Shown here: positions 1 to 64,000 of the stretch, piece by piece
How the letters are laid out: every line of letters starts with the position of its first letter
Position numbering within the stretch: position 1 is the stretch's first letter
Source of the DNA: an uncultured Spirochaetota bacterium
GTDB lineage: Bacteria > Spirochaetota > Spirochaetia > SZUA-6 > Fen-1364
Assembly: GCA_963745235.1 (NCBI GenBank)
Contig: CAVUXE010000011.1
Coordinates: 1 to 64,000, forward strand
DNA length: 64,000 bases
Direction of reading: 5' to 3'
Position numbers and translations under genes: made by a program
The notes under the pieces: generated by a model
The model's input: only the letters and a program-made list of their open reading frames with translations
What the model was told of the DNA's origin: nothing
Database searches by the model: none

Positions 1-264
1 CTTAGCAGCCTTTTCATTCTGGAAATCAGTCCATACGCCTGACAGTCTAAAAAGCTTCTCGAGGTCATGAGTATGGACGTCGTTCGCCAGTTGTTTGCTC
101 GGAAAGTCATGACGTCTCGTCTGCTTTGCAACGCAAGCTTTAAGGGCGCATTCGACGCAGTATCCAAGCAAGTAGTAGGCTCCGGCGAACTCTTGAGACT
201 CCAGAAGAATGCGCGCCTCACGGACACGAGTGCGCGCGACGGCTTGGAAGTCACGTCTATTCAT
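1..264 (-). CDS. HEPN domain protein (3' end runs off the window)
   Basis: Not in the ORF track. Manual translation from ATG at 264: MNRRDFQAVARTRVREARILLESQEFAGAYYLLGYCVECALKACVAKQTRRHDFPSKQLANDVHTHDLEKL; the AYYLxGYxVECALKA and HTHDL motifs are typical of HEPN proteins. Confidence 0.8.
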   Translation of the reverse strand, partial: MNRRDFQAVARTRVREARILLESQEFAGAYYLLGYCVECALKACVAKQTRRHDFPSKQLANDVHTHDLEKLFRLSGVWTDFQNEKAAK

Positions 265-818
265 GCGGCGTTACTACCTCAGCATATATCGTCGGTGAGA
301 GGATGTCGAGTGAAGACCGCTTTGTGCATACCAGTCGAGCCGCCCGTCCGGAATCAGCCCAGCCGCTACAGCGCTCACGCTCCACCTGCCCCATTCACAG
401 CCGGACGTTAAGGGGTCGGCTTCAACAACTACTATGAGTACTACCTTTTGGAGCTCCCGGACAGGCCCGTTTTCGGACCCCTTCCCGCTTTCAAGAAGAG
501 GACGGGCGCCTGCGCTTTCGGCCTTGCGGCCAAGCGCACTGGGGGTAGAAAATCACACGGCAGAGCCCGCGTGGATCGATCCTGGGCCCGCCATACGCGA
601 GGTTTCCGGGCTTTTGGACCTCCTATAATGCAACCATGAAGTGACCGCCCCGGTCGTAAAAGCGTAGGTTGCGCTACGATCGGTTGAAGGTAGCGTAGAG
701 CTACCATAATGCACGTCAAGCCACCTCTTGGTTCTCGCTCCTTTTTAGTTTCTTTGCGTAGTCGCTGAGCTTCTTCTCGTAGAGCTTCACTTCAGTCCAG
801 CGATACCTTTCTCCGCAA

Positions 819-1703
819 TCACGGCTTCTCAAGGCGTGCGTCCAGCGCTTTGAGTGTCAATATCTGGCGGATTAATTGTGGTTCCCAAAGTCGCCATGCT
901 TCCTGCCAGAATCCTCGCTCTTCTTCGCGAAATAGGCCGGTGCGTTTGCGGGCTGTTACTGCGACGAAGCCATGCGAGGAGGATTCATTATCGTACAACG
1001 GAAGGAGTATAGTCGACTTGGTCCACAAAGATGCGTCGCGACCAAAGTGGTCGTAGTCGGAATACTTCGATACATCGGGGATTATCAGTATTGGCGCGCG
1101 CTTCCGATTGTCGACATACTGTCTGAAAAGCTTGGCAGCCTCGGTATTCTCGTAATACCGCGGATTCTCAAGCCGGGAGGCAAGACTAAGCGGTTTATCC
1201 CCGGCCCAAGCCCCTACAGTTACGTAACCATCTTCGGCTCGCGTCATTATCACAACATCAACTTCGGTTGTCTGTCCATACTGTTCGATTGACCAAGTCT
1301 CAGCGATGACGCGGCGAAAAGCTTTGAGATAGATGTCAATTCGCTTGCGTGCGTCTGCGACGCGTTCTCGTAGACTATTTGGCTGAGCAAGTTTGTTTTC
1401 ATCAGTCATGGCATCGGCAACCGCTCGCGTCATGCTAAGCACCATTTGCGGGTGGTCAGGAAATGTCGCTTCTCGTATTTTTCCTAATTTGCCAGCGAGA
1501 GCGCTCAACAGTAAGACCGCGGCGGCAGCCAGCACCCAAAAGAGAACTTTGCTCCAAGCTTTGTCAGCGGATATGGCGGACGTGACCAAAACAGTCGTCA
1601 GAACGACGTTGGTCAAGTTCTGAATAGCCTGGAAAACGAGCCATCGAGATGTGCTTTGTCCGCGTATCCAGCCAACGATTAGACCCCCAACTGTTTTCAT
1701 CAC
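819..1703 (-). CDS. Hypothetical membrane protein: two N-terminal TM helices plus a GAF-like C-terminal domain
   Basis: 294-aa ORF with hydrophobic segments at about aa 25-75; C-terminal 'KSTILLPLYDNESSSHGFVAVTA' resembles GAF strands. Confidence 0.55.
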   Translation of the reverse strand: MMKTVGGLIVGWIRGQSTSRWLVFQAIQNLTNVVLTTVLVTSAISADKAWSKVLFWVLAAAAVLLLSALAGKLGKIREATFPDHPQMVLSMTRAVADAMTDENKLAQPNSLRERVADARKRIDIYLKAFRRVIAETWSIEQYGQTTEVDVVIMTRAEDGYVTVGAWAGDKPLSLASRLENPRYYENTEAAKLFRQYVDNRKRAPILIIPDVSKYSDYDHFGRDASLWTKSTILLPLYDNESSSHGFVAVTARKRTGLFREEERGFWQEAWRLWEPQLIRQILTLKALDARLEKP

Positions 1704-2047
1704 GGGTTAAAGCTCTTGGATCGTCCTGTATGATGACCGATAGGAAGTCAATTTCGGCGCGCCAGCGGACGCAAGCGTACGCCGGCCTAGAAACCTGGCC
1801 ACGTGGTCTTTCAGCCGACTTCGATGCATAGTGATGTCTATTCTACTCGGGCATCCGGGGACCCACAAGCGGATCTTGGTCTTCCCGGTCGAACCGCCTT
1901 CCGTACACTACGAAGGATCTGGTCCGAGTCTTGGCCCAGATGAAGGCGTCAGTCTTGCCGCGCGCACCTGGCCGAATTCCCGTACGAGCCTGTAGTCGCG
2001 CGTTTTCAAATGAACTCCACAATGGCCATGTGAGAAACCACCGAGGA

Positions 2048-2543
2048 TCAGTGAAGGCTGTTCATGCCAGTGGTCCTCAGTATTTCTTCTCTTTCGCTTT
2101 GAGTCAATGCGGGCACATCTTTCATACTTTGTTGCAAGCGTATTGCGGGCTTGTTGAGAACGACATCTTGCCAGCGCACTACCAGGAACTCTTCAAGTTC
2201 TTTCCGGCCAAGTCCACCGGGAGGAAGGAGACTCGGAACATTCTTGACAAACTTTTCGACAGCGCCGCTCGTTCTCGGCCTCTATTTCGTATTCTTCTGC
2301 GGCTTTCTTGCGAAAGGTGTGATTCTCACTTCGGCGAAGATCTGCCATTCGCGAATGAAAGCTAGACGACTCACCGAGATAAACCGGGAGGCCAGTTCCT
2401 ATGCGTCTTATGGCATAGACGCCTGCCTGTCGAGAAAGCGGTTCGTTGTGCTTCGACTTACTGCTTGGGAGCATCTTAATCGGCGGAGTTGAAAGGAGTT
2501 GTTTCTCCAGCTTAAGCAATTTGTTTCTGATGTTCTTTCTCAT
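2048..2543 (-). pseudogene. GIY-YIG nuclease-like gene, frameshifted
   Basis: 'AGVYAIRRIGTGLPVYLGESSSFHSRMADL' matches the GIY-YIG motif; it continues in shifted frames as 'GRKELEEFLVVRWQDVVLNK'. Confidence 0.55.
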
Positions 2544-2658
2544 TGTTCTGTAGTCCTTTTGGCGGTAACGCTTCGCCAGCGTTGCGGTTCGACTTCTCAG
2601 GTTCCATAAGCAAGTTTTGAATACCAATCAGAAGCCTTCCGGATCCTCTCTCCCAGCG

Positions 2659-3660
2659 CTACCGCTCAAGCCCCAAGCTTCGTAGGTAGGCCTCCGTCAC
2701 CGCAACGTTAGCATGTCCCAAGGCGCTCTTGAGCGCATACACGTCGTGCGTCCGCCGGTAAAGCCGAACGGCAAAGGCATGACGCAGGTCGTGGGCGGAG
2801 TACGCTCCTCGGATCCTCCCCTGCCCTTCGAGCTTCTTGGTGAGATACTTCAGCGCGTCCTCGATCTTGTTGACCTTCTTCCCCTCAAACGGCGAGCGTA
2901 GCGGCAGCCCGGCGCGCCCAACCGCCTTCCTCGCCTCCTCGGGGATCAGGCCAACCTGTTCCCGGCCCTTGCTCATGCATGTGAAGTGGCTTCCCGTGAT
3001 CGAAAGCGACGGCAGGGCCCCTGCGCGAAGGCCCACCCTGGCCATGACAACCACGGCCGCTCTCAGCCATCCGCCAGCGGCCTTCTCGATGAGTTTGACC
3101 TCCCCCTCACTGGGAACCTGAAGCCTGCGGGCTGGCTTCTTGAGCGGACGGCTCCTGGTACCGCGGAAGGGGTTATGAAGCTCGCGGTGACGGCGCTCGA
3201 GCCAGGTCCAAAAGGATGATGAGGCGGCCACCATGAGGTGGACGCTGGAAGGAGCGAGGCCCTCGGCCTTCATGCTCTCGATCCAGTCATCGGCCAAGGC
3301 AGGGATCAGCTCCAAGGGAGAAAGCCCCCTGGGGGCGCACCAGGCTTCCAGGCGGTCCAGGGCCGCGCGGTACGCGAGCCTGGTGTGCTTTGACCCTGCC
3401 CGTCCCGCTCGCTCCAGGTAGCACTCGCGCTCCTGGGCGTAGGGGATCCGCTCCAGGTCCGCGGCCTGGCGTAGCTCGTCCTTAAGGGTTTCAGCCACTA
3501 CCACACGCGCAAGCTGCTCCAGCTGCTCCTCGTCGAGGTCAGCCAGACGCGGGGCGTGCTGGGAGAGGTGGCGCACGATTGCCTTTACGCGCTGCGCTCC
3601 TGTCTTCTCGACGCGGTCGGTGAGCTCTGCTGTCACGGGGCCGCAGGCCCCGCGCCCCAT
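2659..3660 (-). CDS. Tyrosine recombinase (Xer/integrase family)
   Basis: Catalytic motifs GLRAG, HDLRH, LGH and TEAY are intact. An AAAGGAG RBS with ATG at 3677 suggests the true start is slightly upstream, across a frameshift. Confidence 0.9.
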   Translation of the reverse strand: MGRGACGPVTAELTDRVEKTGAQRVKAIVRHLSQHAPRLADLDEEQLEQLARVVVAETLKDELRQAADLERIPYAQERECYLERAGRAGSKHTRLAYRAALDRLEAWCAPRGLSPLELIPALADDWIESMKAEGLAPSSVHLMVAASSSFWTWLERRHRELHNPFRGTRSRPLKKPARRLQVPSEGEVKLIEKAAGGWLRAAVVVMARVGLRAGALPSLSITGSHFTCMSKGREQVGLIPEEARKAVGRAGLPLRSPFEGKKVNKIEDALKYLTKKLEGQGRIRGAYSAHDLRHAFAVRLYRRTHDVYALKSALGHANVAVTEAYLRSLGLER

Positions 3661-3713
3661 ATGCCTGGGAAATGCATCGTGGGCTCCTTTGCCTAGGGGT
3701 GGCTACGCCATAC

Positions 3714-3740
3714 TTCGTAATAATAGATTATTATTCAGAA
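3714..3740. promoter_or_regulatory. Putative recombinase site A (10-7-10 palindrome)
   Basis: TTCGTAATAA-TAGATTA-TTATTCAGAA; arms 8/10 inverted; immediately upstream of the recombinase gene. Confidence 0.6.
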
Positions 3741-3830
3741 CTTGGAAAGTCCAAAAACACCTCCTTAAAGCTCGATCTCTGTCATCGTCCCTCCCCTATA
3801 CGATGCTCGCCCAGCGCCCCATGGCCCATA

Positions 3831-4415
3831 TCAACCTTTGCTGTTCGGATCGGCATCACGTTTTGCTTGTGCCCCGCGCTTCTCTTCTGCCAGCTGATTC
3901 ATTTCCTCAAGGCCAAGCTCCTTGGCGTTCTCGAGAATGAGCTCCTTGATATTTTCGGGATCGAAATGCCATATGGTGCCCCGCTGCAAACTGTCTTTGA
4001 CGGAGTTCGAAAACCCTTCAATCAAGCGATAAGCCTTGGCAAGCCTTTCCTTCTTCTGGACAGGAGGAAGATCGACCAAGCTGGAATCAGCAAAGTGGTA
4101 TGCGAGAAAATGGGTGAAAAGGTTGCAAAGCATTGCTATGTGTGCGTTTCCTTCCCTAAGCTCTTGAGTGTAGTTGTTCATGCGCTCGAAAAGGATCGGC
4201 CAGAAGGTTTCCTCCTCCTTGAGATACCTTGCAAGTGCCCGCCGGATGAGCACTGACCGAGACATGTTGAAGCGTTGATCGTTGTGAGACTTGAGATACT
4301 CGTACATTTTGTTATCCAGCTCATAGGTTAGATAAAAGCGGACCATTCTCCCGACGGTTTTGGATTTTGGTCGTCCGCGCTTGGGAGATTTTGGGCTATT
4401 TTCGTTACCGGACAT
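3831..4415 (-). CDS. CopG/ribbon-helix-helix protein with coiled-coil C-terminus (relaxosome-accessory-like)
   Basis: 'MVRFYLTYELDNKMYEYL...MSRSVLIRRALARYL' RHH pattern; GGAGG RBS; architecture resembles CopG-family proteins of conjugative elements. Confidence 0.6.
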   Translation of the reverse strand: MSGNENSPKSPKRGRPKSKTVGRMVRFYLTYELDNKMYEYLKSHNDQRFNMSRSVLIRRALARYLKEEETFWPILFERMNNYTQELREGNAHIAMLCNLFTHFLAYHFADSSLVDLPPVQKKERLAKAYRLIEGFSNSVKDSLQRGTIWHFDPENIKELILENAKELGLEEMNQLAEEKRGAQAKRDADPNSKG

Positions 4416-4790
4416 AGAGGTACCTCCCTTTGAATTATTGTTGATTTAACTTCTCATAACTCCTTACGGGGCAAGGAACAGGAATAAATGTATGTGCAAT
4501 AACCCACAAAAACTAATTTCTTGCATCATATAAATATTTATAATATAAGAAATAAAGAATAAATAGTGCCCATACCTTATCTTGCTGTAAAATCTTCTCC
4601 TTCCCTTCGTCAACGTTTTTTCCCTGTTTTTCGGGTTTTTCGCGCTTTTCGGGGCGCTTTTTTCTTGAGTGGGCCGTTTTTTAGTCGAATTTAGGGAGTC
4701 TTTGCCTGAAATCGAATTATTTGCAGTTTTCAGCGCCCCCGAGATCACCATCGTAGCCAAAAGGCGCGTGCCAGGGGGACCTTTGGCTCA

Positions 4791-5138
4791 CTATCCATGC
4801 TTCTTCAGGGCGCTGGGTTCGGTTTTTTCTGATAGCACCACCGCCTCACGGATCATGCGGGTGAAAACGACGTTTGGCCTGTGCGTAGCGCAGCAGCTGG
4901 CAACAAATTGATCCCAAAGCTCGATGTCGATCACGAATTGCACCCAGCGCAGCCCCGGGTGCGCCTCCCGCCAGATCTCTGACTGCCTCCTCCGTCTTGC
5001 CCTCTGTTTCTCTGTGGGCCCACTCCCATGGGGGGCTGTCGTGAGCTCGCCAGGCGTTGGCCCAGCGACCACCTCCACCTTCTGCGCTTCCGACTTCTTT
5101 CGGACCACCACGACCTTCCTGCTCGCATCAGCTGCCAT
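4791..5138 (-). CDS. Hypothetical protein of the mobile element
   Basis: 115-aa ORF with a GGAGGGG RBS, co-oriented with rep. Confidence 0.55.
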   Translation of the reverse strand: MAADASRKVVVVRKKSEAQKVEVVAGPTPGELTTAPHGSGPTEKQRARRRRQSEIWREAHPGLRWVQFVIDIELWDQFVASCCATHRPNVVFTRMIREAVVLSEKTEPSALKKHG

Positions 5139-5171
5139 GATCCCCTCCCCTGTTATATAACCTTGGCTTGC

Positions 5172-5423
5172 CTAACCCATGAGAGTCCCTCGCGGGCCGT
5201 TGCCGGACTTCTGATCGAAGTACGCCCGAGCGCTCATGCCGTAGTCGAAGTCACACCTGTCGCACACCTGATAGTTGCTGACAATCGCATGAGCCGCGTC
5301 GCATCCGCACTGTGGGCAGAAATGACGGCCTCGGAATTGGGCCTCGAAATCGAGATCCGCTGACTTGGCCTTTTTCACCCTCTTTCCTGGCACCACGGGA
5401 AACTCCAGCTGCTCCTCGCTCAT
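5172..5423 (-). CDS. Small zinc-ribbon protein
   Basis: CPQC...CDRC motif; ATGA overlap with the upstream ORF. Confidence 0.55.
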   Translation of the reverse strand: MSEEQLEFPVVPGKRVKKAKSADLDFEAQFRGRHFCPQCGCDAAHAIVSNYQVCDRCDFDYGMSARAYFDQKSGNGPRGTLMG

Positions 5424-5686
5424 ATGGGTTTTCCCCTCTCCCCTCCCCTCGCACTCCGTCCGTGCTCTTGATCTCTCAGGGATCTACTCCTAAGCCCACC
5501 ACGTCTCTCCATGTCTTGGGCTTCCCGGAATCCGGTCCCCACCCCTTCCAATACTCCAAGAAGAGAAAAAGGCCAAGAGACCTCTCCCTCGTAGGCCACT
5601 TCTCCTTCTCCCAGTCCGTCTCCGTCTACTCCGTACAGCTCCTCCGGTGAATCCTGCCCCGTTATCCTATTCGGTTTGTCTCTCAT
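5420..5686 (-). CDS. Hypothetical protein
   Basis: 88-aa ORF with 4-bp overlaps to both neighbours, implying translational coupling. Confidence 0.45.
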   Translation of the reverse strand: MRDKPNRITGQDSPEELYGVDGDGLGEGEVAYEGEVSWPFSLLGVLEGVGTGFREAQDMERRGGLRSRSLRDQEHGRSARGGERGKPI

Positions 5687-6563
5687 GCTCGTACCCTCTT
5701 CCAGGGCAGCTGCGATATGGCTGCCTCGATCTGACTCTGCCAGTAGGGATCTTCTCGCTCCCGCAGAAGGCGCTCGCGCTTTTTAGCCTGCTCACGCTCT
5801 CTTTCCCGCTGTTCCTCCCGCGAAGCCGCGAGGTGCCGCAATTGGTTTTCCTGCCGGTCTCGCTCTAAGGCCTTCCGAATCCACCGCGGGAATCGATCAG
5901 CGATAAAGGACAGTCCGCCACGCTCTTGAGGATCCCTCGCAGCAATTCGTACAACCCGTGCAATCTCCCCCGCTGACCTGCCCTCGGCCAGTAGTCGACG
6001 AGCTCCCTCTCGAAATCGCCGGTCATGAATGAGACCTGGGACATCGAAGAGTTCACGGATCACTTCCTCCTCAGGCTGTGAGGTAGAAGGGGGGGGTGCG
6101 GAAACTCGGGAGAGCTTTGTGGAATGAGCGGGGACTCCCCCTTTTTTTGGATTTTGTTCGGATTGAATATAGTTCGTGTCCACCCGGTGGACGGGGGGAG
6201 TGTATCGGGAAGGGAGGGGGTGTCGTTCTGGGTGACGGGGGGGTATCTTCTGGCCTCAATTGGAATGAGTTTGTAGGCGTTGGAAGTCACCCCTCCGTCA
6301 GGGCGGAAACGGGCGGTACGCTTGAGGTAGCCGAGGGCCTCCAGGTGCTTGATAGCCTGGAAGGCCTTTGATCTACACACGCGGGCAACTCTGGCTATGG
6401 TAGCCATGGAAGGCCAGCATGTACCCTCCCCGTCTGCGTGCTTGGCTAGTGCCAGGTACACAAGGACATCGACTGGGCCAAGTGCCTGGTCCTCAAGGAT
6501 GATGTTCTCGATGAGCGTGAAAGGCAGACGCCGACGCTCCACTCCAACGGAATCACTTTGCAT
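5683..6563 (-). CDS. Replication initiator-like winged-HTH protein (HTH_36-type), split by one frameshift in a G/C run
   Basis: N-terminus 'VLVYLALAKHADGEGTCWPSMATIARVARVCRSKAFQAIKHLEALGYLKR...SNAYKL' is typical of phage/plasmid initiators. ORFs 6060-6563 and 5683-6183 overlap across homopolymer runs. Confidence 0.7.
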
Positions 6564-6618
6564 GGTCCCCTCCCAGAGGCGTGGCGCTTAGGACAAACCT
6601 AGAGCGCTGATTTTTTGC

Positions 6619-6647
6619 TTGACGCTTTTGAGGGTTTGTGCTATTGT
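6619..6647 (+). promoter_or_regulatory. Sigma70 promoter with extended -10, antisense to rep
   Basis: TTGACG, 17 bp, TATTGT, with TG at the extended -10 position. Confidence 0.75.
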
Positions 6648-6651
6648 CTGA

Positions 6652-6720
6652 TTACCACATCGGACAATAACGGCCTTCAATGGCGCAAGCGAACCCCCCG
6701 CAAATCAGCGGGGGTTTTGC
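6652..6720 (+). ncRNA. Candidate counter-transcribed antisense RNA, copy 1
   Basis: Lies between the promoter and an intrinsic terminator (AACCCCCCGC-AAATCA-GCGGGGGTTTT); homologous to copy 2. Confidence 0.65.
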
Positions 6721-6748
6721 ATTGTTAGGCTGCTCAACGAGCTGCCGC

Positions 6749-7072
6749 TTATAGTTTTTGTATTGGCTTGACCTCCTTAAAGGCGTTCATCAAATGCACC
6801 GAGACGGCTCCTAATGGGTTACAGGCACGCACATAAGATCTGTCTCGTGGTTGCGCTGAGATTTCTTTGGTTTGCAGTTGGTATAGGACTATCCAGACAC
6901 CTAGATTTTTCCATCCTTTGTGCATCACGAGAAGAGATTCGTTTGCGAAGGTATGCTGGGTGTCGTGAGCTCCCCTCATCCGCCCTAACAGGGGCCATAA
7001 CGGGCAAAGAGACATGACAACACGATGAAGCCTGTGGGTTTTAGCATAGTTGCCGTCGAATGAATGATCCAC
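6749..7072 (-). CDS. Hypothetical or degenerate ORF with the same leader as rep
   Basis: GGAGGGGAACC-GTG start matches the rep leader GGAGGGGACC-ATG; no recognisable domain. Confidence 0.35.
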   Translation of the reverse strand: MDHSFDGNYAKTHRLHRVVMSLCPLWPLLGRMRGAHDTQHTFANESLLVMHKGWKNLGVWIVLYQLQTKEISAQPRDRSYVRACNPLGAVSVHLMNAFKEVKPIQKL

Positions 7073-7125
7073 GGTTCCCCTCCAAATACGTGGCGCTCGG
7101 ACATAAATCGACCATCGATTATTGC

Positions 7126-7154
7126 TTGACGCTATGGAAGGTTCGTGCTATGAT
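7126..7154 (+). promoter_or_regulatory. Sigma70 promoter with extended -10, second copy
   Basis: TTGACG, 17 bp, TATGAT, with TG extension. Confidence 0.75.
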
Positions 7155-7158
7155 CTTG

Positions 7159-7228
7159 ATTACCACATCAGACCGTAGCCCGCCGTCTCTAGCGGCAAGC
7201 AGAGCCCCGAAAGAATCGGGGCTTTTGC
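7159..7228 (+). ncRNA. Candidate counter-transcribed antisense RNA, copy 2
   Basis: Shared 5' ATTACCACATC; hairpin GCCG-TCTCTAG-CGGC; terminator AGCCCCGA-AAGAA-TCGGGGCTTTT. Confidence 0.65.
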
Positions 7229-7348
7229 GTTATTATGCTGGTCAACGGCCAGCCGCTTGTAGGTTTACTTATGATTCCCTATAGGCTATCTCCTCCCAAA
7301 TCAAACCCGATCATATACTCCCCGACGGCCGACTGTTAGCCGAATTTT

Positions 7349-8254
7349 TCACCTCTTTCCCCTCAAAGCTTCTTCGAGATTACGAATTACCTCGGCCGGT
7401 GCCTTTGGCAGCTTCACTCGGCGAAGAATGCGGAGCACGAGTACTGCGTGCCCTCGGGAAAGTTGTACAGTCACTTTGCCCGAGGCGGCCGTAACCTTCC
7501 CCGGGGGGTTTGCTTTCGCACGCCGCTGGGCGTTCAACTTCGCGCGTGTCTCTCGAATGTCCTCTATGTCAGGGTCAGGCTTGCCCATATCCCTAGCCCT
7601 ACGCGCCGCATCGCGCAGAATTGCTCGTTCGCTCTTAATTGTGCGGACGCTCTTGCCGGTCTCCTTTGCGATTTCTTGCGCCGTAGTCGGAAATGGTGAA
7701 ACCGTTGCACGATTATTCTTAGTCGGGCGTCCTGCCTTGCCTTCCTGCCCGAAGTAGTCCGGCCAAACTTTGCGATACAGATTTAAGCGCGTATCTTCAT
7801 CCACTTCAAAACGAGAAAGGTTTCCAAGGTAGACGCGGCGTTCGGCTTCCTCGGGAGTAATTGGGGAGGAGACGACACGTACCGGAATTCGCCCCAAGTC
7901 GTGCCCTTCGGCTTTCAACTCTTCTGCTATGCGTAGCCGAGAATGGCCTTCGAGGAGAGTGCCGTCGGGTAGCACGATCAAAGGATTGAGAATCGCTCCC
8001 GCTTCGAGAATGTCACGTTTTAAGTCTCGCCAGTAAGTTTCGCTCTTGGCGGAGTCGAACACGTGATTTGATGGATGGGGCTTGAAACGATCTAGGGGCC
8101 AAGAAAGAATCTCGGACATTTCTAGGCCTTGAATAACGAGGGATGGCTCGGTGGGTTCATCCTTGGATTTTCTGATGTAGCCTGTGCGTGGACCGGAAAC
8201 GTTGGCAATAAGACGAGCCTCGCGATCTGCCTTCCGCTCTTCTGGGCTTTTCAT
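7349..8254 (-). CDS. parB: ParB N-terminal domain protein
   Basis: 'FKPHPSN...GAILNPLIV...LLEGHSRLRIA...GNLSRF' ParB/Srx fold plus a later HTH; overlaps the parA stop. Confidence 0.8.
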   Translation of the reverse strand: MKSPEERKADREARLIANVSGPRTGYIRKSKDEPTEPSLVIQGLEMSEILSWPLDRFKPHPSNHVFDSAKSETYWRDLKRDILEAGAILNPLIVLPDGTLLEGHSRLRIAEELKAEGHDLGRIPVRVVSSPITPEEAERRVYLGNLSRFEVDEDTRLNLYRKVWPDYFGQEGKAGRPTKNNRATVSPFPTTAQEIAKETGKSVRTIKSERAILRDAARRARDMGKPDPDIEDIRETRAKLNAQRRAKANPPGKVTAASGKVTVQLSRGHAVLVLRILRRVKLPKAPAEVIRNLEEALRGKR

Positions 8255-8973
8255 TCCATCACCTCACGTGCGAGCTCGGTGTACCAAGCCCAGGCCTTGC
8301 CAGTATCTTTTAGGGCTTTTCCGGTGTTGGTAGCGTTGCGAATCGCCGAACTCTTAAAAATAGCAGTACGTGTCATAGTCCAGCCTGGAAGTTTACGCAA
8401 AGTTTCCGCGTCGTTTTCCGTTACAATGTCGGGGAGAGCCAGGAGACGCACGGGACGTCCAGTTGTTTCCTCAACTAGACGGAGTTCGTCTGCAATCACT
8501 TCGTAAGCAGAAATAGTCCAGCGGGAGAGGCCGACGGGTACAAGAACCAAGTCTGCTGCATACAAGGCGAGAGTCAATTCGATGGTGAGGGATGGCGTTG
8601 TGTCGATGATGATGACCTCGGCGTCAAGCTCTTTCAGTTTCGATGGGAATCGAAAGATGATCCCAGGATCATGTGCGAGGTCGCGGGCTGCTCGCGCTAT
8701 AGATGGAGTGCCGGGGATCAGGTTGATATTGAATGTGGTTGGGATTAGACACTCGGCAAGGGTACAGTGTCCGGTGAGAGCACGATAAAGGGAGTGCTCC
8801 TCTATGGTCGCCGCGCTTTCATCTCGGGCTAGGGCGTCGGTTAAGTTATTGTTTGCGTCGGCATCGATCGCGATAACGCGCTTCCCTGCGTTTGCCAAAG
8901 CCTCCGCAGTGAAGAGGGCGGACGTGGTTTTTCCAACTCCCCCTTTTAGTGATGCAAAAGCTATAACCTTCAC
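8251..8973 (-). CDS. parA: ParA family partition ATPase
   Basis: Deviant Walker A KGGVGKTT, plus IDAD and IIIDT motifs. Confidence 0.92.
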   Translation of the reverse strand: MKVIAFASLKGGVGKTTSALFTAEALANAGKRVIAIDADANNNLTDALARDESAATIEEHSLYRALTGHCTLAECLIPTTFNINLIPGTPSIARAARDLAHDPGIIFRFPSKLKELDAEVIIIDTTPSLTIELTLALYAADLVLVPVGLSRWTISAYEVIADELRLVEETTGRPVRLLALPDIVTENDAETLRKLPGWTMTRTAIFKSSAIRNATNTGKALKDTGKAWAWYTELAREVME

Positions 8974-9113
8974 GACTTGCTTGTGTTCCGCGCGAGGTAC
9001 TTCTCCGCTGCTGCGATCAATAGGGCTTTGACTGAAGTCCGCTCCGTAGCGGCCTTGATTTTGAGCTCGTAGTACAGTTCGTCGGGGAACCCCTCGATAA
9101 CTACTCGTGCCAT
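8970..9113 (-). CDS. Small Arc/RHH DNA-binding protein
   Basis: MARVVIEGFPDELYYELKIKAATERTSVKALLIAAAEKYL; GTGA overlap with parA. Confidence 0.7.
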   Translation of the reverse strand: MARVVIEGFPDELYYELKIKAATERTSVKALLIAAAEKYLARNTSKS

Positions 9114-9352
9114 TTCGATGCCCCCTAACTTGTCAGGATTACACAGATAGTATGTCTTGTCAAGACTAACAAAGAGGCTGGTCAAAACAGGCTATTGGTC
9201 TCCCGACTTCCCATAACGGCAGTTCTGTTCACTTCTGGAAGCGCCATGGCCGAAGAAGTACTGCTGATGGTCAGAACTTGTGGTGTCGTGCACCCATAGT
9301 GACGCTTGATCTTACGCGCGTGCAGGACTACGGTGTATAGAAAGCGCGGAAG

Positions 9353-9629
9353 ATGGAATTTGCATGGGATGAACGCAAGGCAAGCGCAAACGCGAAGAAG
9401 CACCGTGTTTCATTTCACGAGGCGGCAACCGTATTCGGGGATCCTATCTATGGCAATTACTTTCCATGACCCAGAGCATTCAACGACCGAGCGCCGCTTT
9501 CTTACGTTTGGATTGTCTGGCTCAGGTCATCTCTTGGTTGTATCACACACCGATCGAGGGCAAACGACACGGATCATCAGCGCTCGCCGCCTGACGCGGC
9601 GGGAAAGAGAGATTTATGAGGAAGGGTAA
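9353..9629 (+). CDS. brnT: BrnT family toxin (one frameshift)
   Basis: MEFAWDERKASANAKKHRVSFHEAATVFGDP, then shifted frame HSTTERRFLTFGLS...LLVVSHTDRGQTTRIISARR. Confidence 0.85.
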
Positions 9630-9873
9630 CCCTGAGGAACTTCGGTCGGCGTATAGTCGTGAGGAGCTCGGCAAAGGCGTTCGCGGAAAGTATTTGAAGT
9701 CATACCGAGAGGGCACAAATTTGGTGTTACTCACGCCGGAGGTGGCAGCCGCCTTCCCCACGGATCATGCGGTCAACGAGGCGCTGAGCTCTCTTATTGA
9801 AGTGGCACGGCGCGCTGGCAGACTGAGGCGCTCAACCTCACGTCCGAGACCTTCAGGTCGTCAAGTTCAGTAG
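9616..9873 (+). CDS. BrnA-type antitoxin
   Basis: 'GVRGKY...NLVLLTPEVAAAFPTDHAVNEALSSLI'; overlaps the toxin gene. Confidence 0.8.
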   Translation: MRKGNPEELRSAYSREELGKGVRGKYLKSYREGTNLVLLTPEVAAAFPTDHAVNEALSSLIEVARRAGRLRRSTSRPRPSGRQVQ

Positions 9874-10199
9874 CACGCCTCCTAATCATGCTTCCGTCCA
9901 CTATCTAGAAGGCAAGAAGGATTTCTGTGCGACAGGGTGAATTGCGTAGCGCTGTTTCCGGTCCTAACTGGGCGGGCTTTGCGCTAGTTCGTGATTGGGC
10001 CGCGGAGCAGCGGAATGAACTTATGGAGGACTGGCTATTATGCCAACAAAATCAAACACCAGGGAAAATCCCGCCTCTCGAATAGCTTCACCTTGGAGAG
10101 TGGTGAGAGTGGAGCCGCGTCCCGGATTCTCTCTGCGCGTCGAGTTTGTTGATGGCACATCGGGAGAAGTCGAGTTAGCATAATCGATCGAACATGCCG

Positions 10200-10690
10200 C
10201 GGCAACGTTGCGTATATCCTCGAGGGATAGCCCAGAAACCTCGGTCCTCCGAAGGCCGGCGCCATAGCCCAACGCGATCACCGCAGCATCGCGGATGCCG
10301 ACCGGCGTCGCGTCCGTGCAGCCGTCTATCAACGATTTGAGCTCGCCCTTGCTCGGTGCGCGTCCCGCGGGGATTGCGGATCCAGGAACCGATCGAAGGT
10401 GCTGCACTTTCTCCAATTCTTCGCCCGGGTACTCTCCCAGGCGCCAAGCTTCAGCACGCCTTTGACCGCCGACAAGTACCGATTCGCCGTGGCCGGATTG
10501 TAGCGCTCGCCCCGCTTTGTCTTGATCGTTGGACATGCTCGTGGCGAAGCTGTTGTGTTGCCAAAGGACCTCCCTCGCATTCTTGAAGCCCAGGAGGTCG
10601 CGTGCTATGATGTTGAGTGCTCCTGCCATGACTAAGCGGCCTGAAGGCAGCAGGGACGCTAGATAAAGTCCCGCAGGATTCTTTGCTGCT
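10200..10690 (-). pseudogene. Truncated, frameshifted tyrosine recombinase of a different subfamily
   Basis: NPAGLYLASL; PATANRYLSAVKGVLK; RDAAVIALGYGAGLRRTEV. The HxxR and catalytic Tyr region is missing. Confidence 0.8.
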
Positions 10691-11147
10691 CGGGAGGGTT
10701 GGGGGGTGGCCAGTGACCCCCCAACTCGACTCGGAGGGCCCTGGCTCTTTCCAAACCACCCCCTACACTTGGAACAAGCTTGTCAGCCAACAGTCCCCCT
10801 CCGTAAGCCAAAAAAAGCCTCCCTAACCCGTATCCATGATGCTATCATGGATAAAACGTTAAAACGGCCTTTCTCTCAAGCTATAGAGAACCGATCGCAA
10901 GCGCCCTCGCGACGCGGCGGCCGGGGAGGGCAGGGTGAGATGGACCCCAAAGTCAGCGATGATAACTAGAACACTGGTACCGCTGAAGTTGTGGCTGTTC
11001 TTCGATGTATCATTCGAAAGTGACAGAGATCCGACGTCCCATTTTTCGCCAAGCATAATTTCCATGAGTTGCTTTCCTTGACGAGAACGAAAGCCATGAA
11101 TTCTGTAGCAGATCTGCACTGACAAGCGCTTTCATTTCAGATAATAT

Positions 11148-11420
11148 TTGTCTATGGCGAAAACTAAGAAAGGCAGAGCAACGTCCGGCTCGCGCTCGAC
11201 AAAGAGCCCGGGAGCAACTAAGAAGATAACGGGGACCGTATTGAAAATCGTAAACGGTAAACCAACTACGACCAAGCTAAGCGTTGAAAAAGCTTTTACG
11301 GATATCGACCAGGCTCGCGCTCAGGTTCTCTACATTGAGAAGAAGGGCACCGCAGAAGAAAAGCGTCTCGTGCGTTTGGCGTTCCGACAGTACCAGGGCA
11401 TGCGATTCCGCGGCAAATAA
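11148..11420 (+). CDS. Hypothetical basic protein
   Basis: 90-aa Lys-rich ORF. Confidence 0.4.
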   Translation: MSMAKTKKGRATSGSRSTKSPGATKKITGTVLKIVNGKPTTTKLSVEKAFTDIDQARAQVLYIEKKGTAEEKRLVRLAFRQYQGMRFRGK

Positions 11421-11615
11421 CCAGGCTCGCGTGATCAGGTGGGGAGCAAATATCGAACTGTCGTACGAAGCGGAGATAATTGTGCTTTTACTCCGCAGCA
11501 GCAGCGCCAGCCCACGCACGCCGAATACTGAATTTGCTACGTCGGCTGAGCAAGAGTATCATCCTCTCTGAGTCCCGTGCGTGGTGCGGGGCTCGGCGGT
11601 CTTAGGATAAAGATC

Positions 11616-11801
11616 ATGGAAAAGCAAAACATCGCAGTGGGAGACCTCGTGAGATTCAAAGGCGGCGGATCATCGATGACCGTCCAGAAGATAGAGGGTG
11701 ACGAAGCTACCTGTGCCTTCTCACTTGGAGGTTGGCAACGCATAAGACTTGAGGTCCTTGAAAAGGCTCCCGACGAGCTTTACTGGTGGGGTAGGGGATA
11801 G
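11616..11801 (+). CDS. YodC/DUF2158 family small protein
   Basis: 'IAVGDLVRFKGGGSSMTVQKI...ATCAF' signature. Confidence 0.7.
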   Translation: MEKQNIAVGDLVRFKGGGSSMTVQKIEGDEATCAFSLGGWQRIRLEVLEKAPDELYWWGRG

Positions 11802-11842
11802 GATGCAAGCATGCCACACACACTCGGTGCGAGAAATCCCTT

Positions 11843-12901
11843 TCATAGCTTCTCCGTATCCAGGGCCAGCGTGTTCCTCAAGTATTTCTCCGTGATCGCT
11901 ATTGCCGCATGCCCCAGCCTGCGCTGAAGCCACCTCAGGCCATTAGCGGCGTTCGCCTCTGCGAAGGCATGGCGCAGGTCGTGAAAGCTGTAGACCGCCA
12001 GGATTTTCCCTTGCGCCACAAGCTGTTGGCACAGCCGCTGTAGCTGCATCTGCAGCCGTGCGATCACCAAGCCGTCCGTGGACGTCTGAGCCTGATCCTT
12101 CAATTTCCAGCCAACCCGTCGAAGGCTTGCCAGGGAGAAGGGCTGTCGCGGGTCAAGGCGGGCCAGATGAATTATTCTCTTTGCCTGCTTGGAAAGAGGA
12201 TCTGGCCCGATCACCTGATGTCCCTTCGAGACCGTCCAGTAGCGGCCTTCCTCTCGAATGGAGAGGGCAGGGAGGGCTCCCACGCGCAGGGCGGTCTCCG
12301 CCACCACGGCCAGGGCCGCGGCGAGCACGGGGTGGGCCTCGGCAATGAGAATTGCCAGCTCCTCCTTGGTGGGGATGGTGGCCACGGGCCAGGTGGAGCG
12401 TGGGCGGATCTTTGTCCCTCGAAAGGGATTTCTGATAGTCGCATCGCGCCGTTCGAGGAAAGTGAAGAAGGAACTGCACACCGAGACCACAAGACGCACG
12501 GTGTCGGCATCGGGAAGCTTTCCGTCGCGTCCCTGGCGTCCACGAAGCTCGCGGATGAAGTCGTCGGCCTCCCGGGGGTTAAGCTCGCCGGGGGTAAGCT
12601 TGTGGGTTTCCATCCAGGCGTCAAGGAGGCCCAAAGCACGCTCGTAGACCGCTCTTGTGCGCTGCGATGTCTTGTCCGATATAAAAGTGGCACGCTCGGC
12701 TTTCCAATCAAGGCGCTCCGCGGCGACCCTGCGGCGCACCTGGTCTTTGAGCTCATCGACGACCGCCAGGCGCATGATCTGCGTGGCGGCCTCGGGCGTA
12801 AGCTCTTCGAGCTCAGGAAGGCTTTCTGCGATCTGGGCGATGCTGGCGGCGATGAAAGCGGCTCCTGCGTGTTTAGGTTTTAGCTGATCAGGCGAGTCCA
12901 T
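11843..12901 (-). CDS. Tyrosine recombinase, paralog of 2659-3660
   Basis: ALRVG, HDLRH, LGH and TEKY motifs. Shares the N-terminal extension and the 'SSF(F/W)T(F/W)LERR...NPFRGT' block with the first copy. Confidence 0.9.
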   Translation of the reverse strand: MDSPDQLKPKHAGAAFIAASIAQIAESLPELEELTPEAATQIMRLAVVDELKDQVRRRVAAERLDWKAERATFISDKTSQRTRAVYERALGLLDAWMETHKLTPGELNPREADDFIRELRGRQGRDGKLPDADTVRLVVSVCSSFFTFLERRDATIRNPFRGTKIRPRSTWPVATIPTKEELAILIAEAHPVLAAALAVVAETALRVGALPALSIREEGRYWTVSKGHQVIGPDPLSKQAKRIIHLARLDPRQPFSLASLRRVGWKLKDQAQTSTDGLVIARLQMQLQRLCQQLVAQGKILAVYSFHDLRHAFAEANAANGLRWLQRRLGHAAIAITEKYLRNTLALDTEKL

Positions 12902-12919
12902 TTTGCCCCTCCCCTCGCG

Positions 12920-12946
12920 GTTTAGATAATGAGAGCTTATATAACA
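12920..12946. promoter_or_regulatory. Putative recombinase site B
   Basis: GTTTAGATAA-TGAGAGC-TTATATAACA, 19 bp from the recombinase ATG. Confidence 0.65.
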
Positions 12947-13255
12947 CTTAGGATCGGCTCACACGCTTTTATTCATGAGGGTGGTCCTCAGAATGAGTGC
13001 AACGCTCAGGGCGCCACGGAGGAGGGATCGCCCGTGACAACCTCCTGCTGTGGTTTGGTTTTTTGGTGTCCGTTGCCCTCGCAAGAGGGTAGGGGGCATC
13101 ACGGTTTCTTGCGATACACATTCAGCCGGATTTTTCTTCTCGCGGTCGGTCACGAGCCTTTCCCTTTCCCTGATAGCACCAATCTACCGGGAACAGCTAT
13201 AGGCGCTCGAGGGATTTGAGCGTATGAGGATTGCAAAGAGGAGTTGCCCATAATT

Positions 13256-14114
13256 GAGGCTGTCCGGGCAACCTGCCGCCGGCGCGTAGGTCGATTTTTC
13301 ATTGATCGGCGGCACCCCTCATGCTATGGTTGGTGCGGGAGGGGGCGATGCCGGTATTCAGAGAGTACGATCAGGGCCAGGGCGTCTTTCGCAGCATCAG
13401 GCCCAACGAGCTTCTTGAGCCAGACAAGACCATCCCGCACGCGTGATCGACAAGGTTGTGGAGATGCTGGATCTCGGCGAGGTCTACGCCTACCACTGCG
13501 GACTGATGAGCGGCCGAAAGATCTGGGACGGACTGAAGGAGCGAGCCGACTTTATATTATCTGCTGCCGAAACTTTTCGCCCAAATTTGTGATGGGTGTG
13601 GTAGTGGCGGTCTTCACCACGGATGAGTCGGACAAGCCTGAAGATCTCTTTTCTCTGGTTGACCGAGCCAAGGAGAACGCCGGGCAAGGACACAAGAACG
13701 TGCTGGAAGATCCCGGCTTTTGTGACTATGAAACCTTCTGCCGGATCGGCGCTTTGAGGTAACAGAAGAGGGGGCTACGAGCCGGGGAAAGTACGAAGTG
13801 TTTTGCCCCAAAGGAAACCGATGGAACTGAAAACCGTGAGCAGCCTTGGCGAGGGCAACACGGTGAGCATCTACGAAGGCCAGGAGTGCCAGAGCTGTCC
13901 TTGGCGGGAGAAGTGCACCAACGGCAACAAGAGAACGATCGCGGCTGACAGTCGGGAACCGTTTCGTGAGCGCATGAGAAAGAGCTTCGCAGTGATCACG
14001 GGCGGGAAACCTCCATGAAGCGTCAGGGGATCGTCGAGTCGGTGCACGGGACAAGGGATGGAGGCAACACCGCCTGGAGCTCGGGAAAACCTCGGCAGGT
14101 TATCAGACAGCCTC
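13256..14114 (+). mobile_element. IS1182-family internally deleted element
   Basis: Terminal IRs GAGGCTGTCCGGGCAACCTGCCG / CGGCAGGTTATCAGACAGCCTC with AATT on both flanks; transposase remnants MPVFREYDQGQ...HPARVIDKVVEMLDL and YEGQECQSCPWREKCT. Confidence 0.85.
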
Positions 14115-14390
14115 AATTGATTTAGATGCCGGGTGCTTGGAGAAACGCCTACAGAATATCCGCCTGACGTTTAAAGTCGCAAGCCACGACTTTGGTGCTT
14201 CCTGGTTCGAATCTTTGCGACTGCTCGCGCACCTGGTCGAGAGTCACCGGATGATCCTGGGGGTGCAAAGTTGAGCAGCAGACCTTTGTGGCGGGCCGTG
14301 TCGCGACCTTCGGGAGCCTTGCTGCATATCCCCTTTACCCTTCATTGATGTAGACTGTTGGCAGTACTCAGGGTTCTGAGGGGGGCCGTT

Positions 14391-14585
14391 ATGAATGAAG
14401 CGAAATCAAGAGCTCTTGGATTGGCAATCCAGTTTTTTGGAACGATTCCGGATCATTTCAAAATGAAAGCATTCCAAGTGTATGAACGTATTGGGCCAAA
14501 GGATAGGGCCGAACCTCATCCCTACAGCGCAGAGGATGCAATAAAAACGGCGAATCTGTTCCTCGATTATATTAAAACAGAATAG
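14391..14585 (+). CDS. Hypothetical protein
   Basis: GAGGGGG RBS; 64-aa ORF. Confidence 0.4.
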   Translation: MNEAKSRALGLAIQFFGTIPDHFKMKAFQVYERIGPKDRAEPHPYSAEDAIKTANLFLDYIKTE

Positions 14586-15704
14586 CAGATTTCCGCAGGG
14601 CCATCGGTCAGAGAATCAAGCGCGTGGCGGGCCTTGGTGAGACTTTCGCGGGGTTTGCCCTATGATTCATCGTTGACCGGGCACAGACCCCGTGTTATTG
14701 ATATTTGGGTCACGCGCGAATTGGGTCACAGTGATCATGGCGATGCGTGAGCCCAAAGAGCCAATAGAGGATTCACAAGACGCTAGGGAGAGGCCTTTCT
14801 GCTGCAACACTCATTGCGGCCTGGCACAGTTAATCTCGATCAGGTGCGCGAGCAGCTCGCCAAACGGTTGGAGCTCGCCCAGGCCAGAGAGAAGGCGGTT
14901 GACCAACGAGCTGTGGAGTTCAACTCGGGTCGTGCATCGGCCCTCCAAGACGCGCTGAAGCTCATAGACAAGGCAATCCAGGCGGAGCAGGCGGCGCGGA
15001 TCAAGGAGGCCGCCCAGGGCAGGGCGCGGCCACAGGTACAAAAGACGGGGACTGGTCATGGAATGAAGGAGCTGCCCCCGATAGATGGGGCAGTCGTGGT
15101 TATACTCCCGGGTAAAGGGGGGGCGGGTGAAAGCGAAAGTGATTGAGGCAATAGACGGCATGTGTTGCCTTTCAGAGAATCTGCGGCTGGAGCGCCCAGC
15201 CAAGATCCTGAGGCAGAGACCGCCAAGAAAAAGGGGGAGACGGGACCGATACGGCTTGAGAAAGAACTGTCCCGGGTCCTCCTATTTGTTAGGAAAGTCC
15301 ACGCCATCGGACAAAGCGAGTGCATGGTCGGGGAAAAACGACATACCACCGTGACTGTGCTTCACGGCTGAGCCACTTACCCGACCCGTTACGGTTTTCC
15401 GGGGCCGATTTTTCCTCACACCCCCGCCCGGGTGCACACTCACTCTTGCGCCAGGCCATGGTGCGCGCCGAGATGACGCGACAGGACGGGGTTCCCGTCC
15501 AATTTGAAACAGCCTGGCGCTTCACTTGCCTGACCTTCTGCCCGAGACTGATCTTTCATGCAGCGTTATGCGCAGGCACGGAGTCCGTTGGCGGTAAGTC
15601 AGCGTTGGAGAAAGGTGGTCATCGCTTTCCTTCGGAGCAACTACTAGCGCGGGAGATCGTCAGCAGGGTGGGCTTGAGATGCGCAACCATGCCTCTGTGC
15701 CTCT

Positions 15705-15745
15705 AAAAAAAAAACGCCCCCGGGAAGGAGGAGAAACCAGGGGCA
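15705..15745 (-). terminator. Intrinsic terminator, possibly ending a small RNA
   Basis: Minus-strand GCCCCTGG...CCGGGGGC stem followed by a T10 run. Confidence 0.7.
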
Positions 15746-17055
15746 ATAAGGTTTAGGAGGAATCCAGTTAGAAGTTTACCGCGGTTTCCGTTACAAAACA
15801 GCGCATCGTGTGAGATTTGATCCTTGTGCTCGCAGCTCAAGGGAGGTGCAATGATCGCATCCCAAAAAGTTCGGAAAAGGGGGAAAGGAACGTGTCGAGG
15901 CAGTTGCCTTCCCCGCTTTCCAACCAGGAGAAAAAGAGATATGGCGGCACCGTTCTGTAGGATCTGCAAAGACTTAGGAGACACCGAAGGGCGCATGAGC
16001 CGCGAGGCGTTCCCTCGAGGTATTCCCGAAGCTGTATACCCATACGGATGTGTCAGATTCATGCCCAGGCTCGGCTCTGAGGAGATGGCGCGGCGCTGGC
16101 AAAAGTTAGAGAAAAAAGGTGGAGTCGCAGAAGCGATCTTGGAGAAGGACTGGCCTGGACCGAGATCAGGATAGCGGGTCGCCTATCCCATGGTTGTTTC
16201 ACGCACTCTCGATAAGGTGTTCTTGTTCAGAAAATTCGAGCTCGATACGACCTATAGGTAACATAACACTTCGACAGTGCATACAGAGGGGAGCGCGCAT
16301 GGCAGGTAGCCCCGCAGGTCCCCGGGATATCTTTTTGACCGCCGCCGACACAATGGAGTAGAATCCCTACATGGCTATCAAGGAGCCGGATTCAGTATTG
16401 AGGAAGGCAGTTTAGAAAAAATTCACGCAAATCTACAATCCCCATCTCGCTACTACGGGGGAAGGCCGTCCGAACTCCCATCGTCGGCGACCTCCACGCG
16501 GCGGGCGGCTGGGGCCCCCCTCCCCCTTTTCGAAGATGGGGAACTTCTACTAACCTGTCAGAAGTTTTGACAATCTCTTTGTTCGGAGTGTAAGATCGAA
16601 CTTTGTTTTCTGAACTTTGACCCGATTGTAGCGACCGAAATCAAACCGTCATGCAGTCGGCTCGAAGCGGAACTCGTCCGCCCTGGCCACGATTTCCCCG
16701 ACTGTCTGCTGGGTCAACTCCCGGTTTTCACGTCTGATGATGTTTCTCTATGAATGCCTATGGCAAGAGCAAATTGGTCTCCCGACGCCAGTCTGATCGT
16801 CAGAACTTCCCGCGTTCACCGTTCCCATCCTGCGGCTCCGTACGAAAGAGTCTGACTTGGGCTCATGCGTTGGTGCGTCGATCTCGCGACGCGAACCAGC
16901 GGTTGATTGCAAAGCGATTTTGGTCGAACCGGAGATGAGAGCTTGTCGTCCAAATGAATCAAAGGATCGTCTCGAGTCTTCGCAGATGTCCGCGTTCGGA
17001 CAGGTCATGAGTGATGTTCATTCGAATGCTCACGAGCGCCCGTTGTTGTGCAGGC

Positions 17056-17083
17056 AAAAAAAACCGCCCCTGTGGGAGGCGGT
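17056..17083 (-). terminator. Intrinsic terminator
   Basis: ACCGCCTC-CCACA-GGGGCGGT followed by a T run, downstream of the flavoprotein remnant. Confidence 0.75.
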
Positions 17084-17105
17084 CAAAGAATGTGTGGTCG
17101 AGAGC

Positions 17106-17688
17106 TTATTTCTTGGCTGCCGCCTGTTGTCCAGCGACCCTGCCGAAGGTCAGGCTCATTTGAATCGAGGTTCCGGAAGCGGGGTACACTTGATTGAAGA
17201 AACCGCCATTCGCCACTTCGCCCGCCGCGAAGAGTCCCGGGATCACCTCGCCCTTGGCGTTGAGGACGTGGGTGTCGAGATCGATCTTCAGGCCGGTCAT
17301 CGTCCCGAGCGTAGCGGCCTCCACTTTGAGGGCGTAGAACTTCTTTTCGGCCGCGGAGCCGACTCCTATTGCTTGACGGCTTTGGTCAGATCGGGTGCTC
17401 CGCCGGAAAGAGCTACGACGTTGACTGGCCTCTCACGATTTCGGCAGGTACGCGCGTGAAAGCCAGGTCTGATACGCCTGCCATCTCATTCTGCTGATCG
17501 ATGGTGATCTTCGCGATCCTTCCTTTTTCGATCGTCACTGTGAGCGAAATGTCGCCGTGCAGTCCCTCCGCCTTGCCGTGATACGCCCCGTCCTTCCATT
17601 TGCCCCCGGACGCGGGTGCACAGGATAGGACGAGCACAGCCGCCAAGCAGAGCGTTATGCAGAGTGCCAGTGTTGGTCTGAGATTCAT
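17106..17688 (-). pseudogene. FMN-binding lipoprotein / flavocytochrome c-type reductase, internally deleted
   Basis: Lipobox VLSC and FMN_bind domain (WKDGAYHGKAEGLHGDISLTVTI) lie directly before an FAD-binding C-terminus (LGTMTGLKID...IPGLFAAGE...FGRVAG). Confidence 0.75.
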
Positions 17689-18055
17689 ACATGTACCTCC
17701 TGGGGTTCGAAACAACGGTTACTCTGCGCCTGTAAGGGTGGTGGTCGAACCGTACGGCAGTCGAACTCACTGTCCGGCTTGCTACCCGGATTTTCCCCAG
17801 TTAATCACATTCGCCAGGCAGTGTCGATACCGGCATCATCGGGCTTTCACTTTTGCAGACAACGGGCGGAAAAGAAACCGATCAATCTTTGCATTGCGTC
17901 GCGCAAAAATGGACAGAGCGCCTGCGCTCGCGTAGCTTGCGGCAGTTCCCGAACTCCTCCAGCTGTCAATACTTGATCATCGTAACTTCCGAATTGCTGG
18001 GACGGCAGCAGTGATGGCTGCAGCGCAACCCAGAAAATAGACCGCGCTAATCGCA

Positions 18056-19454
18056 GTGGTCAAGGGCGCGCCCAAAGCTGTGGCAACGCCGCCCGCCAGC
18101 TGGCATCGCTTCACGGAATCCAATACAGTTGCTGGTCGAATGAGACATCGGAGCTGGTTTGCTAAGGCTCCTTCCTCAGCGATATCGACCAGAACTGAAA
18201 AGGCCGCACGCGAAGTCCTGGAAGGCAGGAGTCGGAGGGGCTTCTTCCGTCGCGTTCTTCCCTTCCTGGGTCCGGCCTTCATCGCAAGCATTGCCTACAT
18301 CGACCCCGGCAATTTCGCAACAAACATCCAATCCGGGGCGCAATACGGCTACCTCCTGCTTTGGGTAGTACTCGGTAGCAACGTAATGGCCTCGGTCATC
18401 CAAGTCCTTGCCGCGAAGCTGGGGATCGCTTCGAGGAAGAATCTCGCCGAGCACTGCGCTGACCAGTTCTCGAAACCCTTCACGTTTGGTCTTTGGATCG
18501 CGATGGAAGTAGGTGCCATGGCCTCAGACCTCACTGGGTTTATTGGTGCCGTAGTCGGGTTCAACCTTCTTTTCGGGATTCCTCTCTGGATGGCGGGGCT
18601 TCTGACTGGAGTTGCCACTTTCATAATACTCGGTTTGGAGCGTTATGGATTTCGTTCCTTTGAGACGACGATCGCCGCCTTCGTTGGGATTATCTCAATC
18701 TGCTACCTTATTGAGCTGAGCATTGGTGAAGCCGCCTTGGGGTGAAGTGCTTACTCACACGTTCATTCCCCAGTTTGAAGGCACTGAGAGCATCGTGCTC
18801 GCTGCGGGAATCCTCGGGGCAACTGTGACTCCTTATGCAGTCATCCTTCACTCTGCACTCACTCAGGGCCGTGTGGTGCCACATGATGATATTCAGAGGA
18901 AGCGATTGTTTCGGTTCGAGATAGTGGATGTGGTTGTGGCAATGGGTATAGCAAGCCTGGTGAATATGGCCATGCTTGTGATGGCAGCAGGCACGTTCCA
19001 CCAGCATGGGATGAAAGATGTAGGAACCCTGGAGCAAGCCTACAAGACTCTCCAACCCCTCCTGGGTCAAGCCGCTACGTGGGTCTTTGCCGTTTCCTTG
19101 ATTGCCTCGGGCTTGTCCGCTGCGACGGTGGTGACCCAGGCAGGTCAGATCATTCTCAAGGGGTTCCTCAATCGGCGAATACCCTTATGGCTCCGACGTC
19201 TGATCACGATGGTGCCCTCATTTGTGATTATATTGGCCCATTTCGATCCAACGCAGAGTCTGGTGATCAGCGAAGTGGTACTGAGCTTCTCTCTGCCGTT
19301 GACACTCATCCCGCTTGTCATGTTTACAGGCAGGAAGGACCTCATGGGGAATCTGGTGAACAGGGCAGCAACAAAAGCTCTCATAGTCCTGATCGTTGTC
19401 GTGATCATTGCGCTAAATGCTTATCTTCTGTATAGCACGTTCAAAAGTGCTTGA
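18056..19454 (+). CDS. mntH: Nramp family Mn2+/Fe2+ transporter (one frameshift near 18730)
   Basis: GPAFIASIAYIDPGN and ILGATVTPYAVILHS motifs across two ORFs. Confidence 0.9.
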
Positions 19455-19904
19455 TGGGCACCTGCGTTCGAAGTAATTTCCCAATGGAGCATCGCCTCTC
19501 ACACCATCGAGGTGGCAAGGACGAACGCGGCGATGAACACCAAACCCACCGTGAGTAAGCGGCACGGGAGCGATATAACCTTCCGTCGGAAGTTTGTTCT
19601 TGTGCGGTTGATGGCGCCGCAACATCAATTCCATCAGCGCTCGGGCGTCCTTCCGGGTGGTCGGCAGAGCGCCAACTGGGTTGGCAAACCTGATGGCCTC
19701 TTGCATGGAAGCCCCTTTCTCCGAGGTCAAGAACGGTTCCTGCGTTGGAGGAATCGCCTTCATATAATCATGAATTGAGAAACATGCTCGGCTATTACGG
19801 CCCGTGTTAATCTTCGTTTCTACGCTGAGCTTTGGTGATTCTGAGCTGCTCTGTGGCGCTGCCGAAATGCCGTCCAAAGCTTCACGGGTGGTAGAGAATC
19901 AATT

Positions 19905-21920
19905 ATGCTCCGTTTGGAATCGCATACGCGTCAAGAGGAGATGGAAATGCCGGTAAAGGATCCAAAGAAGTCTCAACTTCCTTCGCCGCTCAATAAGGGG
20001 CAGCTGCATTTCTCCCTCTGGTGGGTGGTCGGCTCCATTCTCATGATCATTGCACTGAACTTCCTCCTGATCCCGAAACCCCAAATCACAACAGTGGATT
20101 TCAGCGCCTTCAAGAAGCTGATCAGTGATGGTGTGATAAAGCGTGTGGAGATGACTCCCAGCGCCTACTACGGCTTCATTCTGACCAGGGAGCAGGAGGA
20201 TGCCCTTGCGCAGCAGAAGCCGGAGGGCAAGAGTTTTGGGATAGGAAATGTCGCCCAATCGCCCCAGTCGACCGGGGCTACCCCGAAGGAGTACCAGACC
20301 ACGCCGGTGCAGGACCCCAGCTTTGTCGCGCTGATGGATTCGAAAGGTGTCGAATACTACGCTACTTTGCCTCAAAATTATCCCCTTCTGGGCTTTCTCC
20401 TGAGCTGGATTCTTCCCTTGGGTGCGATGTTCCTGGTTTGGCGACTCTTGTCCCAGCGCATGGGTGGCATGGGACGAGGCGTGATGAGCTTCGGACAGAA
20501 CAAGTCGATGCTGATCGCAGAGGGGACTACCAATGTCAGCTTTGGCGATGTGGCGGGGGCCGAGGAAGCGAAGGCCGAGCTGGTCGAGGTTGTCGATTTC
20601 CTGAAGCACCCTGCCCGGTATACGGAGATCGGAGGAAGAATCCCGAAAGGAGTGTTGCTCGTCGGCTCACCTGGTACGGGCAAGACTCTCATGGCGAGGG
20701 CAGTCGCCGGGGAAGCGGGAGTCCCTTTTTTCAAGATCAGCGGCTCGGAGTTCGTGGAAATGTTTGTGGGGGTGGGGGCAGCGCGCGTTCGCGACCTTTT
20801 CCAGCAGGCACGAGGCAAAGCGCCGTGCATCATTTTCATCGACGAGCTGGACGCCATTGGGAAAAGTCGTGCACAGTCTCTTTCCACCAATGACGAGCGC
20901 GAGCAAACGTTGAACCAGCTCCTGGTGGAAATGGACGGGTTCGATTCGCGCACAGGAGTTATTATCCTCGCTGCCACGAACCGGCCGGAGGTCCTGGATC
21001 CGGCCTTGCTGCGTCCCGGACGCTTCGATCGGCAGGTCCTCATGGATAAGCCGGACCTGAACGGCCGCGAGGCGATCCTGCGCATTCATAGCAAGAAGGT
21101 ACAGCTTGACGATTCGGTGAATCTCAGGGACGTGGCTCGCCGGACCCCGGGGTTTGTAGGGGCGGATCTCGCGAATCTGGTGAATGAGGCGGCGCTCCTT
21201 GCCGTCAGGGCCGGCAGAGCAAGGGTAACGCAGCCGGACTTTGATTCAGCCTTCGAGAGACTGGTTGCCGGGCTGGAGAAGAAGAACAGGTTGATCAACC
21301 CAAAGGAAAGGAAGATCGTGGCCTACCATGAGACAGGCCATGCTCTGGTCGCTCAGATGACCCCGGGGGCGGACTCGGTAGAGAAGATCTCCATAGTGCC
21401 CCGCGGCATCGGCGCTCTGGGTTACACCATGCAGCTGCCCACAGAGGATCGTTTCCTGATGACGGAAGGCGAGCTCAATAACCGGATCGATGTTCTGCTC
21501 GGGGGACGGGCGGCGGAGCAACTCATCTTCCACGAAGTCTCCACGGGGGCTTCGAACGACCTGGACAAAGCGGGAGACATAGCCCGCCGCATGATCACCG
21601 ACTTCGGGATGAGCGAGAAGTTCCGCAATACCTTCCTGCCCGCAAGAAGGCAAGGTCAGCTCCTTGGCGACTCCAGCGCCATGATGCTGCGTGAATACTC
21701 GGAGGCCACACAGCAATACGTGGACGAGGAATCCGCCAAGATCATAAACGGCAGGTACGACAAGGTCGTCGAGTTGCTCCGCCGCCATGAAGGCCTCCTC
21801 CACGCGATAGCGGAAAAGCTTCTCGAGGTGGAGGTATTGGAAAAAGCGCAGTTCAAAGCGATGATAGAAGAGTTCTCGGACGGGAAGTCGTCACTCGCCG
21901 GCGCCTCCGAGGCGACGTAG
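19905..21920 (+). CDS. ftsH: ATP-dependent zinc metalloprotease FtsH
   Basis: Two TM segments, [15 protein letters not shown], the SRH region (LRPGRFDR) and the HETGH zinc motif. Confidence 0.97.
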
Positions 21921-21939
21921 TGCGAGGGCGATTAATCCA

Positions 21940-22440
21940 GTGCCACTTGGGCGGGTTTTCTATCCGCGCGAACTCACGAAAATCTTAGTACCTCTGGATG
22001 GATCTCAGCGTGCGGAGGCAATCCTACCGCACGTAGAGGATTTAGCTAGCCAATTCAAATCCGGGGTCTTCCTTGTTCAAGTGCTTGAACCGGTCCCAGC
22101 TACTTTGGGTTTGGCTGATCCGGTTCCTCCCGTTATTGATCAAGCGCTTATGGATCGCTTGTATCAAGATTCTCGCAGCTACCTGGAAAAAATTCAGGCC
22201 CGTTTACAAAAAAAGGGAGTAACCGCCCACGTCCGCCTGCAGGTGGGACAGGTTGTTCCGTCGATTGTGGACCTATCCGAACGTGAGAAAGTCGATCTTG
22301 TCGCTATAGCGAGTCATGGAAGAAGCGGGCTGTCACGATTCTACTATGGCAGCATCGCTGCAGGGCTACTGCATCGGATTGAACGGCCTCTTTTGATCAT
22401 TCGATCAGCATCGTCCGGGGAGAAGAACGGCACGAAATAA
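21940..22440 (+). CDS. Universal stress protein
   Basis: KILVPLDGS...DLVAIASHGRSGLSRFYYGSIA. Confidence 0.9.
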   Translation: MPLGRVFYPRELTKILVPLDGSQRAEAILPHVEDLASQFKSGVFLVQVLEPVPATLGLADPVPPVIDQALMDRLYQDSRSYLEKIQARLQKKGVTAHVRLQVGQVVPSIVDLSEREKVDLVAIASHGRSGLSRFYYGSIAAGLLHRIERPLLIIRSASSGEKNGTK

Positions 22441-22490
22441 GTCGGTATTTACAGCTATTATATGCCCAGAGAAGCGTAGGAGGAATTGAT

Positions 22491-22715
22491 ATGACGATAG
22501 TCGATAAAATCATGTCGGAGATTGAAGCTGATCCAACGATTGATGCGAAGGAGCTCAATCTAGTCATAACATCTAAAGGATTCCTGAAAAGGAGAAAAAC
22601 CCTAAATGTTTACGGGGAAGTGCAATCCACGGCTGAAAGAAGCAGAGTATTAGAAATTGTTAAAAGACGGGCAGGAAATAGCTTCGATGTGGCGGACAAG
22701 ATTGTAGTTTTATGA
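22491..22715 (+). CDS. Small BON-domain-like protein
   Basis: AGGAGG RBS; 'IEADPTIDAKELNLVI...LNVYGEVQS...VADKIVV' BON-like pattern. Confidence 0.55.
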   Translation: MTIVDKIMSEIEADPTIDAKELNLVITSKGFLKRRKTLNVYGEVQSTAERSRVLEIVKRRAGNSFDVADKIVVL

Positions 22716-22758
22716 ACGAGGTGGCCTTGGTTGCGACTCAGAGGGAGGGAAGTGATTC

Positions 22759-23547
22759 ATGAACGATGAAAAGCGTTTTCTGGCGGAGGTAGGAATACGG
22801 GACGTTCGGTTGCCTATCAAAGTACCTTCAAGAAACAATCCGGACGGCCAGCGTACCGTAGGCTCCGCCAATATTCAAGCACGCATAATGAGAGAATTCG
22901 AGCCAGCTTGGATCGATCGATTCATACAGATTCTCCATCACAGCAAGAGAGAACTGGGAATAGAGAACATGCGCTCGATCGTGCACGAATGCAAGGAAGC
23001 ATTCCAAGCTGAGTTTGTTGCCATTGAAATCGAGTACCCCGTTTTTGTCGAAAAGATGACTCCCGTCACAACTGAGCCTTGTATTGTTGAGTACCGATGT
23101 GGCTATTCTGCTGTCTTCCCCACTGTGAGAAACGCAACTACGATAATGTTTCGGATAAGAATCCCCTGTATCACGACATATCCAGTTTCAGAGACTGAAA
23201 AGAGCGGCTTTCTGGCTCAACTGAGCATCGTCACCATCCAGACTCAGTCCCCATCGGATCTCTTTCCCGAAGATCTTGTCTCAACTGTCGACGCGCATGC
23301 TTTAGCACCCATCTACTCGTTTCTCGCCGTCGAGGACCAGAAAGAGATTATTTCTAGAATCCATTCGAAAAAAAGGACGAGTCTTGTAATGATTGATGAG
23401 ATCAGGCAAGAGTTGGCACTGGACAAAAGGATCGATTTTTTCACGGTAAGCTGCTCAAACTTCGGTCTCCTCCATTCCTACAGCACTCTCATAGGTACTG
23501 AGAAGGGCTGGTCACCCTGGGACTTCGTACGCGACTCGGAACAGTAG
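22759..23547 (+). CDS. GTP cyclohydrolase FolE2-like protein with degenerate active site
   Basis: 'EVGIRDVRLPI', 'FVEKMTPVT' and 'IYSFL...DQKEI' match the FolE2 fold; the CPCS, HNQR and ESIH motifs are absent. Confidence 0.7.
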   Translation: MNDEKRFLAEVGIRDVRLPIKVPSRNNPDGQRTVGSANIQARIMREFEPAWIDRFIQILHHSKRELGIENMRSIVHECKEAFQAEFVAIEIEYPVFVEKMTPVTTEPCIVEYRCGYSAVFPTVRNATTIMFRIRIPCITTYPVSETEKSGFLAQLSIVTIQTQSPSDLFPEDLVSTVDAHALAPIYSFLAVEDQKEIISRIHSKKRTSLVMIDEIRQELALDKRIDFFTVSCSNFGLLHSYSTLIGTEKGWSPWDFVRDSEQ

Positions 23548-23640
23548 GTATTGGCGTTCACGCGAAATCGTCATTCAGGTATTCTGAAGCCCGCCTGATC
23601 AAAAAGAGCTTTCTTCATCCATCGGATGATGTTGATAATT

Positions 23641-23662
23641 GAGGCTGTCCGGCAACCTGCCG
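23641..23662 (+). mobile_element. Orphan IS1182 left end
   Basis: AATT-GAGGCTGTCCGGCAACCTGCCG, almost identical to the end at 13256. Confidence 0.75.
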
Positions 23663-23669
23663 CGATTAT

Positions 23670-24182
23670 GTCCACGTCAAGCAAAGTGAAGGTTACATCA
23701 ACTGCTATAGCGAGCCGGGCAAGGGAACGACTTTCACAATCTATCTCCCGTTGACCCTCGAGGAAGCCAGCAAACCCCTTGTAGCAGTGTCGAGCACTGC
23801 TGCCCCAAGGGGGACAGAAACAATACTCCTCGTTGACGATGAGTCAGCGATTCGAAGTGTTGCAAGGATCCCTCTGGAGCAGGCGGGGTATGTCGTCATC
23901 GAGGCATCTGGAGGAGATGAGGCCTTGGCGGCTGTATTGGCGTGCAACATCACCGTTGCACTGTTGGTGACCGATGTCGTGATGCCGCGAATGAGCGGGA
24001 ACGAGCTTGCGCGCAGGCTTCAGGAGATACTTCCAAAGGTGAGAGTACTGTATCTTTCGGGGTACACCGCGAATGTCATTTCGGATCACGGGATTCTTGA
24101 GGCTAGCGTAGACTTCCTGCAGAAGCCTTTCAGCGCTGTTGAGCTCCTTACAAGGGTGCGCGAGATACTCGAAAGGCAATAG
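23670..24182 (+). pseudogene. C-terminal fragment of a hybrid sensor kinase (HATPase end plus receiver domain)
   Basis: VKQSEGYINCYSEPGKGTTFTIYLP followed by ILLVDDE...LVTDVVMP...LQKPF; the 5' part is replaced by the IS end. Confidence 0.8.
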
Positions 24183-24520
24183 GAATTGAGAGTCCTGCAG
24201 GTAACCTTAGCTTGCTCCCCTGGATCGGGCTTTTCGTCTGCAGCGCGCTGCTTCGAGGGTAGGGGAGTGGGGGAGGGGATAAAGGGATACACTCCCTTAG
24301 CCACCGACTGCGGGTGCGGGTTGAGACGGGGCGTCAGAACCGAGCAACGCCATCTTCATATCGTCTATGATTATCTGACGGGTATTCTCATGACGGTAGA
24401 GCGGTAGTACGAAGTGGATGTTGGGATGGTGAGCGGGACAACGCCTTTGTAGTCTCAGACCGACATTTCGCCAAAACTGATGTATGCTGATCAAGGACAG
24501 CTTGGAGAGCGAAAAAGGCC

Positions 24521-25834
24521 ATGGAACGCGGGCTACCAGATGGAGTTCCTCCCCACAACGATGAGGCGGAGGTCGCTACCCTCGGTGCCATATTGATCGA
24601 CGCGGAAGCTTTCTATGCCATCGAGCACCTGATCCACGTAGAAGACTTTTACAAGGGCGCGCACCAAAAGATCTACGAGGCCATAAGCTCAATGTACCGC
24701 AGCGGTCAGTCGGTCGACTTGGTTACGCTTGCCGAAGAACTGAGAGCTCGCGGGACTCTCGAACAATGCGGGGGCGCCCCATACGTAGCACGATTGACAT
24801 CTTCGGTCCCGACGAGCGCAAATGTTGAACACTACGCGCGCATAGTCCTGGGGGCGAACATTCGTCGCATGCTTGATTCCACGTCGAAAGAGATAATTAC
24901 TCAAGCGTACGACAACTCCGCTGAAACTAGTGTCATCGTTAAGGAAGCGGAGAGAAAAATATTCGAGATCTCAGACCGTAACCAAACCGGGACCTATTTC
25001 CCTGCGAAAGAGATAGTAAAACAAACATTCGAGGCTATTGAGAAGCATTACCACTCGAAGACTGAATATACGGGGATCCCCTCGGGGTTCAGGGAGCTGG
25101 ACCAGTTAACGATGGGGTTTCAGAACTCGGAGTTTATTGTGATCGGGGCACGGCCATCAGTGGGGAAAACCGCGCTTGCTCTCACGGTTGCTGCAAATAT
25201 GGCCATTCGTGACAAGACCCCAGTGGGCTTCTTTTCCCTCGAGATGTCCAGCATGGCGATCATGCAACGACTTCTTAGCATGGAGGCGAGGCTCGACTCG
25301 CAACGTATGCGTACCGGAATGTTAAGTCCCGCGGACTTTAGCCGTATCACGGAAGCCGCCGGAAGGTTGTATGAGGCTCCACTATACATCAGCGACGTTC
25401 CTGACCTCAAGCTTATAGACTTGCGCTCGCAGGCTCGCCGAATGAAAAGCCATCATGACGTGAAGATCATTTTCATTGATTACATCACGCTGATCAGCAC
25501 GGAGAACAGGGAGTTGCCACGGCACGAACAAATTGCGGAAGTGTCGCGATCGCTGAAAGCTTTGTCTCGGGATCTGAACATTCCCGTGGTTGCACTTTCT
25601 CAGGTCCGGCGGGAAACCGAGGGGAAACGGCCGAACCTGGCTGACTTAAGGGAGTCTGGCTCCATAGAGCAAGACGCGGACGTAGTGATTTTCATCCATA
25701 CCGAGGATCTGAAAGCGGAAGTGCGTGAGGTAGCCGTGGCTAAGCAGCGAAACGGTCCGGTTGGAGAAATTTCTCTCGCGTTTCTTTCGAAGTACACAAA
25801 ATTCGAAACCCTTGAACGTGGTTCGAGCCTGTGA
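24521..25834 (+). CDS. dnaB: Replicative DNA helicase DnaB
   Basis: PPHNDEAE, GARPSVGKT, FSLEM, LRESGSIEQDAD and KQRNGPVG motifs. Confidence 0.96.
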   Translation: MERGLPDGVPPHNDEAEVATLGAILIDAEAFYAIEHLIHVEDFYKGAHQKIYEAISSMYRSGQSVDLVTLAEELRARGTLEQCGGAPYVARLTSSVPTSANVEHYARIVLGANIRRMLDSTSKEIITQAYDNSAETSVIVKEAERKIFEISDRNQTGTYFPAKEIVKQTFEAIEKHYHSKTEYTGIPSGFRELDQLTMGFQNSEFIVIGARPSVGKTALALTVAANMAIRDKTPVGFFSLEMSSMAIMQRLLSMEARLDSQRMRTGMLSPADFSRITEAAGRLYEAPLYISDVPDLKLIDLRSQARRMKSHHDVKIIFIDYITLISTENRELPRHEQIAEVSRSLKALSRDLNIPVVALSQVRRETEGKRPNLADLRESGSIEQDADVVIFIHTEDLKAEVREVAVAKQRNGPVGEISLAFLSKYTKFETLERGSSL

Positions 25835-25989
25835 TCTTGTCCTCTCGAGAGCTTATCGTAATTGGGGTCGGCTCAGAAGCGTTACTACACCGAGATAGAT
25901 TTTCGTGAGAAGCTCGAAAGCCGTCTTTCAGCTCCCCTCACTATAATAGCCTTAGAGCTAGGCTTCCTTTCTCGTTTAGAGATGTGGTA

Positions 25990-27216
25990 TCAAGCGGCAC
26001 CATGGGTACCCATGCCTGCAACGGACGGCTCCATTTTCTTGACGGTGCGCGCACCGATGGCTGAGGCCAAGAGGACGACCGTACCAGCATAAAAGGCCGA
26101 TGCATACCCGAGGCCCGCGGATGAGATAGCTCCGATCATGGGTCCCACGGCAGCCCCAGCGGAGTTCATGGCCGTGTTCAAGCCGAAGATCATTCCTTGG
26201 CGGTTTCTGTCGGCACGCATGGCGATCATAGCGTTGATGGAGGGCTCCGAGCCACCAATCATGGCGCCGCCAAGTACACGTAGAACGAGGAGCTGGACGG
26301 GGTTGCGAACGAATGCCTGAGGAAGAAACACGAGAACGGCCCCGGACAGGCAGAACGCCAGGAGCCTCTCGTAGCCGATCCTGTAGCTCACTCTTCCTAG
26401 ACCCGCGGAGGAAAGCGCCGCTGCAATGGCGCTCCCCCCGAGGATTAGCCCCGTCAGGGTGGCAACTTTCGTTGCCTGCGGGGAAATGGACTGGATGAAC
26501 AGGGGCAGGATAGGCGCCACTGTGCTGGTAGCGATCTGCAGCCCCCCTGAAACGAGGACCAGGATGATGAGCCCGGGCGAGTGCGCCAGGGGAGAAAAGT
26601 CCGGGATCATCGACCTCACGAAAGATCCCGCAGGACTGGATCGGACCGATTCTTCCCTGACGAACCGCATGACGATTGCGGCCGCAGCCAGGAGGAAGAC
26701 GGCGGTGGCGAGAAATGTGACACGATACCCGAAGAGGTCTGAGAGCAGTCCGCCGAAAGCGGGACCCACGGAGACCCCGACATAGATGCCGGTCTGGAGC
26801 ATACCCAACGTGTAGCCGAGCCGCTCCCTGGGGGAAATGGTTGCTACGAGCACCGTAGCCGCCGCGACCGTGCCACTTAGGGCGCCCTGCAGCCCGCGCA
26901 GCACGAGAAGCTGCCAGGGTCGGTTGACAGCGCCCATAAGGGCGATGACCACCGCTCCGCCGATCATGGCGCGCAGGAGCATCGGGCGCTTGCCGTAGGA
27001 ATCGGCAAGCTGTCCCCAGAGAGGGGCAAAGACAAACATGCTGATTGCCGGCGCAGTGGCGCAGGCGCCCACCCAGATGTTGAGGCTGGCCGGATCCTTT
27101 ACCCCGAGATCCTGGATGAAAAACGGTATGATCGGTATCGAGGCGTTGAAACCGATGAGGGCGAGGATCTCCGCGGCGAAAATGGCGTAGAAGCTTCTCT
27201 TCCAGTTTTGCATCAA
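25990..27216 (-). CDS. MFS transporter (DHA1/MdtG-like)
   Basis: MFS motif A 'WGQLADSYGKRPMLLR'; multiple hydrophobic helices. Confidence 0.9.
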   Translation of the reverse strand: MMQNWKRSFYAIFAAEILALIGFNASIPIIPFFIQDLGVKDPASLNIWVGACATAPAISMFVFAPLWGQLADSYGKRPMLLRAMIGGAVVIALMGAVNRPWQLLVLRGLQGALSGTVAAATVLVATISPRERLGYTLGMLQTGIYVGVSVGPAFGGLLSDLFGYRVTFLATAVFLLAAAAIVMRFVREESVRSSPAGSFVRSMIPDFSPLAHSPGLIILVLVSGGLQIATSTVAPILPLFIQSISPQATKVATLTGLILGGSAIAAALSSAGLGRVSYRIGYERLLAFCLSGAVLVFLPQAFVRNPVQLLVLRVLGGAMIGGSEPSINAMIAMRADRNRQGMIFGLNTAMNSAGAAVGPMIGAISSAGLGYASAFYAGTVVLLASAIGARTVKKMEPSVAGMGTHGAA

Positions 27217-27334
27217 TCGAGTGTAGAGGAGTTGAGTGTATGCAGTCCTAAGGGTTCGCTCAAGAGGCGCGACCTTGAGGAGGTTTGTGCGGAAACGTCT
27301 CCCCGCCCTCTAGGGGTGAACGTCGCACTGGCGC

Positions 27335-27976
27335 TCAATAGCCGAGCGGCTCGCCCACCACGATGACGGTGAAATCGGAGTACAGTGGTCTGCGGTGGAG
27401 CACATGATACACGCGACAGATCCTGGTCTCTCCCTGACAGTCCTGGCATGTGCCAGCCTTCACGCAAGGATTGGGCCGTTCAAGGCGCTTGTTGTTCATC
27501 GGCGCGGCCGTTGTCTCGATGCGCTCGAAAGCCTCGTCGAGGTTGCGCACGATTTTGTTCGTGCCCACAACGACAACCGTCTTCTTCGGTCCGAAGGTGA
27601 GGGCCGCCACGCGGTTCCCGCCTCCGTCCACGTTGACGATCTCGCCCTCAAGCGTCACGGCGTTGGAGCTGGATAGGAACACATCGCAAGTAAGCTGGGC
27701 CCTGCGCAGCTCGAGCTTCCTCTCCTCGTCGATGCCCGGAGCGTTGTGATCGAGAATCTCGGCGCCGAGCGCCCGAACCTTCTCGGGCGCCCCGATAGCT
27801 TTGAGGCTCATGGAGCCGCCGAGGCCGACCTTCATGCCGGGCTTTACGAAGCCCACGATAAGCTCCAGTGCCTCCGCACCCGTGGCAACGTACTGCGCCT
27901 CGAAGCCGCTTTTCCTGAGGGCCGCGCAAGCGCTCATTCCCAAGGTCTCGTTGTGCCACATTTCCACTGCGGTCAT
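27335..27976 (-). CDS. LUD-domain (lactate utilisation-like) protein
   Basis: GGSMS, SSSNAVTLEGEIVNVDGGGNRVAA, GTNKIV and C-terminal Cys cluster. Confidence 0.85.
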   Translation of the reverse strand: MTAVEMWHNETLGMSACAALRKSGFEAQYVATGAEALELIVGFVKPGMKVGLGGSMSLKAIGAPEKVRALGAEILDHNAPGIDEERKLELRRAQLTCDVFLSSSNAVTLEGEIVNVDGGGNRVAALTFGPKKTVVVVGTNKIVRNLDEAFERIETTAAPMNNKRLERPNPCVKAGTCQDCQGETRICRVYHVLHRRPLYSDFTVIVVGEPLGY

Positions 27977-28046
27977 CCTTCACCTCCACAAAGTCTATCT
28001 GCGTGCCAAGATGGATCTTCACACCCATTTGCGAGGGGCGGTTTAA

Positions 28047-28268
28047 TTATGTGGATCCGCCGAGCCTCCGGAACTCCTCGATCTCCCAGGACGTAGCGGG
28101 GTGATACCAGCCGGTGTATTTTTGCAGGTAGGCCGCAGGCATAGTCTCCGCCTTCAGAGTTGACGCATCGATCCTGTAGCCATTGATAGAATCGCGTGAA
28201 ACGACTTTGAGAAAGTCAAAGCGCGGTTCTCTGCCCCACGATCTGTTCTTCGCATAGATGATGATCAT
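28047..28268 (-). CDS. Hypothetical protein
   Basis: 73-aa ORF with an AAAGGGGG RBS. Confidence 0.4.
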   Translation of the reverse strand: MIIIYAKNRSWGREPRFDFLKVVSRDSINGYRIDASTLKAETMPAAYLQKYTGWYHPATSWEIEEFRRLGGST

Positions 28269-28417
28269 CGAGTATCCCCCTTTCGGTGGGGCATAACGTC
28301 ATTACCTTCGCCAAGATCCTGCCCAGACTTTGGGTGCGGGTTTCCAGCGTAGATCCCGGCTGAAAAATGGGCCTCCCTCGAGGAAGGCCCACCCTAACTC
28401 TTGGACAGCGATGTTGG

Positions 28418-28987
28418 CTATTTTTTCAGAGCCGCCACCGCGTTCGCGATCATTTTCTCTCCGTCGGCAAGCTGAGCCTGGATCGTGCCTGCCTTTTGGA
28501 GAGCAGAAGCGAAATTACCGTCACCAAGATCTTTTTCCGCATCTGCGAGAACGGGCTTGGCGTCCGACAGCTGTTTCAAGAACGCATTGAAGTCGAGCTT
28601 GAGGCCTTTGATCTTCTTCGCAGCAGCCACTTTCCGCGCCGCCTCCGGCAGCGCTTTCTTCAGAGTATCGATGAGCGTGGTGGCATCGGCCTGCGCCTTC
28701 TCCTTGCCCTTGGCGGCGTCATTAACTGCACTCTCCGCAGCGGACTTGGCATCCATCGCCAAGCGCTTCACCTTATCGTAATGCTTAGCATCGAGCTCGG
28801 TCTGCATCTGGGAAAGCTTGTCCTGGGCCGTCTTCAGCGTATCGGCAGCGTACGCGACGATATCAGCGTTCTGCGCAGCAGTGGCCACGGCCGCCTTCGC
28901 GGCGTCGATGTCCGCCTGAGGTGGCTTCGCGCAGGCGCCTAGCGCCGCGATAAGGACCACCGGGATAAGTACTTTGAGATAACGCAT
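28418..28987 (-). CDS. Helical lipoprotein (DUF4398-like)
   Basis: Lipobox LGAC followed by AKPPQADIDAAKAAV; Ala/Lys-rich helices. Confidence 0.7.
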   Translation of the reverse strand: MRYLKVLIPVVLIAALGACAKPPQADIDAAKAAVATAAQNADIVAYAADTLKTAQDKLSQMQTELDAKHYDKVKRLAMDAKSAAESAVNDAAKGKEKAQADATTLIDTLKKALPEAARKVAAAKKIKGLKLDFNAFLKQLSDAKPVLADAEKDLGDGNFASALQKAGTIQAQLADGEKMIANAVAALKK

Positions 28988-29159
28988 GTTGTGAAAGCCT
29001 CCGATTTAGAGCCGCATACACGTCTGCCAGCACCCGGGCATCAACGATGCTCGTCTCCAGGGGTAAGGGGTACCGATGGCGTGAATAGTTGATGTAAAAC
29101 CATTTTTGCAAAGAAGTGTCAAGGCAAACGCGCAGTCCACATAAGGCGCTCTTCGTTCC

Positions 29160-29300
29160 ACTTGACCGGGTTGCGGCCACCGACCCGGTGGCAATCGTGC
29201 GCGTCGTAGATTCGCTGGAGAGGCGTGGCTTGATTGCCCGAAAAGACCACCCTGTCGATCGGCGGCGTTGGCCCATTGAGCTGACTCCGGGCCGGGAAGA
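29160..29300 (+). pseudogene. MarR regulator fragment
   Basis: DPVAIVRVVDSLERRGLIARKDHPVDRRRWPIELT. Confidence 0.65.
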
Positions 29301-29589
29301 TAAAAGCCGCAGAAGTGGTTTGGGTTCGCCAGGGCCTCTTGTGTCGCGTGGCGACCTTTCTGTCAGTCGAAGGTACGTGCGATTCCAAAAATGCTCGACG
29401 TACTCATCGAAGCCCACAGAGAAGCCGAATAGTATGAGATTAACGCATCGCACTTGAGAGTCAGAAGCTCAGCAACTGATAGGGGAGGGCGTAGGGTGCT
29501 TTCGAAGCAGGGGCGCAACGCATGACAGGCTCCACAGCCTCATGCACAACTCTTGCAGCGGAACCCATTGCGCTTGTATGATTCGGGTC

Positions 29590-29886
29590 ATGGATCTTTC
29601 CGGCATTGATACCAGATTTCGTTCCGACCTCGAAACCGCGATTCGATACTTGCTGTCGAAGGGCTGTTCGGAGGTCTACCTCTTTGGGTCGTTAGGAACT
29701 GGAACCGCCGGGAATGGGTCTGACATCGATATCGCCGTTCGTGGGATCCCAGCCGGGGAGTTCTTCACCGTCTACGGAGAGTTGATGACACAGCTTCGGC
29801 ACGAGGTAGATCTCGTGGACTTGGACCTGCAGGCGGACTTTGGACGAGTTCTTGCGGAGACTGGCAGTCTGAGACGAGTGGCGTAG
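29590..29886 (+). CDS. Minimal nucleotidyltransferase (MNT) antitoxin
   Basis: VYLFGS...SDIDIAV...VDLVDL. Confidence 0.88.
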   Translation: MDLSGIDTRFRSDLETAIRYLLSKGCSEVYLFGSLGTGTAGNGSDIDIAVRGIPAGEFFTVYGELMTQLRHEVDLVDLDLQADFGRVLAETGSLRRVA

Positions 29887-29888
29887 CC

Positions 29889-30323
29889 ATGAGCAAGGCC
29901 TCACTCATAGAACATGAACTGAGGAGTCTCCAGAAGGAGCTTGAGGTGCTCTCGCTCGTGATTTCAAAACGAAGTCAAGTTCCGCTGGATGAAATCGAGG
30001 TAAGGGGCGCCGCCCTGTCGTTGGCTTCACTGTATAACGGAATGGAAAAGGTTCTGACGCAAATTCTCTCAGACCGCAGCGAAACCTTAGGCGAGAGCCC
30101 CAACTGGCATGCTGAACTCCTTCAAAGGTCGCATTCACTCGGAGTAGTCACTGCCAAGACAGTGCAGGACTTGAAGGGTTTTCTGAGTTTTCGGCATTTC
30201 GTTCGTCACGCGTACAGCTTCGAAATAGACACCAAAGCAATTGATGCCATACTAGACGCTGCACCCGATGTGCTGAAGCGTTTCATCACAGAAGTGCGGG
30301 CCTTTCTCGGTTACGAGGGATAG
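29889..30323 (+). CDS. HEPN RNase toxin (HepT-like)
   Basis: FRHFVRHAY (Rx4HxY) motif; directly follows the MNT gene. Confidence 0.88.
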   Translation: MSKASLIEHELRSLQKELEVLSLVISKRSQVPLDEIEVRGAALSLASLYNGMEKVLTQILSDRSETLGESPNWHAELLQRSHSLGVVTAKTVQDLKGFLSFRHFVRHAYSFEIDTKAIDAILDAAPDVLKRFITEVRAFLGYEG

Positions 30324-30385
30324 CTGCCAATCCTTGACAATCGGGCATCTACCAAGTTGAAGTGAAGTCTGACCACTCCCTGGCA

Positions 30386-30412
30386 TGTTGGACAATGAGA
30401 GCTTATATAACA
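30386..30412. promoter_or_regulatory. Putative recombinase site C
   Basis: TGTTGGACAA-TGAGAGC-TTATATAACA; 19 bp identical to site B and followed by the shared TTAGGATCG. Confidence 0.65.
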
Positions 30413-31085
30413 TTAGGATCGACACACATGGCATTTTTCACGAGGCGAATGGGTGGGCGTCCGCGCGGGATGTCCAAAGCGGTAGCAAAAAAGGTTAGGG
30501 CAGTGAGTACTAAGGTCTCCCGAACGAAGCCTAAACCGATATGCCGATAGCCTTGTGCCGGTTCCAATAATGGGGATCCGCCCCCTTCGGAGAGGGGAGG
30601 GGACGCACAACTGCTGTGCCCGACAGTTTTGGTGGTATGCTCAAGAAGCCGGCGAACGGTGATTCCCGTGCTCAAGTTCCGGGGGAGGTCAACGATAGTT
30701 GTCCTGGGGCGTTAGAGCTTGTTCACAACGAACAGTAATCCTGGTTCAGGAGCGCCGACTTACGTGGGACGCTGTTCGCCGGTTACTTGAAGAAGTTGGA
30801 CTGCCCATAATCTCTTCTTTCGCGGTTTGGACAATATCAATTTCGGCAGCTTCGCTTCTACCCGTGTGAATCTAGAAGCCATTTCACCGGAAAACCTCTG
30901 GGATATGCGGACCGAGTGACTAGTCCGGATCTGTATGGCTTCTTGGAGGCAAAAAAAGGAGCTCTGTGCATAACGGCCACATGATATGTAGCCGCTACGG
31001 TAGAGGGCCTATGCAGCTGCTTTGCTTTTTGCACGTGCTCCCCCTACATCCGGAGTCGGCGGGCAATCGAAACAATTCGCTTTGA

Positions 31086-33014
31086 CCCATCTTCTACAGT
31101 TTGAGGCCGTTCCGTGGTGCCTACCCCCCGAATTTACAGGGAATTTGAGGGTTTTTCGCTGACGCAAGCGGATTTTGTAGTGCCAACAAAGTTAGTTAAT
31201 ATGCAGAAATGACTTGCATCTGGTGCGATCCCATGATAGTATCCGTGGTGGGGAGGGAAGTACCCGGTGTTCGTCCGCGTCAAGAACTCTCACGGATACA
31301 AGTATCTCCAGATCGTGGAGAACAGGCGCGAGGGCAACAAGGTCAAACAGCGCGTGCTGACCACCCTCGGTCAGTTCGATGCACTCACCGAATCAGGCAA
31401 GATCGATGACCTCACCCGTTCGCTTGCGAAGTTCGCCTCTACGCGCGCCATTGTCGATGCCCACCGCGAGGGGGCTATCCAAGCCCGCCATACCCTGTCT
31501 ATCGGCCCTGCTCTGGTCTTCGACCGCTTATGGCAGCAATTGGGAATCAAAGAGGCGATAAGAGAAGAGCTATCAGCCAGCCGATGCCGTTTCCCTTTGG
31601 AGCGCGCGATCTTTCTCACTGTGTTGCATCGCCTTGTGGATCCTGGAAGCGACCGCGCCGCAGAGCGCTGGAAGGAGGATTTCCAGATCAGCGGGACTGA
31701 GGGCATCGAGTTGCATCATCTCTACCGGGCCATGGGTTGGCTGGGCGAGCAAAGCCTTCAGCTCGGGCACGATGCGCGAAGCCTGCGATGTCGAAAGGAC
31801 CTCATCGAAGAGAAGCTTTTCCGCCGCAATCGCGATCTGTTCAGCGAGCTGGAGCTAGTGTTCTTCGACACCACCAGCCTTTACTTCGAGGGGCAAGGCG
31901 GGGAGAGCCTGGGACAATACGGACACAGCAAGGACCACAGGCCCGACCTGAAACAGATGGTGGTCGGGGCGGTGCTGGACGGCACGGGGCGCCCGATCTG
32001 CTGCGAGCTGTGGCCGGGGAACCTCACCGATGTCACCTCCCTTATCCCGGTGGTCAAGCGTCTGAAGAGTCGCTTCGGCATCGCCTCGGTGTGCGTGGTG
32101 GCCGATCGAGGGATGATAAGCGCAGAGACGATTCGGAAACTTGAGAGTGCAGATCTCGGCATGTCCTATATCCTCGGGGCGCGCATGCACAAAGACAAAA
32201 CGGTGCGCGATGAATTGCTTCCCTCCTCTGCGGAGTTTCAGGTGGTCACGGGAGCGAAGAAGAAGGCCCAGGATCCCTCGCCGCTTTCGGTGCGCGAACA
32301 GTGGGTGGGAGGAAAGCGCTACATCGTGTGCTACAACGAAGATCAGGCGCGAAAGGATGCCGCTGACAGGGCAGCCATCGTGGAGTCCCTGAAAGAGAAG
32401 CTGAAAAGCGGGGACAAGAGCCTTGTAGGAAACAAGGGCTACAGGCGCTACCTGAAGTCCGCGGGAGCGCAACACTTCACGATTGACGAGGCGAAGCTCG
32501 CCGAAGAACAACAATTCGACGGCATGTGGGTTCTTCGAACCAACACGACGTTTGCCGCTGCGGATGTCGCACTAAAGTACAAGCAGTTGTGGATGGTGGA
32601 GTCAATCTTCCGTTCGGCCAAGAGCCTCCTTGAGACCCGCCCGATCTATCACAAGGTCGACGATACCATCCGCGGGCACGTGTTCTGTAGTTTCCTCGCC
32701 TTGGTGCTGCGAACAGAGTTGGAGACGCGGCTCCAGAACCGAGGGGAGAAGCTGGAATGGGCGGACATCAACAGGGACCTTCGCGCCCTGCAGGAAGTGG
32801 AAGTGCAAATGAACGGCAAGAAGCTGTACCTGCGGACTGACCTCCGTGGGGTATGCCACACGGTACTGCAGGCTGCGGGGGTTGCAGTGCCGCAGACGGT
32901 CCGCGAATGAGGGCGCCGCGTCAGGGAAAGTCGCCTTGTAGTGCCAAAGAACCGTTGCGGCCTTCTAATTCCTTACAGGGAAATAACATCACTTTTCAAA
33001 GTGTAGAAGATGGG
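31086..33014 (+). mobile_element. IS1634-family insertion sequence, complete
   Basis: IRs CCCATCTTCTACAGTTTGA / TCAAAGTGTAGAAGATGGG; 5-bp target duplication TTTGA on both sides. Confidence 0.93.
31267..32910 (+). CDS. IS1634-family DDE transposase
   Basis: YLQIVENRR N-terminus; FFDTTSLYFEG, GHSKDHRPD, VADRG and YKQLWMVESIFR motifs. Confidence 0.93.
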   Translation: MFVRVKNSHGYKYLQIVENRREGNKVKQRVLTTLGQFDALTESGKIDDLTRSLAKFASTRAIVDAHREGAIQARHTLSIGPALVFDRLWQQLGIKEAIREELSASRCRFPLERAIFLTVLHRLVDPGSDRAAERWKEDFQISGTEGIELHHLYRAMGWLGEQSLQLGHDARSLRCRKDLIEEKLFRRNRDLFSELELVFFDTTSLYFEGQGGESLGQYGHSKDHRPDLKQMVVGAVLDGTGRPICCELWPGNLTDVTSLIPVVKRLKSRFGIASVCVVADRGMISAETIRKLESADLGMSYILGARMHKDKTVRDELLPSSAEFQVVTGAKKKAQDPSPLSVREQWVGGKRYIVCYNEDQARKDAADRAAIVESLKEKLKSGDKSLVGNKGYRRYLKSAGAQHFTIDEAKLAEEQQFDGMWVLRTNTTFAAADVALKYKQLWMVESIFRSAKSLLETRPIYHKVDDTIRGHVFCSFLALVLRTELETRLQNRGEKLEWADINRDLRALQEVEVQMNGKKLYLRTDLRGVCHTVLQAAGVAVPQTVRE

Positions 33015-33130
33015 TTTGAACAACTGTCGCCAGTCACCTTATTAATATATGACTTTTGATAGACGCACTTGTCAATTGTAATTGATTGTCGGATCAGATG
33101 TAATCTTTTGTTAGCAAATACGAATTTCTG

Positions 33131-33160
33131 TTGACTTTTGTTTTTGATTCGATTTACAAT
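33131..33160 (+). promoter_or_regulatory. Sigma70 promoter of the sugar ABC operon
   Basis: TTGACT, 18 bp, TACAAT in an AT-rich intergenic region. Confidence 0.55.
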
Positions 33161-33275
33161 CTCCCGATTTCAAGATTCCGGCCGGCGAACGCCTTCGGAC
33201 GACATCGCCAGATCTCAATCTCAGAAAAAACGGATCAGAGGCCATGCAGAAACTACCTGCGGGAGGGTGCGAATA

Positions 33276-34271
33276 ATGGCCAGGCGACTATCTCGCAAAG
33301 TGACGAACGGGCCCGCGATCTCCACGGCTACGATCGCTGATGGCGGGAGCCAGGTGTTGCGTTTGGTCCCTGTGGGGCTTTTACTCGTCATTCTCGTTGT
33401 TCTGAGCGTGCTCGTTCCGTATTTCCTGTCGGTCAGCAATTTTATCAGCGTCCTGATGCAATCCTCGGCCCTCGGCCTCATGGCTGTGGGTCTGACCGCC
33501 GTGCTCATCACCGGAGGAATAGACCTCTCGGTGCCTTCACTCATGTCCTTTAGCGCCGTACTTGGGGCCATGTACATGAAATCGGGAGGCAGCCCCGTGG
33601 CGGCCAGCCTCCTCATGCTGGTGGTTGCAATCGCCGGCGGATGTATCAACGGAGCGGCTGTCGCCTATCTCAGGATGATCCCGTTCGTTGTAACGCTTTC
33701 CACCATGGCCATTTTCAGCGGCGCTTCGATCTGGATCACGAACGCCGTGAGCGTCACAGGCATACCGCGCGTCTTCATCACGACCGTGATGGCCGACGTC
33801 TGGATAATTCCCGTCCCCGTGATTGCCTTCATCGTCGTGACCCTCATCGTTCAACTCTTCCTCACGCGCAGCCTCTACGGGAGGTGGCTGTACGCGGTCG
33901 GGATCAACATCCGCGCCGCGAGGGTCTCGGGCATTCCCGCCCAGCGGGTGCTGTTCGGCGCATACGTGTTCTCGGGGTTCATCGCCGGACTGGCGGCCAT
34001 CGTCACCACTGCTTGGCTGGGAACCGCGGGGGGCACAATCGGCTCCGAAGGGGTCGTTCTGGATGTCGTCAGCTCGGCAGTCCTCGGCGGCGTGAGTATC
34101 TACGGGGGCGCCGGAACGGCGCTTGGAGCGCTCATTGGCACCGTTCTCATCAAGCTCATCAGCAACAGCCTGAACTTCCTGCAGGCGTCCTACTACATGA
34201 CGTTGGTAGTGAAGGGGATCGTCATCGTCGGCTTCGTGGCTATCGACTCCCTGTTCCGCAGAAAGTCATAG
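33276..34271 (+). CDS. Sugar ABC transporter permease (RbsC type)
   Basis: ITGGIDLSV and GRWLYAVG...ARVSGI motifs. Confidence 0.9.
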   Translation: MARRLSRKVTNGPAISTATIADGGSQVLRLVPVGLLLVILVVLSVLVPYFLSVSNFISVLMQSSALGLMAVGLTAVLITGGIDLSVPSLMSFSAVLGAMYMKSGGSPVAASLLMLVVAIAGGCINGAAVAYLRMIPFVVTLSTMAIFSGASIWITNAVSVTGIPRVFITTVMADVWIIPVPVIAFIVVTLIVQLFLTRSLYGRWLYAVGINIRAARVSGIPAQRVLFGAYVFSGFIAGLAAIVTTAWLGTAGGTIGSEGVVLDVVSSAVLGGVSIYGGAGTALGALIGTVLIKLISNSLNFLQASYYMTLVVKGIVIVGFVAIDSLFRRKS

Positions 34272-34286
34272 GGGAGGAGAAACGGA

Positions 34287-35798
34287 ATGAGCAACCCGTT
34301 CCTGCGTATGGTGGACATCAGAAAGAGATTCCCCGGCGTAGAGGCCCTGAAGGGAGTCACCTTCGAAGCCTTTGCTAGCGAGGCAACGGCCCTCATCGGC
34401 GCAAACGGCGCCGGGAAGAGCACGCTGATGAACGTGCTGGGCGGAGTCATCGCGGCTGACAACGGGCACATCGAGATCGACGGGGTGCAGGCGACCATCC
34501 GCGCGCCCGCCGAGGCGTCACGGCACGGCGTGGCTTTCGTCCACCAGGAGCTGGCGCTCATGCCCACTCTCAGCATCCTGGACAACATGCTGATATCGGA
34601 CTTCCCCGGCCGCAAGGGTTTCATAGATTATGGGAGCGGCGAAAAGCTCTGCCGCGATGCGCTGGCGCAGCTCGGGTACGATTTCGCCCTCCGCACGCAG
34701 GTGCGCGATCTAAGCCCGGGAGACCAGCAGATCGTGGAGATTGCCCGGACGCTCCTGGGCAAAACGAAGATCGTGATCTTCGACGAGCCCACCTCCTCCC
34801 TGACCTCCCGCGAAAAGGAGCGCTTGTTCGAAATCATTGGAATCATGAAGTCGCGAGGCACCACCATCATCTATATCACCCACCTCCTTGATGAGGTCTT
34901 CACCGTCTGCGAGCGAGCGGTCATCATGCGCAATGGCGCGAAGGTGGCGGAAAGCATGATCGGGGACCTGACGCGAGAAGCGATCGTGGAAAAAATGATC
35001 GGATCTCATGAGGTGGTAAACTACTTCCAGCACCGCGAGCGGAAGCCGGGGGACCTGCTTCTGTCGGTGGAGAACCTGCAGCGGGAGGGCTTCCTCGACA
35101 ACGTCAGCTTTACACTCCGCCGAGGGGAAGTGGTCGGGCTGTGGGGGCTGCTTGGGTCCGGGCGCACGGAGCTCTTCCGTGCCTTGATGGGCTTGGATCA
35201 GATCAACGCCGGCCGTATCAAGCTCCACAGGGACGGCAGCGTTGTGGAGCTGAAACCGAAGAACGCGCACAAGGTGATGGGGCTACTGACGGAGGACCGC
35301 CGGACTGACGGCCTCCTGCTGCCGATGTCTATCCGCCTCAACATGTCCCTTGCCAATCTCAGGAACCTTCTCTCCCGGCTGCGGCCGTTCATCGCGCGCG
35401 CGAGCGAGGAGCGGATCACGAGGGAATACGTCACGAAGCTGAACATCAAAAGCACCTCCATTGAGCAGAAGGTCGGAACGCTGAGCGGAGGGAACCAGCA
35501 GAAGGTCGTCGTGGGTCGCTGGCTTCAGACAAAGCCCCTTATCTTCCTGTTGGACGAGCCCACGCGGGGGTTGGACGTCGAGGCCAAGGCGGAGCTGCAT
35601 TCGATTGTTGGCGACCTCGCGGACAGCGGGGCGGCGGTGCTGATCGTCTCATCCGATCTGGATGAGATCATAAGCCTCTCCGATCGATTCCTCGTGATGG
35701 TTCGCGGGCGGATCGTCGAGGAGTTTCCCGGCGCCGTCACCAAGCATCGCCTTCTTGCCACTGCGTCAGGCATTTCCGTTGCGTCTGTGAAGGAGTGA
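34287..35798 (+). CDS. Sugar ABC transporter ATP-binding protein (RbsA type)
   Basis: GANGAGKST, DEPT, LSGGNQQK and DEPTRG motifs. Confidence 0.95.
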   Translation: MSNPFLRMVDIRKRFPGVEALKGVTFEAFASEATALIGANGAGKSTLMNVLGGVIAADNGHIEIDGVQATIRAPAEASRHGVAFVHQELALMPTLSILDNMLISDFPGRKGFIDYGSGEKLCRDALAQLGYDFALRTQVRDLSPGDQQIVEIARTLLGKTKIVIFDEPTSSLTSREKERLFEIIGIMKSRGTTIIYITHLLDEVFTVCERAVIMRNGAKVAESMIGDLTREAIVEKMIGSHEVVNYFQHRERKPGDLLLSVENLQREGFLDNVSFTLRRGEVVGLWGLLGSGRTELFRALMGLDQINAGRIKLHRDGSVVELKPKNAHKVMGLLTEDRRTDGLLLPMSIRLNMSLANLRNLLSRLRPFIARASEERITREYVTKLNIKSTSIEQKVGTLSGGNQQKVVVGRWLQTKPLIFLLDEPTRGLDVEAKAELHSIVGDLADSGAAVLIVSSDLDEIISLSDRFLVMVRGRIVEEFPGAVTKHRLLATASGISVASVKE

Positions 35799-35802
35799 CA
35801 CG

Positions 35803-36780
35803 ATGCTGGCCAGGAAACGCCTTACAGTCGGAACCTTTCTCCTTTCTTACGGTTTTCCCCTGACTCTTGTCGTGATCATCATCCTTATTTCGGTGGTCTC
35901 GCCGGCGTTCTTCACGTTCAAAAATGCCATTTTCATCCTGCATGCCGCCGCGCCGACGATGATCCTGGCAACCGGGGTGGCCCTAGTCCTGATGACAGGC
36001 AAAATCGATATTTCCATCGGGTCCACGGCGTACCTCTCCGCCGGGATCGGCATCATGCTCATGACCCACGCGCACGTGAACCCGATTGTCGCGTGCCTGA
36101 TCATCTTTGCCATGGGAGCCATCCTGGGCGCGGTCAACGGTTTCGTCGTGGTGGTGCTGCGCGTCAATCCACTTATCACAACCCTAGGGACCTTCTTCAC
36201 GTTTCGCGGCCTGGCCCTGGAAATTACCAACTCTCTGACGATCACGATTCCCCAGGGGCTCAGCAACTTCGGTAGCATCCGGTTCGGACCGATATTCCTG
36301 GACATCCTGCTCGCGGCAGTGGTCCTGGCCGTCTACCAGCTCATCCACACGAGGAGCGTTTTCGGAAGGCATGTCATGGCCATCGGCAACGGCGCCGAGA
36401 TAGCCCAGAAGCTGGGCGTTCCCGTGGACAGGACATCCTTCCTCACGTTCATGCTCGCGGGGCTCATGGCCAGCATCGGCGGCGTGCTGACGATGGCGCA
36501 AGTCGGCACAATCTCTCCGTCCCTGGGCCAGGGCTACGAGTTCACGGCCATCGCGCTCCTGGTCATCGGAGGGGTCAGCCTCTTCGGCGGTGAAGGGACG
36601 ATTGTGCCGGGAGTCCTTCTCGGGGCGCTGACCCTCACGATCATCCAGAGCGGGCTGAACTTCATCGGCGCTTCCCCTTTTGTCTATCCCCTGGTGCGGG
36701 GAGGGATCATTTTCGTCGCCATGTACGCGGACTCGCTCAAGAACGCGGTGGCAAGGAAGGTGAGGCTCATACCCGAATAG
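35803..36780 (+). CDS. Sugar ABC transporter permease
   Basis: TGKIDISIG, FGRHVMAIG and IGGVSLFGGEG motifs. Confidence 0.9.
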   Translation: MLARKRLTVGTFLLSYGFPLTLVVIIILISVVSPAFFTFKNAIFILHAAAPTMILATGVALVLMTGKIDISIGSTAYLSAGIGIMLMTHAHVNPIVACLIIFAMGAILGAVNGFVVVVLRVNPLITTLGTFFTFRGLALEITNSLTITIPQGLSNFGSIRFGPIFLDILLAAVVLAVYQLIHTRSVFGRHVMAIGNGAEIAQKLGVPVDRTSFLTFMLAGLMASIGGVLTMAQVGTISPSLGQGYEFTAIALLVIGGVSLFGGEGTIVPGVLLGALTLTIIQSGLNFIGASPFVYPLVRGGIIFVAMYADSLKNAVARKVRLIPE

Positions 36781-36898
36781 TGCACCGTGGCAGCGGAAGG
36801 AGGTAAAAGAGTTTCCTGTTCGAAAGGAGAGGGGCGGAAAAGCCGCCTCGCGGATAGACCGCTTCCCTCGATCATGGATTTGTCAGAGGAGGACAAGG

Positions 36899-37933
36899 AT
36901 GAGCAGATTCAAGGTTCTATTTGCCGTCGTCGCGGTCCTGGCCGTCTTCGCATTTTTCGGCGGGCAGGCCTTTGCGGGCGGGCAGTCTGAATCAGCGGCA
37001 AAGGCCGCAGGAGGGGGCAAGGTCATCCGCGTAGGCGTGTCCTACAACGAGAAGATCCACTCCCAGATCCAGGCCTGGACGGATGAGCTGGCCAAGTACG
37101 GCAAAACCTACGGCGCGGAACACAACGTCCAGTTTCAATGGATTGTGAACGTGGCAAACGGGGATCCGTCCACTCAGGCGTCGAACATCCAGGATCTCAT
37201 CAACCAGCACGTTGACCTGATCGTGGCCCGCGCCGAGGACGCCGCGGCAATCGGGTCATCCATCGATGCCGCGCACAAGGCAGGGATCCCTTTCATCACG
37301 TTTGATCGCCAGTCTTCTACGGTCCAGCCGGACGCCCACGTGGGCGGTGACAGCTATGCGCAAGGCTTGACGGTGGCGAACGCGGCAGCAGACATGCTCC
37401 AGAAAGCCAACGTGCAAGGCAAGGCAATCGAGCTGCTCGGCGACCTTAGGGACATGAACGCGGTCCTCCGCAGCCAGGCCTGGCACCAAGTGGAGGCTGG
37501 CAAGAAGGCGTGGTCCACCGTTCAGCAGGTGCCGACGGACTGGAAGCCCGAGAACTTCTACACCGGCACCGCGAATGCGCTTGCGGCCCATCCGGAGGCG
37601 AACGTGATCTTCGCGGCGAGCGACTTCGCCATCGATGGCGTGCTCAAGGCCCTCAAGGAGGCCAACAAACTCTGGCCCGCGGGAGATCCCCGGCACGTGT
37701 ACCTGTTCACCTGTGACGTGCAGCCCCAGGCGTTGCAGCCGCTGCATGACGGGTACATCGACATCGCCTCCTCGTATGAAGCATACGCACAGGCCGACGA
37801 GCTTGTCACCGTGATCGCGCAGCTGCTGGCGGGCGAGAAGGTCCAGGGGACACACCTCGTCCCGGGCCGGTTGTTCACGCCGCAGAACGTTGACTCAATG
37901 AAGAACGTGTGGTCAAGGGACTACAAGGACTAG
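36899..37933 (+). CDS. Sugar ABC substrate-binding protein
   Basis: Signal peptide ending AFAGGQSE; AGIPFITFDR periplasmic-binding fold motif. Confidence 0.9.
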   Translation: MSRFKVLFAVVAVLAVFAFFGGQAFAGGQSESAAKAAGGGKVIRVGVSYNEKIHSQIQAWTDELAKYGKTYGAEHNVQFQWIVNVANGDPSTQASNIQDLINQHVDLIVARAEDAAAIGSSIDAAHKAGIPFITFDRQSSTVQPDAHVGGDSYAQGLTVANAAADMLQKANVQGKAIELLGDLRDMNAVLRSQAWHQVEAGKKAWSTVQQVPTDWKPENFYTGTANALAAHPEANVIFAASDFAIDGVLKALKEANKLWPAGDPRHVYLFTCDVQPQALQPLHDGYIDIASSYEAYAQADELVTVIAQLLAGEKVQGTHLVPGRLFTPQNVDSMKNVWSRDYKD

Positions 37934-38044
37934 GCTTTTTTGCCGTGAGTGTCACCCACGGCTTCGACGGAACGCGCGTCCGGATCCGGGCGCGCGCCCG
38001 TCGCCATCAGTCCCGTGGATGGCCGCAAGCCTGAAGGAAGGGAC

Positions 38045-39472
38045 ATGAGAAAATATAGGGTGGGACTGCTGACGTTCTCCGACGGTCGACAGTACCAGCA
38101 CGAGCAGTTATTGCCCGTGAACAGGGACTACCAGCGGCGCGTCCTGCAGGCGATCGAGGGGACCGGCGTGGTCACGGTGATCGAGGGCCGCCAGATTATC
38201 TGGAACAACAAAATCGCCAACGAGGAGGCGAGCCGCCTATCAGAGGCTGGCGTCGATGCCGTCATCTTCAACTATGCCATCTGGTGCTTTCCCCATCTTT
38301 CCGCGATAGCGGCAGGGCTGGTCCGGCGCCCCATGCTCCTGTTTTCCAATCTCAATCCTGGCGAGCCGGGAATGGTGGGAATGCTTGCAGCGGCAGGAGC
38401 CATGGATCAGCTGGGCCTCACCTACGAGCGCGCCTGGGGCGACATCAACGAGCCTGCCGTCCTGGAAAGGGTCATGACATTCGTCAGGGCGGCAAGCGCG
38501 GTCTCCATGCTGCGCGGGCAGACCTTCGGAACTTTCGGCGGCAGGCCGCTGGGGATGTACACGGCGGTCGCCAACTTGGACCAATGGCAGCAGATTTTCG
38601 GTGTCGATATAGAGTACAACGAGCAGTCCGACATTGTGGCCTGTGCCGCGGAGGTCCCGCAGGCGAAGGTGGCCTTGGCGCAAAAGTGGCTCGAAGAGCG
38701 GGTGGGGGCTATCCGCTATGACGGTAAGGCTCTCACAAAAGAAAAGCTCCAGCTTGCCATCCGTTCCTATTACGCGTTGAGGAGAATCGTCGACGAGAGG
38801 AAGCTAGATTTCATCGGCGTCAAGGCGCAGCCGGAAGCTTACAGAGCGATTCGTTACGATGGACCTCGCAGAGGCCTTCCTTAATGATCCTTATGACTGG
38901 GATGGGCCCCATGAGCCCATCATCGCGGCAACGGAATCCGACATGGATGGCGCTCTGACGATGCAGCTTTTCAAACACCTGACCCGGGGGCAACCCGTCC
39001 TGTTTGCAGATGTTCGGCATTATGACCGTGAAAACGACCTCTGGTATTTCTCCAACTCCGGGATGCACCCCACCTATTTCGCGGGGAAGTCTGACCGGCC
39101 AGAGGACAATCTCAGTCGCGTCACCTTCTACCCAGAAGTGTCGGACTATCCGGCTGGGGTCCCTCGGTGCACCATTTTGCGGCTCCTGGCAGGATGACGT
39201 TCGCGCGAATGGCGAGAAGAAACGGCATCTACTGGCTGGCCCTCCTGAATGGGGAGATCGTCGAGGTCGAACGCGAGAAGGCGCTTAGGATGGGGCAAAC
39301 GGTGACACCGGAGTGGCCTATTGCCTTCACTCGCCTGGACTGCGGCGTTTCGGATTTCCTCTCCGTGTTTCCCTGCAATCACATCCACGGCGTCTACGGC
39401 GACTGGGCTGAGACATTTTCCCAGGTTGCACGCGTGCTGGGTATCGAGGTCCACCGCTTCGGGACGCGATGA
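38045..39472 (+). CDS. L-fucose/L-arabinose isomerase family protein (two frameshifts)
   Basis: FSDGR, IWCFPH, PGMVGMLAA, GGRPLGMYT, TESDMDGALTM, FADVR and CNHIHGVYGD across three ORFs. Confidence 0.85.
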
Positions 39473-39491
39473 GAACCCCAGGGAGGTGTTC

Positions 39492-40358
39492 ATGCACAAC
39501 AAGGTCGGGATCTACTATGCATATTGGACCCATGACTGGGACGTTGACTTCGTGCCTTTTCTTGCGAGGGTCAAGAAACTAGGCTTCGATGTGCTGGAGA
39601 TCAACGCAGGAACACTCGGGGCGATGAACTCAGCGCAAAGCAAGCGGCTTCGGACTGCTTCTGAGGAGACAGGGGTTCCCATGAGTTGCTGCATTGGGCT
39701 GCCACCCTCCTCCGACATGGCCGCTTCCGACGCATCGACACGAAAAGAGGGAGTTGCACACCTCAGCCGAATCGCTGACGGCATGGTGGAAACGGGGATA
39801 CAACGCCTCACGGGAATTCTGTACTCCTGCTGGCCGGGATCGCTCGAAGGACGGGAAGTCAGCAAGAAGCAGGCCTGGGATTGGAGCGTTGCTGGCATGA
39901 AAGAAGCGATCAAGAAGGCTGAAGACCTTGGGTTGACGTATAACGTTGAAGTAGTGAATCGGTTCGAGCAATTCCTCATCAATACCGCGGAAGAGGCTGT
40001 CCAGTATGTGAAAGCGGTCGGAAGCCCGAATCTAAAGATACTCCTTGACACGTATCACATGAACATCGAAGAGGACAGTTTCGAACGGGCTATAGAGACC
40101 GCCGGAAGCCTCCTAGGCCATCTTCATACGGGAGAGAGCAACCGCAAGCCTCCCGGTAGGGGGCATATCCCATGGAAAGAGATCGGATCTGCGTTGAAAA
40201 CAGTGGAGTTCACAGGCTGGGTTGTTATGGAACCCTTCCTTATGCCCGGCGGAGAGGTCGGGCGAGACATCAAGGTCAACCGCGAGCTGATGCCGCAGAT
40301 CGATCTTGATGAAGAGGCGCGAAGAGCATGCGCATTTACCAGAGAGTTTCTTGTTTGA
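39492..40358 (+). CDS. D-psicose/D-tagatose 3-epimerase family protein
   Basis: GIYYAYW, EVVNRFEQ, LDTYHMNIEE, HTGESNR and MEPF motifs. Confidence 0.9.
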   Translation: MHNKVGIYYAYWTHDWDVDFVPFLARVKKLGFDVLEINAGTLGAMNSAQSKRLRTASEETGVPMSCCIGLPPSSDMAASDASTRKEGVAHLSRIADGMVETGIQRLTGILYSCWPGSLEGREVSKKQAWDWSVAGMKEAIKKAEDLGLTYNVEVVNRFEQFLINTAEEAVQYVKAVGSPNLKILLDTYHMNIEEDSFERAIETAGSLLGHLHTGESNRKPPGRGHIPWKEIGSALKTVEFTGWVVMEPFLMPGGEVGRDIKVNRELMPQIDLDEEARRACAFTREFLV

Positions 40359-40416
40359 ATGATTTAGGAATTTAGGCCGCTCCTCGAAGGGTAGGGCCTA
40401 TCTAAGTAAGCTATCC

Positions 40417-40677
40417 ATGCGAACCTATGACCTTAGGAAAGGTGCAAAGCTGCACCTTAGAGACGATCGCAATGCCGAATTGCTTGATTCATTAAGGAGT
40501 CTAAAGAGAAAGGTGAGAGTTGAAAGGCCAACCGCTAATATCGAGACCATCATGAGTTATGACATTGCTGCTTATCTAGGTGAAGATGGCGTCTGGCATG
40601 ATGATTTGGAGTATTCCAAAGAAGAAATTGGCCAACGTCAACGCGCCTACGAGCGACGATCGGATTTGTTGACGTAA
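40417..40677 (+). CDS. Hypothetical protein
   Basis: 86-aa ORF; no recognisable domain. Confidence 0.4.
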   Translation: MRTYDLRKGAKLHLRDDRNAELLDSLRSLKRKVRVERPTANIETIMSYDIAAYLGEDGVWHDDLEYSKEEIGQRQRAYERRSDLLT

Positions 40678-40761
40678 GGAAGTGCAAACCGCGGATGTGC
40701 GGGCAGCCGCTGGTTACTACGAAAGGCGTTGTGTGATGGAGATGATGGAGAGGAGGCTATC

Positions 40762-41247
40762 ATGGATGAAAAAAAGAGTGAGCTCCTAAGAGTGGAGAAC
40801 GACGAAAAGGAACTGACTTTTGAGTCTTTCGGAAACGAGGATGCAATCAATCTGGGGTTGGCATTCCTGAAGACAGCGCGCGAGCGTAAGCTTCCGATTA
40901 CTCTGGACATTGAACGCAGCGGGCAGCGTCTATTTCATTTTGCTGCAACCGGGACCTCAATTGATAACGCGAATTGGATAGAGCGAAAAAAGAATCTGGT
41001 CAAGACGCTTTTCAAAAGCTCCTACGCGATCCATCTCCAGCTCGAAAACGAACACAAAACCCTCGATCAAAGGTACGAGAGCCCAATGAGTCACCTTGCA
41101 GCGCACGGCGGATGCTTTCCCATTGTTGTCAGAGGCACTGGATTTGTGGGTACTATCACAGTTTCGGGTCTTCCTCAAAAGGATGATCACGACCTAGTAG
41201 TAGAAGTGATTCGGGAGCATCTTAGGTCGGCACAATCGTTCAAATAA
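40762..41247 (+). CDS. UPF0303 / GlcG-HbpS (heme-binding-like) protein
   Basis: DNANWIERKKN...HGGCFPIVV...TVSGLPQKDDH. Confidence 0.85.
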   Translation: MDEKKSELLRVENDEKELTFESFGNEDAINLGLAFLKTARERKLPITLDIERSGQRLFHFAATGTSIDNANWIERKKNLVKTLFKSSYAIHLQLENEHKTLDQRYESPMSHLAAHGGCFPIVVRGTGFVGTITVSGLPQKDDHDLVVEVIREHLRSAQSFK

Positions 41248-41344
41248 GATTAAGATGCGGAATTGCTGTGTGGTATCGATGCCAATTGAGCTTGTAGCAG
41301 CGGCAATGTCGGCGCCATCTTTCTTGTGGTGGAACGGGACCCGG

Positions 41345-41429
41345 GTAGGCTTTCAGCGATTTCGGTAATACGAGCGGTAATGAAAACGGCCCCGACGTGC
41401 TTGGACGTCAGTTGGTCAGGCGAGTCCAT
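41345..41429 (-). pseudogene. 5' stub of a third copy of the recombinase
   Basis: Translates MDSPDQLTSKHVGAVFITARITEIAESLP, versus MDSPDQLKPKHAGAAFIAASIAQIAESLP at 12901. Confidence 0.85.
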
Positions 41430-41447
41430 TTTACCCCTCCCTTCGTA

Positions 41448-41474
41448 TGTTAGACAATATTATCTTGTATAACA
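41448..41474. promoter_or_regulatory. Putative recombinase site D
   Basis: TGTTAGACAA-TATTATC-TTGTATAACA (arms 9/10), 19 bp from the stub ATG, the same distance as site B. Confidence 0.65.
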
Positions 41475-41779
41475 GTTTCGGACTTTGCCGACAAAGACTG
41501 AGTCTTCCTCATGCAGCGTTGTTGTGGCTGATTTCTTGAGAGGAGAGTTATTTTGACAACTCTTGAAACATTTTCCGGATAGTGGGGTTTTTCATTTCGT
41601 CATTTAGCAGCACATAGTATTTGTGACCCGCTCCGAGTGGAATTTTCGAAAATATGATGTCAACTTTGCCAAAGAAAGGACTTTTTCTCGACAGCCCAAC
41701 CGGCAAGGCAAAGACCACTGTAAATGCGGTTGGGGAGGCGTTTCGCCGTATGGCCCGCACCTCGTGTCCTTTGGAATCA

Positions 41780-42185
41780 CCGAGATCAAACGGCGTGAGC
41801 GTGATGTCAAAGTAGTTGCGACCGGTCTGATGGTTCATAGGGCCCTCGCCGCAGCCACGCTTCTATCAGAGCAAGGGATGGAGGTTGAGGTGATCGATTC
41901 CAGGACCCTTGTTCTCTTGGACTGCGACGCAATCGTCGAGTCGGTTCGCAAAACTGGGCGTTAGTTGTAGTAAACGAGGACGAACGTACCTAGCTAGCTA
42001 TAGCTAAGCTAGGGGCTCGCTTCCGAAATCGCTGCGATTGCCGCTGAGGAAGCAATTGGTCGCTGGATGCGACGGTCATACGTGTGACCATCCCCGACAC
42101 TCCTATCCCCTTTGCGCCGAACAGCGAGGCTGCCATCCTTCCTGGCAGAGAGAGTATCATAGCGGCAGTGCTTTCCGTCCTGTAG
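41780..42185 (+). pseudogene. 2-oxoacid dehydrogenase E1-beta / transketolase C-terminal fragment
   Basis: VVATGLMVHRALAAA...EVEVIDSRTL...ESVRKTGR...PIPFAP, frameshifted and 5'-truncated. Confidence 0.75.
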
Positions 42186-42854
42186 GGCGCGGTCGAGTGA
42201 ACGCCGCCACATTTTGTTTCGATGAACGGTATGGAGGTTCACTTTGCTGCAGCCATTCCCATTTGCGAGAATGAAGTTCAATTAACCACTCGCCGGCTTT
42301 GGTTTCGGTCGTAGCAGGGGACGTTCTTGCACCAAATGTCGATCCCAAGGGCGCCTGCGGCCTTAGAAGCAGCGGCACGACTTTTCGAGACCTTACAATT
42401 CTACGGATAGTGCGGAAGGCGGCTATACGGAACGGATCGCGGCGGCGCTCGGCCGTAGGTATTCGCAATTTATTGGGAGAGTTGAGAGGCCTGGAGAGCA
42501 AATGATAGATCAAGATAGGTCTTTTCCTTATTGACTCAAGTGTCGCAGCTATGGTTTTCTTTTCCCATGACTGTGGTCTTAAGAGACCAGGAAAATTCGA
42601 ACATTTTTTGCGGTGGCAGCTTGTTTCGTGAAATAGCCGGTAATCTTCCATGCCCTGTAAACGGTCCATACGAAAGAAAGAGGAGTCCAACCCACAGAAC
42701 AAGCATAGAAAGACCTTCGTGTTTTGAAGTCTACGTCTATGGCGTGAGTCTCAGGAGATGATCGAATCGTGGATAATTCAACAAGGCGGGCGTATTCATA
42801 CGCCACTGGACGCTCTCGGAGTCTTGGCTTTTCCTTTAGACAGTCTTCATCGGC

Positions 42855-43724
42855 ATGTTCATGATGCGATCTGCAGCCTGTCTGCGGTCTGGCAAAAGGT
42901 ATGTGAGACTCATTCGTAAGATAGCCATTGACGTCGCTCTCGGTGCCGGCGCGATGACTCGAAAGAGCTACGGCAACTCGCTTCAGGTGGACAAGACGTT
43001 GCCTCACGATTTGAAACTACGCCTGGACCGCACATGCGAGGAGAGGATCTTGACTACCATTCGACGAAGATTCCCGGAACATGGGGTGTTATCAGAAGAA
43101 AATGGGTATACGCCAGGTGTAGATCCGTTTCTTTGGATAGTGGATCCTTTGGATGGCACTGTTAACTTTTTCCATGAGATCCCGTTTTTCTGCACGTGCG
43201 TGTCTTGCCACAAAATCAAAGAACGCCAAGGCATCCAAGGAGAGATCCTCCTGCCCGACGGCCGCGCGGTTGGCTCAGCGCTGGTGAGCGTTATCTACAG
43301 ACCGGTCGGGGAGGAGCTTTTCACAGGGTTTCTCGATGGTGGTGCTTACTTGAATGGCAGATTGCTTCATTTGGAACACTTGGCCGATCTTTCGCTGGCA
43401 ATCGCCTCTCTTTCTTTTGGGGCGCGGGATGGGAGCATAGCATACATTGGCAGGCTACTCCCCCGGATGGTCGAACGCGCGCAGAAGGTGCGAAGCTTCG
43501 GCAGCACGGCCCTGGACATAGCGTATGTTGCGGCAGGTAGGGTAGGAGCGTTCGTGCAGATGGGTACCAATCTCTGGGATTTCGCCGCGGCGGCAGCTAT
43601 CCTGAAAGAAGCGGGAGGCGTCCTAGAGGCCGAGGAATACACTCGAGGACGATGGAAGGTTGTCGCGGGCAATCCCGGCACATTTCCTGAAGTGCGAATG
43701 ATAGCTGAGGGAGCGCTCAAATGA
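42855..43724 (+). CDS. Inositol monophosphatase family protein
   Basis: LSEE, WIVDPLDGTVNF, RSFGS and WDFAA motifs. Confidence 0.9.
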   Translation: MFMMRSAACLRSGKRYVRLIRKIAIDVALGAGAMTRKSYGNSLQVDKTLPHDLKLRLDRTCEERILTTIRRRFPEHGVLSEENGYTPGVDPFLWIVDPLDGTVNFFHEIPFFCTCVSCHKIKERQGIQGEILLPDGRAVGSALVSVIYRPVGEELFTGFLDGGAYLNGRLLHLEHLADLSLAIASLSFGARDGSIAYIGRLLPRMVERAQKVRSFGSTALDIAYVAAGRVGAFVQMGTNLWDFAAAAAILKEAGGVLEAEEYTRGRWKVVAGNPGTFPEVRMIAEGALK

Positions 43725-44411
43725 GGGTAGTCCTAGTACGTCACGGTCAGACAGAGATGAATGCGCACGGGGTCTACAGGGGGAGGATCAACGTGTCGCT
43801 AAGCGCCCGTGGAATAGAGGAAGCAAGAGCCATGGGCAGGGTTCTTGAAACGGCTCAACTGGACTTGATCTATTCCAGCCCGCTGAATCGAGCGATTGAA
43901 ACGGCGCGTGAAATTGCTTCTTTTCACCCAGGGATTGGCGTCGAGACTGCTGAGGAGTTTACCGACATGAATTTCGGCAAATGGCAGGGGCTCAGTGTGC
44001 CGGAGGTCGAGATGCGGTTTCCAGAAGCATATCGAATCTGGGTAAGAAGACCTGATCAGGCTGAAATAGCCTGCGGCGAGAATCTGCGCGTGGTAAGAAA
44101 ACGCGCTTTAGCCGGGCTGAAACGCATTGCTGTCTCTCCGTCCGGAAGCAACCGTTGTCGTGGTTTCACATGGGGTAGTGAACAAAGTTCTTCTGTGCGC
44201 GCTCCTTGGCGCGCCAGTCAGCGCCTTCTGGCATGTAAAACAGGATAATGGAGCGCTCAATCTTTTGGAGTATTCGCCCCTTGGTGCAAAAGTCTTTCTC
44301 ATGAATTATGTCTGTCATCTCGCTTCTATACCTCGCCTCATTTCTGACATGGACCATTCGAGCACTCCGGTCGGACCTACTACTGATGATGAAAGGCAGT
44401 ACGATACGTGA
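43721..44411 (+). CDS. Histidine phosphatase (phosphoglycerate mutase family), one frameshift
   Basis: LVRHGQT, SSPLNRA and VVSHG motifs. Confidence 0.85.
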
Positions 44412-45289
44412 GAAAAAGCTTTTGTCGATTTGACCCGGATGCATTCAAAATAATGCTTAGCTGAGTCCTACAAGCCTTAACAGAGGCCATCGCGGTTAAG
44501 CCCGACTGTCTTTTCCTGTGTTATTTACCGCTAGTCAATTTGGATCTGTTCCCAGCCGTACTTTCTTTCCAGAATTCTTGGAGTTCCTTTAGGTCCTTCT
44601 CATTCTCGCTTCGTACGCGACCAACCCAAAAGGGGCCATCCGCAATACCGGCGACCGAAAACGAACCCTTAAGGTAACTCGCGCTTTCGTCAATCTCCGA
44701 CTTTATTTCGTCACCGCCATTGGCGCGGCAAGCGAACATTTGGCACAGACCGGTAGCATCAGGAAAGATTTCTGAGAATTTCTTCACGGCTCAGCCTCCC
44801 GATTGTGATTCGCTATAGTACCACCACAGATTTGTGAAGTAAAGGAGTCTTACGGCGTTATGCACTGCGTGACACCCGTCTAGCTTCGACACGATTGTGG
44901 CAGCGAAGGAGCGGCTGGCAACCAAATAGGTTGTACGCCCTCGCAACAGTGCAGGCCCTCGGGCACGCAAACGCAAACATCACCGAGGCCTTGTGGTCTG
45001 GGACTTGCCGGGTTGGCTCTGGAATTTGGTTCTGGGCAAAGACAGTGAGCAATAACCAGGATGACCAAAGACACAAGGAATCGCGAGCGCGCTGAATTGT
45101 TGACTCGGACGACCACCCCCTTCGCTACTATCGCGATCATGGAAGAGTGATCGATAATCTTCTGGACGGAATAACACATATTTACCAAACAATCTACAAC
45201 AGAGCAGAACGAAGACATGAAGACCGCACAAGACAGGGAGACATGCTGGCCTTGATTACAATTCGGGAAGCAGCAACAAAAATTGCCCA

Positions 45290-45990
45290 GGCTTTCGGTA
45301 CCATCCTGAATCTGTTGAACCTCCAGGCGTGCATCGTGGGTGTATCTCGAGCAGGCGAACATCCTTCTCGATCCGATACGAAACGCTCGATGGCGCAAAG
45401 GCCGCTCCGTCATCGATTTGTAGGATCCACAGAAAGCGGCGAAAAAGGGGTCCGAATTCGCTCCTTCCGCAGAGTCTGTCGCAAACCTATACACCTATTA
45501 TTCGACCAAGAAGAAGTTTCAAGACTACTAGCCAAAAACGTGGATTGGTTGGCCTGGTGGTGGAGGCCTTTGTTCGAGGCATCCCCTGCTTCCACATATG
45601 CACCAGGGGCCGTTCGGGTCGACGCAGCGGTGACCAATTTCCGCCGCGTAGCCCTTTGCGCCTCTGAAGAGCTTGCCGTCAAGAACAAGGCTCCCCCCGA
45701 TGTCCGTCCCGATCGTAATCATGACGAAATTGCTGCATTCCCTCCCGGCACCGAACAGCAGCTCGCCCAGGGCGGCGCATATGGCGTTGACCGCAACCGT
45801 CGGCACGCCAAACTGCGAGCAATATATCCCTGAACAGAATTGCCCTGAAGGGAAGGAATATTGGCATCCTTCAAGAAAGATGCCGCTCTTTACATCAGTG
45901 AATCCTGGCGTGCCGATGCCGATTCCGATGAGCCTGCCATCTTGCGGCTTTGCTCTTAGCACCGAATCAAAAGACGCTTGCCACTGAACC
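45290..45990 (-). pseudogene. ROK family sugar kinase remnant
   Basis: GIGIGTPG, ALGELLFGAG, ITIGTDIGG and AEIGH...CICGSRGCLE motifs, with several frameshifts. Confidence 0.75.
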
Positions 45991-46167
45991 CATGATGACT
46001 TCGAAATCGGCGCGCGAGTCGATCATGACTGGGGCACCAGCCATGATTGTCCCGTTTTCTTCGCACCAGACCAAGCTTGACCTAGGTTCCTCCGAAATCG
46101 ATACAAGCTAGAATATCCATGTGCCGCCATGACTCGCCTTTTCCAGGCATCACTTGTTCGCCGGGCG

Positions 46168-46602
46168 CTACCTGCAGGGGCAGGCGCCGGGCTCTTCGCC
46201 TTGACGTGTCTGGCCTTCCCACCTGCCGATGGCCCCGAAATCGACGACGCGCGTGTAGCCCAGCCCTCGCAGGGTCTTCGTGGCCAGTGCAGCTCTGCCG
46301 CCGGAGGCGCAGTAGACGATGACCAGCGCCGAGGCGTCCGTAGTCGGAAGACGAGCGGCGATCTTGTCGTAGGGGATGTTGATCGCGGTGGGAATGTGCC
46401 CTGACATGTATTCGTCCGGGGTGCGCACGTCGACGAGCACGTACGGCTCCAGCGTCTCTGCCAGGAGGGCGGCAAGTTGCCCAGGGTCTGTATAGTCTCT
46501 GACAGCAGAGGGCTCGGGCGCTTTCGCCTTTGTGAGGCAGGCGGCAAGGATCGCCGTCAAGGTGATGATTGCGAGAATGCGAAGTGGTTTCCAGGTTTTC
46601 AT
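46168..46602 (-). CDS. Rhodanese-like lipoprotein
   Basis: Lipobox LAAC; DVRTPDEYMSGHIP; active-site loop YCASGGRA. Confidence 0.9.
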   Translation of the reverse strand: MKTWKPLRILAIITLTAILAACLTKAKAPEPSAVRDYTDPGQLAALLAETLEPYVLVDVRTPDEYMSGHIPTAINIPYDKIAARLPTTDASALVIVYCASGGRAALATKTLRGLGYTRVVDFGAIGRWEGQTRQGEEPGACPCR

Positions 46603-46863
46603 AGAGATCCTCCTTCTCCCCTGCCCGAGCGCAGATCACCCGAGGGTGCTGAGGACGCGGTCAAGGTACTGGATGCTCCTCGAGATCATCCGTAAATGAT
46701 CCGCGGATATTCCCTTCCAGAGCAAGGCTTTCCGTGTAGCCAATCTCCGCCTGCAGCCTGAAAATGCGGGTGAAGTCCAGCTGTCCGAACCCCGGAAGAA
46801 GCCGGTTGTTATTGGGAAATGTGCAAGCAATGGTAGTGTAGTGTGCCCGAAAGCGCAAGAGCA

Positions 46864-48434
46864 CGCATTGCCTCATCAGAATTCTAACCCAACGAGCTGA
46901 TTTGCCTCATCGAAAAATCTAACCCTAAAAAATCCCCTCCGCGACCTGACATGATGGCGCCGCGGGAGGAAAAGGGTGGGATTAACGATGAGGGAGAAGA
47001 AATCCATTACTCGCGTGACGGCTCGCAGATACCGGAATGCGAACAAGAAAGCCAAGCAGAAAATCCTGGACGAGCTTACTCGAACGACTGGCTACAACCG
47101 CAAGTATGCCATCCACATGCTTACCAATTGGGGCAAAGAAAAGTTTCACAGGGTGGAGGGGAGGTCGATCAAGTTTACCGTCGGCCAGCCCACAAAGCGC
47201 AAGAAACGCCTCGGCAGGCGTATCTATGATGAGAGGGTCCGAGAGGCTGTTCGCAAGCTCTGGCAGTTGTTTGACTACATGTGTGGCAAGCGCCTGGCGG
47301 TCATCATACGGCTGAACATCGCGATGTTGCACCGGGAACCGGATCTGGGCATCGATGAGGCGGTGAAGCAGAAGCTCCTGAAGATCAGCCCTGCCACCAT
47401 CGACCGCATGCTGACCACAGAGCGCAAGAAACTGGTGATCAAGGGCCGCAGCCACACCCGTGGCGGCACGCTGCTCAAGCACCAGATTCCCATCCGCACC
47501 TTCTATGATTGGGATGAGCGCAAGCCGGGCTTTTTCGAAGCCGATACTGTGGCCCACGACGGGGGAAATAGTTCGGGGGAATGCTGCTTTACGCTGAACG
47601 CCACCGACGTTTTCTCTGGGTGGGTGGAGCTGCGCTCATTGCCCAATCGGGCGCACCGGTGGGTCAAAGACGAAGCGGAAGGGATTCGTGCACAGCTGCC
47701 TTTTGCGCTTAAAGGTTGGGATTCCGATAACGGAGGAGAGTTTATCAACCACCAGCTTTTGAACTGGGCCAACGAGCATCACATCAGCTTCACCCGTGCT
47801 CGCTCCTATCGCAAGAATGACAACTGTTTCGTCGAGCAGAAAAACGATCTGGCCGTTCGACGCACGGTGGGCTACTACCGCTTCGAGACGCAGGCCGAGT
47901 ATGAGGGGCTCAAAGAGGTGTACAAACACCTGTGCCCGCTGTTGAACTTTTATTACCCCTCGGTGAGAATCATCGAGAAGACTCGAATCGGGGCACGAGT
48001 GAAGAAGAAATACGATGCACCCAAACCGCCTTACCAGCGGATGTTGGAATCCCCCGATGTTGAGGAGGAGGTGAAGAAAGAGCTCCGACGACGTGCCCAG
48101 AAGCTACACATCGTGAAGCAGAAACGTTTGGTGGATCAAGCTGTGGCGCGGTTGATGCGGATACACGATGAGAAAAACCAAGGGCACTTGTTGCTGGAGT
48201 AGGGCTCGCCGGGCACGTGCATCGACCAGACGGCCGCGTGTGATCGAAAACGTACGTCGTGGCGGGCCAAGGGCGCATTTCCCGAGGCGAGGTGGTATCC
48301 AGGTACCCCTCGAAATGGCTGGACTTCGCGGGCAAGACGCACTTTTGAGTGGGGCCTCGGAGCCAGCTCCAGGGTTAGAATTTTGGATGAGGCATTCAAA
48401 GAACTACGGTTAGAATTTTTGGTGAGGCAATACG
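46864..48434 (+). mobile_element. ISNCY-type IS with doubled terminal repeats
   Basis: Each end carries two ~23-bp TTGCCTCA...TCTAACC units, inverted between ends; flanks are GAGCA / GAGCG. Confidence 0.8.
46976..48202 (+). CDS. Integrase-core (rve) DDE transposase
   Basis: PGFFEADTVAH, DSDNGGEF and KNDNCFVEQKN motifs. Confidence 0.9.
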   Translation: MGLTMREKKSITRVTARRYRNANKKAKQKILDELTRTTGYNRKYAIHMLTNWGKEKFHRVEGRSIKFTVGQPTKRKKRLGRRIYDERVREAVRKLWQLFDYMCGKRLAVIIRLNIAMLHREPDLGIDEAVKQKLLKISPATIDRMLTTERKKLVIKGRSHTRGGTLLKHQIPIRTFYDWDERKPGFFEADTVAHDGGNSSGECCFTLNATDVFSGWVELRSLPNRAHRWVKDEAEGIRAQLPFALKGWDSDNGGEFINHQLLNWANEHHISFTRARSYRKNDNCFVEQKNDLAVRRTVGYYRFETQAEYEGLKEVYKHLCPLLNFYYPSVRIIEKTRIGARVKKKYDAPKPPYQRMLESPDVEEEVKKELRRRAQKLHIVKQKRLVDQAVARLMRIHDEKNQGHLLLE

Positions 48435-49003
48435 GAGCGCCGCCGTGCTGTCGCATTCCTCGATGTTCATATGGAACGTGTCTGGGAGGAATCCCCATCC
48501 CGCCTCCTTCGCAGCCGGAGCACAACGCAGAGGCCTGCTCCAGCGTATTCGCCAACCGAGGTTTCGTTGCGATTCGTTGCCTCAATGAGGATGGGAACCG
48601 GATCAGCGACACGCACTTCGGCCGGCTCCGCGACTGATAGGATGAAGCGTTCCGTCGTGGTCGGATGGTCCGGCACGGGCGGACTCTTGAGCAGCCAAAT
48701 GATGAGCTTTGCGGAAAAATGCCGCGCGTAGCGGATGAGACCGGCGCAGTGAGATACCGACTTCCTTCGAGCCTCGTCGTTGGCGTTTGACAGGGAGAGA
48801 CTGCGAGCCTCGGCGTATGCACCCCGATGCGAGCTTGGTCATTGAGAACCCGAAATCCTTCAGGTATTCTATCAGTGCGTCCGGGTCCACCTAGTTTCTC
48901 CTTCGCCAGGGTGAGGACTCCGGCAAAGTCTCTGCTCAGCTGGTAGTCCACTGGCAGGGTCAGCTGCACCCCAGGGTAATCGTGGCGCGGTTTGCATGTC
49001 GAC

Positions 49004-49696
49004 TCATCCTCCCGGCTGCAGCGACTTCACCCACTTCACGGTGCTGCCGATATCCTCGCTATTGAACAGGAGGGAGCCCATGACGATGAGTTGGGCTCCG
49101 GCCGCGCGCAAGCCTGGCACAGTACTGGCCCTGATGCCGCCATCTGACTCCACGCGCACGGTCCGTTCTAAGCCGTGCTCTTTGACGAGGGCGCGGACCG
49201 CGCGAACCCGGGGAGCGGCAAGGGGGGAAAGGTTCTTTCCCTTCACTCCCATCGGAGTGCCCATGAGAACCACGATGTTGATGGACGGCAAGCTCGGAAC
49301 GAGGGACTCCAACGGCACGTCCAGACCCAGAGCCAATCCGGCAGCCAGCTCGCGGCGTGCCGTTCGCTCCAGAGCAGCCGGGACACGCGAGCCGTTTTCG
49401 CAGTGGACCGTTATCATGTCCGCGCCCGCGTCAGCAAAGTCGTCGACCAGAGACAACGGGTTCTCCGTCATAAGGTGGACATGGAACGGTTTCTTCGTGA
49501 GAGGCCGCAGCGCGGCAACCAGATCGGGGAAGAACACGAGGCCCGGGACGAAATGCGCGTCACAGACGTCGACATGGTAAAGATCCACATGGGCATCCAC
49601 ACGCTCGATTTCTGCACCCAGCCGGGTGAAGTCCGCTGACCACAGCGACGCTTCGGCTAGGAGGTCATTGCCAGGGAACCGGTTCCAGAAATCCAT
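49004..49696 (-). CDS. rpe: Ribulose-phosphate 3-epimerase family protein
   Basis: HVDVCDAHFVP, HVHLM, SDGGI and VMGS motifs. Confidence 0.88.
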   Translation of the reverse strand: MDFWNRFPGNDLLAEASLWSADFTRLGAEIERVDAHVDLYHVDVCDAHFVPGLVFFPDLVAALRPLTKKPFHVHLMTENPLSLVDDFADAGADMITVHCENGSRVPAALERTARRELAAGLALGLDVPLESLVPSLPSINIVVLMGTPMGVKGKNLSPLAAPRVRAVRALVKEHGLERTVRVESDGGIRASTVPGLRAAGAQLIVMGSLLFNSEDIGSTVKWVKSLQPGG

Positions 49697-49705
49697 GGGT
49701 CGTCC

Positions 49706-50117
49706 CTATGACTCCCTGACCAGGTACTTCTTCGGGAACTCGGCGCCCACGACGTACTTGAACAGGGGGTCGCGGATCATCTGGTAGACGTTCACGCGAA
49801 AGCTCGGGTTCACGGTGAGCAGGAGGTAGGCGTCGGTTGGCGTTATGCCGTACTCATTCACCATCCACCTCCATGCGGTAGGTGATATGGAAAGAAAATT
49901 CTATACGCTCGCATCGATGGATTAACGCGACAATTCAAGGTGCCCTCCGTCTTGACCTCATCCTCCGTAGGGAGATCCTTTTCGGACTCGATCTTTCCCC
50001 CCCCGTGTTGTCCCGGGTCTCCACCATGAACTCCTCTTCCTGGCCGACCCTGACAACGGGCGGTTTCGTCCAGTCGAACGTGTAGCTGAGCCGAGCTTCC
50101 CATGAGATTCGCTTCAT
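49706..50117 (-). pseudogene. Acetamidase/formamidase family gene, internally deleted
   Basis: N-terminal YTFDWTKPPVVRV...FMVETRD lies close to C-terminal WMVNEYGITPTDAYLLL...VVGAEFPKKYL. Confidence 0.65.
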
Positions 50118-50508
50118 CTGATCGCCTCCACGCTGATTATTCTATAGGTAATCCGGGCCTTGTCAAAGCGCGGTTACTGCTGGGCTTCGGATGTCAGCGA
50201 CAGGCAGCAGGATCTCGAACTCGCAGCCTGATGGCGAACGGTTCTTTGCCTTTGTTGACGATGCCTATCTCACCTAGAGTCAAAGAACTGATCTCCTGCC
50301 TCGAAGCGTTTGGGAAAGCGTGCGCTGCGGGGATATCCGAGGCGCGGCAACTGCGTAGATCTCGCCGGCGTGTTTTCCGAAATTCATGATCAGTTCGCTC
50401 TTGCTTTCGAGCGGTTAATGGCTCAGACGATTCGGTCTTTGCTATTACGGCTGCTGCGGAGCCGCTCACTTGACAGATGTCGTTCGCCGTGAGAGTATGT
50501 GGTTGTTA

Positions 50509-50528
50509 AACTATGTAATTACATAGTT
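50509..50528. promoter_or_regulatory. Perfect 20-bp palindromic operator, likely bound by the GntR/HutC regulator
   Basis: AACTATGTAATTACATAGTT, downstream of TTGACA (50470) and upstream of the GntR operon. Confidence 0.65.
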
Positions 50529-50573
50529 ACATTATGGTAACCCGATAATCGGGGAAGGAGTACTCGCGGAAAC

Positions 50574-50819
50574 ATGGCGCTCGGCATGGAGCTCGATACC
50601 ATTACGGCTGTTGTTTTGGGAGGCACAAGCATTGGGGGAGGCAGGGGGACGATCGCCGGCACGGTCATTTCGGTGCTCATGATAGGACTTTTAAGGAACG
50701 GCATGTACGCGAAGAATATTTCGCCGGAAATCATGAAGATAGTCATAGGAGGACTTCTCATTGTGAGTCTTCTTGTGCCACGGGTCCTTGGTGGTGTAGG
50801 GAAAGCTGAGGGAAAATGA
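50574..50819 (+). pseudogene. C-terminal fragment of a sugar ABC permease
   Basis: GMELDTITAVVLGGTSIGGGRGTI; only 81 aa. Confidence 0.75.
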
Positions 50820-51580
50820 AGGAAGAACTGTTTGTCCAGGTGGACAAGAACCGGGCAATCCCATTTTACTACCAAGTGAGCGAGTTTATCCAAGAACTCG
50901 TTCGGAAGGGCGATATCCAACCGGGCGAGCAAATGCTCCCCGAGGAAGTGCTCGCCGAGCGGTTCGGTGTTAGTAGACCGACGATCAACAAGGCAATAGC
51001 GATCCTTGTTCGTAAATCAGTGCTTTCGAGAGAACGAGGGAGGGGCACCTTCGTGTATTCGGGAGAGGTACGGCTCACACTCATGCAGGAACTAGCGAGC
51101 CTTCACGAGGCGATGCAGAAAAATAATATCAAATTTAGGACCGAAGTGCTGAAGCTGGAGCGGCTCAGGGCGGACAAGCAAATCGCCGGCCTGCTGGACT
51201 TGAAGGAAGGCGCCGCGGTCTTCTATCTGAAGCGTCTCCGCTACGTTGAGGACGAGCCGTTTCTCATTTCCAAATCCTATCTACCGTTCACCATTTTCCC
51301 GGGGTTTGAAGAGCACGACTTCATTACGAACTCACTCTATGCAGTTATAGAAAGCCAATACGAAATTCCTGTGATTAAGACTGAACGCTTTGCGCGGGCC
51401 GTCAAGGCCCTCGATGAGGAAGCGCATTTATTCAGGATACCGCTTGGTGATCCGTTGATCCAGCTCGAAGGAGTTGCGCTCACTTTGAAGGACCTAAAAG
51501 TCGAATACTTCAACACGAAGATCCGTGGAGACCGGGGTGTGCTAAGCACCACCTTGTTAAGGAAGCGGAGGCCAGCGTGA
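50816..51580 (+). CDS. GntR family regulator (HutC/UTRA)
   Basis: LPEEVLAERFGVSRPTINKA...RGRGTFV HTH plus a UTRA domain. Confidence 0.93.
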   Translation: MKEELFVQVDKNRAIPFYYQVSEFIQELVRKGDIQPGEQMLPEEVLAERFGVSRPTINKAIAILVRKSVLSRERGRGTFVYSGEVRLTLMQELASLHEAMQKNNIKFRTEVLKLERLRADKQIAGLLDLKEGAAVFYLKRLRYVEDEPFLISKSYLPFTIFPGFEEHDFITNSLYAVIESQYEIPVIKTERFARAVKALDEEAHLFRIPLGDPLIQLEGVALTLKDLKVEYFNTKIRGDRGVLSTTLLRKRRPA

Positions 51581-51602
51581 AAAGACCCAAGACAGGAGGG
51601 GG

Positions 51603-52794
51603 ATGTCAATGGGCGACCGAATTAGTGCGATCTATGAAATTACGCCGCAGGTAGAATCACCCGAAAGGGCGTTCGATCTCCTGCTCCACGAGATGACGAG
51701 CGGCATACAGTATTTCTCCGGCCCTGACGGGGCAATCATGGACAAAATTGTAAACCATGTCCCGTCAGTTGATCGCAGCGTTATGGGAGAAATCGTCGCG
51801 GCAGAGAAAGGAGAAGATAGCTCGTACCGCATCACTTTTTCAATTCCTGCTTCCAACCTCAACCCCGAGATGGGGGGAATAACCAATTTGTGGCCGATTG
51901 TTGCAGGAGAAGTCTTCAATTTCTACTTCATCAGGAAGGCGCGACTGCTGGACCTCAGCCTGCCCGGAATCCTTCCAAGCGCGCTACCTAGGGCCGCGCT
52001 GCGGCCTGCAGGGCATGCGGGAGTTGCTCCATGCCGGCCCTGACCCACTCTTTGGCGCGATAATAAAGCCCAACGTCGGGCTTAATCCTGCGCAAGCTGC
52101 AAAGCTTGTGCAAAGTCTGGCAGATGCAGGATTCGATTTCATCAAGGACGATGAGATTTGCGTGGACCCAGTGCTTTGCCCGCTCCGCGAAAGGGTTTCC
52201 CGCGTCGCCGAGGCGCTAGACGCCTCGGCTGGACGGTCCGGCCGCAAGCCGCTTTACATGTCAAACATCACTGTGGACTTCGCCTCCCTCCACGAAGCGG
52301 CGCGAATAGCAGCCGAGTGTGGTGCCGGGGGATTCATGGTGGATCCGTTCTGCACGGGGATGTCGACGATCGACTTTCTGCGGCGCACCTTCCCTCTGCC
52401 GATCTACTGCCACCGGGTCGGCTATGGGCTCCACAGTTTGGGCCAGACCTACAGCGTGAGCTTCGAGCTGTTCAGCAAACTCTTTAGGTTGTTGGGCGCA
52501 GACTTTTCGCACGTGGGGGGAATCTGGGGGAGCGGGGCAGATGCTAAAATGAAAACCGGACGATATCTGGAAATCCTCAGACGCCGTGTTGCTGGAGCTT
52601 TGGACAGGAATGAGACCTGGCCTGTGGTGAGCGGCATTAGCCTAGAGAATATGGAGGAGTATTATCGCTTCTACGGGGATGACACGCTGTTCCTTGAGCA
52701 TATCGATATCTACACCGACACAGATGCTGCGCGGCGCAAGATCGACGCTCTCAAGCAGCGTGTAGAGGCAGCAAAGACGGGAGCCGGGGCGTGA
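51603..52794 (+). CDS. RuBisCO-like protein (form IV), one frameshift near 51965
   Basis: HEMTSG, GPRCGLQGMRELL, GAIIKPNVGL, FDFIKDDE, IYCHR and PVVSG motifs. Confidence 0.88.
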
Positions 52795-53843
52795 ATGGAA
52801 AAATGAAAGCGGCGGTACTCCACGCTCCGGGGGACGTGCGGTTCGAAGAAGTACCAATCCCGGCGATCGGCCCCGAGGAAGTACTCCTGCGCATAAAAGC
52901 GGCGGGTAACTGCGGATCTGACCTGAAACGGATCATGGTGGAAGGCACTTGGGTGCTGCCATGCATCCCCGGCCATGAGTTTTCGGGAGAAATAGCCGAG
53001 GTAGGAGAAGGAGTGGAGGGGTGGAAGACCGGGGATCGAGTGACGGCCGCACCAATGCTCCCTTGCTTTCGGTGCGAGTGGTGTCTCCAGGGCCAGTACA
53101 ACCTGTGTGAGAATTATGACTACGTCGGTTCACGATCGGACGGAGCTTTCGCCGAGTACCTGAAGATTAGGGCCTTCAACCTTGTGAAGCTCCCCGATGG
53201 GGTGAGCGATGAGGCGGCTGCCATGACGGACCCGGCGGGCGTTGCGCTCCACGCTTTGCGGCGTGCGGGCGGTGTCAGCCCCGGGGAAACCGTCGCGGTG
53301 CTCGGTGCCGGACCGATCGGGATGTTCGCTTGCCAGTGGGCAGCGCTATTGGGCGCGGGGAAAGTAATCGCAACCGATATCCTCGATGAGAAGCTTGAGA
53401 TTGCCAGTGGTCTGGGTGTCCCGGTGAGGATCAATTCCAGGCGTGAAGACACGGTGGCCCGGATCATGGAAGAGACGGGCGGCAGGGGAGCTGATCTGCT
53501 TATAGAGACCGCGGGCTCAGTAGAGACCCACAGGCAGGCGCTGCTCGCGGCGCGCAAGCGTGGAAGAATTGTGCATATCGGCAGGGCGTATTCCGACGTG
53601 CTACTGACTGATGAGGTGTTCACGAAGATCTTCCGCCGGGAGCTCGCAGTATTTGGCGCCGTGAATACCAACTTCTCTCCTCACGACAATGAGTGGAAAA
53701 CCACGGTGGACTACATAGCATCCGGGAAAATCCGAGCCGAGCCGCTCGTCTCCCACCGCCTGACGATGAGCGCCGTAGGGGAAACCTTCCGCAAGATGTA
53801 CCGGCGGGAGATGGTTTACAATAAGATCATCTTCACTCCGTAA
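52791..53843 (+). CDS. Zn-dependent sugar-alcohol(-phosphate) dehydrogenase (GatD-like)
   Basis: CGSD, GHEFSG, CxxCxxC and GAGPIG motifs. Confidence 0.9.
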   Translation: MNGKMKAAVLHAPGDVRFEEVPIPAIGPEEVLLRIKAAGNCGSDLKRIMVEGTWVLPCIPGHEFSGEIAEVGEGVEGWKTGDRVTAAPMLPCFRCEWCLQGQYNLCENYDYVGSRSDGAFAEYLKIRAFNLVKLPDGVSDEAAAMTDPAGVALHALRRAGGVSPGETVAVLGAGPIGMFACQWAALLGAGKVIATDILDEKLEIASGLGVPVRINSRREDTVARIMEETGGRGADLLIETAGSVETHRQALLAARKRGRIVHIGRAYSDVLLTDEVFTKIFRRELAVFGAVNTNFSPHDNEWKTTVDYIASGKIRAEPLVSHRLTMSAVGETFRKMYRREMVYNKIIFTP

Positions 53844-53859
53844 CGTTGAGAGGTGAATC

Positions 53860-54913
53860 ATGGAGGCCGTGTATTTGAGAGGCGTCGAAGACGCTGTCGT
53901 GACGACCGTGCCTGATCCCTGCATTCCCGGCCAGGGAATTCTGGTTCGGGTGGAGGCGTGCGCCGTGTGCGGCACCGACGTTAAGATGTATCGCCACGGC
54001 TATGCCGCGGCGAAGTTTCCCCTCATTCCCGGACACGAGATCGCGGGTAAGATCGAGCGACTCGAAGGGAACTACCCTAGGACTCTCTGTCGGAATGCGC
54101 GTGGCCATTGCGCCGAACATTCCGTGCGGCGTGTGCCAGTATTGCAGGGACGGGCTCCAGACGGCCTGCGATTCCCTTGAGACGATCGGCGTGCACCGCG
54201 ACGGCGGTTTTGCCGAGCTCTTAGTCCTCCCCGCGCACGCGGTGACAGCAGGCTGCGTCTTTGCTATCCCAAAAGGGGTTGCAAGCGAGGAGGCGGCGCT
54301 TATCGACCCGGCCTCCTGCGCTGTGAATGCTTGCGAATTGTCCCACGTGAAGCCGGGCGATACTGTTGTTGTCGTTGGCGCTGGTCCCGCCGGATGCCTG
54401 TGCGTGGAGGTGAGCAAGGCCTTTGGTGCGCGCTTCACTATCCTTATCCAGCGCTCGTCTGCACGTCTTGAGCAGGCGCGTTTTACAGGCGCGGGACTTT
54501 TCATCGACTCCTCTCGCGAAGATGCGCTTGCGAAGGTTCGCGAAGCCACCGGGGGCAGGGGGGCTGACGTAGTGATCGTTGCTGCCGGCACGGCCGAAGC
54601 TCAAGAGCAGGCTATGCAGATGGTAGCCAAGAGAGGCAGTGTAAACCTCTTCGGCGGCCTACCCAAGTCGAGCCCGACTATCCGCCTTGATTCAAACCTC
54701 GTGCATTACAGGGAAGTTTCCGTCGTGGGCACCCATGGGAGCTCCAACAGGCACTGCGCAATCGCTCTGGACATGATCGCTGACAGGAGGATAAGGGCCA
54801 GCAACTACGTAAGCAGGCGGTTTGCCCTTAGCGAGTTTCCGTCAGCCCTTGCAGCTGCAGAGAGCAAGACGGGGCTGCGGATGTTCGTCAATCCTGGGCT
54901 GGCTGGTCGATGA
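53860..54913 (+). CDS. Zn-dependent alcohol dehydrogenase (sorbitol/iditol DH-like), one frameshift
   Basis: CGTD, GHE, CGVCQYC and GAGPAG motifs across two ORFs. Confidence 0.85.
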
Positions 54914-55010
54914 GAGTAATCCTGGTCCGCTGCGGCGAGATGGGCCTGAGGAGAGAGGGATTGGGCAAAAAGAAGTCTGCCGGACTTGACGACGAAAGGC
55001 GGCTTAGGGA

Positions 55011-55976
55011 ATGACCGAAATAACCTTAGGAATCAATACCTGCTTCGCGATCGGCCGCTACCCAGAACCGGAAGAATGGATGCGTGTCGTCACGGACGAG
55101 CTGGGGCTCTCTCACGTCCAGTTCTCGTTCGACTTGGTTGACCCTGTCATCGTCGACTGGGATACCGTTGAAAGAAAATGTAGGAAAATTGCTGAGCTTG
55201 CTCAGCAGAGAGGGATTCGCATAGACACGGCCACCACGGGCGAGGTCCCCCATAAATCTAATGCTCTCCTCGATCCTGATCTTGCAGTCAGGCGCTCCTA
55301 CCTCCGCTGGTACGAAAACCTCATACGGGCAAGCAGCATCCTGGGCGCCGAAGGCTCTGGGGTCTATCTCGGAACCCTGAGCAGCAGGGACAACGGGTCC
55401 GCCGAGCGGCGCGCGTACCTCATCTCCGTTCTCATGGAGGAGATCGAGCACCTCACGGGAATAGCGAAGAGCGAGGGTCAAAAATATTTCATGTGGGAGC
55501 CGATGTCTGTCCCCCGGGAGATCCCCTGCACCATTAGCGAAACGCGAGAGCTCCTCGAGCGGGCAAACCGCAATTCGCAGATACCAGTGTTGCTCTGTTT
55601 GGACGTTGGCCACGGTTGGATCCGTTCCCCTAATCCGAGCGATCGAGACCCGTACGAATGGCTTCGAGAGCTTGCGCACTTGTCTCCCTCTATCCACATG
55701 CAGCAGACCGACGGTAAAGGTAGCCGGCACTGGCCGTTTTCTCCCGAGTTCAACGCTAAAGGTATCATCGCTCCTGAAAAGGTGTTCGCCGCTCTGGAAC
55801 TATCTGGCGCGGAGCGAACGATTATTGTCTTTGAGTACTTCTTCTCTGCGCATGCACTCAGCGAAGACACGGCGATAGCCGACATGCGCACAAGCGTTCA
55901 GTACTGGAAGGAAGCTCTTGGCGGTTCTCATCGCGCAGGTAGAGCGGGGAGGGAAGGGCGGCCGGCAGCGAGGTGA
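55011..55976 (+). CDS. TIM-barrel epimerase (D-erythrulose-1-phosphate 3-epimerase/EryC-like)
   Basis: LGINTCFAIGRYPEPEEW, VQFSFDLVDP, WEPMSVPRE, DVGHG and HMQQTDG...HWPF motifs. Confidence 0.7.
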   Translation: MTEITLGINTCFAIGRYPEPEEWMRVVTDELGLSHVQFSFDLVDPVIVDWDTVERKCRKIAELAQQRGIRIDTATTGEVPHKSNALLDPDLAVRRSYLRWYENLIRASSILGAEGSGVYLGTLSSRDNGSAERRAYLISVLMEEIEHLTGIAKSEGQKYFMWEPMSVPREIPCTISETRELLERANRNSQIPVLLCLDVGHGWIRSPNPSDRDPYEWLRELAHLSPSIHMQQTDGKGSRHWPFSPEFNAKGIIAPEKVFAALELSGAERTIIVFEYFFSAHALSEDTAIADMRTSVQYWKEALGGSHRAGRAGREGRPAAR

Positions 55977-55983
55977 GACCGCA

Positions 55984-57492
55984 ATGAGCCTGATGGGAAT
56001 TGACGTGGGAACCACTGGTTGCAAGGGCGTGGCTTTTGATGAGAGGGGGACAGTTCTTGCATCGGCGTACAGAGAATACCCACTTATCCAGCCCAAGGAA
56101 GATTGGGTAGAGCTTGACCCGCAACTTATTTGGCAGTTGTTAAAAGAGACTCTACGAGAGGTGAACGCGCAGCTTTCCGCGGACCCGGTGCAAGCAATCG
56201 GTGTCTCCTCTCAGGGGGAGACTGTCACAGCGCTTGACGATCGGGGAAACAATCTCTGCAATTTCATCGTCACTTTCGACAATCGGACTATTGAGCAGGT
56301 CTCGTTCTGGGAGAAAGCACTCGGCCGCGACGCAGTCTACCGGATAACCGGGATGCCCCTTCATCCCATGTACTCGATCAACAAAATTCTTTGGATAAAA
56401 AAAAATCTTCCCGACGTTTTTGCGCGAGCGCGCAAGTTCACCCTCGTCGAGGACTTCGTCATTTCGCGGCTTTGCGGAGAGTACGGGATCGATTTCTCCC
56501 TTGCCGCGCGAAGCATGGCTTTTGATGTCACGCAGGCAAAGTGGTCTGCGGAGATTCTCGCTGCCGCCGGGGTGGAAGAGCGCTTCCTCTCCCGCGCGGT
56601 GCCGTCGGGTACAATCATCGGATGCATGCGCCGTGAGCTCAAGGACGAGCTTGGCTTCAAGCGGGAGGTTTCCATTGTCACCGGGGGGCATGATCAGCCC
56701 TGCGGTGCCCTCGGAGCCGGCATCACGGGGGCAGGGATCGCGATGAATGCAACGGGTACAGTTGATGCTATCTGTCCCGTGTTCAGCGACTTACAGTTTT
56801 CCCCTCAGATGCTTCAAGACAACTATGCGGTCTACCCTTACACGATGCAGGGACTGTATTGCACCATCGGTTTTAACCTTACCGGCGGCCTACTCTTGAA
56901 GTGGTACCGGGATACTCTTTGCGCCGAAGAAGTCCGTTGGGCTAAGAACAAAGGCATGGGCTCGTATGATATGATCCTTTCTCGCATGTCGAGTTCCCCA
57001 AAGGATATCTATGTACTGCCTCATTTTGTTGGGTCGGGCACCCCGCAGCTTGACCCTCTTTCAAAAGGGGCAATCATCGGGTTACGGATCTCCACTACCA
57101 AGGAGGATTTGACGCGAAGTATCATAGACAGCATCAACCTTGAGATGAAAATAAACATCGAGCGAATGCGGGCGAACGCAATCCCTATACGCGCCATCCA
57201 CGCGGTCGGAGGCGGCGCCAAATCAGACCTCTGGCTTGCACTTAAGGCGAGCTGTTTTGGGGTGCCTGTCAGCCGACCCAGGACCGAGGAGGCGGTTTCC
57301 CTTGGCGGGGCTATCCTTGCAGGATATGCCACCGGGCGCTTTCAGGGTGTTGCCGAGGGGGCGAAGGCAATGGTTGCCATCCAGGATACATTCGAGCCGC
57401 AGGAAAAGCTCGTAGCTTTGTATGATGAGAAGTTCGCTAAGTTCCGGGAGCTTTATCCAACGCTCTCGCAGCTCAATAGGAGTTTGGAATGA
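55984..57492 (+). CDS. FGGY family carbohydrate kinase
   Basis: GIDVGTTGCK, SSQGE, GGHDQ and VGGGAKSDLW motifs. Confidence 0.92.
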   Translation: MSLMGIDVGTTGCKGVAFDERGTVLASAYREYPLIQPKEDWVELDPQLIWQLLKETLREVNAQLSADPVQAIGVSSQGETVTALDDRGNNLCNFIVTFDNRTIEQVSFWEKALGRDAVYRITGMPLHPMYSINKILWIKKNLPDVFARARKFTLVEDFVISRLCGEYGIDFSLAARSMAFDVTQAKWSAEILAAAGVEERFLSRAVPSGTIIGCMRRELKDELGFKREVSIVTGGHDQPCGALGAGITGAGIAMNATGTVDAICPVFSDLQFSPQMLQDNYAVYPYTMQGLYCTIGFNLTGGLLLKWYRDTLCAEEVRWAKNKGMGSYDMILSRMSSSPKDIYVLPHFVGSGTPQLDPLSKGAIIGLRISTTKEDLTRSIIDSINLEMKINIERMRANAIPIRAIHAVGGGAKSDLWLALKASCFGVPVSRPRTEEAVSLGGAILAGYATGRFQGVAEGAKAMVAIQDTFEPQEKLVALYDEKFAKFRELYPTLSQLNRSLE

Positions 57493-58225
57493 GGAAGCCG
57501 TCCTTCATCGGACCCATGCACAGAAGATTCCGCAGACAAATCCGCGACTTGGCGGCGGCGAGCGTTCGTCTTGGGGAGCTGGGTTTCGCGTCCTCCCGCG
57601 GGGGCAACCTTTCCTGTCGTGCGGATGATGGCTGTTTGCTGATTACCCCGACCGGCTTTCGGAAGAAGGAAGTCCGCCCAGAGGACATACTGGTGGTGAG
57701 GCCCGACGGAAGCACGTGGGAAGCACGCCCGGGGCTTAAGCCTTCAAGCGAGGCGCCTGCCCATATGCACATAATGCGTTCCCGTCCGGATGTTCAAGCG
57801 ATTATCCATGCTCATCCACCGGTTTTAACGGGTTTCGCCCTCGCGGGGGTCGATATTCTCTAAAACCCATCCATCCTGAGCTTGTCATCGAGGTCGGCCC
57901 CGTGATCAACCTTGACTACACCGAACCAACGTCGGAGAAGCTTGCACACCAGTTCGATAGTGTCATACTCAGCGCCAACGCCTTCCTGATGGGAGGGCAC
58001 GGGGTTATGATCTGCAGCCCGGTTGGAATCGAAAGGGCACTGGAACTCCTGGAAATGCTTGAGACGATAGCATTTTCGGCATGGGTCGCGATGTCCGTGG
58101 GAAAGCCGAAAACGATTCCCGCCGCTGAGCTAGACGCGTTGGAGCGCATCATGCGCACGCGCAACCTTACTATGCCGGGCGCGTCGGCCGGCTGGAGCCT
58201 GCGGAAGCTGTACGGGACGAACTGA
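57489..58225 (+). CDS. Class II aldolase/adducin family protein, one frameshift
   Basis: GGNLS, ITPTG, PSSE, IIHAHP and MGGHG motifs. Confidence 0.85.
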
Positions 58226-58416
58226 ACCGGAGAAGAGGGGAATGAATTTGCTTTGATTAAGGATGACCTGTAAAATGCGAATGGAGAAAAGGTGAGGAAA
58301 AGAGTGATTCGACCAGGCAAGGTTCAAGCGCAGTATTGAGACCATCTTTTGGAATTGTTTAGGTGCGAGTCGTGCGATTAGTGGGGCATTAATACAACGA
58401 ACAAGGGAGGAAAAAG

Positions 58417-59415
58417 ATGAGACCTATCAGATTCGCGTCGGGGCTCCATGTCTTTGGAAGTACTGCAGACCGCTATGTCCTCAGCGGTTATAAGCCGCAG
58501 GTACCAATATCTGAAATGATTCAAGGGGCGGCAAAGGTGAAGGGCTTAAAAGGCGTCGAACTTGTCGAGACGTGGCATATCAATAGCGAAAACGTAGACA
58601 AGGTGCTGTCAGAGCTGCAGGCGTCCGGATTACAACTTACCCTCCTCATGCCCGATCTCTGGGCTTCTGGCAAATGGGGAATGGGAAGCTTTGCTGCAGG
58701 GAACGAGAAGACACGCAGGGATGCTATTGAAACGGTCAAACGCACGATGGACATGGCGGCACGCACAGGCTGTAATTTGATCAATGTGTGGTTGGGGCAG
58801 GATGGTTACGATTATCCGCTCCAAGCCGACTATTTGAAGGCGTGGGACTGGATCGTTGAAGCCTTAAGAGAATGCGCTGATCATAATCCCAAAGTCACAA
58901 TCGGGATGGAGTATAAAATCAAAGAGCCGAGAACCCATTGTTTTATCGGAACAATCGGTAAGCTGCTCTTGCTGATGGACAAGGTGAATCGGAAGAACCT
59001 GGGCGTCATTCTAGACATAGGACATGCTCTCGAGGGATATGAAAACATGGCGGAATCCGCCGCGTTGTGCAAGTATTTTGGCGACCGGCTTATCCATCTC
59101 CATCTCAACGACAACTGGCGATCCTGGGACGATGATATGATGGTGGGGTCCATCCACACAATCGAGCTTTTGGAACTCCTGTACTGGCTAGAAAAAATCG
59201 ACTTCCGGGGGTGGTACTCGCTGGACATCTTCCCCTACAGAGATGATTCAATCGCCGTAGCCTCAGAGAGCCTGAACTGGATAACGGATCTGCGCAGGGT
59301 GATCGATCACATTGGATTGGACAGAATCGAGAAAGTCATCGCAAGTGGCGACGCTGCCCAGGCATCCCGCTTGGTGAGAGAGGGCATGTTCTCTGTGTCG
59401 GAGCATAAGAAATGA
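58417..59415 (+). CDS. Xylose-isomerase-like TIM-barrel isomerase (D-apiose isomerase-related)
   Basis: WLGQDGYDYP, MEYKIKEPR, LDIGH, HLNDNWRSWDDD and LDIFPYR motifs. Confidence 0.8.
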   Translation: MRPIRFASGLHVFGSTADRYVLSGYKPQVPISEMIQGAAKVKGLKGVELVETWHINSENVDKVLSELQASGLQLTLLMPDLWASGKWGMGSFAAGNEKTRRDAIETVKRTMDMAARTGCNLINVWLGQDGYDYPLQADYLKAWDWIVEALRECADHNPKVTIGMEYKIKEPRTHCFIGTIGKLLLLMDKVNRKNLGVILDIGHALEGYENMAESAALCKYFGDRLIHLHLNDNWRSWDDDMMVGSIHTIELLELLYWLEKIDFRGWYSLDIFPYRDDSIAVASESLNWITDLRRVIDHIGLDRIEKVIASGDAAQASRLVREGMFSVSEHKK

Positions 59416-59643
59416 ACTGTACGCTTGGAAGAAATCGGTCCAAAGCGGGAAGGAGGGATCACCGGTTTTTACCAGGGTGACTTTAGAAAGGGGCTGTGTG
59501 AAAGAGCAGAAAGGAGGGCAATAGTAAGACCATGAGGGTCGCGCTGAAGCGTTACATAAGCGTGACAAGGATTCCAATCACTCGGTTGGTTTGCGGCTGC
59601 ATCCGCCGACACTGAGTGCAAGCAAGAACGAGGAGGACGATCG

Positions 59644-60690
59644 ATGGGTAGGATGGTAAGAACGATCCTTCTGGCAGGACTCGTGCTTCTAATTGCATGT
59701 GGGGGTGTGTTTGCCAGCGGGAAGGGAGAAGCGACTAAGACAGCGGCAATCACTATCGGGTACTGCTCGCCAGAACTTGACGCCTTCCAAGCAGGGGTCA
59801 TGTACAGTGTGATGCACTACGCCCAGGCAAAGGGCTGGGCGGTGATTCCGGAAGACGCCAACACAGATCCGCACCTACAGGCGAACCAAGTAGAATACCT
59901 GATTTCCCTGGGTGTGAAGGCGATCGTGGCGGTGCCGTGCGATAGCCAGGCATTCTGCGCTTCAATTGCAAAGGCTCGCCAGGCGAACATACCGGTGTAT
60001 ACGATCGACCGCGCTCCGATTGGGTGCAAGGTCAATATGGTCGTCCAAGCCGATAACGAGAAAGGCGGCACTGACTCCGGGACCGAGATCGTGAAGTTCC
60101 TGACGCAAAAATACGGAAGCCCGAAGGGCACTGTGTTGGAGCTGCAGGGAGAGATGGCCGAGAACGTGGCGCAGCTCAGGCACAAAGGCTTTATCGATGT
60201 CATGAACCAATATCCCGACATTAAGGTCACTTCAAAGACAACCCACTGGGACTCCAACCAGTTCTATCAGGACGCCATGGATGTGGTCGGCTCCCAAGCT
60301 ATTGATGCGATCTTTCTGCACTCCGACACCGTAGGCGGCACGCCGGTAACGCAGGCCCTCACCCAGCTCGGCAAGTTGGTTCCCGCGGGCCAGCCCGGGC
60401 ATATCTACATAGCTGCGATCGACGGGTCGCCGAATGGCCTTGACCTCATCCGCAAGGGTTCTCTCGACCAGACCTCCAGCCAGCCAAATCCCGATTTCGG
60501 CATTCTCACCGAATATATCGACAAAGAGTTCAAAGGCGAGAAGATCGTGGCGGGTCCAGTAGTGAAGGAGGGAGCCCTGTGGTCGCCCGCGAAGATCATT
60601 GACTCCGACGTTGGGCCAATGCTCGAGCTGGCCACAACGGACGTCACGAAGGCCAATGTCGATGACAAGCGCCTTTGGGGGAACCACTAG
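59644..60690 (+). CDS. Sugar ABC substrate-binding protein
   Basis: Signal peptide ending VFASGKGE; IPVYTIDR, ADNEKGG and IDGSP motifs. Confidence 0.9.
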   Translation: MGRMVRTILLAGLVLLIACGGVFASGKGEATKTAAITIGYCSPELDAFQAGVMYSVMHYAQAKGWAVIPEDANTDPHLQANQVEYLISLGVKAIVAVPCDSQAFCASIAKARQANIPVYTIDRAPIGCKVNMVVQADNEKGGTDSGTEIVKFLTQKYGSPKGTVLELQGEMAENVAQLRHKGFIDVMNQYPDIKVTSKTTHWDSNQFYQDAMDVVGSQAIDAIFLHSDTVGGTPVTQALTQLGKLVPAGQPGHIYIAAIDGSPNGLDLIRKGSLDQTSSQPNPDFGILTEYIDKEFKGEKIVAGPVVKEGALWSPAKIIDSDVGPMLELATTDVTKANVDDKRLWGNH

Positions 60691-60810
60691 AAGCCGGTAA
60701 ATCGGCAACATGCCGGGGGCGAGCTGCGATAATCTCTCAGCCCGCCCAGCTTTATGAGATTTGAAGTCCTGCTTCTGTGGTTAATCGGACATGAGGAGGA
60801 TCGGCAAGCC

Positions 60811-61953
60811 ATGGAAAGAGATCGTACAACATCCTTTTTTGTTGCAATCATAGACAACCTCATTTGGGTTATCGTTATTGTCGCTTTCGTTGTTTTCTCC
60901 CTGCTGTCCAGTCGGTTTCTTCACTCTTTTCAACCTGGTGAATATCCTGCCGAGGGTGGCTGCGCTTGGTCTCCTGGTCATCGGCCAGTCCTTTACAATG
61001 ACAACCGCGCACTTCGACCTCTCTTCCGAATCGACCCTCGGCTTAACCGCAATGGTGGGGGCGCTGTTTGTCGCCACCACAAACTACGGCGGGCTTGGGA
61101 TAATGATGCCCCCCGGTTTCGCCATCGTCTTGATGATTCTACTCGGGTTGCTCATCGGAACCTTAAACGGCTTCATGATTACGAAACTGAGAATGAACAA
61201 TCTCGTAGCGACGATCGCCATGCTGATCCTCCTCCGCGGCGTTGTGTGGATCCTTTCCCCAGGAAAGAGCGTGAGCTTTCTCGGGCCCGTGTTCGACTGG
61301 ATCGGGGGAGGAGTTCTTTTCACGATTCGGGCAGGCGGCAAGCCTACCGGTGTGCCGGTAAGCTTCTTTTTCGTGCTGGTGGCTTTTGCTTTCGCGCACA
61401 TCGTGACCCGATACACCCGATTCGGCCGGCACATGTACGCTATCGGCTCCAACCGTGAAGCCGCGGAGGCCGCGGGCATCCGGACCCAGCGGGTCATTTT
61501 CTCGGTATATGTGATTAGCGGCGCTTGCGCTGGCGATTGCGGGTCTACTTGAAGCCGGGCAGAGGAGACTCTGTCGTAGGCGGGCTCGGCCAAGGTTGGA
61601 TTTTTCAGGTACAGGCGGCGGCCATCATCGGAGGGATCAGTCTGTTCGGCGGCAGGGGGAGCATGCTGGGTGCGCTCGGCGGCGTCCTTTTCTGGGGCAT
61701 TCTGGAGTCCGGTTTGAGCATCATGCAGGCCAGTCCTTACTCTATCAACGTATTCCGAGGCGGCTTCTGCTTCGTCGCTATGATGCTCGATGCTTTGAAG
61801 ACCCAATACCTCCGCACTCTTTCAGCGCACCAGGTTGTTCGCCCGATCGACGATCGGAATAGCGGATTTGAACAACCTGGGGTAGGCGAGAAAAGAGAGA
61901 AATCCTTATGGAAACCACAGTGCCAGCAACAATTGTCTCACTGCGCGGCGTGA
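60811..61953 (+). CDS. Sugar ABC permease (several frameshifts; 3' end approximate)
   Basis: HFDLS, FGRHMYAIGSNREAAEAAGI and IGGISLFGGRG motifs. Confidence 0.8.
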
Positions 61954-63440
61954 GCAAGTCCTTTCCAGGCGTAAATGCCCTATCGAATGTGGACCTCGAC
62001 GTCCACCAGGGCGAGGTGCATGGTCTCGTAGGAAAAAACGGGGCCGGCAAATCGACACTCGTTCGTGTGCTCATGGGACTGCACGAGCCGGACAGCGGCT
62101 CCTTGGAGATAAATGGCCACCGCTTCTCTCGCATCACCGCCAGTGAAGCTTTGGCCGCAGGAGTCGCGTACGTTCCCCAGCACGTCAGCATGATGGACAG
62201 TCTTGTCGGTGGCCGAGAACATTCTTGCGGGAGAGATGCCAGTCGGTGCTTTCAGGTTGGTAGAACTGGAAGAAGGTGTATGCTCAGGCAGCGGACAGAC
62301 TCGAAAAGCTCGGCCTGGACCTGGACGTTCGAAAGAATGTTGAAGGGATTAGCGTCGCCGAGCAAACGATGCTTGCAATAGCGCAGGCGCTCTTCCGCCG
62401 GGCGAAACTCATCATTTTGGATGAGCCGACCGCTTCGCTTCCTCGGGCTGACATCGACCGTCTGTTCACTCTCATCCGTTCGCTCAAGAGCCAGGGAGTT
62501 GCAATTGTATTCATTTCGCACCATTTGGAAGAGGTTTTCGAGATCTGCGACCGGGTGACCGTGCTTCGCGACGGCTAGCCAGATCGGAACCTGGCCTCTC
62601 TGCGGAGCTGGACCTGCAACGCTGACAAAGGTAATCGTGGGAGAGAATATCCATGAGTATGTAAGAGAGTCAAGGGAAAGAGCGCCGGAAATCTCGCCAT
62701 GCAGATCAGTGGATTGACACTTAGGGGGTCACTACGAGGACATCTCGCATGGATATCGCCAAAGGCGAGGTTGTCAGCGTTTGTGGGCTGCAGGGCTCGG
62801 GAGCCGAGGCGTTGGGCGAGAGGCTCTTTGGTCTGGAGCCGAGGGGGATCGGAGCGTGTCCGAGTAGACGGCAAGGAGTACACGGCAAGGAATCCCAAGG
62901 AGGCCTTTGCCCAGGGAGTCGCCTTGCTCCCGCAGGATCGGTACCGCTTCGGGATTGTCGGCTCTGCGGCCAATCCGGGAGAACATCACTTATTCCATTC
63001 TGGACCAGCTGACAGGATTTCTCTCTATCCTTAAATCGGTCAAGGAGCGTCAGTTGGTGAAAGATTTCATCGAGAAGCTAGGTATCGTCACTCCAAGCCA
63101 GAACCAAAGCGTAAGGCTCCTGAGCGGCGGGAACCAGCAAAAAGTGGTTTTTGCCAAACTTGCCTGTACAAGACCAAGCGTGCTTATTCTCCACGATCCC
63201 ACTCAGGGCATCGACGTGCGCGCCAAGCTGGACATCTATAGGGTGATCGACGACCTAAGTGCGCAGGGCATTGCGATTCTTATCATTTCGACTGAGGTGC
63301 GCGAGCTTGTCGGGGTGTGCGACCGGATCCTCGTCATGTACGAGGGTCGTATAACCCACGAGTTCAAGAGGGGGGACGCCGATACGACACCGAGCAACAT
63401 TTTGCTGGCAATTGAGGGAGGCCGTCATGCGGGACAGTAG
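61908..63440 (+). CDS. Sugar ABC ATP-binding protein (several frameshifts)
   Basis: GKNGAGKST, LDEPT, LSGGNQQK and HDPTQGID motifs in successive ORFs. Confidence 0.85.
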
Positions 63441-64000
63441 GGTCGATTGGGTGAAGCTTATCCTAGACCGATTCCTTTGGTTGGTGATTGTGCTAATCGC
63501 CCTCTTTTTTGTGTGGCGAGCTCCCGGCTTTGCTACCGGAGTGAAACTTCGTCAACCTTCTCCTTCATGCCAGCGTGCTAGGGCTCCTTGTCATCGGACA
63601 AAGCATCTGCCTGCTCAGCGGTAATTTCGACCTCTCCATCGAAGGCAACATTCAACTGGTTGCCGTACTCGCAGGGTGGATGATGGTCCCTGCCGTAGGG
63701 TTCGAGGGCGGGGGCGGCTGGGTGCTCTCACCCTTTATGGTCATTCCAATAGTGCTCGTGATGGGCGGGGCTGATCGGAATGCTCAATGGCCTGATGATC
63801 ACGCGGCTGGGGATGAACAACTTCATTGTGACTCTGCGCAATGCAGCTGGTTCTCGGAGGGATTGCTTTCCTCATTAGTCGAGGGTTTGACATTAACCGC
63901 ATTCCTGCTTCCTTCTCGTGGCTAGGCAGCCACGCTTTCGGTCACATCCCAGTCCAGATAATCTTTACCGCTGTGGCCTTCATCGGGTTCCAGCTTTTCC
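63427..64000 (+). CDS. Sugar ABC permease (frameshifted, runs off the window)
   Basis: LGLLVIGQSICLLSGNFDLSIEG. Confidence 0.75.

Follow-up and report, generated by a model that had tools for sequence, protein, structure and literature searches.

Palindromic sites beside Xer-like recombinase genes as candidate self-targeting recombination modules in an uncultured Spirochaetota bacterium

Several 27-bp palindromes, each with two inverted arms around a short centre, lie dispersed in a 64,000-nt stretch of Spirochaetota DNA (the window, as we call the whole stretch that was analysed), and two of them precede tyrosine recombinase genes. The question raised by this arrangement is whether the palindromes are the substrate of the neighbouring enzyme, the operator of its gene, or both. 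The original prediction described four sites, A to D, as parts of a self-targeting recombinase and site module; all four read exactly as they had been written there, at the same positions, and a fifth, A2, which it did not contain, was added here. The features needed in the following are:

2659..3660, minus strand: recombinase A, 333 aa, an Xer-like tyrosine recombinase with an N-terminal extension
3714..3740, no strand assigned: site A, a 10-7-10 palindrome upstream of recombinase A, 53 nt from its start codon
3831..5138, minus strand: three ORFs upstream in the recombinase A module, 4791-5138 (115 aa), 4464-4760 (98 aa) and 3831-4415 (194 aa)
5151..5177, no strand assigned: site A2, the fifth B-type site, in opposite orientation (PWM 29.4 bits)
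11843..12901, minus strand: recombinase B, 352 aa, a tyrosine recombinase
12920..12946, no strand assigned: site B, 18 nt upstream of the recombinase B start codon (PWM 31.1 bits)
29542..30323, plus strand: MNT/HepT toxin-antitoxin pair abutting site C, with Polbeta/NTP_transf_2 and HepT-like_2 domain matches
30386..30412, no strand assigned: site C, a solo copy sharing its spacer and distal arm with B (PWM 32.8 bits)
41250..41429, minus strand: stub of a B-like recombinase gene at site D, with its start at 41429 and 59 codons open
41448..41474, no strand assigned: site D, with a spacer class different from that of B and a type-2 distal flank (PWM 36.7 bits)

The four sites had been regarded as one family, and this holds for B, C and D, which are homologous copies, while A is unrelated to them in sequence and yet fits the same 10-7-10 template. 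Counted arm complementarity is 8/10 for A, 7/10 for both B and C, and 9/10 for D. A 25-nt pattern allowing up to 3 mismatches finds B and C (0/100 shuffles match), a degenerate 21-nt pattern finds B, C and D against 0.01 expected, and the repeat finder returned a single 52-nt family with the same three copies. Site A is the only place in the window having arms of at least 8/10 together with a perfect inner tetramer pair (0.07 expected from block shuffles), and an identical copy of it exists in a twin module on contig C8. Site A2 immediately precedes the ribosome-binding site of ORF 4791-5138, the gene that opens the operon whose last gene is recombinase A; ORF 3831-4415 is a ribbon-helix-helix gene (RHH_1, 21.5 bits).

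As predicted, A and B each precede an intact recombinase gene, both genes being on the minus strand and their proteins 34% identical, and C has no gene: about 25 nt of degraded leader are left there (15/25 bases alike), beside the HepT/MNT pair. The predicted stub at D is present, and the gap from start to site is equal in B and D (18 bases), but instead of the 28 codons claimed about 29 are alike to B in a frame that stays open for 59; the identity with recombinase B is 56% across query residues 1-41. The window is plasmid-like, with ParA, an HTH_36 gene taken for a replication gene, and zero tRNA genes in a tRNA scan; an Rfam scan of the window gave no matches.

Both proteins exceed the PF00589 cut-off of 27.1 bits (recombinase A 40.5, recombinase B 33.0), and recombinase A also matches PF02899 from residue 87 (34.2 bits). 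The catalytic set of recombinase B is R206, K226, H307, R310, H331 and Y340; among 26 aligned family members all of these are invariant except H331, which is nearly so. The N-terminal extension of about 60 aa noted earlier in both proteins is real and conserved across the family; the structure model predicts that it forms two helices and contains no arm-binding domain. Structure model and fold search indicate a generic recombinase fold only, the best solved relatives being XerD, XerA and IntI4 by sequence profile and XerA, IntI4 and Cre by fold.

Concerning known families, the two window recombinases stay below the equivalog cut-offs of XerC (62.6 and 42.8 against 335 bits) and XerD (46.4 and 38.4 against 329.6 bits), and six relatives score 46-69 bits with the XerC/XerD models. 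Separate XerD-model matches of 274-322 bits were found elsewhere in 5/5 genomes tested, as a pair of canonical-like XerC/D genes in the four other genomes and as one whole and one broken gene in the window's genome; the family of recombinases A and B is therefore accessory and not the chromosome-dimer system. Canonical XerC/XerD resolution works at one terminus site and depends on FtsK; the assemblies here are fragmented. Searches with recombinase B gave no match in 50,697 phage records, and searches with recombinase B and a Treponema homologue gave none in 72,556 plasmid records.

The motif had been expected to be conserved upstream of homologues, and it is. In a set of 61 homologue loci, mostly from Spirochaetota, a 10-7-10 palindrome occurs within 200 nt upstream at 32, against 41 of 1683 other windows of the same loci (2.4%) and 1.5/61 in the shuffled control; with stricter thresholds the counts are 20/61 loci and 3/1683 windows. 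Across the family sites the four inner arm positions hardly vary, while the outer six positions use all four base pairs and are complementary in 159 of 192 cells, against a mean of 71 and a maximum of 93 when right arms are dealt at random among sites, a test that is biased because the counted palindromes were chosen for palindromy. The recombinase is the only protein constantly linked to the site; the neighbours vary by locus, and in the relatives they include terminase, restriction-modification, ParB, SSB, Rep, DUF3987 and repressor-like genes. No second site copy was found within 3 kb of the homologues, the extra matches being chance ones at one AT-rich locus. Allowing up to 3 mismatches, the site is unique in two of three whole genomes of relatives searched, and the third holds two sites, each with its own recombinase gene. 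Since the site is usually unique in its genome and has no second copy within 3 kb, the recombination partners in relatives are mostly unseen.

The site had also been thought to overlap the recombinase promoter. This is borne out in relatives, where 12 of 29 have a consensus-like promoter match aimed at the gene with its -10 inside the site, 8 of these 12 sharing one promoter register. At B, however, the only match points away from the gene:

12903..12930, plus strand: sigma-70-like promoter match, 9/12 matches against 0.3 expected in shuffles, a consensus match only

It faces away from recombinase B, and its -10 hexamer coincides with the inner portion of the proximal arm of B; the conserved leader, read in reverse, carries -35-like and -10-like hexamers 17 nt apart. 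An outward promoter driving captured genes was considered and not adopted, because past the solo sites neither the direction nor the distance of the genes is consistent.

A PWM scan of the window's genome located 13 B-type sites on 8 small contigs. The B-type pattern matches this genome 12 times, whereas 24 related genomes yield 0-1 matches each; the reversed pattern, used as a control, has none in the window's genome. The window's contig carries six B-type sites, five of them in one (direct) orientation. Modules measure 11-42 kb; the sites border toxin-antitoxin modules (HepT/MNT, BrnT/CopG, PIN) and also sugar-catabolism cassettes, and a RES/Xre pair lies 2.3 kb from a fourth site.

The flanks of these sites are mosaic, and in this respect the claim that the region has been shuffled at the sites is supported. 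The spacer class of B is found with distal-flank type 1 (B, C and the site on contig C72) and with type 2 (C61 and L038), and the second spacer class with type 2 (D) and with type 1 (the site at contig position 83401); all four combinations thus exist with merely the 10-bp arm between spacer and flank, and a third spacer is combined with three flank types beyond these. Identity also breaks at site edges. Site C and its left flank, on the MNT/HepT side, are 100% identical to those of C72 and the sequence beyond is about 75% identical (count by eye), and in the recombinase A module a 2.58-kb block, which includes the three ORFs of 3831-5138, is 98.7% identical between contigs C11 and C8 and begins at the edge of A2, with 82% identity on the other side. 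These two independent pairs break at site edges, but among four highly similar site pairs two (C43/C88 and C30/C70) lose homology at a distance from the site. Strain variants that were binned together may account for some of the site pairs, the contamination of the genome being 5.87%. It should be noted that all 13 B-type sites keep about 20 nt of recombinase leader on one side and the same asymmetry between the two arms, for which common descent of a larger unit accounts as well as function does.

On the basis of sequence, we judge it rather probable that each site is the core recombination site of its own adjacent recombinase and also its operator. One recombinase monomer would bind each of the two inverted arms of 10-11 bp, and strands would be cut and exchanged in the intervening 5-7-bp centre. 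The site is located within or next to the promoter of the gene, so that the recombinase bound there probably represses its own transcription. The self-targeting module that was predicted is thus a family-wide association with co-varying arms, while catalysis at the sites, like binding and autoregulation, is what we infer from it. In most relatives the module of gene and site is single-copy, in a mobile-element-like setting, whereas in the window's organism the B-type module appears to have been multiplied on plasmid-like replicons, a likely route being the integration of circular modules site by site or the fusion of plasmids. Redundant recombinase genes would then have decayed, to a stub at D and to nothing at C, and what remained would be an array of sites, most of them direct repeats, at which toxin-antitoxin and catabolic modules could be excised, inserted and swapped.

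We consider it unlikely that the palindrome is an operator only, at which a recombinase dimer represses its own promoter with no strand exchange, so that solo copies are relics of deleted genes and the mosaic flanks ordinary rearrangement. This reading draws on the fixed-register overlap with a consensus-like promoter in relatives, the unique site in two of their three genomes, the leader of about 20 nt kept by every solo copy and the stub kept at D; moreover, a search of Logan contigs from four public runs of four studies over 11800-31000 gave no B-C excision joint, such contigs dropping rare variants. A bare operator does not account, however, for a complete core-type site of two arms around a 5-7-bp centre, which is the substrate type described for tyrosine recombinases (PMC5357621), nor for the four spacer and flank combinations separated by one arm or the identity breaks at site edges in two independent pairs, and 12 matches against 0-1 in each of 24 relatives would be hard to get by decay alone.

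Two other readings were weighed. If the recombinase were the integrase of a prophage or integrative plasmid, the palindrome would be an attP core (attL/attR once integrated) with its partner in the host chromosome. The mobile-element genes among the relatives' neighbours suit this, and int beside attP is the usual layout of such elements (PMC1914069); the second copy is absent, though, from two of the three whole genomes and in the third belongs to another recombinase gene, the window has no tRNA gene, the modelled extension is two helices in place of an arm-binding domain, and the family is without match among the phage and plasmid records, so that we regard attachment as improbable. Still further down we place a promoter and ribosome-binding-site cassette of about 48 bp that insertion sequences or homologous recombination would have dispersed, the recombinase gene being just one of those it drives. 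The conserved unit does run from the site to just before the start codon, A2 stands immediately before another gene, ORF 4791-5138, site B has a promoter-like match, and insertion sequences lie near some site copies. Most solo copies nevertheless have no suitably placed gene on either side, a co-varying palindrome precedes distant homologues sharing no other sequence, and the dyad symmetry kept via compensating changes would be left unexplained, which makes such a cassette highly improbable.

Among known systems the gene-site layout is closest to that of XerS/difSL. This module of streptococci and lactococci consists of a single tyrosine recombinase and a two-arm site immediately upstream of its own gene, and the authors of that work speculated that the site forms part of the promoter and serves autoregulation (PMC1914069, PMC5357621); other single-recombinase systems are also described as keeping dif near xer (PMC9765430). 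Here too the site is immediately upstream of the gene, at 18 nt (B), at 53 nt (A) and at 32/61 homologue loci. The proteins, however, are not XerS (NF003462, cut-off 267: recombinase A 32.3 bits, recombinase B no match, relatives 26.8-37.2 bits), they bear the two-helix extension, and the family is multi-copy, accessory to canonical-like XerC/D in the same genomes, and found in mobile or plasmid-like settings. The arms are also more symmetric, around a centre of 5-7 bp in place of the 11 bp of difSL (PMC5357621).

In their proposed use, the sites resemble the pdif modules of Acinetobacter plasmids, where many dif-like sites bound accessory modules, often toxin-antitoxin, that are shuffled among plasmids (PMC6449649, PMC13141974). 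The sites of the window's genome also border toxin-antitoxin modules, plus sugar cassettes, but the phylum is Spirochaetota, and host XerC/XerD act on pdif whereas a dedicated recombinase, as judged from gene position, adjoins the founding sites here. Sites of pdif modules alternate in orientation, while those on the window's contig are mostly direct repeats, nearer to an integron-like or tandem-integration array. As in integrons, the recombinase is read one way from an adjacent site and a promoter-like match points the opposite way into a direct-repeat array; the differences are that the proteins are not integron integrases (TIGR02249/NF011946, cut-off 265: 25.3 and 18.7 bits, relatives 27-37, overall 18.7-36.9), that the modules are of 11-42 kb and not single promoterless genes, and that the repeated sites are copies of the gene-proximal site, leader included, and apparently not attC hairpins.

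Plasmid and transposon resolution systems such as ResD/rfsF and TnpI/IRS likewise have a single tyrosine recombinase acting on a symmetric two-arm site near its own gene. Cre/loxP of phage P1 shares this plan, and the predicted fold matches Cre-lox complexes at a TM of about 0.5, but at the sequence level there is no membership beyond the generic PF00589, and no accessory repeats were identified. P1 was itself named as a comparable gene-site layout (PMC1914069). In all, the family resembles XerS/difSL in layout and pdif or integron arrays in use, and its proteins belong to none of these families. A telomere resolvase was considered, given the spirochaete host and the palindromes. Such enzymes are large proteins of the ResT/TelN type acting on a perfect dyad through the site centre; the 7-bp centres here are without palindromy and the protein is an Xer-like recombinase of 333-352 aa, and the candidate was rejected.

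Literature searches gave no paper on this recombinase clade, and the text of a classification paper (PMC8138268), whose supplements may list it, is without the terms Spirochaet, Treponema and Brachyspira; the clade is thus apparently undescribed. If our reading is correct, it joins a short list of systems whose single tyrosine recombinase is accompanied by a symmetric site of its own, and it offers a testable account of the module-wise assembly of accessory replicons in uncultured spirochaetes of soil and peat. Arm sequences appear to differ from homologue to homologue, and therefore the family may provide many orthogonal recombinase-site pairs for genome engineering. A wider and much more tentative idea, which we hold as possible and on the doubtful side, is that Spirochaetota plasmids have a module-capture platform of their own, in which one dedicated Xer-like recombinase, bearing the two-helix extension at its N-terminus, moves multi-gene modules in and out of a direct dif-like array, each site being also a promoter/operator. 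Such a platform would combine integron logic (own enzyme, gene-adjacent site, outward promoter, direct array) with pdif logic (large modules, toxin-antitoxin cargo), and the arm co-variation would be a natural library of orthogonal pairs.

A last observation concerns a metagenome contig, L126, whose protein is 100% identical to recombinase B and in which the distal arm is replaced 3 nt from the spacer. An illegitimate crossover inside the site was rejected as its origin: the new flank shares its sharp end with an element on contig C88, and by eye it resembles what we take to be a transposase start, so that the break is attributed to an insertion sequence. Among the Logan contigs, one spans site C unchanged, and in two runs contigs end or start at 12939/12940.

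The four 27-bp palindromes of the original prediction (10-bp arm, 7-bp centre or spacer, 10-bp arm) were recovered with exactly the coordinates and sequences proposed. Sites A and B do lie beside intact, paralogous recombinases: both genes are on the minus strand, both proteins score above the Pfam cut-off for the tyrosine recombinase catalytic domain, and the two are 34% identical across 338 columns.

Palindromic sites and recombinase genes in the window
2659-3660, minus strand: recombinase A, 333 aa
3714-3740: site A, of the 10-7-10 plan but unlike B-D in sequence
11843-12901, minus strand: recombinase B, 352 aa
12920-12946: site B, homologous copy with C and D
30386-30412: site C, homologous copy with B and D
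41448-41474: site D, homologous copy with B and C

A 25-nt pattern with at most three mismatches matched B and C but had no match in 100 shuffles, a degenerate 21-nt pattern matched B, C and D against 0.01 expected, and a repeat finder placed these three in a single 52-nt family. Under the strict 10-7-10 plan, site A was the sole match in the window (0.07 expected). The gene stub announced at D is present as a B-like frame from 41429, of which about 29 codons resemble B and which stays open for 59; the gap between start codon and site is 18 nt at B and D alike. Site C is, as proposed, without a recombinase gene and keeps only a degraded leader, followed by a HepT/MNT toxin-antitoxin pair. A fifth B-type site, previously missed, was found at 5151-5177. 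It faces the other way and immediately precedes the ribosome-binding site of the first ORF in an operon whose last gene is recombinase A.

Absence of the motif upstream of homologues had been named beforehand as evidence against a module of recombinase and site. We examined 200 nt upstream of all 61 homologues with a complete N-terminus and enough upstream sequence, and 32 of them had a 10-7-10 palindrome that shares the inner tetramer, compared with 41 of 1683 windows elsewhere in those loci and 1.5 of 61 in shuffled sequence. Tighter thresholds gave 20 of 61 upstream regions and 3 of 1683 other windows, and several of the remaining 29 homologues carry, by eye, weaker palindromes of like kind. 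Among the 32 distinct arm pairs four inner positions are almost constant, while at the six outer positions each of the four base pairs occurs and complementarity is kept in 159 of 192 cells, against a mean of 71 and a maximum of 93 when right arms were dealt among the sites; it should be noted that this co-variation test is biased by the choice of its sites for palindromy, whereas the enrichment test is unbiased. Which genes neighbour the site depends on the locus (terminases, restriction-modification, ParB, SSB, Rep, DUF3987 and repressor-like genes), and the sole constant partner of the site is the recombinase. The system is best read as a recombinase whose probable core site adjoins its gene, multiplied in this genome into an array of modules.

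Two of the homologous loci, L074 and L078, lie on one contig of a Treponema MAG as recombinase-plus-site modules in direct orientation, 32 kb apart; their arms are nearly the same, their sites (69431 and 101522 of G062:C11) are the only two of the kind in that genome, and the modules could bracket or seed an element. In a Brachyspira sp. two further loci (L082 and L085) lie near both ends of a 2.6-Mb scaffold in opposite orientation. Each of these family members comes after an SSB gene, and one adjoins a RAMP (CRISPR-type) gene. The Brachyspira upstream regions have a common conserved AT-rich block instead of a clear palindrome.

A database search returned 64 relatives of the recombinases at E <= 1e-10, nearly all of them unnamed metagenome proteins. 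In an alignment of 26 relatives R206, K226, H307, R310 and Y340 (numbering of recombinase B) are invariant and H331 is nearly so, and the first ~65 residues, before the core-binding domain, are kept family-wide. The proposed N-terminal extension was borne out: the Pfam SAM-like domain begins only at residue 77-87, XerD residue 12 aligns with profile position 71 in a profile search of solved structures, and the same offset is seen in six relatives. In the AlphaFold model (mean pLDDT 86.6) the extension is predicted to form two helices (14-26 and 36-63; pLDDT about 65-75), and the rest of the predicted fold matches the XerA, IntI4 and Cre structures. Against models of XerC, XerD, XerA, XerS and integron integrases the recombinases score far below the cut-offs, and judged by their sequences they fall in no named family. 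We found no paper on this clade in the literature, nor any mention by word search of PMC8138268, whose supplements may list it.

Scanning one genome per species yielded 79 loci; most carry the label Spirochaetota (Treponema, Brachyspira and uncultured lineages) and a few belong to other phyla. In a set of 60 related genomes, 16 of the 24 from the same family had matches and 0 of the 36 from the order's other families. Separate strong matches to the XerD model (274-322 bits) were present in all five genomes tested, as a pair in four and as one whole and one broken gene in the genome studied here; this marks the family as accessory rather than as the chromosome-dimer system.

When this genome was scored with a weight matrix derived from the arms, 13 B-type sites reached 25-37 bits and the next best match 20.5 bits; six are on the contig of the window (C11) and the others on contigs C8, C30, C43, C61, C70, C72 and C88. 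The B-type pattern gave 12 matches and its reversed control none. Among 24 related genomes, one (G007) has a clear match, one a doubtful match and 22 none; G007 carries a 77% orthologue of recombinase B and, on one contig with it, the orthologue's own site. On C11 the sites at 12920, 30386, 41448, 83401 and 95891, the last two beyond the window, are oriented alike and that at 5151 is opposite. All copies have the same two unlike arms and, next to the proximal arm, still carry ~20 nt of recombinase leader. Neighbours of the solo sites include toxin-antitoxin modules (HepT/MNT at C and C72, BrnT/CopG near the C61 site, PIN at the C30 site, RES/Xre 2.3 kb from 95891), sugar-catabolism cassettes, other integrase genes and transposases. 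The near-identical pairs C/C72, 5151/C8 and C43/C88 may be strain variants in one bin.

On the distal side, opposite the leader, the flanks fall over ~30-40 nt into recurring types, with identities of 67-90% within types and ~40-55% between them.

Distal flanks of B-type sites
Type 1: B, C, C72, 83401 and locus L127
Type 2: D, C61 and locus L038; L128 is type-2-like over 8 nt of flank
Type 3: C30 and C70
Type 4: C43 and C88
Other distal flanks: singletons

The B-type spacer is combined with type 1 at B, C and C72 and with type 2 at C61 and L038, the D-type spacer with type 2 at D and type 1 at 83401, and a third spacer with three further flank types. Although no more than a 10-bp arm separates the two markers, all four combinations of spacer and flank are found, and exchange within the site or at its edge explains the pattern most easily. 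Two recent cases point the same way. Sites C and C72 are 100% identical across the site and the 200 nt to its left, but past the site identity falls to ~75% (by eye) and homology is gone after ~40 nt. The 2.58-kb recombinase-A module, consisting of a B-type site, three small ORFs (including a ribbon-helix-helix gene), site A and recombinase A, is duplicated on C8 (33693-36269, against 5176-2602 of the window) and is 98.7% identical from the site edge on, whereas the replication/ParA side is just 82% identical. However, this block ends 58 nt beyond the recombinase stop, where there is no site, and in two other similar site pairs the homology ends lie away from the site, which counts against a simple picture; nor was an excision joint between B and C present in contigs from four public runs. 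The original prediction is confirmed in its observation and partly supported in its interpretation.

One candidate for a crossover inside the site, a break 3 nt into the distal arm on metagenome contig L126, was rejected as an insertion-sequence insertion. Here a sharp-ended element (~2963) is inserted into site B, beside a recombinase 100% identical to B, and the same element end recurs on C88 (~8166-8169), 137 nt from the site there. Logan contigs from two runs of different studies end or begin at window position 12939/12940. The sequence after the element's sharp end on L126 reads like what we take to be a transposase start. The element recalls insertion sequences targeting pdif sites, as described in PMC10132070.

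In the mechanism that we propose, two recombinase monomers would occupy the two arms, two sites would then synapse, and cleavage and strand exchange would take place across the centre, for which matching centres would be required. Sites B and C are direct repeats with matching centres; the intervening 17.5 kb could be excised as a circle, and a one-site circle could enter any matching site. The direct array may have arisen by repeated entries or by fusion of plasmids each bearing such a module, redundant recombinase genes decaying afterwards. Binding of the site at the promoter would damp expression. Directly observed are the sites with their conservation and co-variation, the catalytic residues and the mosaic flanks; that the enzyme binds and cleaves the sites, that it regulates itself and that the array has this history are inferences.

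The 10-7-10 sites match the plan of Xer core sites, which passages of PMC5357621 describe as a short centre flanked by two arms of ~10-11 bp that are partly dyad-symmetric. In gene-site layout XerS/difSL is closest: the relevant passage of PMC1914069 places difSL immediately upstream of xerS in all species and speculates on autoregulation, and single-recombinase systems generally keep dif near xer, according to a section of PMC9765430. Integrons are similar in array layout and pdif modules in the use of sites; by membership tests the system belongs to none of these three.

A promoter-like match that overlaps the site and points at the recombinase, as proposed, is seen in some relatives but not at site B. 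Of 29 relatives whose palindrome is clear, 12 have a sigma-70-like match that points towards the gene and places its -10 hexamer within the site, and eight of the 12 share one register, formed by the last two bases of the centre and the inner tetramer of the proximal arm; as 29% of shuffled AT-rich upstream regions hold some promoter-like match, this control is weak and it is the fixed register that is informative. In five Treponema-type loci (L050, L051, L052, L053, L058) the candidate start codon comes 7 nt past the -10-like hexamer, which suggests leaderless recombinase mRNAs starting within the palindrome. The only promoter-like match at site B is on the plus strand and directed away from the recombinase, so that autoregulation through the site, reasonable to infer for the family, is less clear for B.

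The window, the first 64 kb of a 108.7-kb contig in a genome of 5.85 Mb and 104 contigs (completeness 85.7%, contamination 5.87%), is plasmid-like. It encodes ParA, an HTH_36 gene taken for a replication gene, DnaB, several toxin-antitoxin pairs and transposases; scans of its 64 kb gave no tRNA gene and no Rfam match. The genes for Nramp (18056-19454) and fucose isomerase (37949-39197) are each split into two frames, a transketolase C-terminal fragment lies just right of site D (41623-41964), and a 202-aa fragment of another tyrosine recombinase is found at 10021-10629; such gene decay fits an accessory replicon. A 38-nt direct repeat occurs three times (4367-4404, 6612-6649, 7119-7156; 63-100% alike) around the HTH_36 gene and the ParA operon. 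It contains, by eye, a promoter-like hexamer pair, and could be an iteron or a promoter/operator common to the replication and partition genes. The whole genome holds 48 matches to the tyrosine recombinase catalytic domain, many on small contigs; several lie within a few kb of the solo B-type sites on C30 and C70, and a short fragment of the domain is found ~1.6 kb from the C88 site.

Follow-up and report, generated by a model that had tools for sequence, protein, structure and literature searches.

A repeated module with a predicted small antisense RNA in the rep leader of a peat spirochaete replicon

Results

Gene organization of the locus

The stretch of DNA analysed here (the window, 64,000 nucleotides from an uncultured spirochaete) contains three neighboring genes on the minus strand. 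The first encodes a ParA ATPase (8251-8973; Pfam AAA_31, E 2.4e-30, with additional matches to the CbiA and ParA families). It is followed by a gene for a ParB-like protein (7349-8254; phrog_4715 'ParB-like partition protein', E 4.9e-10, no Pfam match) and by rep, which encodes a replication-initiator-like protein with a winged helix (5683-6563; Pfam HTH_36, E 1.9e-12). Comparison with paralogues revealed that a 1-nt frameshift, located in a run of six G residues (6193-6198), splits rep in the window into two open reading frames (6060-6563 and 5683-6183). The intact paralogue P0001 (293 aa) matched the PHROG 'replication initiation protein' (E 3e-16). HTH_36 was the sole Pfam family above cut-off in P0001 and in the paralogue from contig C103, with neither RepA_N nor RepC being detected. 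A tblastn search of PLSDB with Rep returned only distant HTH and DnaD-like genes (less than 41% identity over the N-terminal third), and NCBIfam contained no match for rep, the parB-like gene, ORF107 (see below) or a 71-aa ORF. The genes parA and parB-like, the module described below, and rep all run in one direction in the window and in contig C8. This layout does resemble that of the repABC plasmids, whose ctRNA had been cited as an example in an earlier note on this DNA. The parA gene is divergent in contigs C103, C26, C17, and C74.

A duplicated module belonging to a multicopy family

The earlier note described two diverged copies of a module in front of rep, each opening with a minus-strand start codon preceded by GGAGGGG. 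Both observations were confirmed. Positions 6561-6757 (copy a) and 7070-7266 (copy b) aligned as diverged direct copies (72.8% identity over 195 nt, E 1e-18, blastn), a repeat search returned three collinear blocks between them at an offset of 507-509 nt, and GGAGGGG precedes both the ATG at 6563 (copy a) and the GTG at 7072 (copy b). A 26-nt promoter pattern had exactly two matches in the window and none in 100 shuffles. The sequence TGATTACCACATC, put forward as a conserved 5' end, is indeed identical in copies a and b, although this motif alone is little proof because at least two matches with 2 mismatches allowed were also present in 26 of 100 shuffles. The repeat itself stands as described, but the module extends further to the right than the coordinates given, taking in a palindrome and a CCTCC element as well as, in copy b, a minus-strand promoter (7310-7339).

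The pair had been taken for a local duplication. It belongs instead to a multicopy family. This genome, in which seven contigs carry rep, contains 9 copies, and tandem pairs with a module spacing of 313-591 nt occur in six locus types. Searches with nhmmer in relatives and peat metagenomes gave 54 matches, corresponding to 46 distinct cores. Unbiased searches of three genomes, based on DNA and on a covariance model (CM), returned 12 full-length matches, 10 of which adjoin rep, the other two being upstream 'b' copies. Most loci were obtained through rep homology, which makes the rep linkage of those 41 loci true by construction. No family of Rfam 15, including the ctRNA, CopA, and RNAI models, matched the module, and the whole window was devoid of any match at gathering level; the best match over 5500-8500 at E values up to 10 was rnk_pseudo (22.4 bits versus a gathering score of 55, E = 1). 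The module is thus unannotated as an RNA family, as had been surmised.

The two copies are separated by a 312-nt spacer containing ORF107 (6749-7072, minus strand, GTG start, GGAGGGG, GC content 0.48), which copy b had been proposed to gate. This proposal is weakened by the search results. ORF107 and the spacer had no relative in the genome or in related loci (tblastn, blastn), ORF107 had no Pfam or NCBIfam match, and among 5.8 billion proteins it fell in a cluster of its own. ORF107 is an orphan and may not be a gene at all.

A predicted transcription unit on the plus strand

A -35 box of the form TTGAC(G/A) and a -10 box of the form TAnnnT were present in all 46 distinct copies, with a spacer of 17 nt in 43 copies and 18 nt in the remaining 3. 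In the window, the promoter scan located the plus-strand promoter reported earlier in both copies: at 6619-6647 in copy a (-35 TTGACG, 6619-6624; 17-nt spacer; -10 TATTGT, 6642-6647) and at 7126-7154 in copy b (TTGACG, 17-nt spacer, TATGAT; 10 of 12 matches). Both carry a TG ahead of the -10 box, and a T-rich stretch lies upstream from the -35 box. The corresponding RNAs are predicted to extend from 6654 to 6718 (RNA a, about 65 nt) and from 7161 to 7226 (RNA b, about 66 nt, CM score of 117 bits), the starts being predicted from promoter geometry alone. Both predicted RNAs are more stably folded than shuffles (z of -2.68 for RNA a and -3.92 for RNA b). RNA a would consist of a 19-nt 5' tail, a small hairpin designated H1 (6673-6684), the sequence GCAAGC, and a terminator hairpin (6694-6714) followed by TTTT. 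RNA b would have the same parts, namely a 5' tail, H1 (7182-7196), GCAAGC, and a terminator hairpin (7201-7225) with a T-run at 7223-7226.

An intrinsic terminator was confirmed in each copy, by the scan in copy a (6695-6714 plus TTTT) and by folding in copy b (7201-7225 plus TTTT), which was absent from the list produced by the scan. The T-run follows the terminator hairpin on the plus strand only, and wobble pairs in the interior of the terminator are of the G-T type in 30 cases and of the A-C type in none. The GCC/GGC hairpin claimed for both copies is present as such in copy a, whereas folding of copy b revealed a 5-bp stem at the equivalent place. The only coverage in a metatranscriptome (one run kept as contigs, 0.05 share of words) was a single 206-nt contig at 7290-7400, with 6561-7266 being uncovered, a result that weighs neither for nor against transcription of the modules.

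Organization of the rep leader

A minus-strand promoter preceding the module was predicted at 7310-7339 (CTAACA, 18-nt spacer, TATGAT, start near 7303), 10 nt past the stop codon of the parB-like gene. Like the anti-SD, the SD-like element, and hairpin H0 described below, this promoter had been overlooked in the earlier note. A leader promoter (TTGCAA, TTTACA or TTGCCG, 17-nt spacer, TAnnnT) was present at the equivalent place in 31 of 37 distinct loci, and transcription from it is predicted to begin at +228 to +241, counted from the rep ATG. On the same scale, the plus-strand unit occupies +92 to +160 and is fully complementary to that part of the leader. Since the conserved minus-strand promoter is located about 235 nt upstream from rep, the small-RNA gene would lie wholly inside the rep leader. 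The two promoters converge, about 140 nt apart, and the antisense promoter is the closer to consensus. By prediction, the geometry of the module is that of a countertranscript RNA (ctRNA). The antisense family of about 70 nt envisaged in the earlier note is thus upheld, at the level of sequence, by promoters on both strands, a terminator, and covarying stems, with a predicted unit closer to 65 nt. Five of the six loci devoid of a leader promoter are rep-proximal copies of tandem loci. Since the rep-proximal tandem copies have no leader promoter of their own (5 of 5 scored), rep transcripts at these loci must cross both units.

The Shine-Dalgarno (SD) region of rep, read as GGGAGGGG on the minus strand (6567-6574), contains a GGAG that is invariant in 40 of 40 leaders. 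A leader hairpin of the form GCGCT...AGCGC (6584-6607, minus strand) is located between the small-RNA promoter and the ribosome site; 91% of its cells were paired in 40 leaders, with covariation not above that of shuffles. The spacer of the small-RNA promoter contains GAGGG (6630-6634), which reads CCCUC in the mRNA sense and corresponds to an anti-SD element with the family-level sequence CCCUCC. Pairing of the anti-SD with the SD region involves 84% of the cells, including many U-G pairs that are valid only in the mRNA sense. The covariation of the anti-SD:SD and GCGCT helices did not exceed that of shuffles (186 of 500). In fold simulations of 31 leaders, blocking the antisense target increased anti-SD:SD pairing from 0.37 to 0.67. 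The SD was mostly paired even without the small RNA, its predicted unpaired probability being 0.27 versus 0.20 with the target blocked; this probability was lowered in 11 leaders, raised in 2, and unchanged in 18.

In copy b, an SD-like element, GGGAGGAG on the minus strand (7290-7297), is located at the 5' end of the leader and falls in the conserved block CTATAGGCTTGACCCCTCCCAAGATC of a 44-sequence alignment. Its counterpart in copy a is CCTCC at 6772-6776. This near-copy of the ribosome site is a candidate pre-emptor or anti-anti-SD. A leader peptide was rejected, as no ATG, GTG or TTG follows the element in the aligned loci. Transcription attenuation was also rejected, as the minus strand between 7349 and 6563 contained no terminator-like site; reading of the leader folds showed no U-run after any leader hairpin.

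Covarying helices

The earlier note inferred selection on RNA structure from the two terminator stems. This holds for the family. Four helices had 92.2% of 1464 cells paired versus 80.4% in shuffles, and 151 double-change cells versus 47.8, levels reached by none of 500 shuffles; slid controls were 33-48% paired. Compensatory changes affected both sides of 20 of the 32 pairs, and none of the 500 shuffles reached any of the five measures, although these counts and the Wilcoxon p value overstate the support because the sequences are kin. The alignment was fitted to covariance model R1 (137 positions) and leans toward the given structure. RNAalifold applied to a plain MAFFT alignment recovered the terminator and the palindrome only, because MAFFT misaligned the variable stems, a problem solved by the CM alignment.

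Two helices besides H1 and the terminator require description. Hairpin H0 (6640-6671 in copy a, loop TTACCA, fold z of -5.2 on the minus strand; 7147-7179 in copy b, detected by covariation and folding) is a 10-bp helix, 91.4% paired, in which 6 pairs changed on both sides. The -10 box of the small-RNA promoter forms one arm of H0, the 5' arm in copy a. Positions 1, 2, and 6 of the -10 box never covary, whereas positions 3 to 5 change with their partners, a pattern that agrees with a dual constraint on these bases, from the promoter and from the stem. The full H0 stem would be confined to the minus-strand rep leader (or to DNA) if transcription of the small RNA begins in the loop. Conversely, a start upstream from the -10 box would place H0 in the RNA and topple the model of the tail proposed below. 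A strand test based on wobble pairs (G-T/A-C) gave 20/19 for H0, 5/6 for H1, and 4/4 for the palindrome HP, assigning none of them to one strand; the symmetrical counts of H0 do not place it on the leader strand.

The palindrome HP (GGCTGCTCAACGAGCTGCC at 6728-6746 in copy a, just past the terminator; 7237-7253 in copy b, identified by covariation and genome search) is a 7-bp helix, 95% paired, with 6 pairs changed on both sides. Each module contains a single HP, and the rest of the genome has no HP array. A role as parS array or iteron was rejected, since HP is single, does not cluster elsewhere, and has no iterons nearby. A role as Rep operator is unlikely, as HP varies with compensations among paralogues that have nearly the same Rep N-terminal domain.

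Variability of the recognition part

The recognition part of the module is hypervariable, with a mean pairwise identity of 0.57 versus 0.72-0.78 in the flanks. Among co-resident copies, cognate tail duplexes had predicted energies of -37 to -45 kcal/mol versus -9 to -28 kcal/mol for non-cognate ones. The two copies of the window had been regarded as two specificity variants. Their cognate pairs (-42 to -45 kcal/mol) are stronger than the cross-pairs of their 5' tails (-22 to -27 kcal/mol). Two specificities are plausible but not clean, because the tails do cross-pair and the predicted RNAs of copies a and b have their initial 8 nt in common.

Discussion

We propose that the module is probably a cis-antisense ctRNA unit embedded in a rep leader of about 235 nt, which would close an anti-SD on the rep ribosome-binding site with a specificity provided by the tail of the RNA. 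The minus-strand leader would be transcribed from a moderate promoter just downstream from the preceding gene. Inside it, a near-consensus plus-strand promoter and an intrinsic terminator would yield an RNA of about 65 nt comprising a single-stranded 5' tail of about 19 nt, a small GC hairpin, the GCAAGC spacer, and the terminator hairpin. The tail most likely seeds pairing with the loop and 5' arm of H0. The resulting duplex would shift the fold of the leader so that CCCUCC, from the spacer of the small-RNA promoter, closes on the ribosome-binding site, and Rep output would fall with rising copy number. Through the hypervariable tail and first hairpin, each replicon would acquire a distinct specificity, and sister replicons could then coexist. 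In the window, parA and the parB-like gene are followed by one long leader on which two units would act serially, so that the transcript must pass both before rep is translated. The production of the RNA, repression of rep, sequestration of the ribosome site, and the role in specificity are what we infer from these features. Control of plasmid copy number and compatibility is the most likely role of the small RNA; such control is familiar in kind, whereas the family is uncatalogued.

By analogy, the closest known system is RNAI of the staphylococcal plasmid pSK41, a RepA_N replicon. As described in PMC5703833, this RNA of about 83 nt has its complement in the rep leader, some 100 nt upstream from the translation start, consists of an unstructured 5' tail of about 18 nt and two stem-loops with a short single-stranded spacer between them, and is proposed to induce a stem-loop hiding the ribosome-binding site. 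The module shares with this description a tail of about 19 nt, H1 and the terminator hairpin, the GCAAGC spacer, a target at -92 to -160, and an anti-SD (CCCUCC) beside the target. It differs in the length of the RNA (about 65 nt), in having no sequence or Rfam match, in its HTH_36/phage-O-like initiator, and in its spirochaete host; placement of the antisense -10 box in the target hairpin, the SD mimic at the 5' end of the leader, and the possibility of tandem units are further differences from the system as described there. The repABC ctRNA, as presented for p42d in PMC3155836, is encoded in the gap before rep with par and rep genes codirectional, acts through leader refolding, and is known to determine incompatibility between sister replicons residing together. 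The window and contig C8 likewise have codirectional parA, parB-like, and rep genes, the predicted antisense gene occupying the gap before rep. However, the initiator is not RepC, repABC is alphaproteobacterial, Rfam gave no match here, and the intrinsic terminator created by ctRNA pairing in the p42d leader has no counterpart among minus-strand sites between 7349 and 6563.

Two further systems resemble parts of the proposed scheme. RNAII of the rolling-circle plasmid pMV158 (48 nt, one hairpin) is reported to bind its target, immediately upstream from the repB ribosome site, through a 17-nt single-stranded 5' tail, with a lesser role of the hairpin-terminator, and to repress translation; it works together with the CopG repressor (PMC4485353; PMC5703833). 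A single-stranded 5' tail is also the predicted target-binding element here, although the RNA would have two hairpins and about 65 nt, and its target would lie about 100 nt upstream. RNAI of pT181 is described as attenuating transcription at a terminator-like stem-loop in a leader containing a 'pre-emptor' (PMC5703833). The leader studied here is similar in having three parts, one segment with two possible partners, and an antisense RNA that would decide between them, the SD mimic being the pre-emptor; it differs by the lack of a U-run after the leader hairpins and by the location of the candidate pre-emptor outside the antisense target. On these comparisons, the proposed mechanism contains nothing beyond pSK41, pMV158, pT181, and repABC. 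A literature search, made at listing level, on countertranscript or antisense control in spirochaete plasmids returned general reviews or nothing.

Several other explanations were considered. The rep leader might be purely cis-acting, through mRNA structure, operators or both, with the plus-strand signals as by-products and no functional antisense RNA. The absence of wobble strand bias in H0, H1, and HP, the inability of the predicted small RNA to form H0, and the possibility that the SD mimic, anti-SD, and SD of the leader act alone are compatible with this explanation. We nevertheless regard it as unlikely, since an mRNA spacer provides no reason for TTGAC(G/A)-17/18-TAnnnT in 46 of 46 copies or for positions 1, 2, and 6 of the -10 box to be frozen within an otherwise covarying stem. 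It is also only on the plus strand that a T-run comes after the GC hairpin (G-T 30, A-C 0), and a T-rich stretch lies ahead of the -35 box. The facing arrangement of the promoters, the antisense one being the stronger by consensus, would also suit a plus-strand promoter acting mainly by transcriptional interference, or an RNA triggering duplex cleavage rather than leader refolding, and the anti-SD helix showed no covariation and a modest effect in the fold simulation. Interference alone leaves unexplained the conserved terminator, the covarying H1, and a hypervariable tail that is always single-stranded, so that we hold out little prospect for this scheme. It is highly improbable that the module is part of a replication origin or a primer-RNA unit rather than a rep regulator. 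The module is always beside rep and includes palindromes and a T-rich tract, but iterons are absent from the module and its flanks, the sole strongly AT-rich dip (4400-4599) is on the far side of rep, and the unit terminates after about 65 nt.

The tandem arrangement is open to a more serious challenge, namely that the small RNA is real but that copy b is a recombination scar between sister replicons, expressed with nothing to gate, the tandem being unselected. We give this explanation a substantial chance, if not an even one. The content between copies b and a changes from one tandem locus type to the next: the window has an orphan 312-nt spacer, C8 and L027 a conserved ORF of about 131-141 aa (58% aa identity), L026 a 40-codon remnant with a rep-like start (MKSDQ), and L028 nothing with a ribosome site. 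Module spacing is variable (313-591 nt), and near identity of the rep N-terminus and module flanks among paralogues favors homologous exchange. Against a scar, b copies keep promoters, terminators, and all four helices intact (CM scores of 102-121 bits), tandem pairs recur in six locus types, and the missing leader promoters of rep-proximal copies imply that transcripts cross both units.

A bolder version of the preferred antisense model combines an overlapping-code switch with a compatibility barcode. The -10 box would double as target arm, the promoter spacer as anti-SD, and the SD copy of the leader as pre-emptor; the tail would let at least six replicons share a cell, and tandems would provide two-RNA control. 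We consider this version possible but doubtful. If true, it would imply that six or more sister replicons reside together in a single cell of a free-living spirochaete, as a segmented genome of the Borrelia kind outside that genus, and that tandem modules let two plasmid lineages count one cointegrate or hybrid replicon.

For the family, which is absent from Rfam, covariance model R1 is ready for use. The 46 natural variants amount to a mutational series, with variation in the recognition tail and the first hairpin against a constant promoter, terminator, and anti-SD. Combined with initiators that have almost identical DNA-binding domains, this series lends itself to tracing the evolution of antisense specificity and plasmid compatibility, and the tandem units, which recur, provide a natural example of two serial antisense controls. 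The module thereby provides a testable replication-control element for uncultured peat spirochaetes of one genus.

Results

The two stretches that an earlier note had described as copies of one module are diverged direct repeats. Copy a (6561-6757), in front of rep, and copy b (7070-7266), further upstream, share 72.8% identity over 195 nt (blastn, E 1e-18), and a repeat search resolved them into three collinear blocks at an offset of 507-509 nt. Each copy opens with a start codon on the minus strand (ATG at 6563 in a, GTG at 7072 in b) and the GGAGGGG that precedes it, and contains a plus-strand promoter with TG ahead of the -10 box (TTGACG-17-TATTGT and TTGACG-17-TATGAT, one per copy). The window has exactly two occurrences of the 26-nt promoter pattern, which was absent from all 100 shuffles. 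The sequence TGATTACCACATC is common to both copies and is followed, in the same order, by a small GC hairpin, a GC-rich hairpin and TTTT; the terminator of copy a was listed by a simple scan and that of copy b was found only on folding. The predicted RNAs of both copies folded better than shuffled sequences (z of -2.68 for a and -3.92 for b).

The genome of origin (104 contigs, 5.8 Mb, 86% complete, 5.9% contaminated) contains nine copies spread over seven contigs. Seven of the nine adjoin the start of a rep-like gene; the other two, in the window and in contig C8, are second copies displaced upstream by a further 507 and 583 nt. The module is a family, not a local oddity. In line with the earlier note, which had inferred an unannotated family, none of the Rfam models gave a match. 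Related DNA was present in 3 of 25 genomes of the taxonomic family, and a covariance-model (CM) search of 92 genomes of the order found it in 3, which belong to a single genus among the 27. Searches with an alignment of Rep proteins yielded 38 loci among metagenome contigs, and 3 close loci came from genome contigs. In these loci and the genome, nhmmer identified 54 module copies, 46 of them distinct; the linkage to rep is by construction for most loci, which were retrieved via rep. Unbiased DNA and CM searches of three genomes returned 12 full-length matches, of which 10 adjoined rep and 2 were upstream b copies, together with one weak and one partial match away from rep. A weak CM match (41 bits) in locus L080 (1501-1633, minus strand, contig C242 of genome G010) keeps the frame of T-rich tract, TTGACA, -10 box and terminator around an RNA body that differs, and has no neighbouring rep homologue. 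This match may be a relative that is degenerate or has a different target.

The plus-strand promoter, preceded by a T-rich tract, displayed TTGAC(G/A) and TAnnnT in 46 of 46 copies, the spacer between them being 17 nt long in 43 copies and 18 nt in the other 3. Alignment of 47 module copies (46 distinct) with the covariance model R1 supported four helices: H0 (10 bp, TTACCA in the loop), H1 (5 bp), the terminator stem HT, and HP, a 7-bp palindrome just past the T-run. In these helices, 92.2% of 1464 cells were paired versus 80.4% in shuffled alignments, double-change cells numbered 151 versus 47.8, none of 500 shuffles reached any of five helix measures, and slid controls gave 33-48%; these figures are generous since the alignment was fitted to R1 and the sequences are kin. 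The compensatory series are also plain in the raw module sequences.

The -10 box, as the earlier note had missed, is located in the 5' arm of H0. The same stretch of DNA appears to be under promoter and stem constraints at once, because positions 1, 2 and 6 of the box (T, A, T) never covary and those at 3-5 vary in step with the bases they pair with. Assuming a start about 7 nt past the -10 box (near 6654 in a and 7161 in b), the small RNA would start within the H0 loop and carry the 3' arm alone, as a single-stranded tail of about 19 nt. Only the leader, on the opposite strand, could then fold into the full H0 hairpin. Wobble pairs favoured neither strand in H0 (20 G-T versus 19 A-C) and favoured the plus strand in the terminator (30 versus 0).

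A minus-strand promoter was found at a fixed place to the right of the module in 31 of 37 distinct loci (TTGCAA/TTTACA/TTGCCG, 17 nt, TATGCT/TATTCT/TATCAT), with conserved hexamers and a variable spacer. Five of the six loci devoid of this promoter are rep-proximal copies of tandem loci. Counted from the rep ATG, the leader is predicted to start at +228 to +241 and the small-RNA gene to span +92 to +160, so that this gene would lie wholly within a leader of about 235 nt. In the window, the leader promoter (CTAACA-18-TATGAT, 7339-7310, minus strand) is located 10 nt past the stop codon of the parB-like gene, and a promoter scan revealed no site of comparable quality between copies a and b; the leader would measure about 740 nt across the two units, and more if transcription reads through from parAB. 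This predicted geometry is that of a countertranscript RNA (ctRNA), a reading of the module that the earlier note had proposed and that is well supported by the sequence comparisons. The part of that proposal in which one copy gates an unknown ORF is weak, since ORF107 (6749-7072, minus strand) and the 312-nt spacer, which separate b from a, are both orphans.

Tandem copies were found in the window, C8, L026, L027/L061, L028 and L036, at spacings of 313-591 nt, and every b copy has the full feature set (CM scores of 102-121 bits). The interval holds a conserved ORF of about 131-141 aa in C8 (L012 1071-1496) and L027 (58% amino acid identity between the two, no Pfam or PHROG family), a 40-codon remnant with a rep-like beginning in L026, and nothing with a ribosome site in L028. 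Locus L036, a 26.7-kb metagenome contig, contains two convergent initiator-like genes, one at 4093-5136 (minus strand). A third module copy in L036 (5176-5317) fronts an unrelated 347-aa gene convergent on rep. Since this unrelated gene has its own copy, the module is not tied to one rep family.

An HTH_36 domain (E 1.6e-12) occupies the N-terminus of the intact 293-aa Rep paralogue P0001, which also matches phage families annotated as 'replication initiation protein' and O-like (E 3e-16). The first 135 or so residues are nearly invariant among paralogues, and the C-terminal half is of two types. By reference to the intact 293-298-aa paralogues on C8, C74, C103 and C26, a 1-nt frameshift in a G6 run (6193-6198) breaks the window rep (5683-6563, minus strand) in two, and those of C17 and C82 are likewise split, at other places. 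These splits could be assembly errors, slippage or real pseudogenes. A 23-nt direct repeat (6176-6198 and 6220-6242, 74% identity) is located in the rep linker near the frameshift site. Past the end of rep, by about 1.1 kb, GC content dips to 0.32 at 4400-4599 (about 0.55 around), a candidate unwinding element or origin near which no iterons were found.

Upstream of the window rep, and co-directional with it, are parA and a ParB-like gene (phrog_4715, E 4.9e-10). The window also contains dnaB, ftsH, integrase, transposase and sugar-uptake genes (sugar ABC transporter), which makes it look like a segment of a large plasmid or chromid. Genes for the FtsH protease and the DnaB helicase are located at 19905-21920 and 24521-25834, and at least two tyrosine recombinases at 2659-3660 and 11843-12901. 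Contig C17 is probably a circle of about 20 kb because C26 bridges both of its ends. In this plasmid type (C26, C103, C17), parA is divergent, not co-oriented, and a gene for an Mrr-family restriction endonuclease is located just upstream of the rep leader (L017 1772-2674 on C26; Mrr_cat E 6e-36, Mrr_N E 1.5e-31). The GC content of the seven rep contigs (C17, C26, C103, C74, C82, C8, C11) is 0.56-0.57, versus 0.612 for the genome.

Discussion

How pairing of the ctRNA would affect rep can be narrowed down. Attenuation of the pT181, pIP501 or p42d kind is unlikely because the leader hairpins are not followed by a U-run and a scan of 7349-6563 detected no minus-strand terminator. Direct occlusion of the ribosome site (SD) is unlikely because the target stops about 90 nt ahead of the start codon. 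Read as mRNA, the spacer within the antisense promoter is CAAACCCUCCGG, which could pair with CUCUGGAGGG at the ribosome site over as many as 10 bp. This anti-SD:SD pairing involved 84% of cells versus 32-65% in slid controls, with many U-G pairs, which form in the leader strand only, and its covariation did not exceed that of shuffles (186 of 500). The leader starts with CUUGGGAGGGGUC, which nearly duplicates the ribosome site and is not followed by a start codon, and a GCGCT...AGCGC hairpin (91% paired) lies between anti-SD and SD. The anti-SD, the SD-mimic and this hairpin point to a refolding mechanism, in which antisense pairing would refold the leader and close the anti-SD onto the rep ribosome site. 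When the target was blocked in a thermodynamic simulation covering 31 leaders, anti-SD:SD pairing rose from 0.37 to 0.67 and the SD became less likely to be unpaired (probability 0.20, down from 0.27; a decrease in 11 leaders, an increase in 2 and no change in 18). Because this effect is modest and the leaders are related, we only infer that refolding onto the SD may occur.

The closest analogue in function and shape would be RNAI of pSK41. According to PMC5703833, this RNA has an unstructured 5' tail of about 18 nt and two stem-loops with a short single-stranded spacer, its target lies about 100 nt ahead of the start of translation, and it is proposed to hide the ribosome site. The window's order of parA, parB-like gene, module and rep is like that of repABC, in which a ctRNA located between repB and repC refolds the leader, according to PMC3155836. 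Reliance on a 5' tail is shared with RNAII of pMV158 (PMC4485353), and the SD-mimic is similar to the pre-emptor of pT181 (PMC5703833). Membership in any of these four systems fails on the different initiator family, the lack of a leader terminator and the absence of an Rfam match. Literature searches on such control in spirochaete plasmids listed general reviews at most.

The tail and H1 form the most variable block of the module (mean pairwise identity of 0.57 for all pairs and 0.59 for the seven co-resident distinct copies; 0.72-0.79 for promoter, terminator and palindrome). Computed tail-target duplexes ranged from -37 to -45 kcal/mol for cognate pairs and from -9 to -28 for non-cognate co-resident pairs. 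The variable tail and the duplex energies would fit a compatibility determinant for replicons whose initiators have a near-identical DNA-binding domain. The first 8 nt of the RNA are common to window a, window b and the a copy of C8, which cross-pair at a computed -22 to -27 kcal/mol, and some cross-talk between the window's two units is conceivable. We read the tandem state as the product of exchange between sister replicons, tolerated or favoured, and consider a selected gating role for copy b rather likely.

The seven rep contigs hint that a free-living spirochaete has a Borrelia-like multi-replicon genome, or that several strains share the bin. The kind of control is itself known; in this family, promoter, target hairpin and anti-SD neatly overlap one another.

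Follow-up and report, generated by a model that had tools for sequence, protein, structure and literature searches.

The D-apiose/D-apionate pathways are among the described systems closest to the locus reported here, which lies at positions 50816–64000 of the 64,000-nucleotide stretch analysed (the window) from an uncultured Spirochaetota bacterium. In these pathways, as in our locus, a form IV RuBisCO-like protein (RLP), there the decarboxylase OiaC or the transcarboxylase/hydrolase OiaX, is encoded in a sugar catabolic cluster together with a ribose-type ABC transporter, and the RLP follows a kinase reaction and an oxidation, as it would in the route that we propose. The active-site motif IIKPN is also common to our RLP and the OiaX-like 3nwr group. 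However, the RLP of our locus forms a separate deep clade, scores 134.5 bits against the OiaX model (cut-off 700) and has lost the C-terminal phosphate-binding GGG motif. The partners differ as well, being ApnO, a DUF1537 kinase and a lactonase in the OiaC/OiaX pathways and two Zn-MDR dehydrogenases with an FGGY or UPF0261 kinase in our module.

Bacillus-type methionine salvage (MtnK, MtnA, MtnB, MtnW, MtnX) shares with the proposed route the logic of a kinase, a keto- or diketo-1-phosphate, enolisation by an RLP and a phosphatase, and a class II aldolase-family protein is encoded nearby in our locus too. Yet no MtnA, MtnK or MtnD genes were seen in the locus, the RLP reaches only 103–118 bits with the MtnW models (cut-offs 409–514), the places of the isomerase and dehydratase are taken by dehydrogenases, and the setting is one of sugar import and repression.

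The Brucella erythritol pathway (EryA, EryB, EryC) has in common with the proposed route the order of FGGY kinase, polyol phosphate oxidation and EryC-like TIM-barrel epimerase. EryC is a tetrulose-4-phosphate racemase, and its structure (PDB 4k3z) is the best solved relative of our TIM barrel 1 (146 bits, E 1.3e-41). Unlike our locus, the Brucella pathway has no RLP and uses a GlpD-like flavoenzyme (EryB) in place of Zn-MDR dehydrogenation, while EryH-/EryI-type isomerases were not seen in our locus. The E. coli galactitol pathway (GatD and the class II aldolase GatY) is related through our first dehydrogenase (ZnDH1), whose nearest solved relative is GatD (PDB 4a2c, 219.6 bits), and through FBA-II-type aldolases, which adjoin the module in two other loci (L004 and L019). 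In contrast, our locus has no PTS and contains an RLP and a second dehydrogenase; ZnDH1 scores 264.7 bits against the galactitol-1-phosphate 5-dehydrogenase model PRK10309 (cut-off 550) and is therefore not a GatD equivalog. Finally, the D-hamamelose pathway includes an RLP oxygenase (listed in PMC10176493). This pathway resembles the route that we propose as a branched or rare sugar pathway in which an RLP acts on a dehydrogenase-made keto-polyol phosphate, and differs in its use of O2.

Gene content of the locus

All of the gene types listed in the sequence-only reading were recovered, as twelve genes on the plus strand. The first (50816–51580) encodes a GntR/HutC-type regulator with a UTRA effector domain (PF00392, 55.8 bits; PF07702, 107.1 bits) and precedes the frameshifted gene for the RLP (51603–52794), whose RuBisCO_large match (PF00016) reaches 112 bits (cut-off 30.1). 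Two Zn-MDR dehydrogenases come next: the intact, GatD-like ZnDH1 (52791–53843; ADH_N and ADH_zinc_N) and the Tdh/IolM-like ZnDH2 (53860–54913), frameshifted near 54075–54078, whose orthologue in a related species (L002) matches PDB 4ej6 at 141 bits. The EryC-like, xylose-isomerase-like TIM barrel 1 (55011–55976; PF01261, 46.9 bits) matched no NCBIfam family and is a candidate ketose-phosphate epimerase/racemase. It is followed by a xylulokinase-like FGGY carbohydrate kinase (55984–57492; FGGY_N 228 bits, FGGY_C 115 bits), which stays under the equivalog cut-off of the XylB model TIGR01312 (311.4 bits versus 380.25).

Further downstream, a class II aldolase/adducin-family protein (57489–58225; PF00596, 95.3 bits) is frameshifted near 57863–57869; the top NCBIfam match of the aldolase-family piece is to MtnB models, at 63–64 bits and far under the cut-off, and its L002 orthologue matches PDB 6voq and 6btd at 60–63 bits. 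The xylose-isomerase-like TIM barrel 2 (58417–59415; PF01261, 111 bits), a candidate aldose-ketose isomerase, has 3ktc as its best solved relative (189 bits). The transporter consists of a CUT2 (ribose-type) periplasmic sugar-binding protein (59644–60690; PF13407, 138.9 bits), matching PDB 2ioy and 4y9t at 88–92 bits, and an ABC permease, ATPase and second permease (60811–64000), where PF02653 and PF00005 were found on pieces broken by at least eight frameshifts and the second permease continues past the window end.

Searching the gene pieces of 50816–64000 against Pfam (E ≤ 0.001) returned no families beyond those named above. Since no enzyme of the locus reaches a curated NCBIfam equivalog cut-off, all activities are assigned at family level only. 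Four-base overlaps occur at three junctions (50816/50819, 52791/52794 and 57489/57492), the ZnDH1 start overlapping the RLP stop and the aldolase-family start overlapping the kinase stop, and the earlier remark that several genes are translationally coupled therefore holds. Transposase and integrase genes lie nearby, at 31267–32910 and 46976–48202.

The RLP clade and its conserved neighbours

A protein search with the RLP returned 88 clusters at about 48–96% identity, after which matches fall to 37%; a search of 1.84 billion representatives gave a single full-length 50% representative and one sister at 38%. The tree recovers the RLP and its close relatives as a monophyletic clade (SH-aLRT 99) that has a long stem and falls outside the OiaX-like, MtnW-like and form-III-like groups. 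NCBIfam scores of the RLP span 103–148 bits against cut-offs of 409–700; the OiaX score is no better than those of the MtnW models or of the form III and general RuBisCO models (136–148 bits, cut-offs 438–497), and its 90 nearest neighbours all stay below the equivalog cut-offs. The RLP belongs to a tight, isolated and previously undescribed form IV clade. The sequence-only reading had not recognised this gene combination as a described pathway, and we likewise found no published description of the neighbourhood, no characterised family that takes in the RLP, and homologues that keep its gene context. Clade members come almost only from Spirochaetota MAGs and from peat, soil and sediment metagenomes. 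The host spirochaete is from a peat or soil setting.

The predicted structure of the RLP has a RuBisCO large-subunit fold (pLDDT 88.6) and matches both RLPs and form III enzymes with TM values of about 0.8–0.86. All 34 clade members compared keep the same residue at each position aligned with K175, K201, D203, E204, H294, R295 and H327 (RuBisCO numbering). The K177, N123, H298, T65/W66 and G403/G404 positions have become N, E, Y, I/Q and E-H, those at K177, N123, H298 and G403/G404 being replaced throughout the clade, and the K334 position is S in our RLP and S or G across its subgroup. The carbamyl-Lys/Asp/Glu metal site is kept, and several carboxylase residues are missing.

Gene neighbourhoods were counted over 33 non-redundant groups. 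ZnDH1 comes after the RLP in every one of 28 groups, and ZnDH2 is present in 21 of 22 (L006/L017 is the group without it). An FGGY or UPF0261 kinase, the latter from a family shown to be kinases (PMC12624787), is found nearby in 8/11 wide-flank groups, and no kinase was found near the RLP in the other three (L005, L006/L017, L050). A histidine phosphatase comes after the dehydrogenases in 9/16 groups, and EryC-like TIM barrel 1 occurs in 7 of the 12 with at least 4 kb downstream. The recurring core is the RLP and two dehydrogenases, joined by the kinase and often by the phosphatase and the EryC-like barrel. No histidine phosphatase was found in the window's operon, and a truncated copy (54% identical) lies 7 kb upstream. 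A GntR orthologue stands upstream of the RLP in L002, L004, L014, L019, L035/36, L043 and L048, and two unrelated aldolase families adjoin the kinase in different lineages. The whole 13-kb stretch did not prove to be a single conserved operon: besides the window, just 1/33 groups, namely L002, combines the RLP with TIM barrel 2, the class II aldolase and the ABC transporter, and the L002 copy of TIM barrel 2 is 94% identical to ours.

A possible pathway and its alternatives

We lean slightly towards an uncharacterised pathway of phosphorylated polyols or ketoses, where the RLP would enolise a keto-phosphate supplied by the kinase and the dehydrogenases. From the gene content, we infer the following chemical steps and their order. 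A polyol or ketose, our guess being a C4–C6 polyol or rare ketose, would be phosphorylated by the kinase, of the FGGY type in our locus and of the UPF0261 type in other lineages. Next, the two dehydrogenases, GatD-like and Tdh-like, would oxidise, or oxidise and re-reduce, the phospho-intermediate to a keto- or diketo-phosphate, from which the RLP could form an enediolate at its kept metal site and tautomerise, isomerise or cleave it without CO2 fixation. The EryC-like barrel may then epimerise the resulting ketose phosphate, and an aldolase, class II in our locus and of FBA-II type elsewhere, or the histidine phosphatase would lead on to central metabolism. Against this explanation stand the family-level assignments and the gaps in the neighbourhood noted above (no kinase nearby in three wide-flank groups, no ZnDH2 in one group, no histidine phosphatase in the window's operon). 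In addition, making a diketone by two sequential NAD-dependent oxidations would place a heavy energetic demand on a fermenter, and the frequent phosphatase could equally mean biosynthesis.

The latter possibility amounts to a module making a modified sugar or polyol through phosphorylation, redox, RLP, epimerase and a final phosphatase. The phosphatase is indeed often the last gene, DegT aminotransferases occur in the L033 and L047 contexts, and a formyltransferase-like gene in those of L003, L024–L028 and L038. However, solute-binding proteins and ABC importers adjoin the module in the window, L002, L006, L019, L033 and L040, and in the window's genus it also occurs with GntR/UTRA repressors and aldolases, which makes a biosynthetic role improbable. 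The importer and repressor also fit nutrient catabolism better than a salvage of methionine or deoxy-sugar type, with a kinase, an MtnB-like dehydratase/aldolase, the RLP as a 2,3-diketo-1-phosphate enolase and a phosphatase in the role of MtnX. Two vicinal oxidations could give a diketo-phosphate, the substrate class of the one known RLP enolase, and both the MtnB matches and the phosphatase agree with such a route; yet the MtnW scores are low, the clade lies outside the MtnW-like group, an aldolase-family gene accompanies the RLP in one other group only, and MtnA-, MtnK- and MtnD-type genes were not seen. We give salvage a low probability.

We consider quite improbable a D-apiose/D-apionate-type route, in which the RLP would be an OiaC/OiaX-like decarboxylase or transcarboxylase/hydrolase of a 3-oxo-acid-phosphate and TIM barrel 2 an apiose isomerase. 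It would account for OiaX being among the best NCBIfam matches of the RLP and for the IIKPN motif; the apiose kinase AplK is an FGGY enzyme too, apiose clusters occur with ribose-type ABC transporters, and an oxidoreductase pair has been proposed to stand in for apiose isomerase in E. coli (PMC13001218). Those oxidoreductases, however, are SDRs rather than Zn-MDRs, the window's operon showed no transketolase pair, the OiaX score is far under its cut-off, and the clade branches outside the OiaX-like group. With E. coli AplK the kinase shares 21% identity, and the binding protein shares 27% with its counterpart in the E. coli apiose cluster; nothing specific to apiose or to another branched sugar, as had been suggested for the substrate, was found. 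A true form III-like RuBisCO, fixing CO2 or salvaging nucleotides, is extremely unlikely: form III and general RuBisCO models and form III structures are among the top matches, but the scores are far under the cut-offs, carboxylase residues are replaced as described above, and no phosphoribulokinase, AMP phosphorylase or R15P isomerase family was found by Pfam in the gene pieces of 50816–64000.

State of the reading frames

The sequence-only reading named a frameshift in the RLP gene only. It is present, since one extra C at 51963–51965 (+1) causes the gene to be read in two frames, but 6/12 genes are in fact broken in the assembly, by at least 11 frameshifts in 13 kb. Frame changes in the ABC genes were mapped against the L002 orthologues. 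Short-read contigs could be compared up to 54950. One from run X4, otherwise identical to the window, has one base fewer at 54075, while those from X2 and X3 have one base fewer at 51963 and one at 54078; the RLP break is thus covered only by strains about 95% identical, and the ZnDH2 break also by an identical contig. Because the extra base is missing from short-read contigs at both covered breaks, the frameshifts seem to be errors in the consensus of a contig that was polished poorly, and for these two an error is the likely origin.

A decaying, pseudogenised locus, with real frameshifts and an operon that is non-functional in this organism, would agree with the density of breaks, with the transposase and integrase genes nearby and with an accessory trait present in 2/20 other genomes of the genus. 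We nevertheless find decay unlikely. Neither covered frameshift appears in the short-read contigs, and poor ORF integrity spans the contig (long-ORF coverage of 0.56, versus about 0.85–0.9 on large contigs) and is worse outside the locus. The balance tips modestly towards a functional accessory sugar or polyol locus, built on a core of kinase, two Zn-MDR dehydrogenases and the new-clade RLP, in which the frameshifts would mostly be assembly errors. In line with this, the locus of L014, at 95.7% DNA identity to the window, differs from it by only two indels, both in the length of C runs, and an RLP orthologue 96% identical to ours (P0001) is intact at 394 aa.

A separate form IV clade

The RuBisCO-like protein (RLP) at 51603–52794 (+ strand) matched the RuBisCO_large domain PF00016 at 112 bits (cut-off 30.1), and an AF2 model made from 34 members of its clade (pLDDT 88.6) retrieved RLPs and form III RuBisCOs in Foldseek (3nwr, 1tel and 2d69; E about 1e-31, TM 0.78–0.86). 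In residue numbers that we take to be those of spinach RuBisCO, positions K175, K201, D203, E204, H294, R295 and H327 are invariant in the clade alignments. Alignment A2 against form-III-like sequences shows carboxylase residues replaced: K177 by N, N123 by E and H298 by Y. Across the clade, T65/W66 are replaced by I/Q, after which 10 residues are inserted, E-H-I stands in place of the GGG phosphate-binding motif (G403/G404), and the K334 position is K, S or G (S in the window's RLP). The C-terminus is short. The metal site and the enolisation machinery are thus retained, and the carboxylase-specific residues and the second phosphate site are lost. Since it has the large-subunit domain and fold and is missing the carboxylase residues, the window's RLP is a form IV protein; judging from its residues, its substrate is most likely a monophosphate. 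A true RuBisCO is a less likely reading, because the RLP has an incomplete set of the catalytic and phosphate-binding residues of carboxylating forms I–III and stays below the corresponding NCBIfam cut-offs.

Within form IV, the protein stands apart. P0001, an intact 394-aa orthologue 96% identical to the window's RLP over the aligned part, scored about equally on the form III, OiaX and MtnW models, and below the cut-off of each: 147.5 bits for PRK04208 (cut-off 438), 136 for TIGR03326 (497) and 90.8 for PRK13475 (489) among the models of carboxylating RuBisCO (forms I–III), 134.5 for OiaX NF042437 (700), and 103.3 for TIGR03332 (513.6) and 118 for PRK09549 (409) among the MtnW models. A word-index search gave 88 clusters at about 48–96% identity, nearly all metagenomic, the next one standing at 37%. 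An exhaustive search of 1.84 billion representatives returned the full-length 50% representative P0084 and its sister P0121 (38%), and nothing above 180 bits beyond these two. None of the 90 nearest full-length neighbours reached an equivalog cut-off, and two passed that of the general RuBisCO subfamily. A tree of 101 rows showed the eight representatives of the clade as one monophyletic group (SH-aLRT 99) at the end of a long stem, and P0121 was sister to them (99). They fell outside the form-III-like group and outside the group (91) joining MtnW-like and OiaX-like sequences (27 members in the latter); these labels follow the best NCBIfam model, and OiaC, R. rubrum-type and Chlorobium-type RLPs are absent by name. 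An ESM Atlas look-up of P0001 gave generic RuBisCO-family clusters only.

The locus and its conserved core

All gene types named in the sequence-only reading are present on the + strand at 50816–64000. A GntR/UTRA regulator (50816–51580) precedes the RLP, which is followed by two Zn-dependent MDR dehydrogenases (52791–53843 and 53860–54913), a xylose-isomerase-like TIM barrel (TIM barrel 1; 55011–55976), an FGGY kinase (55984–57492), a class II aldolase-family protein (57489–58225), a further barrel (TIM barrel 2; 58417–59415), a ribose-type binding protein (59644–60690) and then a permease, an ATPase and a second permease, the last gene leaving the window's end. Three gene junctions have 4-base overlaps. 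Promoter and terminator scans of 50000–64000 yielded 10 (6.0 +/- 2.6 in shuffles) and 16 (12.6 +/- 4.1) predictions, respectively, which is no better than the shuffles, so operon boundaries cannot be drawn.

None of the enzymes of the locus reached a curated NCBIfam equivalog cut-off. Dehydrogenase 1, with its catalytic C/H/E and structural 4-Cys motifs both visible in translation, came nearest to GatD, both as a model (PRK10309, 264.7 bits, below the cut-off of 550) and as a solved structure (4a2c, 219.6 bits). The closest structures to dehydrogenase 2, taken from its orthologue in L002 (a locus in a related MAG of the window's genus), were 4ej6 and threonine dehydrogenases. The kinase scored 311.4 bits on XylB TIGR01312, below the cut-off of 380.25. 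The aldolase piece gave at most 64 bits on MtnB and other class II models, whose cut-offs are far higher; the closest structures, taken from its L002 orthologue, were 6voq and 6btd at about 60 bits. TIM barrel 1, which adjoins the kinase, matched no NCBIfam model and resembled Brucella EryC (4k3z, 146 bits over residues 4–301); no homologues of GlpD-like EryB, EryH or EryI were seen in the Pfam scan of the window's gene pieces. TIM barrel 2 was closest to 3ktc, deposited as 'xylose isomerase' (189 bits), with only weak NCBIfam matches to XylA, RhaI and IolO.

We annotated 50 RLP loci, 5 from genomes and 45 from metagenomes; L020 was dropped, as no RLP ORF was called there, and the other 49 formed 33 groups at 95% RLP identity. 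Dehydrogenase 1 lies directly downstream of the RLP in all 28 groups with a downstream flank of at least 900 bases, and dehydrogenase 2 is present in 21 of the 22 with at least 2 kb. A kinase was found in 8 of 11 groups with wide flanks, the EryC-like barrel in 7 of 12 with enough flank and a histidine-phosphatase-superfamily gene in 9 of 16. TIM barrel 2, the class II aldolase and the window-type ABC transporter accompany the RLP only in the L002 group; co-occurrence of the aldolase and the binding protein was scored by tblastn, as antisense ORFs hid both in the L002 ORF calls. The unit of interest therefore shrinks from the 13-kb stretch to the RLP, two dehydrogenases and a kinase. The suggestion that this RLP context is undescribed stands: the protein belongs to no characterised family, its neighbourhood is kept among homologues, and our literature search found no paper on the clade or the gene combination. 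RLPs in sugar catabolism are of an already known kind; the present clade and gene context are new.

The kinase itself varies: FGGY in three of the eight kinase-bearing groups and UPF0261 in five, the latter being a family shown in 2025 to be ATP-dependent kinases (PMC12624787). Non-orthologous kinases seem to have replaced one another around a core of RLP and two dehydrogenases that stays constant, and the RLP loci offer a second biological context for this newly recognised kinase family. In UPF0261-type loci, a PEP-hydrolase-like TIM barrel usually lies immediately upstream; a protein with a formyltransferase N domain is often found upstream too, as is another TIM barrel. In seven of them (L003, L024, L026, L027, L028, L030 and L038), the operon opens with the PEP-hydrolase-like barrel and the UPF0261 kinase, which correspond to the two halves of plant Tm-1-like proteins. 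Most of the seven, excepting L030, carry a Formyl_trans_N-domain protein of roughly 305 aa immediately upstream, and L027, L030 and L038 an additional AP_endonuc_2 barrel upstream of the RLP. In FGGY-type loci, which come from the window's genus and from some metagenome contigs, the RLP stands after a GntR regulator, and an aldolase adjoins the kinase, of class II in the window and L002 and of FBA-II type in L004 and L019.

Among GTDB species genomes, 5 of 12 confirmed loci, all in Spirochaetota MAGs, encode the clade; the other seven are relatives at 26–32% identity. Of 400 other genomes sampled evenly across the phylum, 10 contained the clade, all of them in one family (10 of its 17 genomes), which differs from the window's own. 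Within the window's genus, 2 of 20 other genomes carry it, one with two copies; 4 other genomes of the window's family and 16 of the order yielded none. Such an occurrence pattern points to an accessory, patchy trait. The sequencing runs that contain near-identical DNA carry peat- and soil-metagenome labels, and none of those listed is an RNA run. The clade would also be a marker of accessory carbon use among uncultured spirochaetes that live in peat, soil and sediments. The RLP and dehydrogenase 1 unit occurs twice (L002 and L006) in one MAG of the window's genus (G402); the second copy, L006, is without dehydrogenase 2, and the CUT2 ABC transporter that precedes it is a different one.

Possible chemistry and its alternatives

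According to a 2023 review, only a handful of RLPs have been characterised; all of these enolise a phosphorylated carbonyl compound related to RuBP, with proton abstraction, isomerisation, decarboxylation or oxygenation as the outcome (PMC10176493). From the genes, synteny and residue pattern observed here, in particular the retained metal site, the constant pairing with a kinase and two dehydrogenases of polyol(-phosphate) type, and the EryC-like epimerase, we infer the whole of the following chemistry. A polyol or ketose would be phosphorylated, and oxidation, with or without a subsequent re-reduction, would turn it into a keto- or diketo-phosphate, which the RLP would convert through an enediolate; its product would be epimerised and finally cleaved by an aldolase or dephosphorylated. 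The resemblances to GatD, XylB and EryC lead us to guess at a C4–C6 polyol or rare ketose as a candidate substrate. It is tempting to suppose, with a little less than even confidence, that the RLP catalyses a reaction new to its superfamily, such as tautomerisation or hydrolytic C–C cleavage of a keto- or diketo-polyol phosphate made by the dehydrogenases. If so, peat and sediment spirochaetes would possess a new anaerobic route for polyols or rare sugars with swappable parts: the kinase could be FGGY or UPF0261, and the last step could fall to either of two aldolase families or to a phosphatase. To our knowledge, every new RLP function so far has revealed an unexpected pathway and informed the evolution of RuBisCO chemistry. 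With two dehydrogenases and a kinase as conserved partners, the substrate can be built enzymatically and the reaction assigned, which makes the function of the clade directly testable in vitro.

The branched-sugar idea put forward earlier found no specific support. A D-apiose/apionate-type route, with the RLP as an OiaX/OiaC-like enzyme, appears very improbable to us: the FGGY kinase shares only 21% identity with E. coli AplK and the window's binding protein only 27% with that of the E. coli apiose cluster, and the RLP lies outside the OiaX-like group and below the OiaX equivalog cut-off. The gene context of that route comprises an ApnO oxidoisomerase, a DUF1537-type kinase and a lactonase or apiose dehydrogenase; the Pfam scans of the window's pieces and of selected neighbours in related loci, in which ApnO-like, DUF1537 and lactonase families were not queried by name, gave the reported families only. 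In E. coli, two oxidoreductases have been proposed to substitute for apiose isomerase (PMC13001218). That pair consists of SDRs, whereas the window's consists of Zn-dependent MDR enzymes; still, a dehydrogenase pair replacing an isomerase is a useful parallel. A scheme of enolase and phosphatase as in methionine salvage would account for the phosphatase and the MtnB-like match, but every other Mtn gene is missing, the aldolase-family gene is not conserved with the RLP, and the clade stays below the MtnW cut-offs and outside the MtnW-like group in the tree, which leaves this scheme unlikely. We also consider a biosynthetic module less likely than the catabolic sequence proposed here.

Contig quality and the surrounding sugar island

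Against the intact L002 orthologues, the reading frame changes once in each of the genes for the RLP, dehydrogenase 2 and the aldolase, at least twice in that for the first permease, and three times each in those for the ATPase and the second permease, which makes at least 11 changes in 13 kb. Long ORFs cover 0.56 of the window's contig (C11, 108.7 kb), about 0.85–0.9 of the large contigs of the same genome and a median of 0.77 in the genome; ORF integrity is worse in the window's first half than at 50816–64000. A metagenome contig, L014 (95.7% identity over 2241 bases), differs from the window by only two indels, each an extra C within a C-run of the window; the RLP frameshift is one of the two. 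In the public short-read run X4, a contig otherwise identical to the window is without one base at 54075, the dehydrogenase-2 break, and in X2 and X3, which represent a strain of about 95% identity, contigs have one base fewer at 51963 and one fewer at 54078. The identical-strain contigs (X1 and X4) do not span the RLP break at 51963, and the read comparison reaches 54950. Overall, the poor ORF coverage, the L014 indels, the short-read contigs and the intact P0001 make consensus errors the best explanation of the frameshifts, and a decaying locus is less likely. Quality is uneven across contigs of the window's genome (C63, C65, C19, C92, C30, C103, C11 and others; long-ORF coverage 0.15–0.9), and broken genes on its poor contigs should not be taken as pseudogenes without read support.

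Taken together, the 33–64 kb region forms an island of sugar-utilisation genes. At 33138–41247 (+), a fucose-isomerase-N-domain ORF, another xylose-isomerase-like TIM barrel and an HbpS-like protein come after a second CUT2 ABC system, whose genes run in the order permease, ATPase, permease and binding protein. An inositol-monophosphatase-family gene (42855–43724, +) is coupled to a His_Phos_1 gene (43721–44248, +), 54% identical over 136 residues to the phosphatase inside the L002 RLP operon and apparently cut short or shifted in frame from about residue 136 on; a rearrangement may have moved the operon's own phosphatase to this place. ORFs with DDE transposase and rve-integrase domains at 31267–32910 and 46976–48202 (+) lie between sugar clusters and could explain the mosaic arrangement. 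Within the RLP locus, the isomerase and ABC block (58417–64000) is 85–99% identical to L002 at the protein level, and the block from the regulator and RLP to the aldolase (50816–58225) only 62–84%; the two blocks hence seem to have different histories, which suggests that they were recombined or acquired separately.

Just upstream, a ribulose-phosphate 3-epimerase family gene occupies the opposite strand (49004–49696, −). At 50541–50819 (+), only the C-terminal 80–90 residues of a BPD_transp_2 permease are readable, and their end overlaps the GntR start by 4 bases; no further part of the gene is evident upstream, and this could be a remnant or a heavily frameshifted gene. Directly downstream of the L002 RLP operon (17280–20664 of that locus) comes a rare-sugar (allose/psicose-type) set of three genes, for an L-rhamnose isomerase and a D-psicose 3-epimerase, which score 540 and 410 bits, respectively, each above its own cut-off, and for a PfkB kinase.
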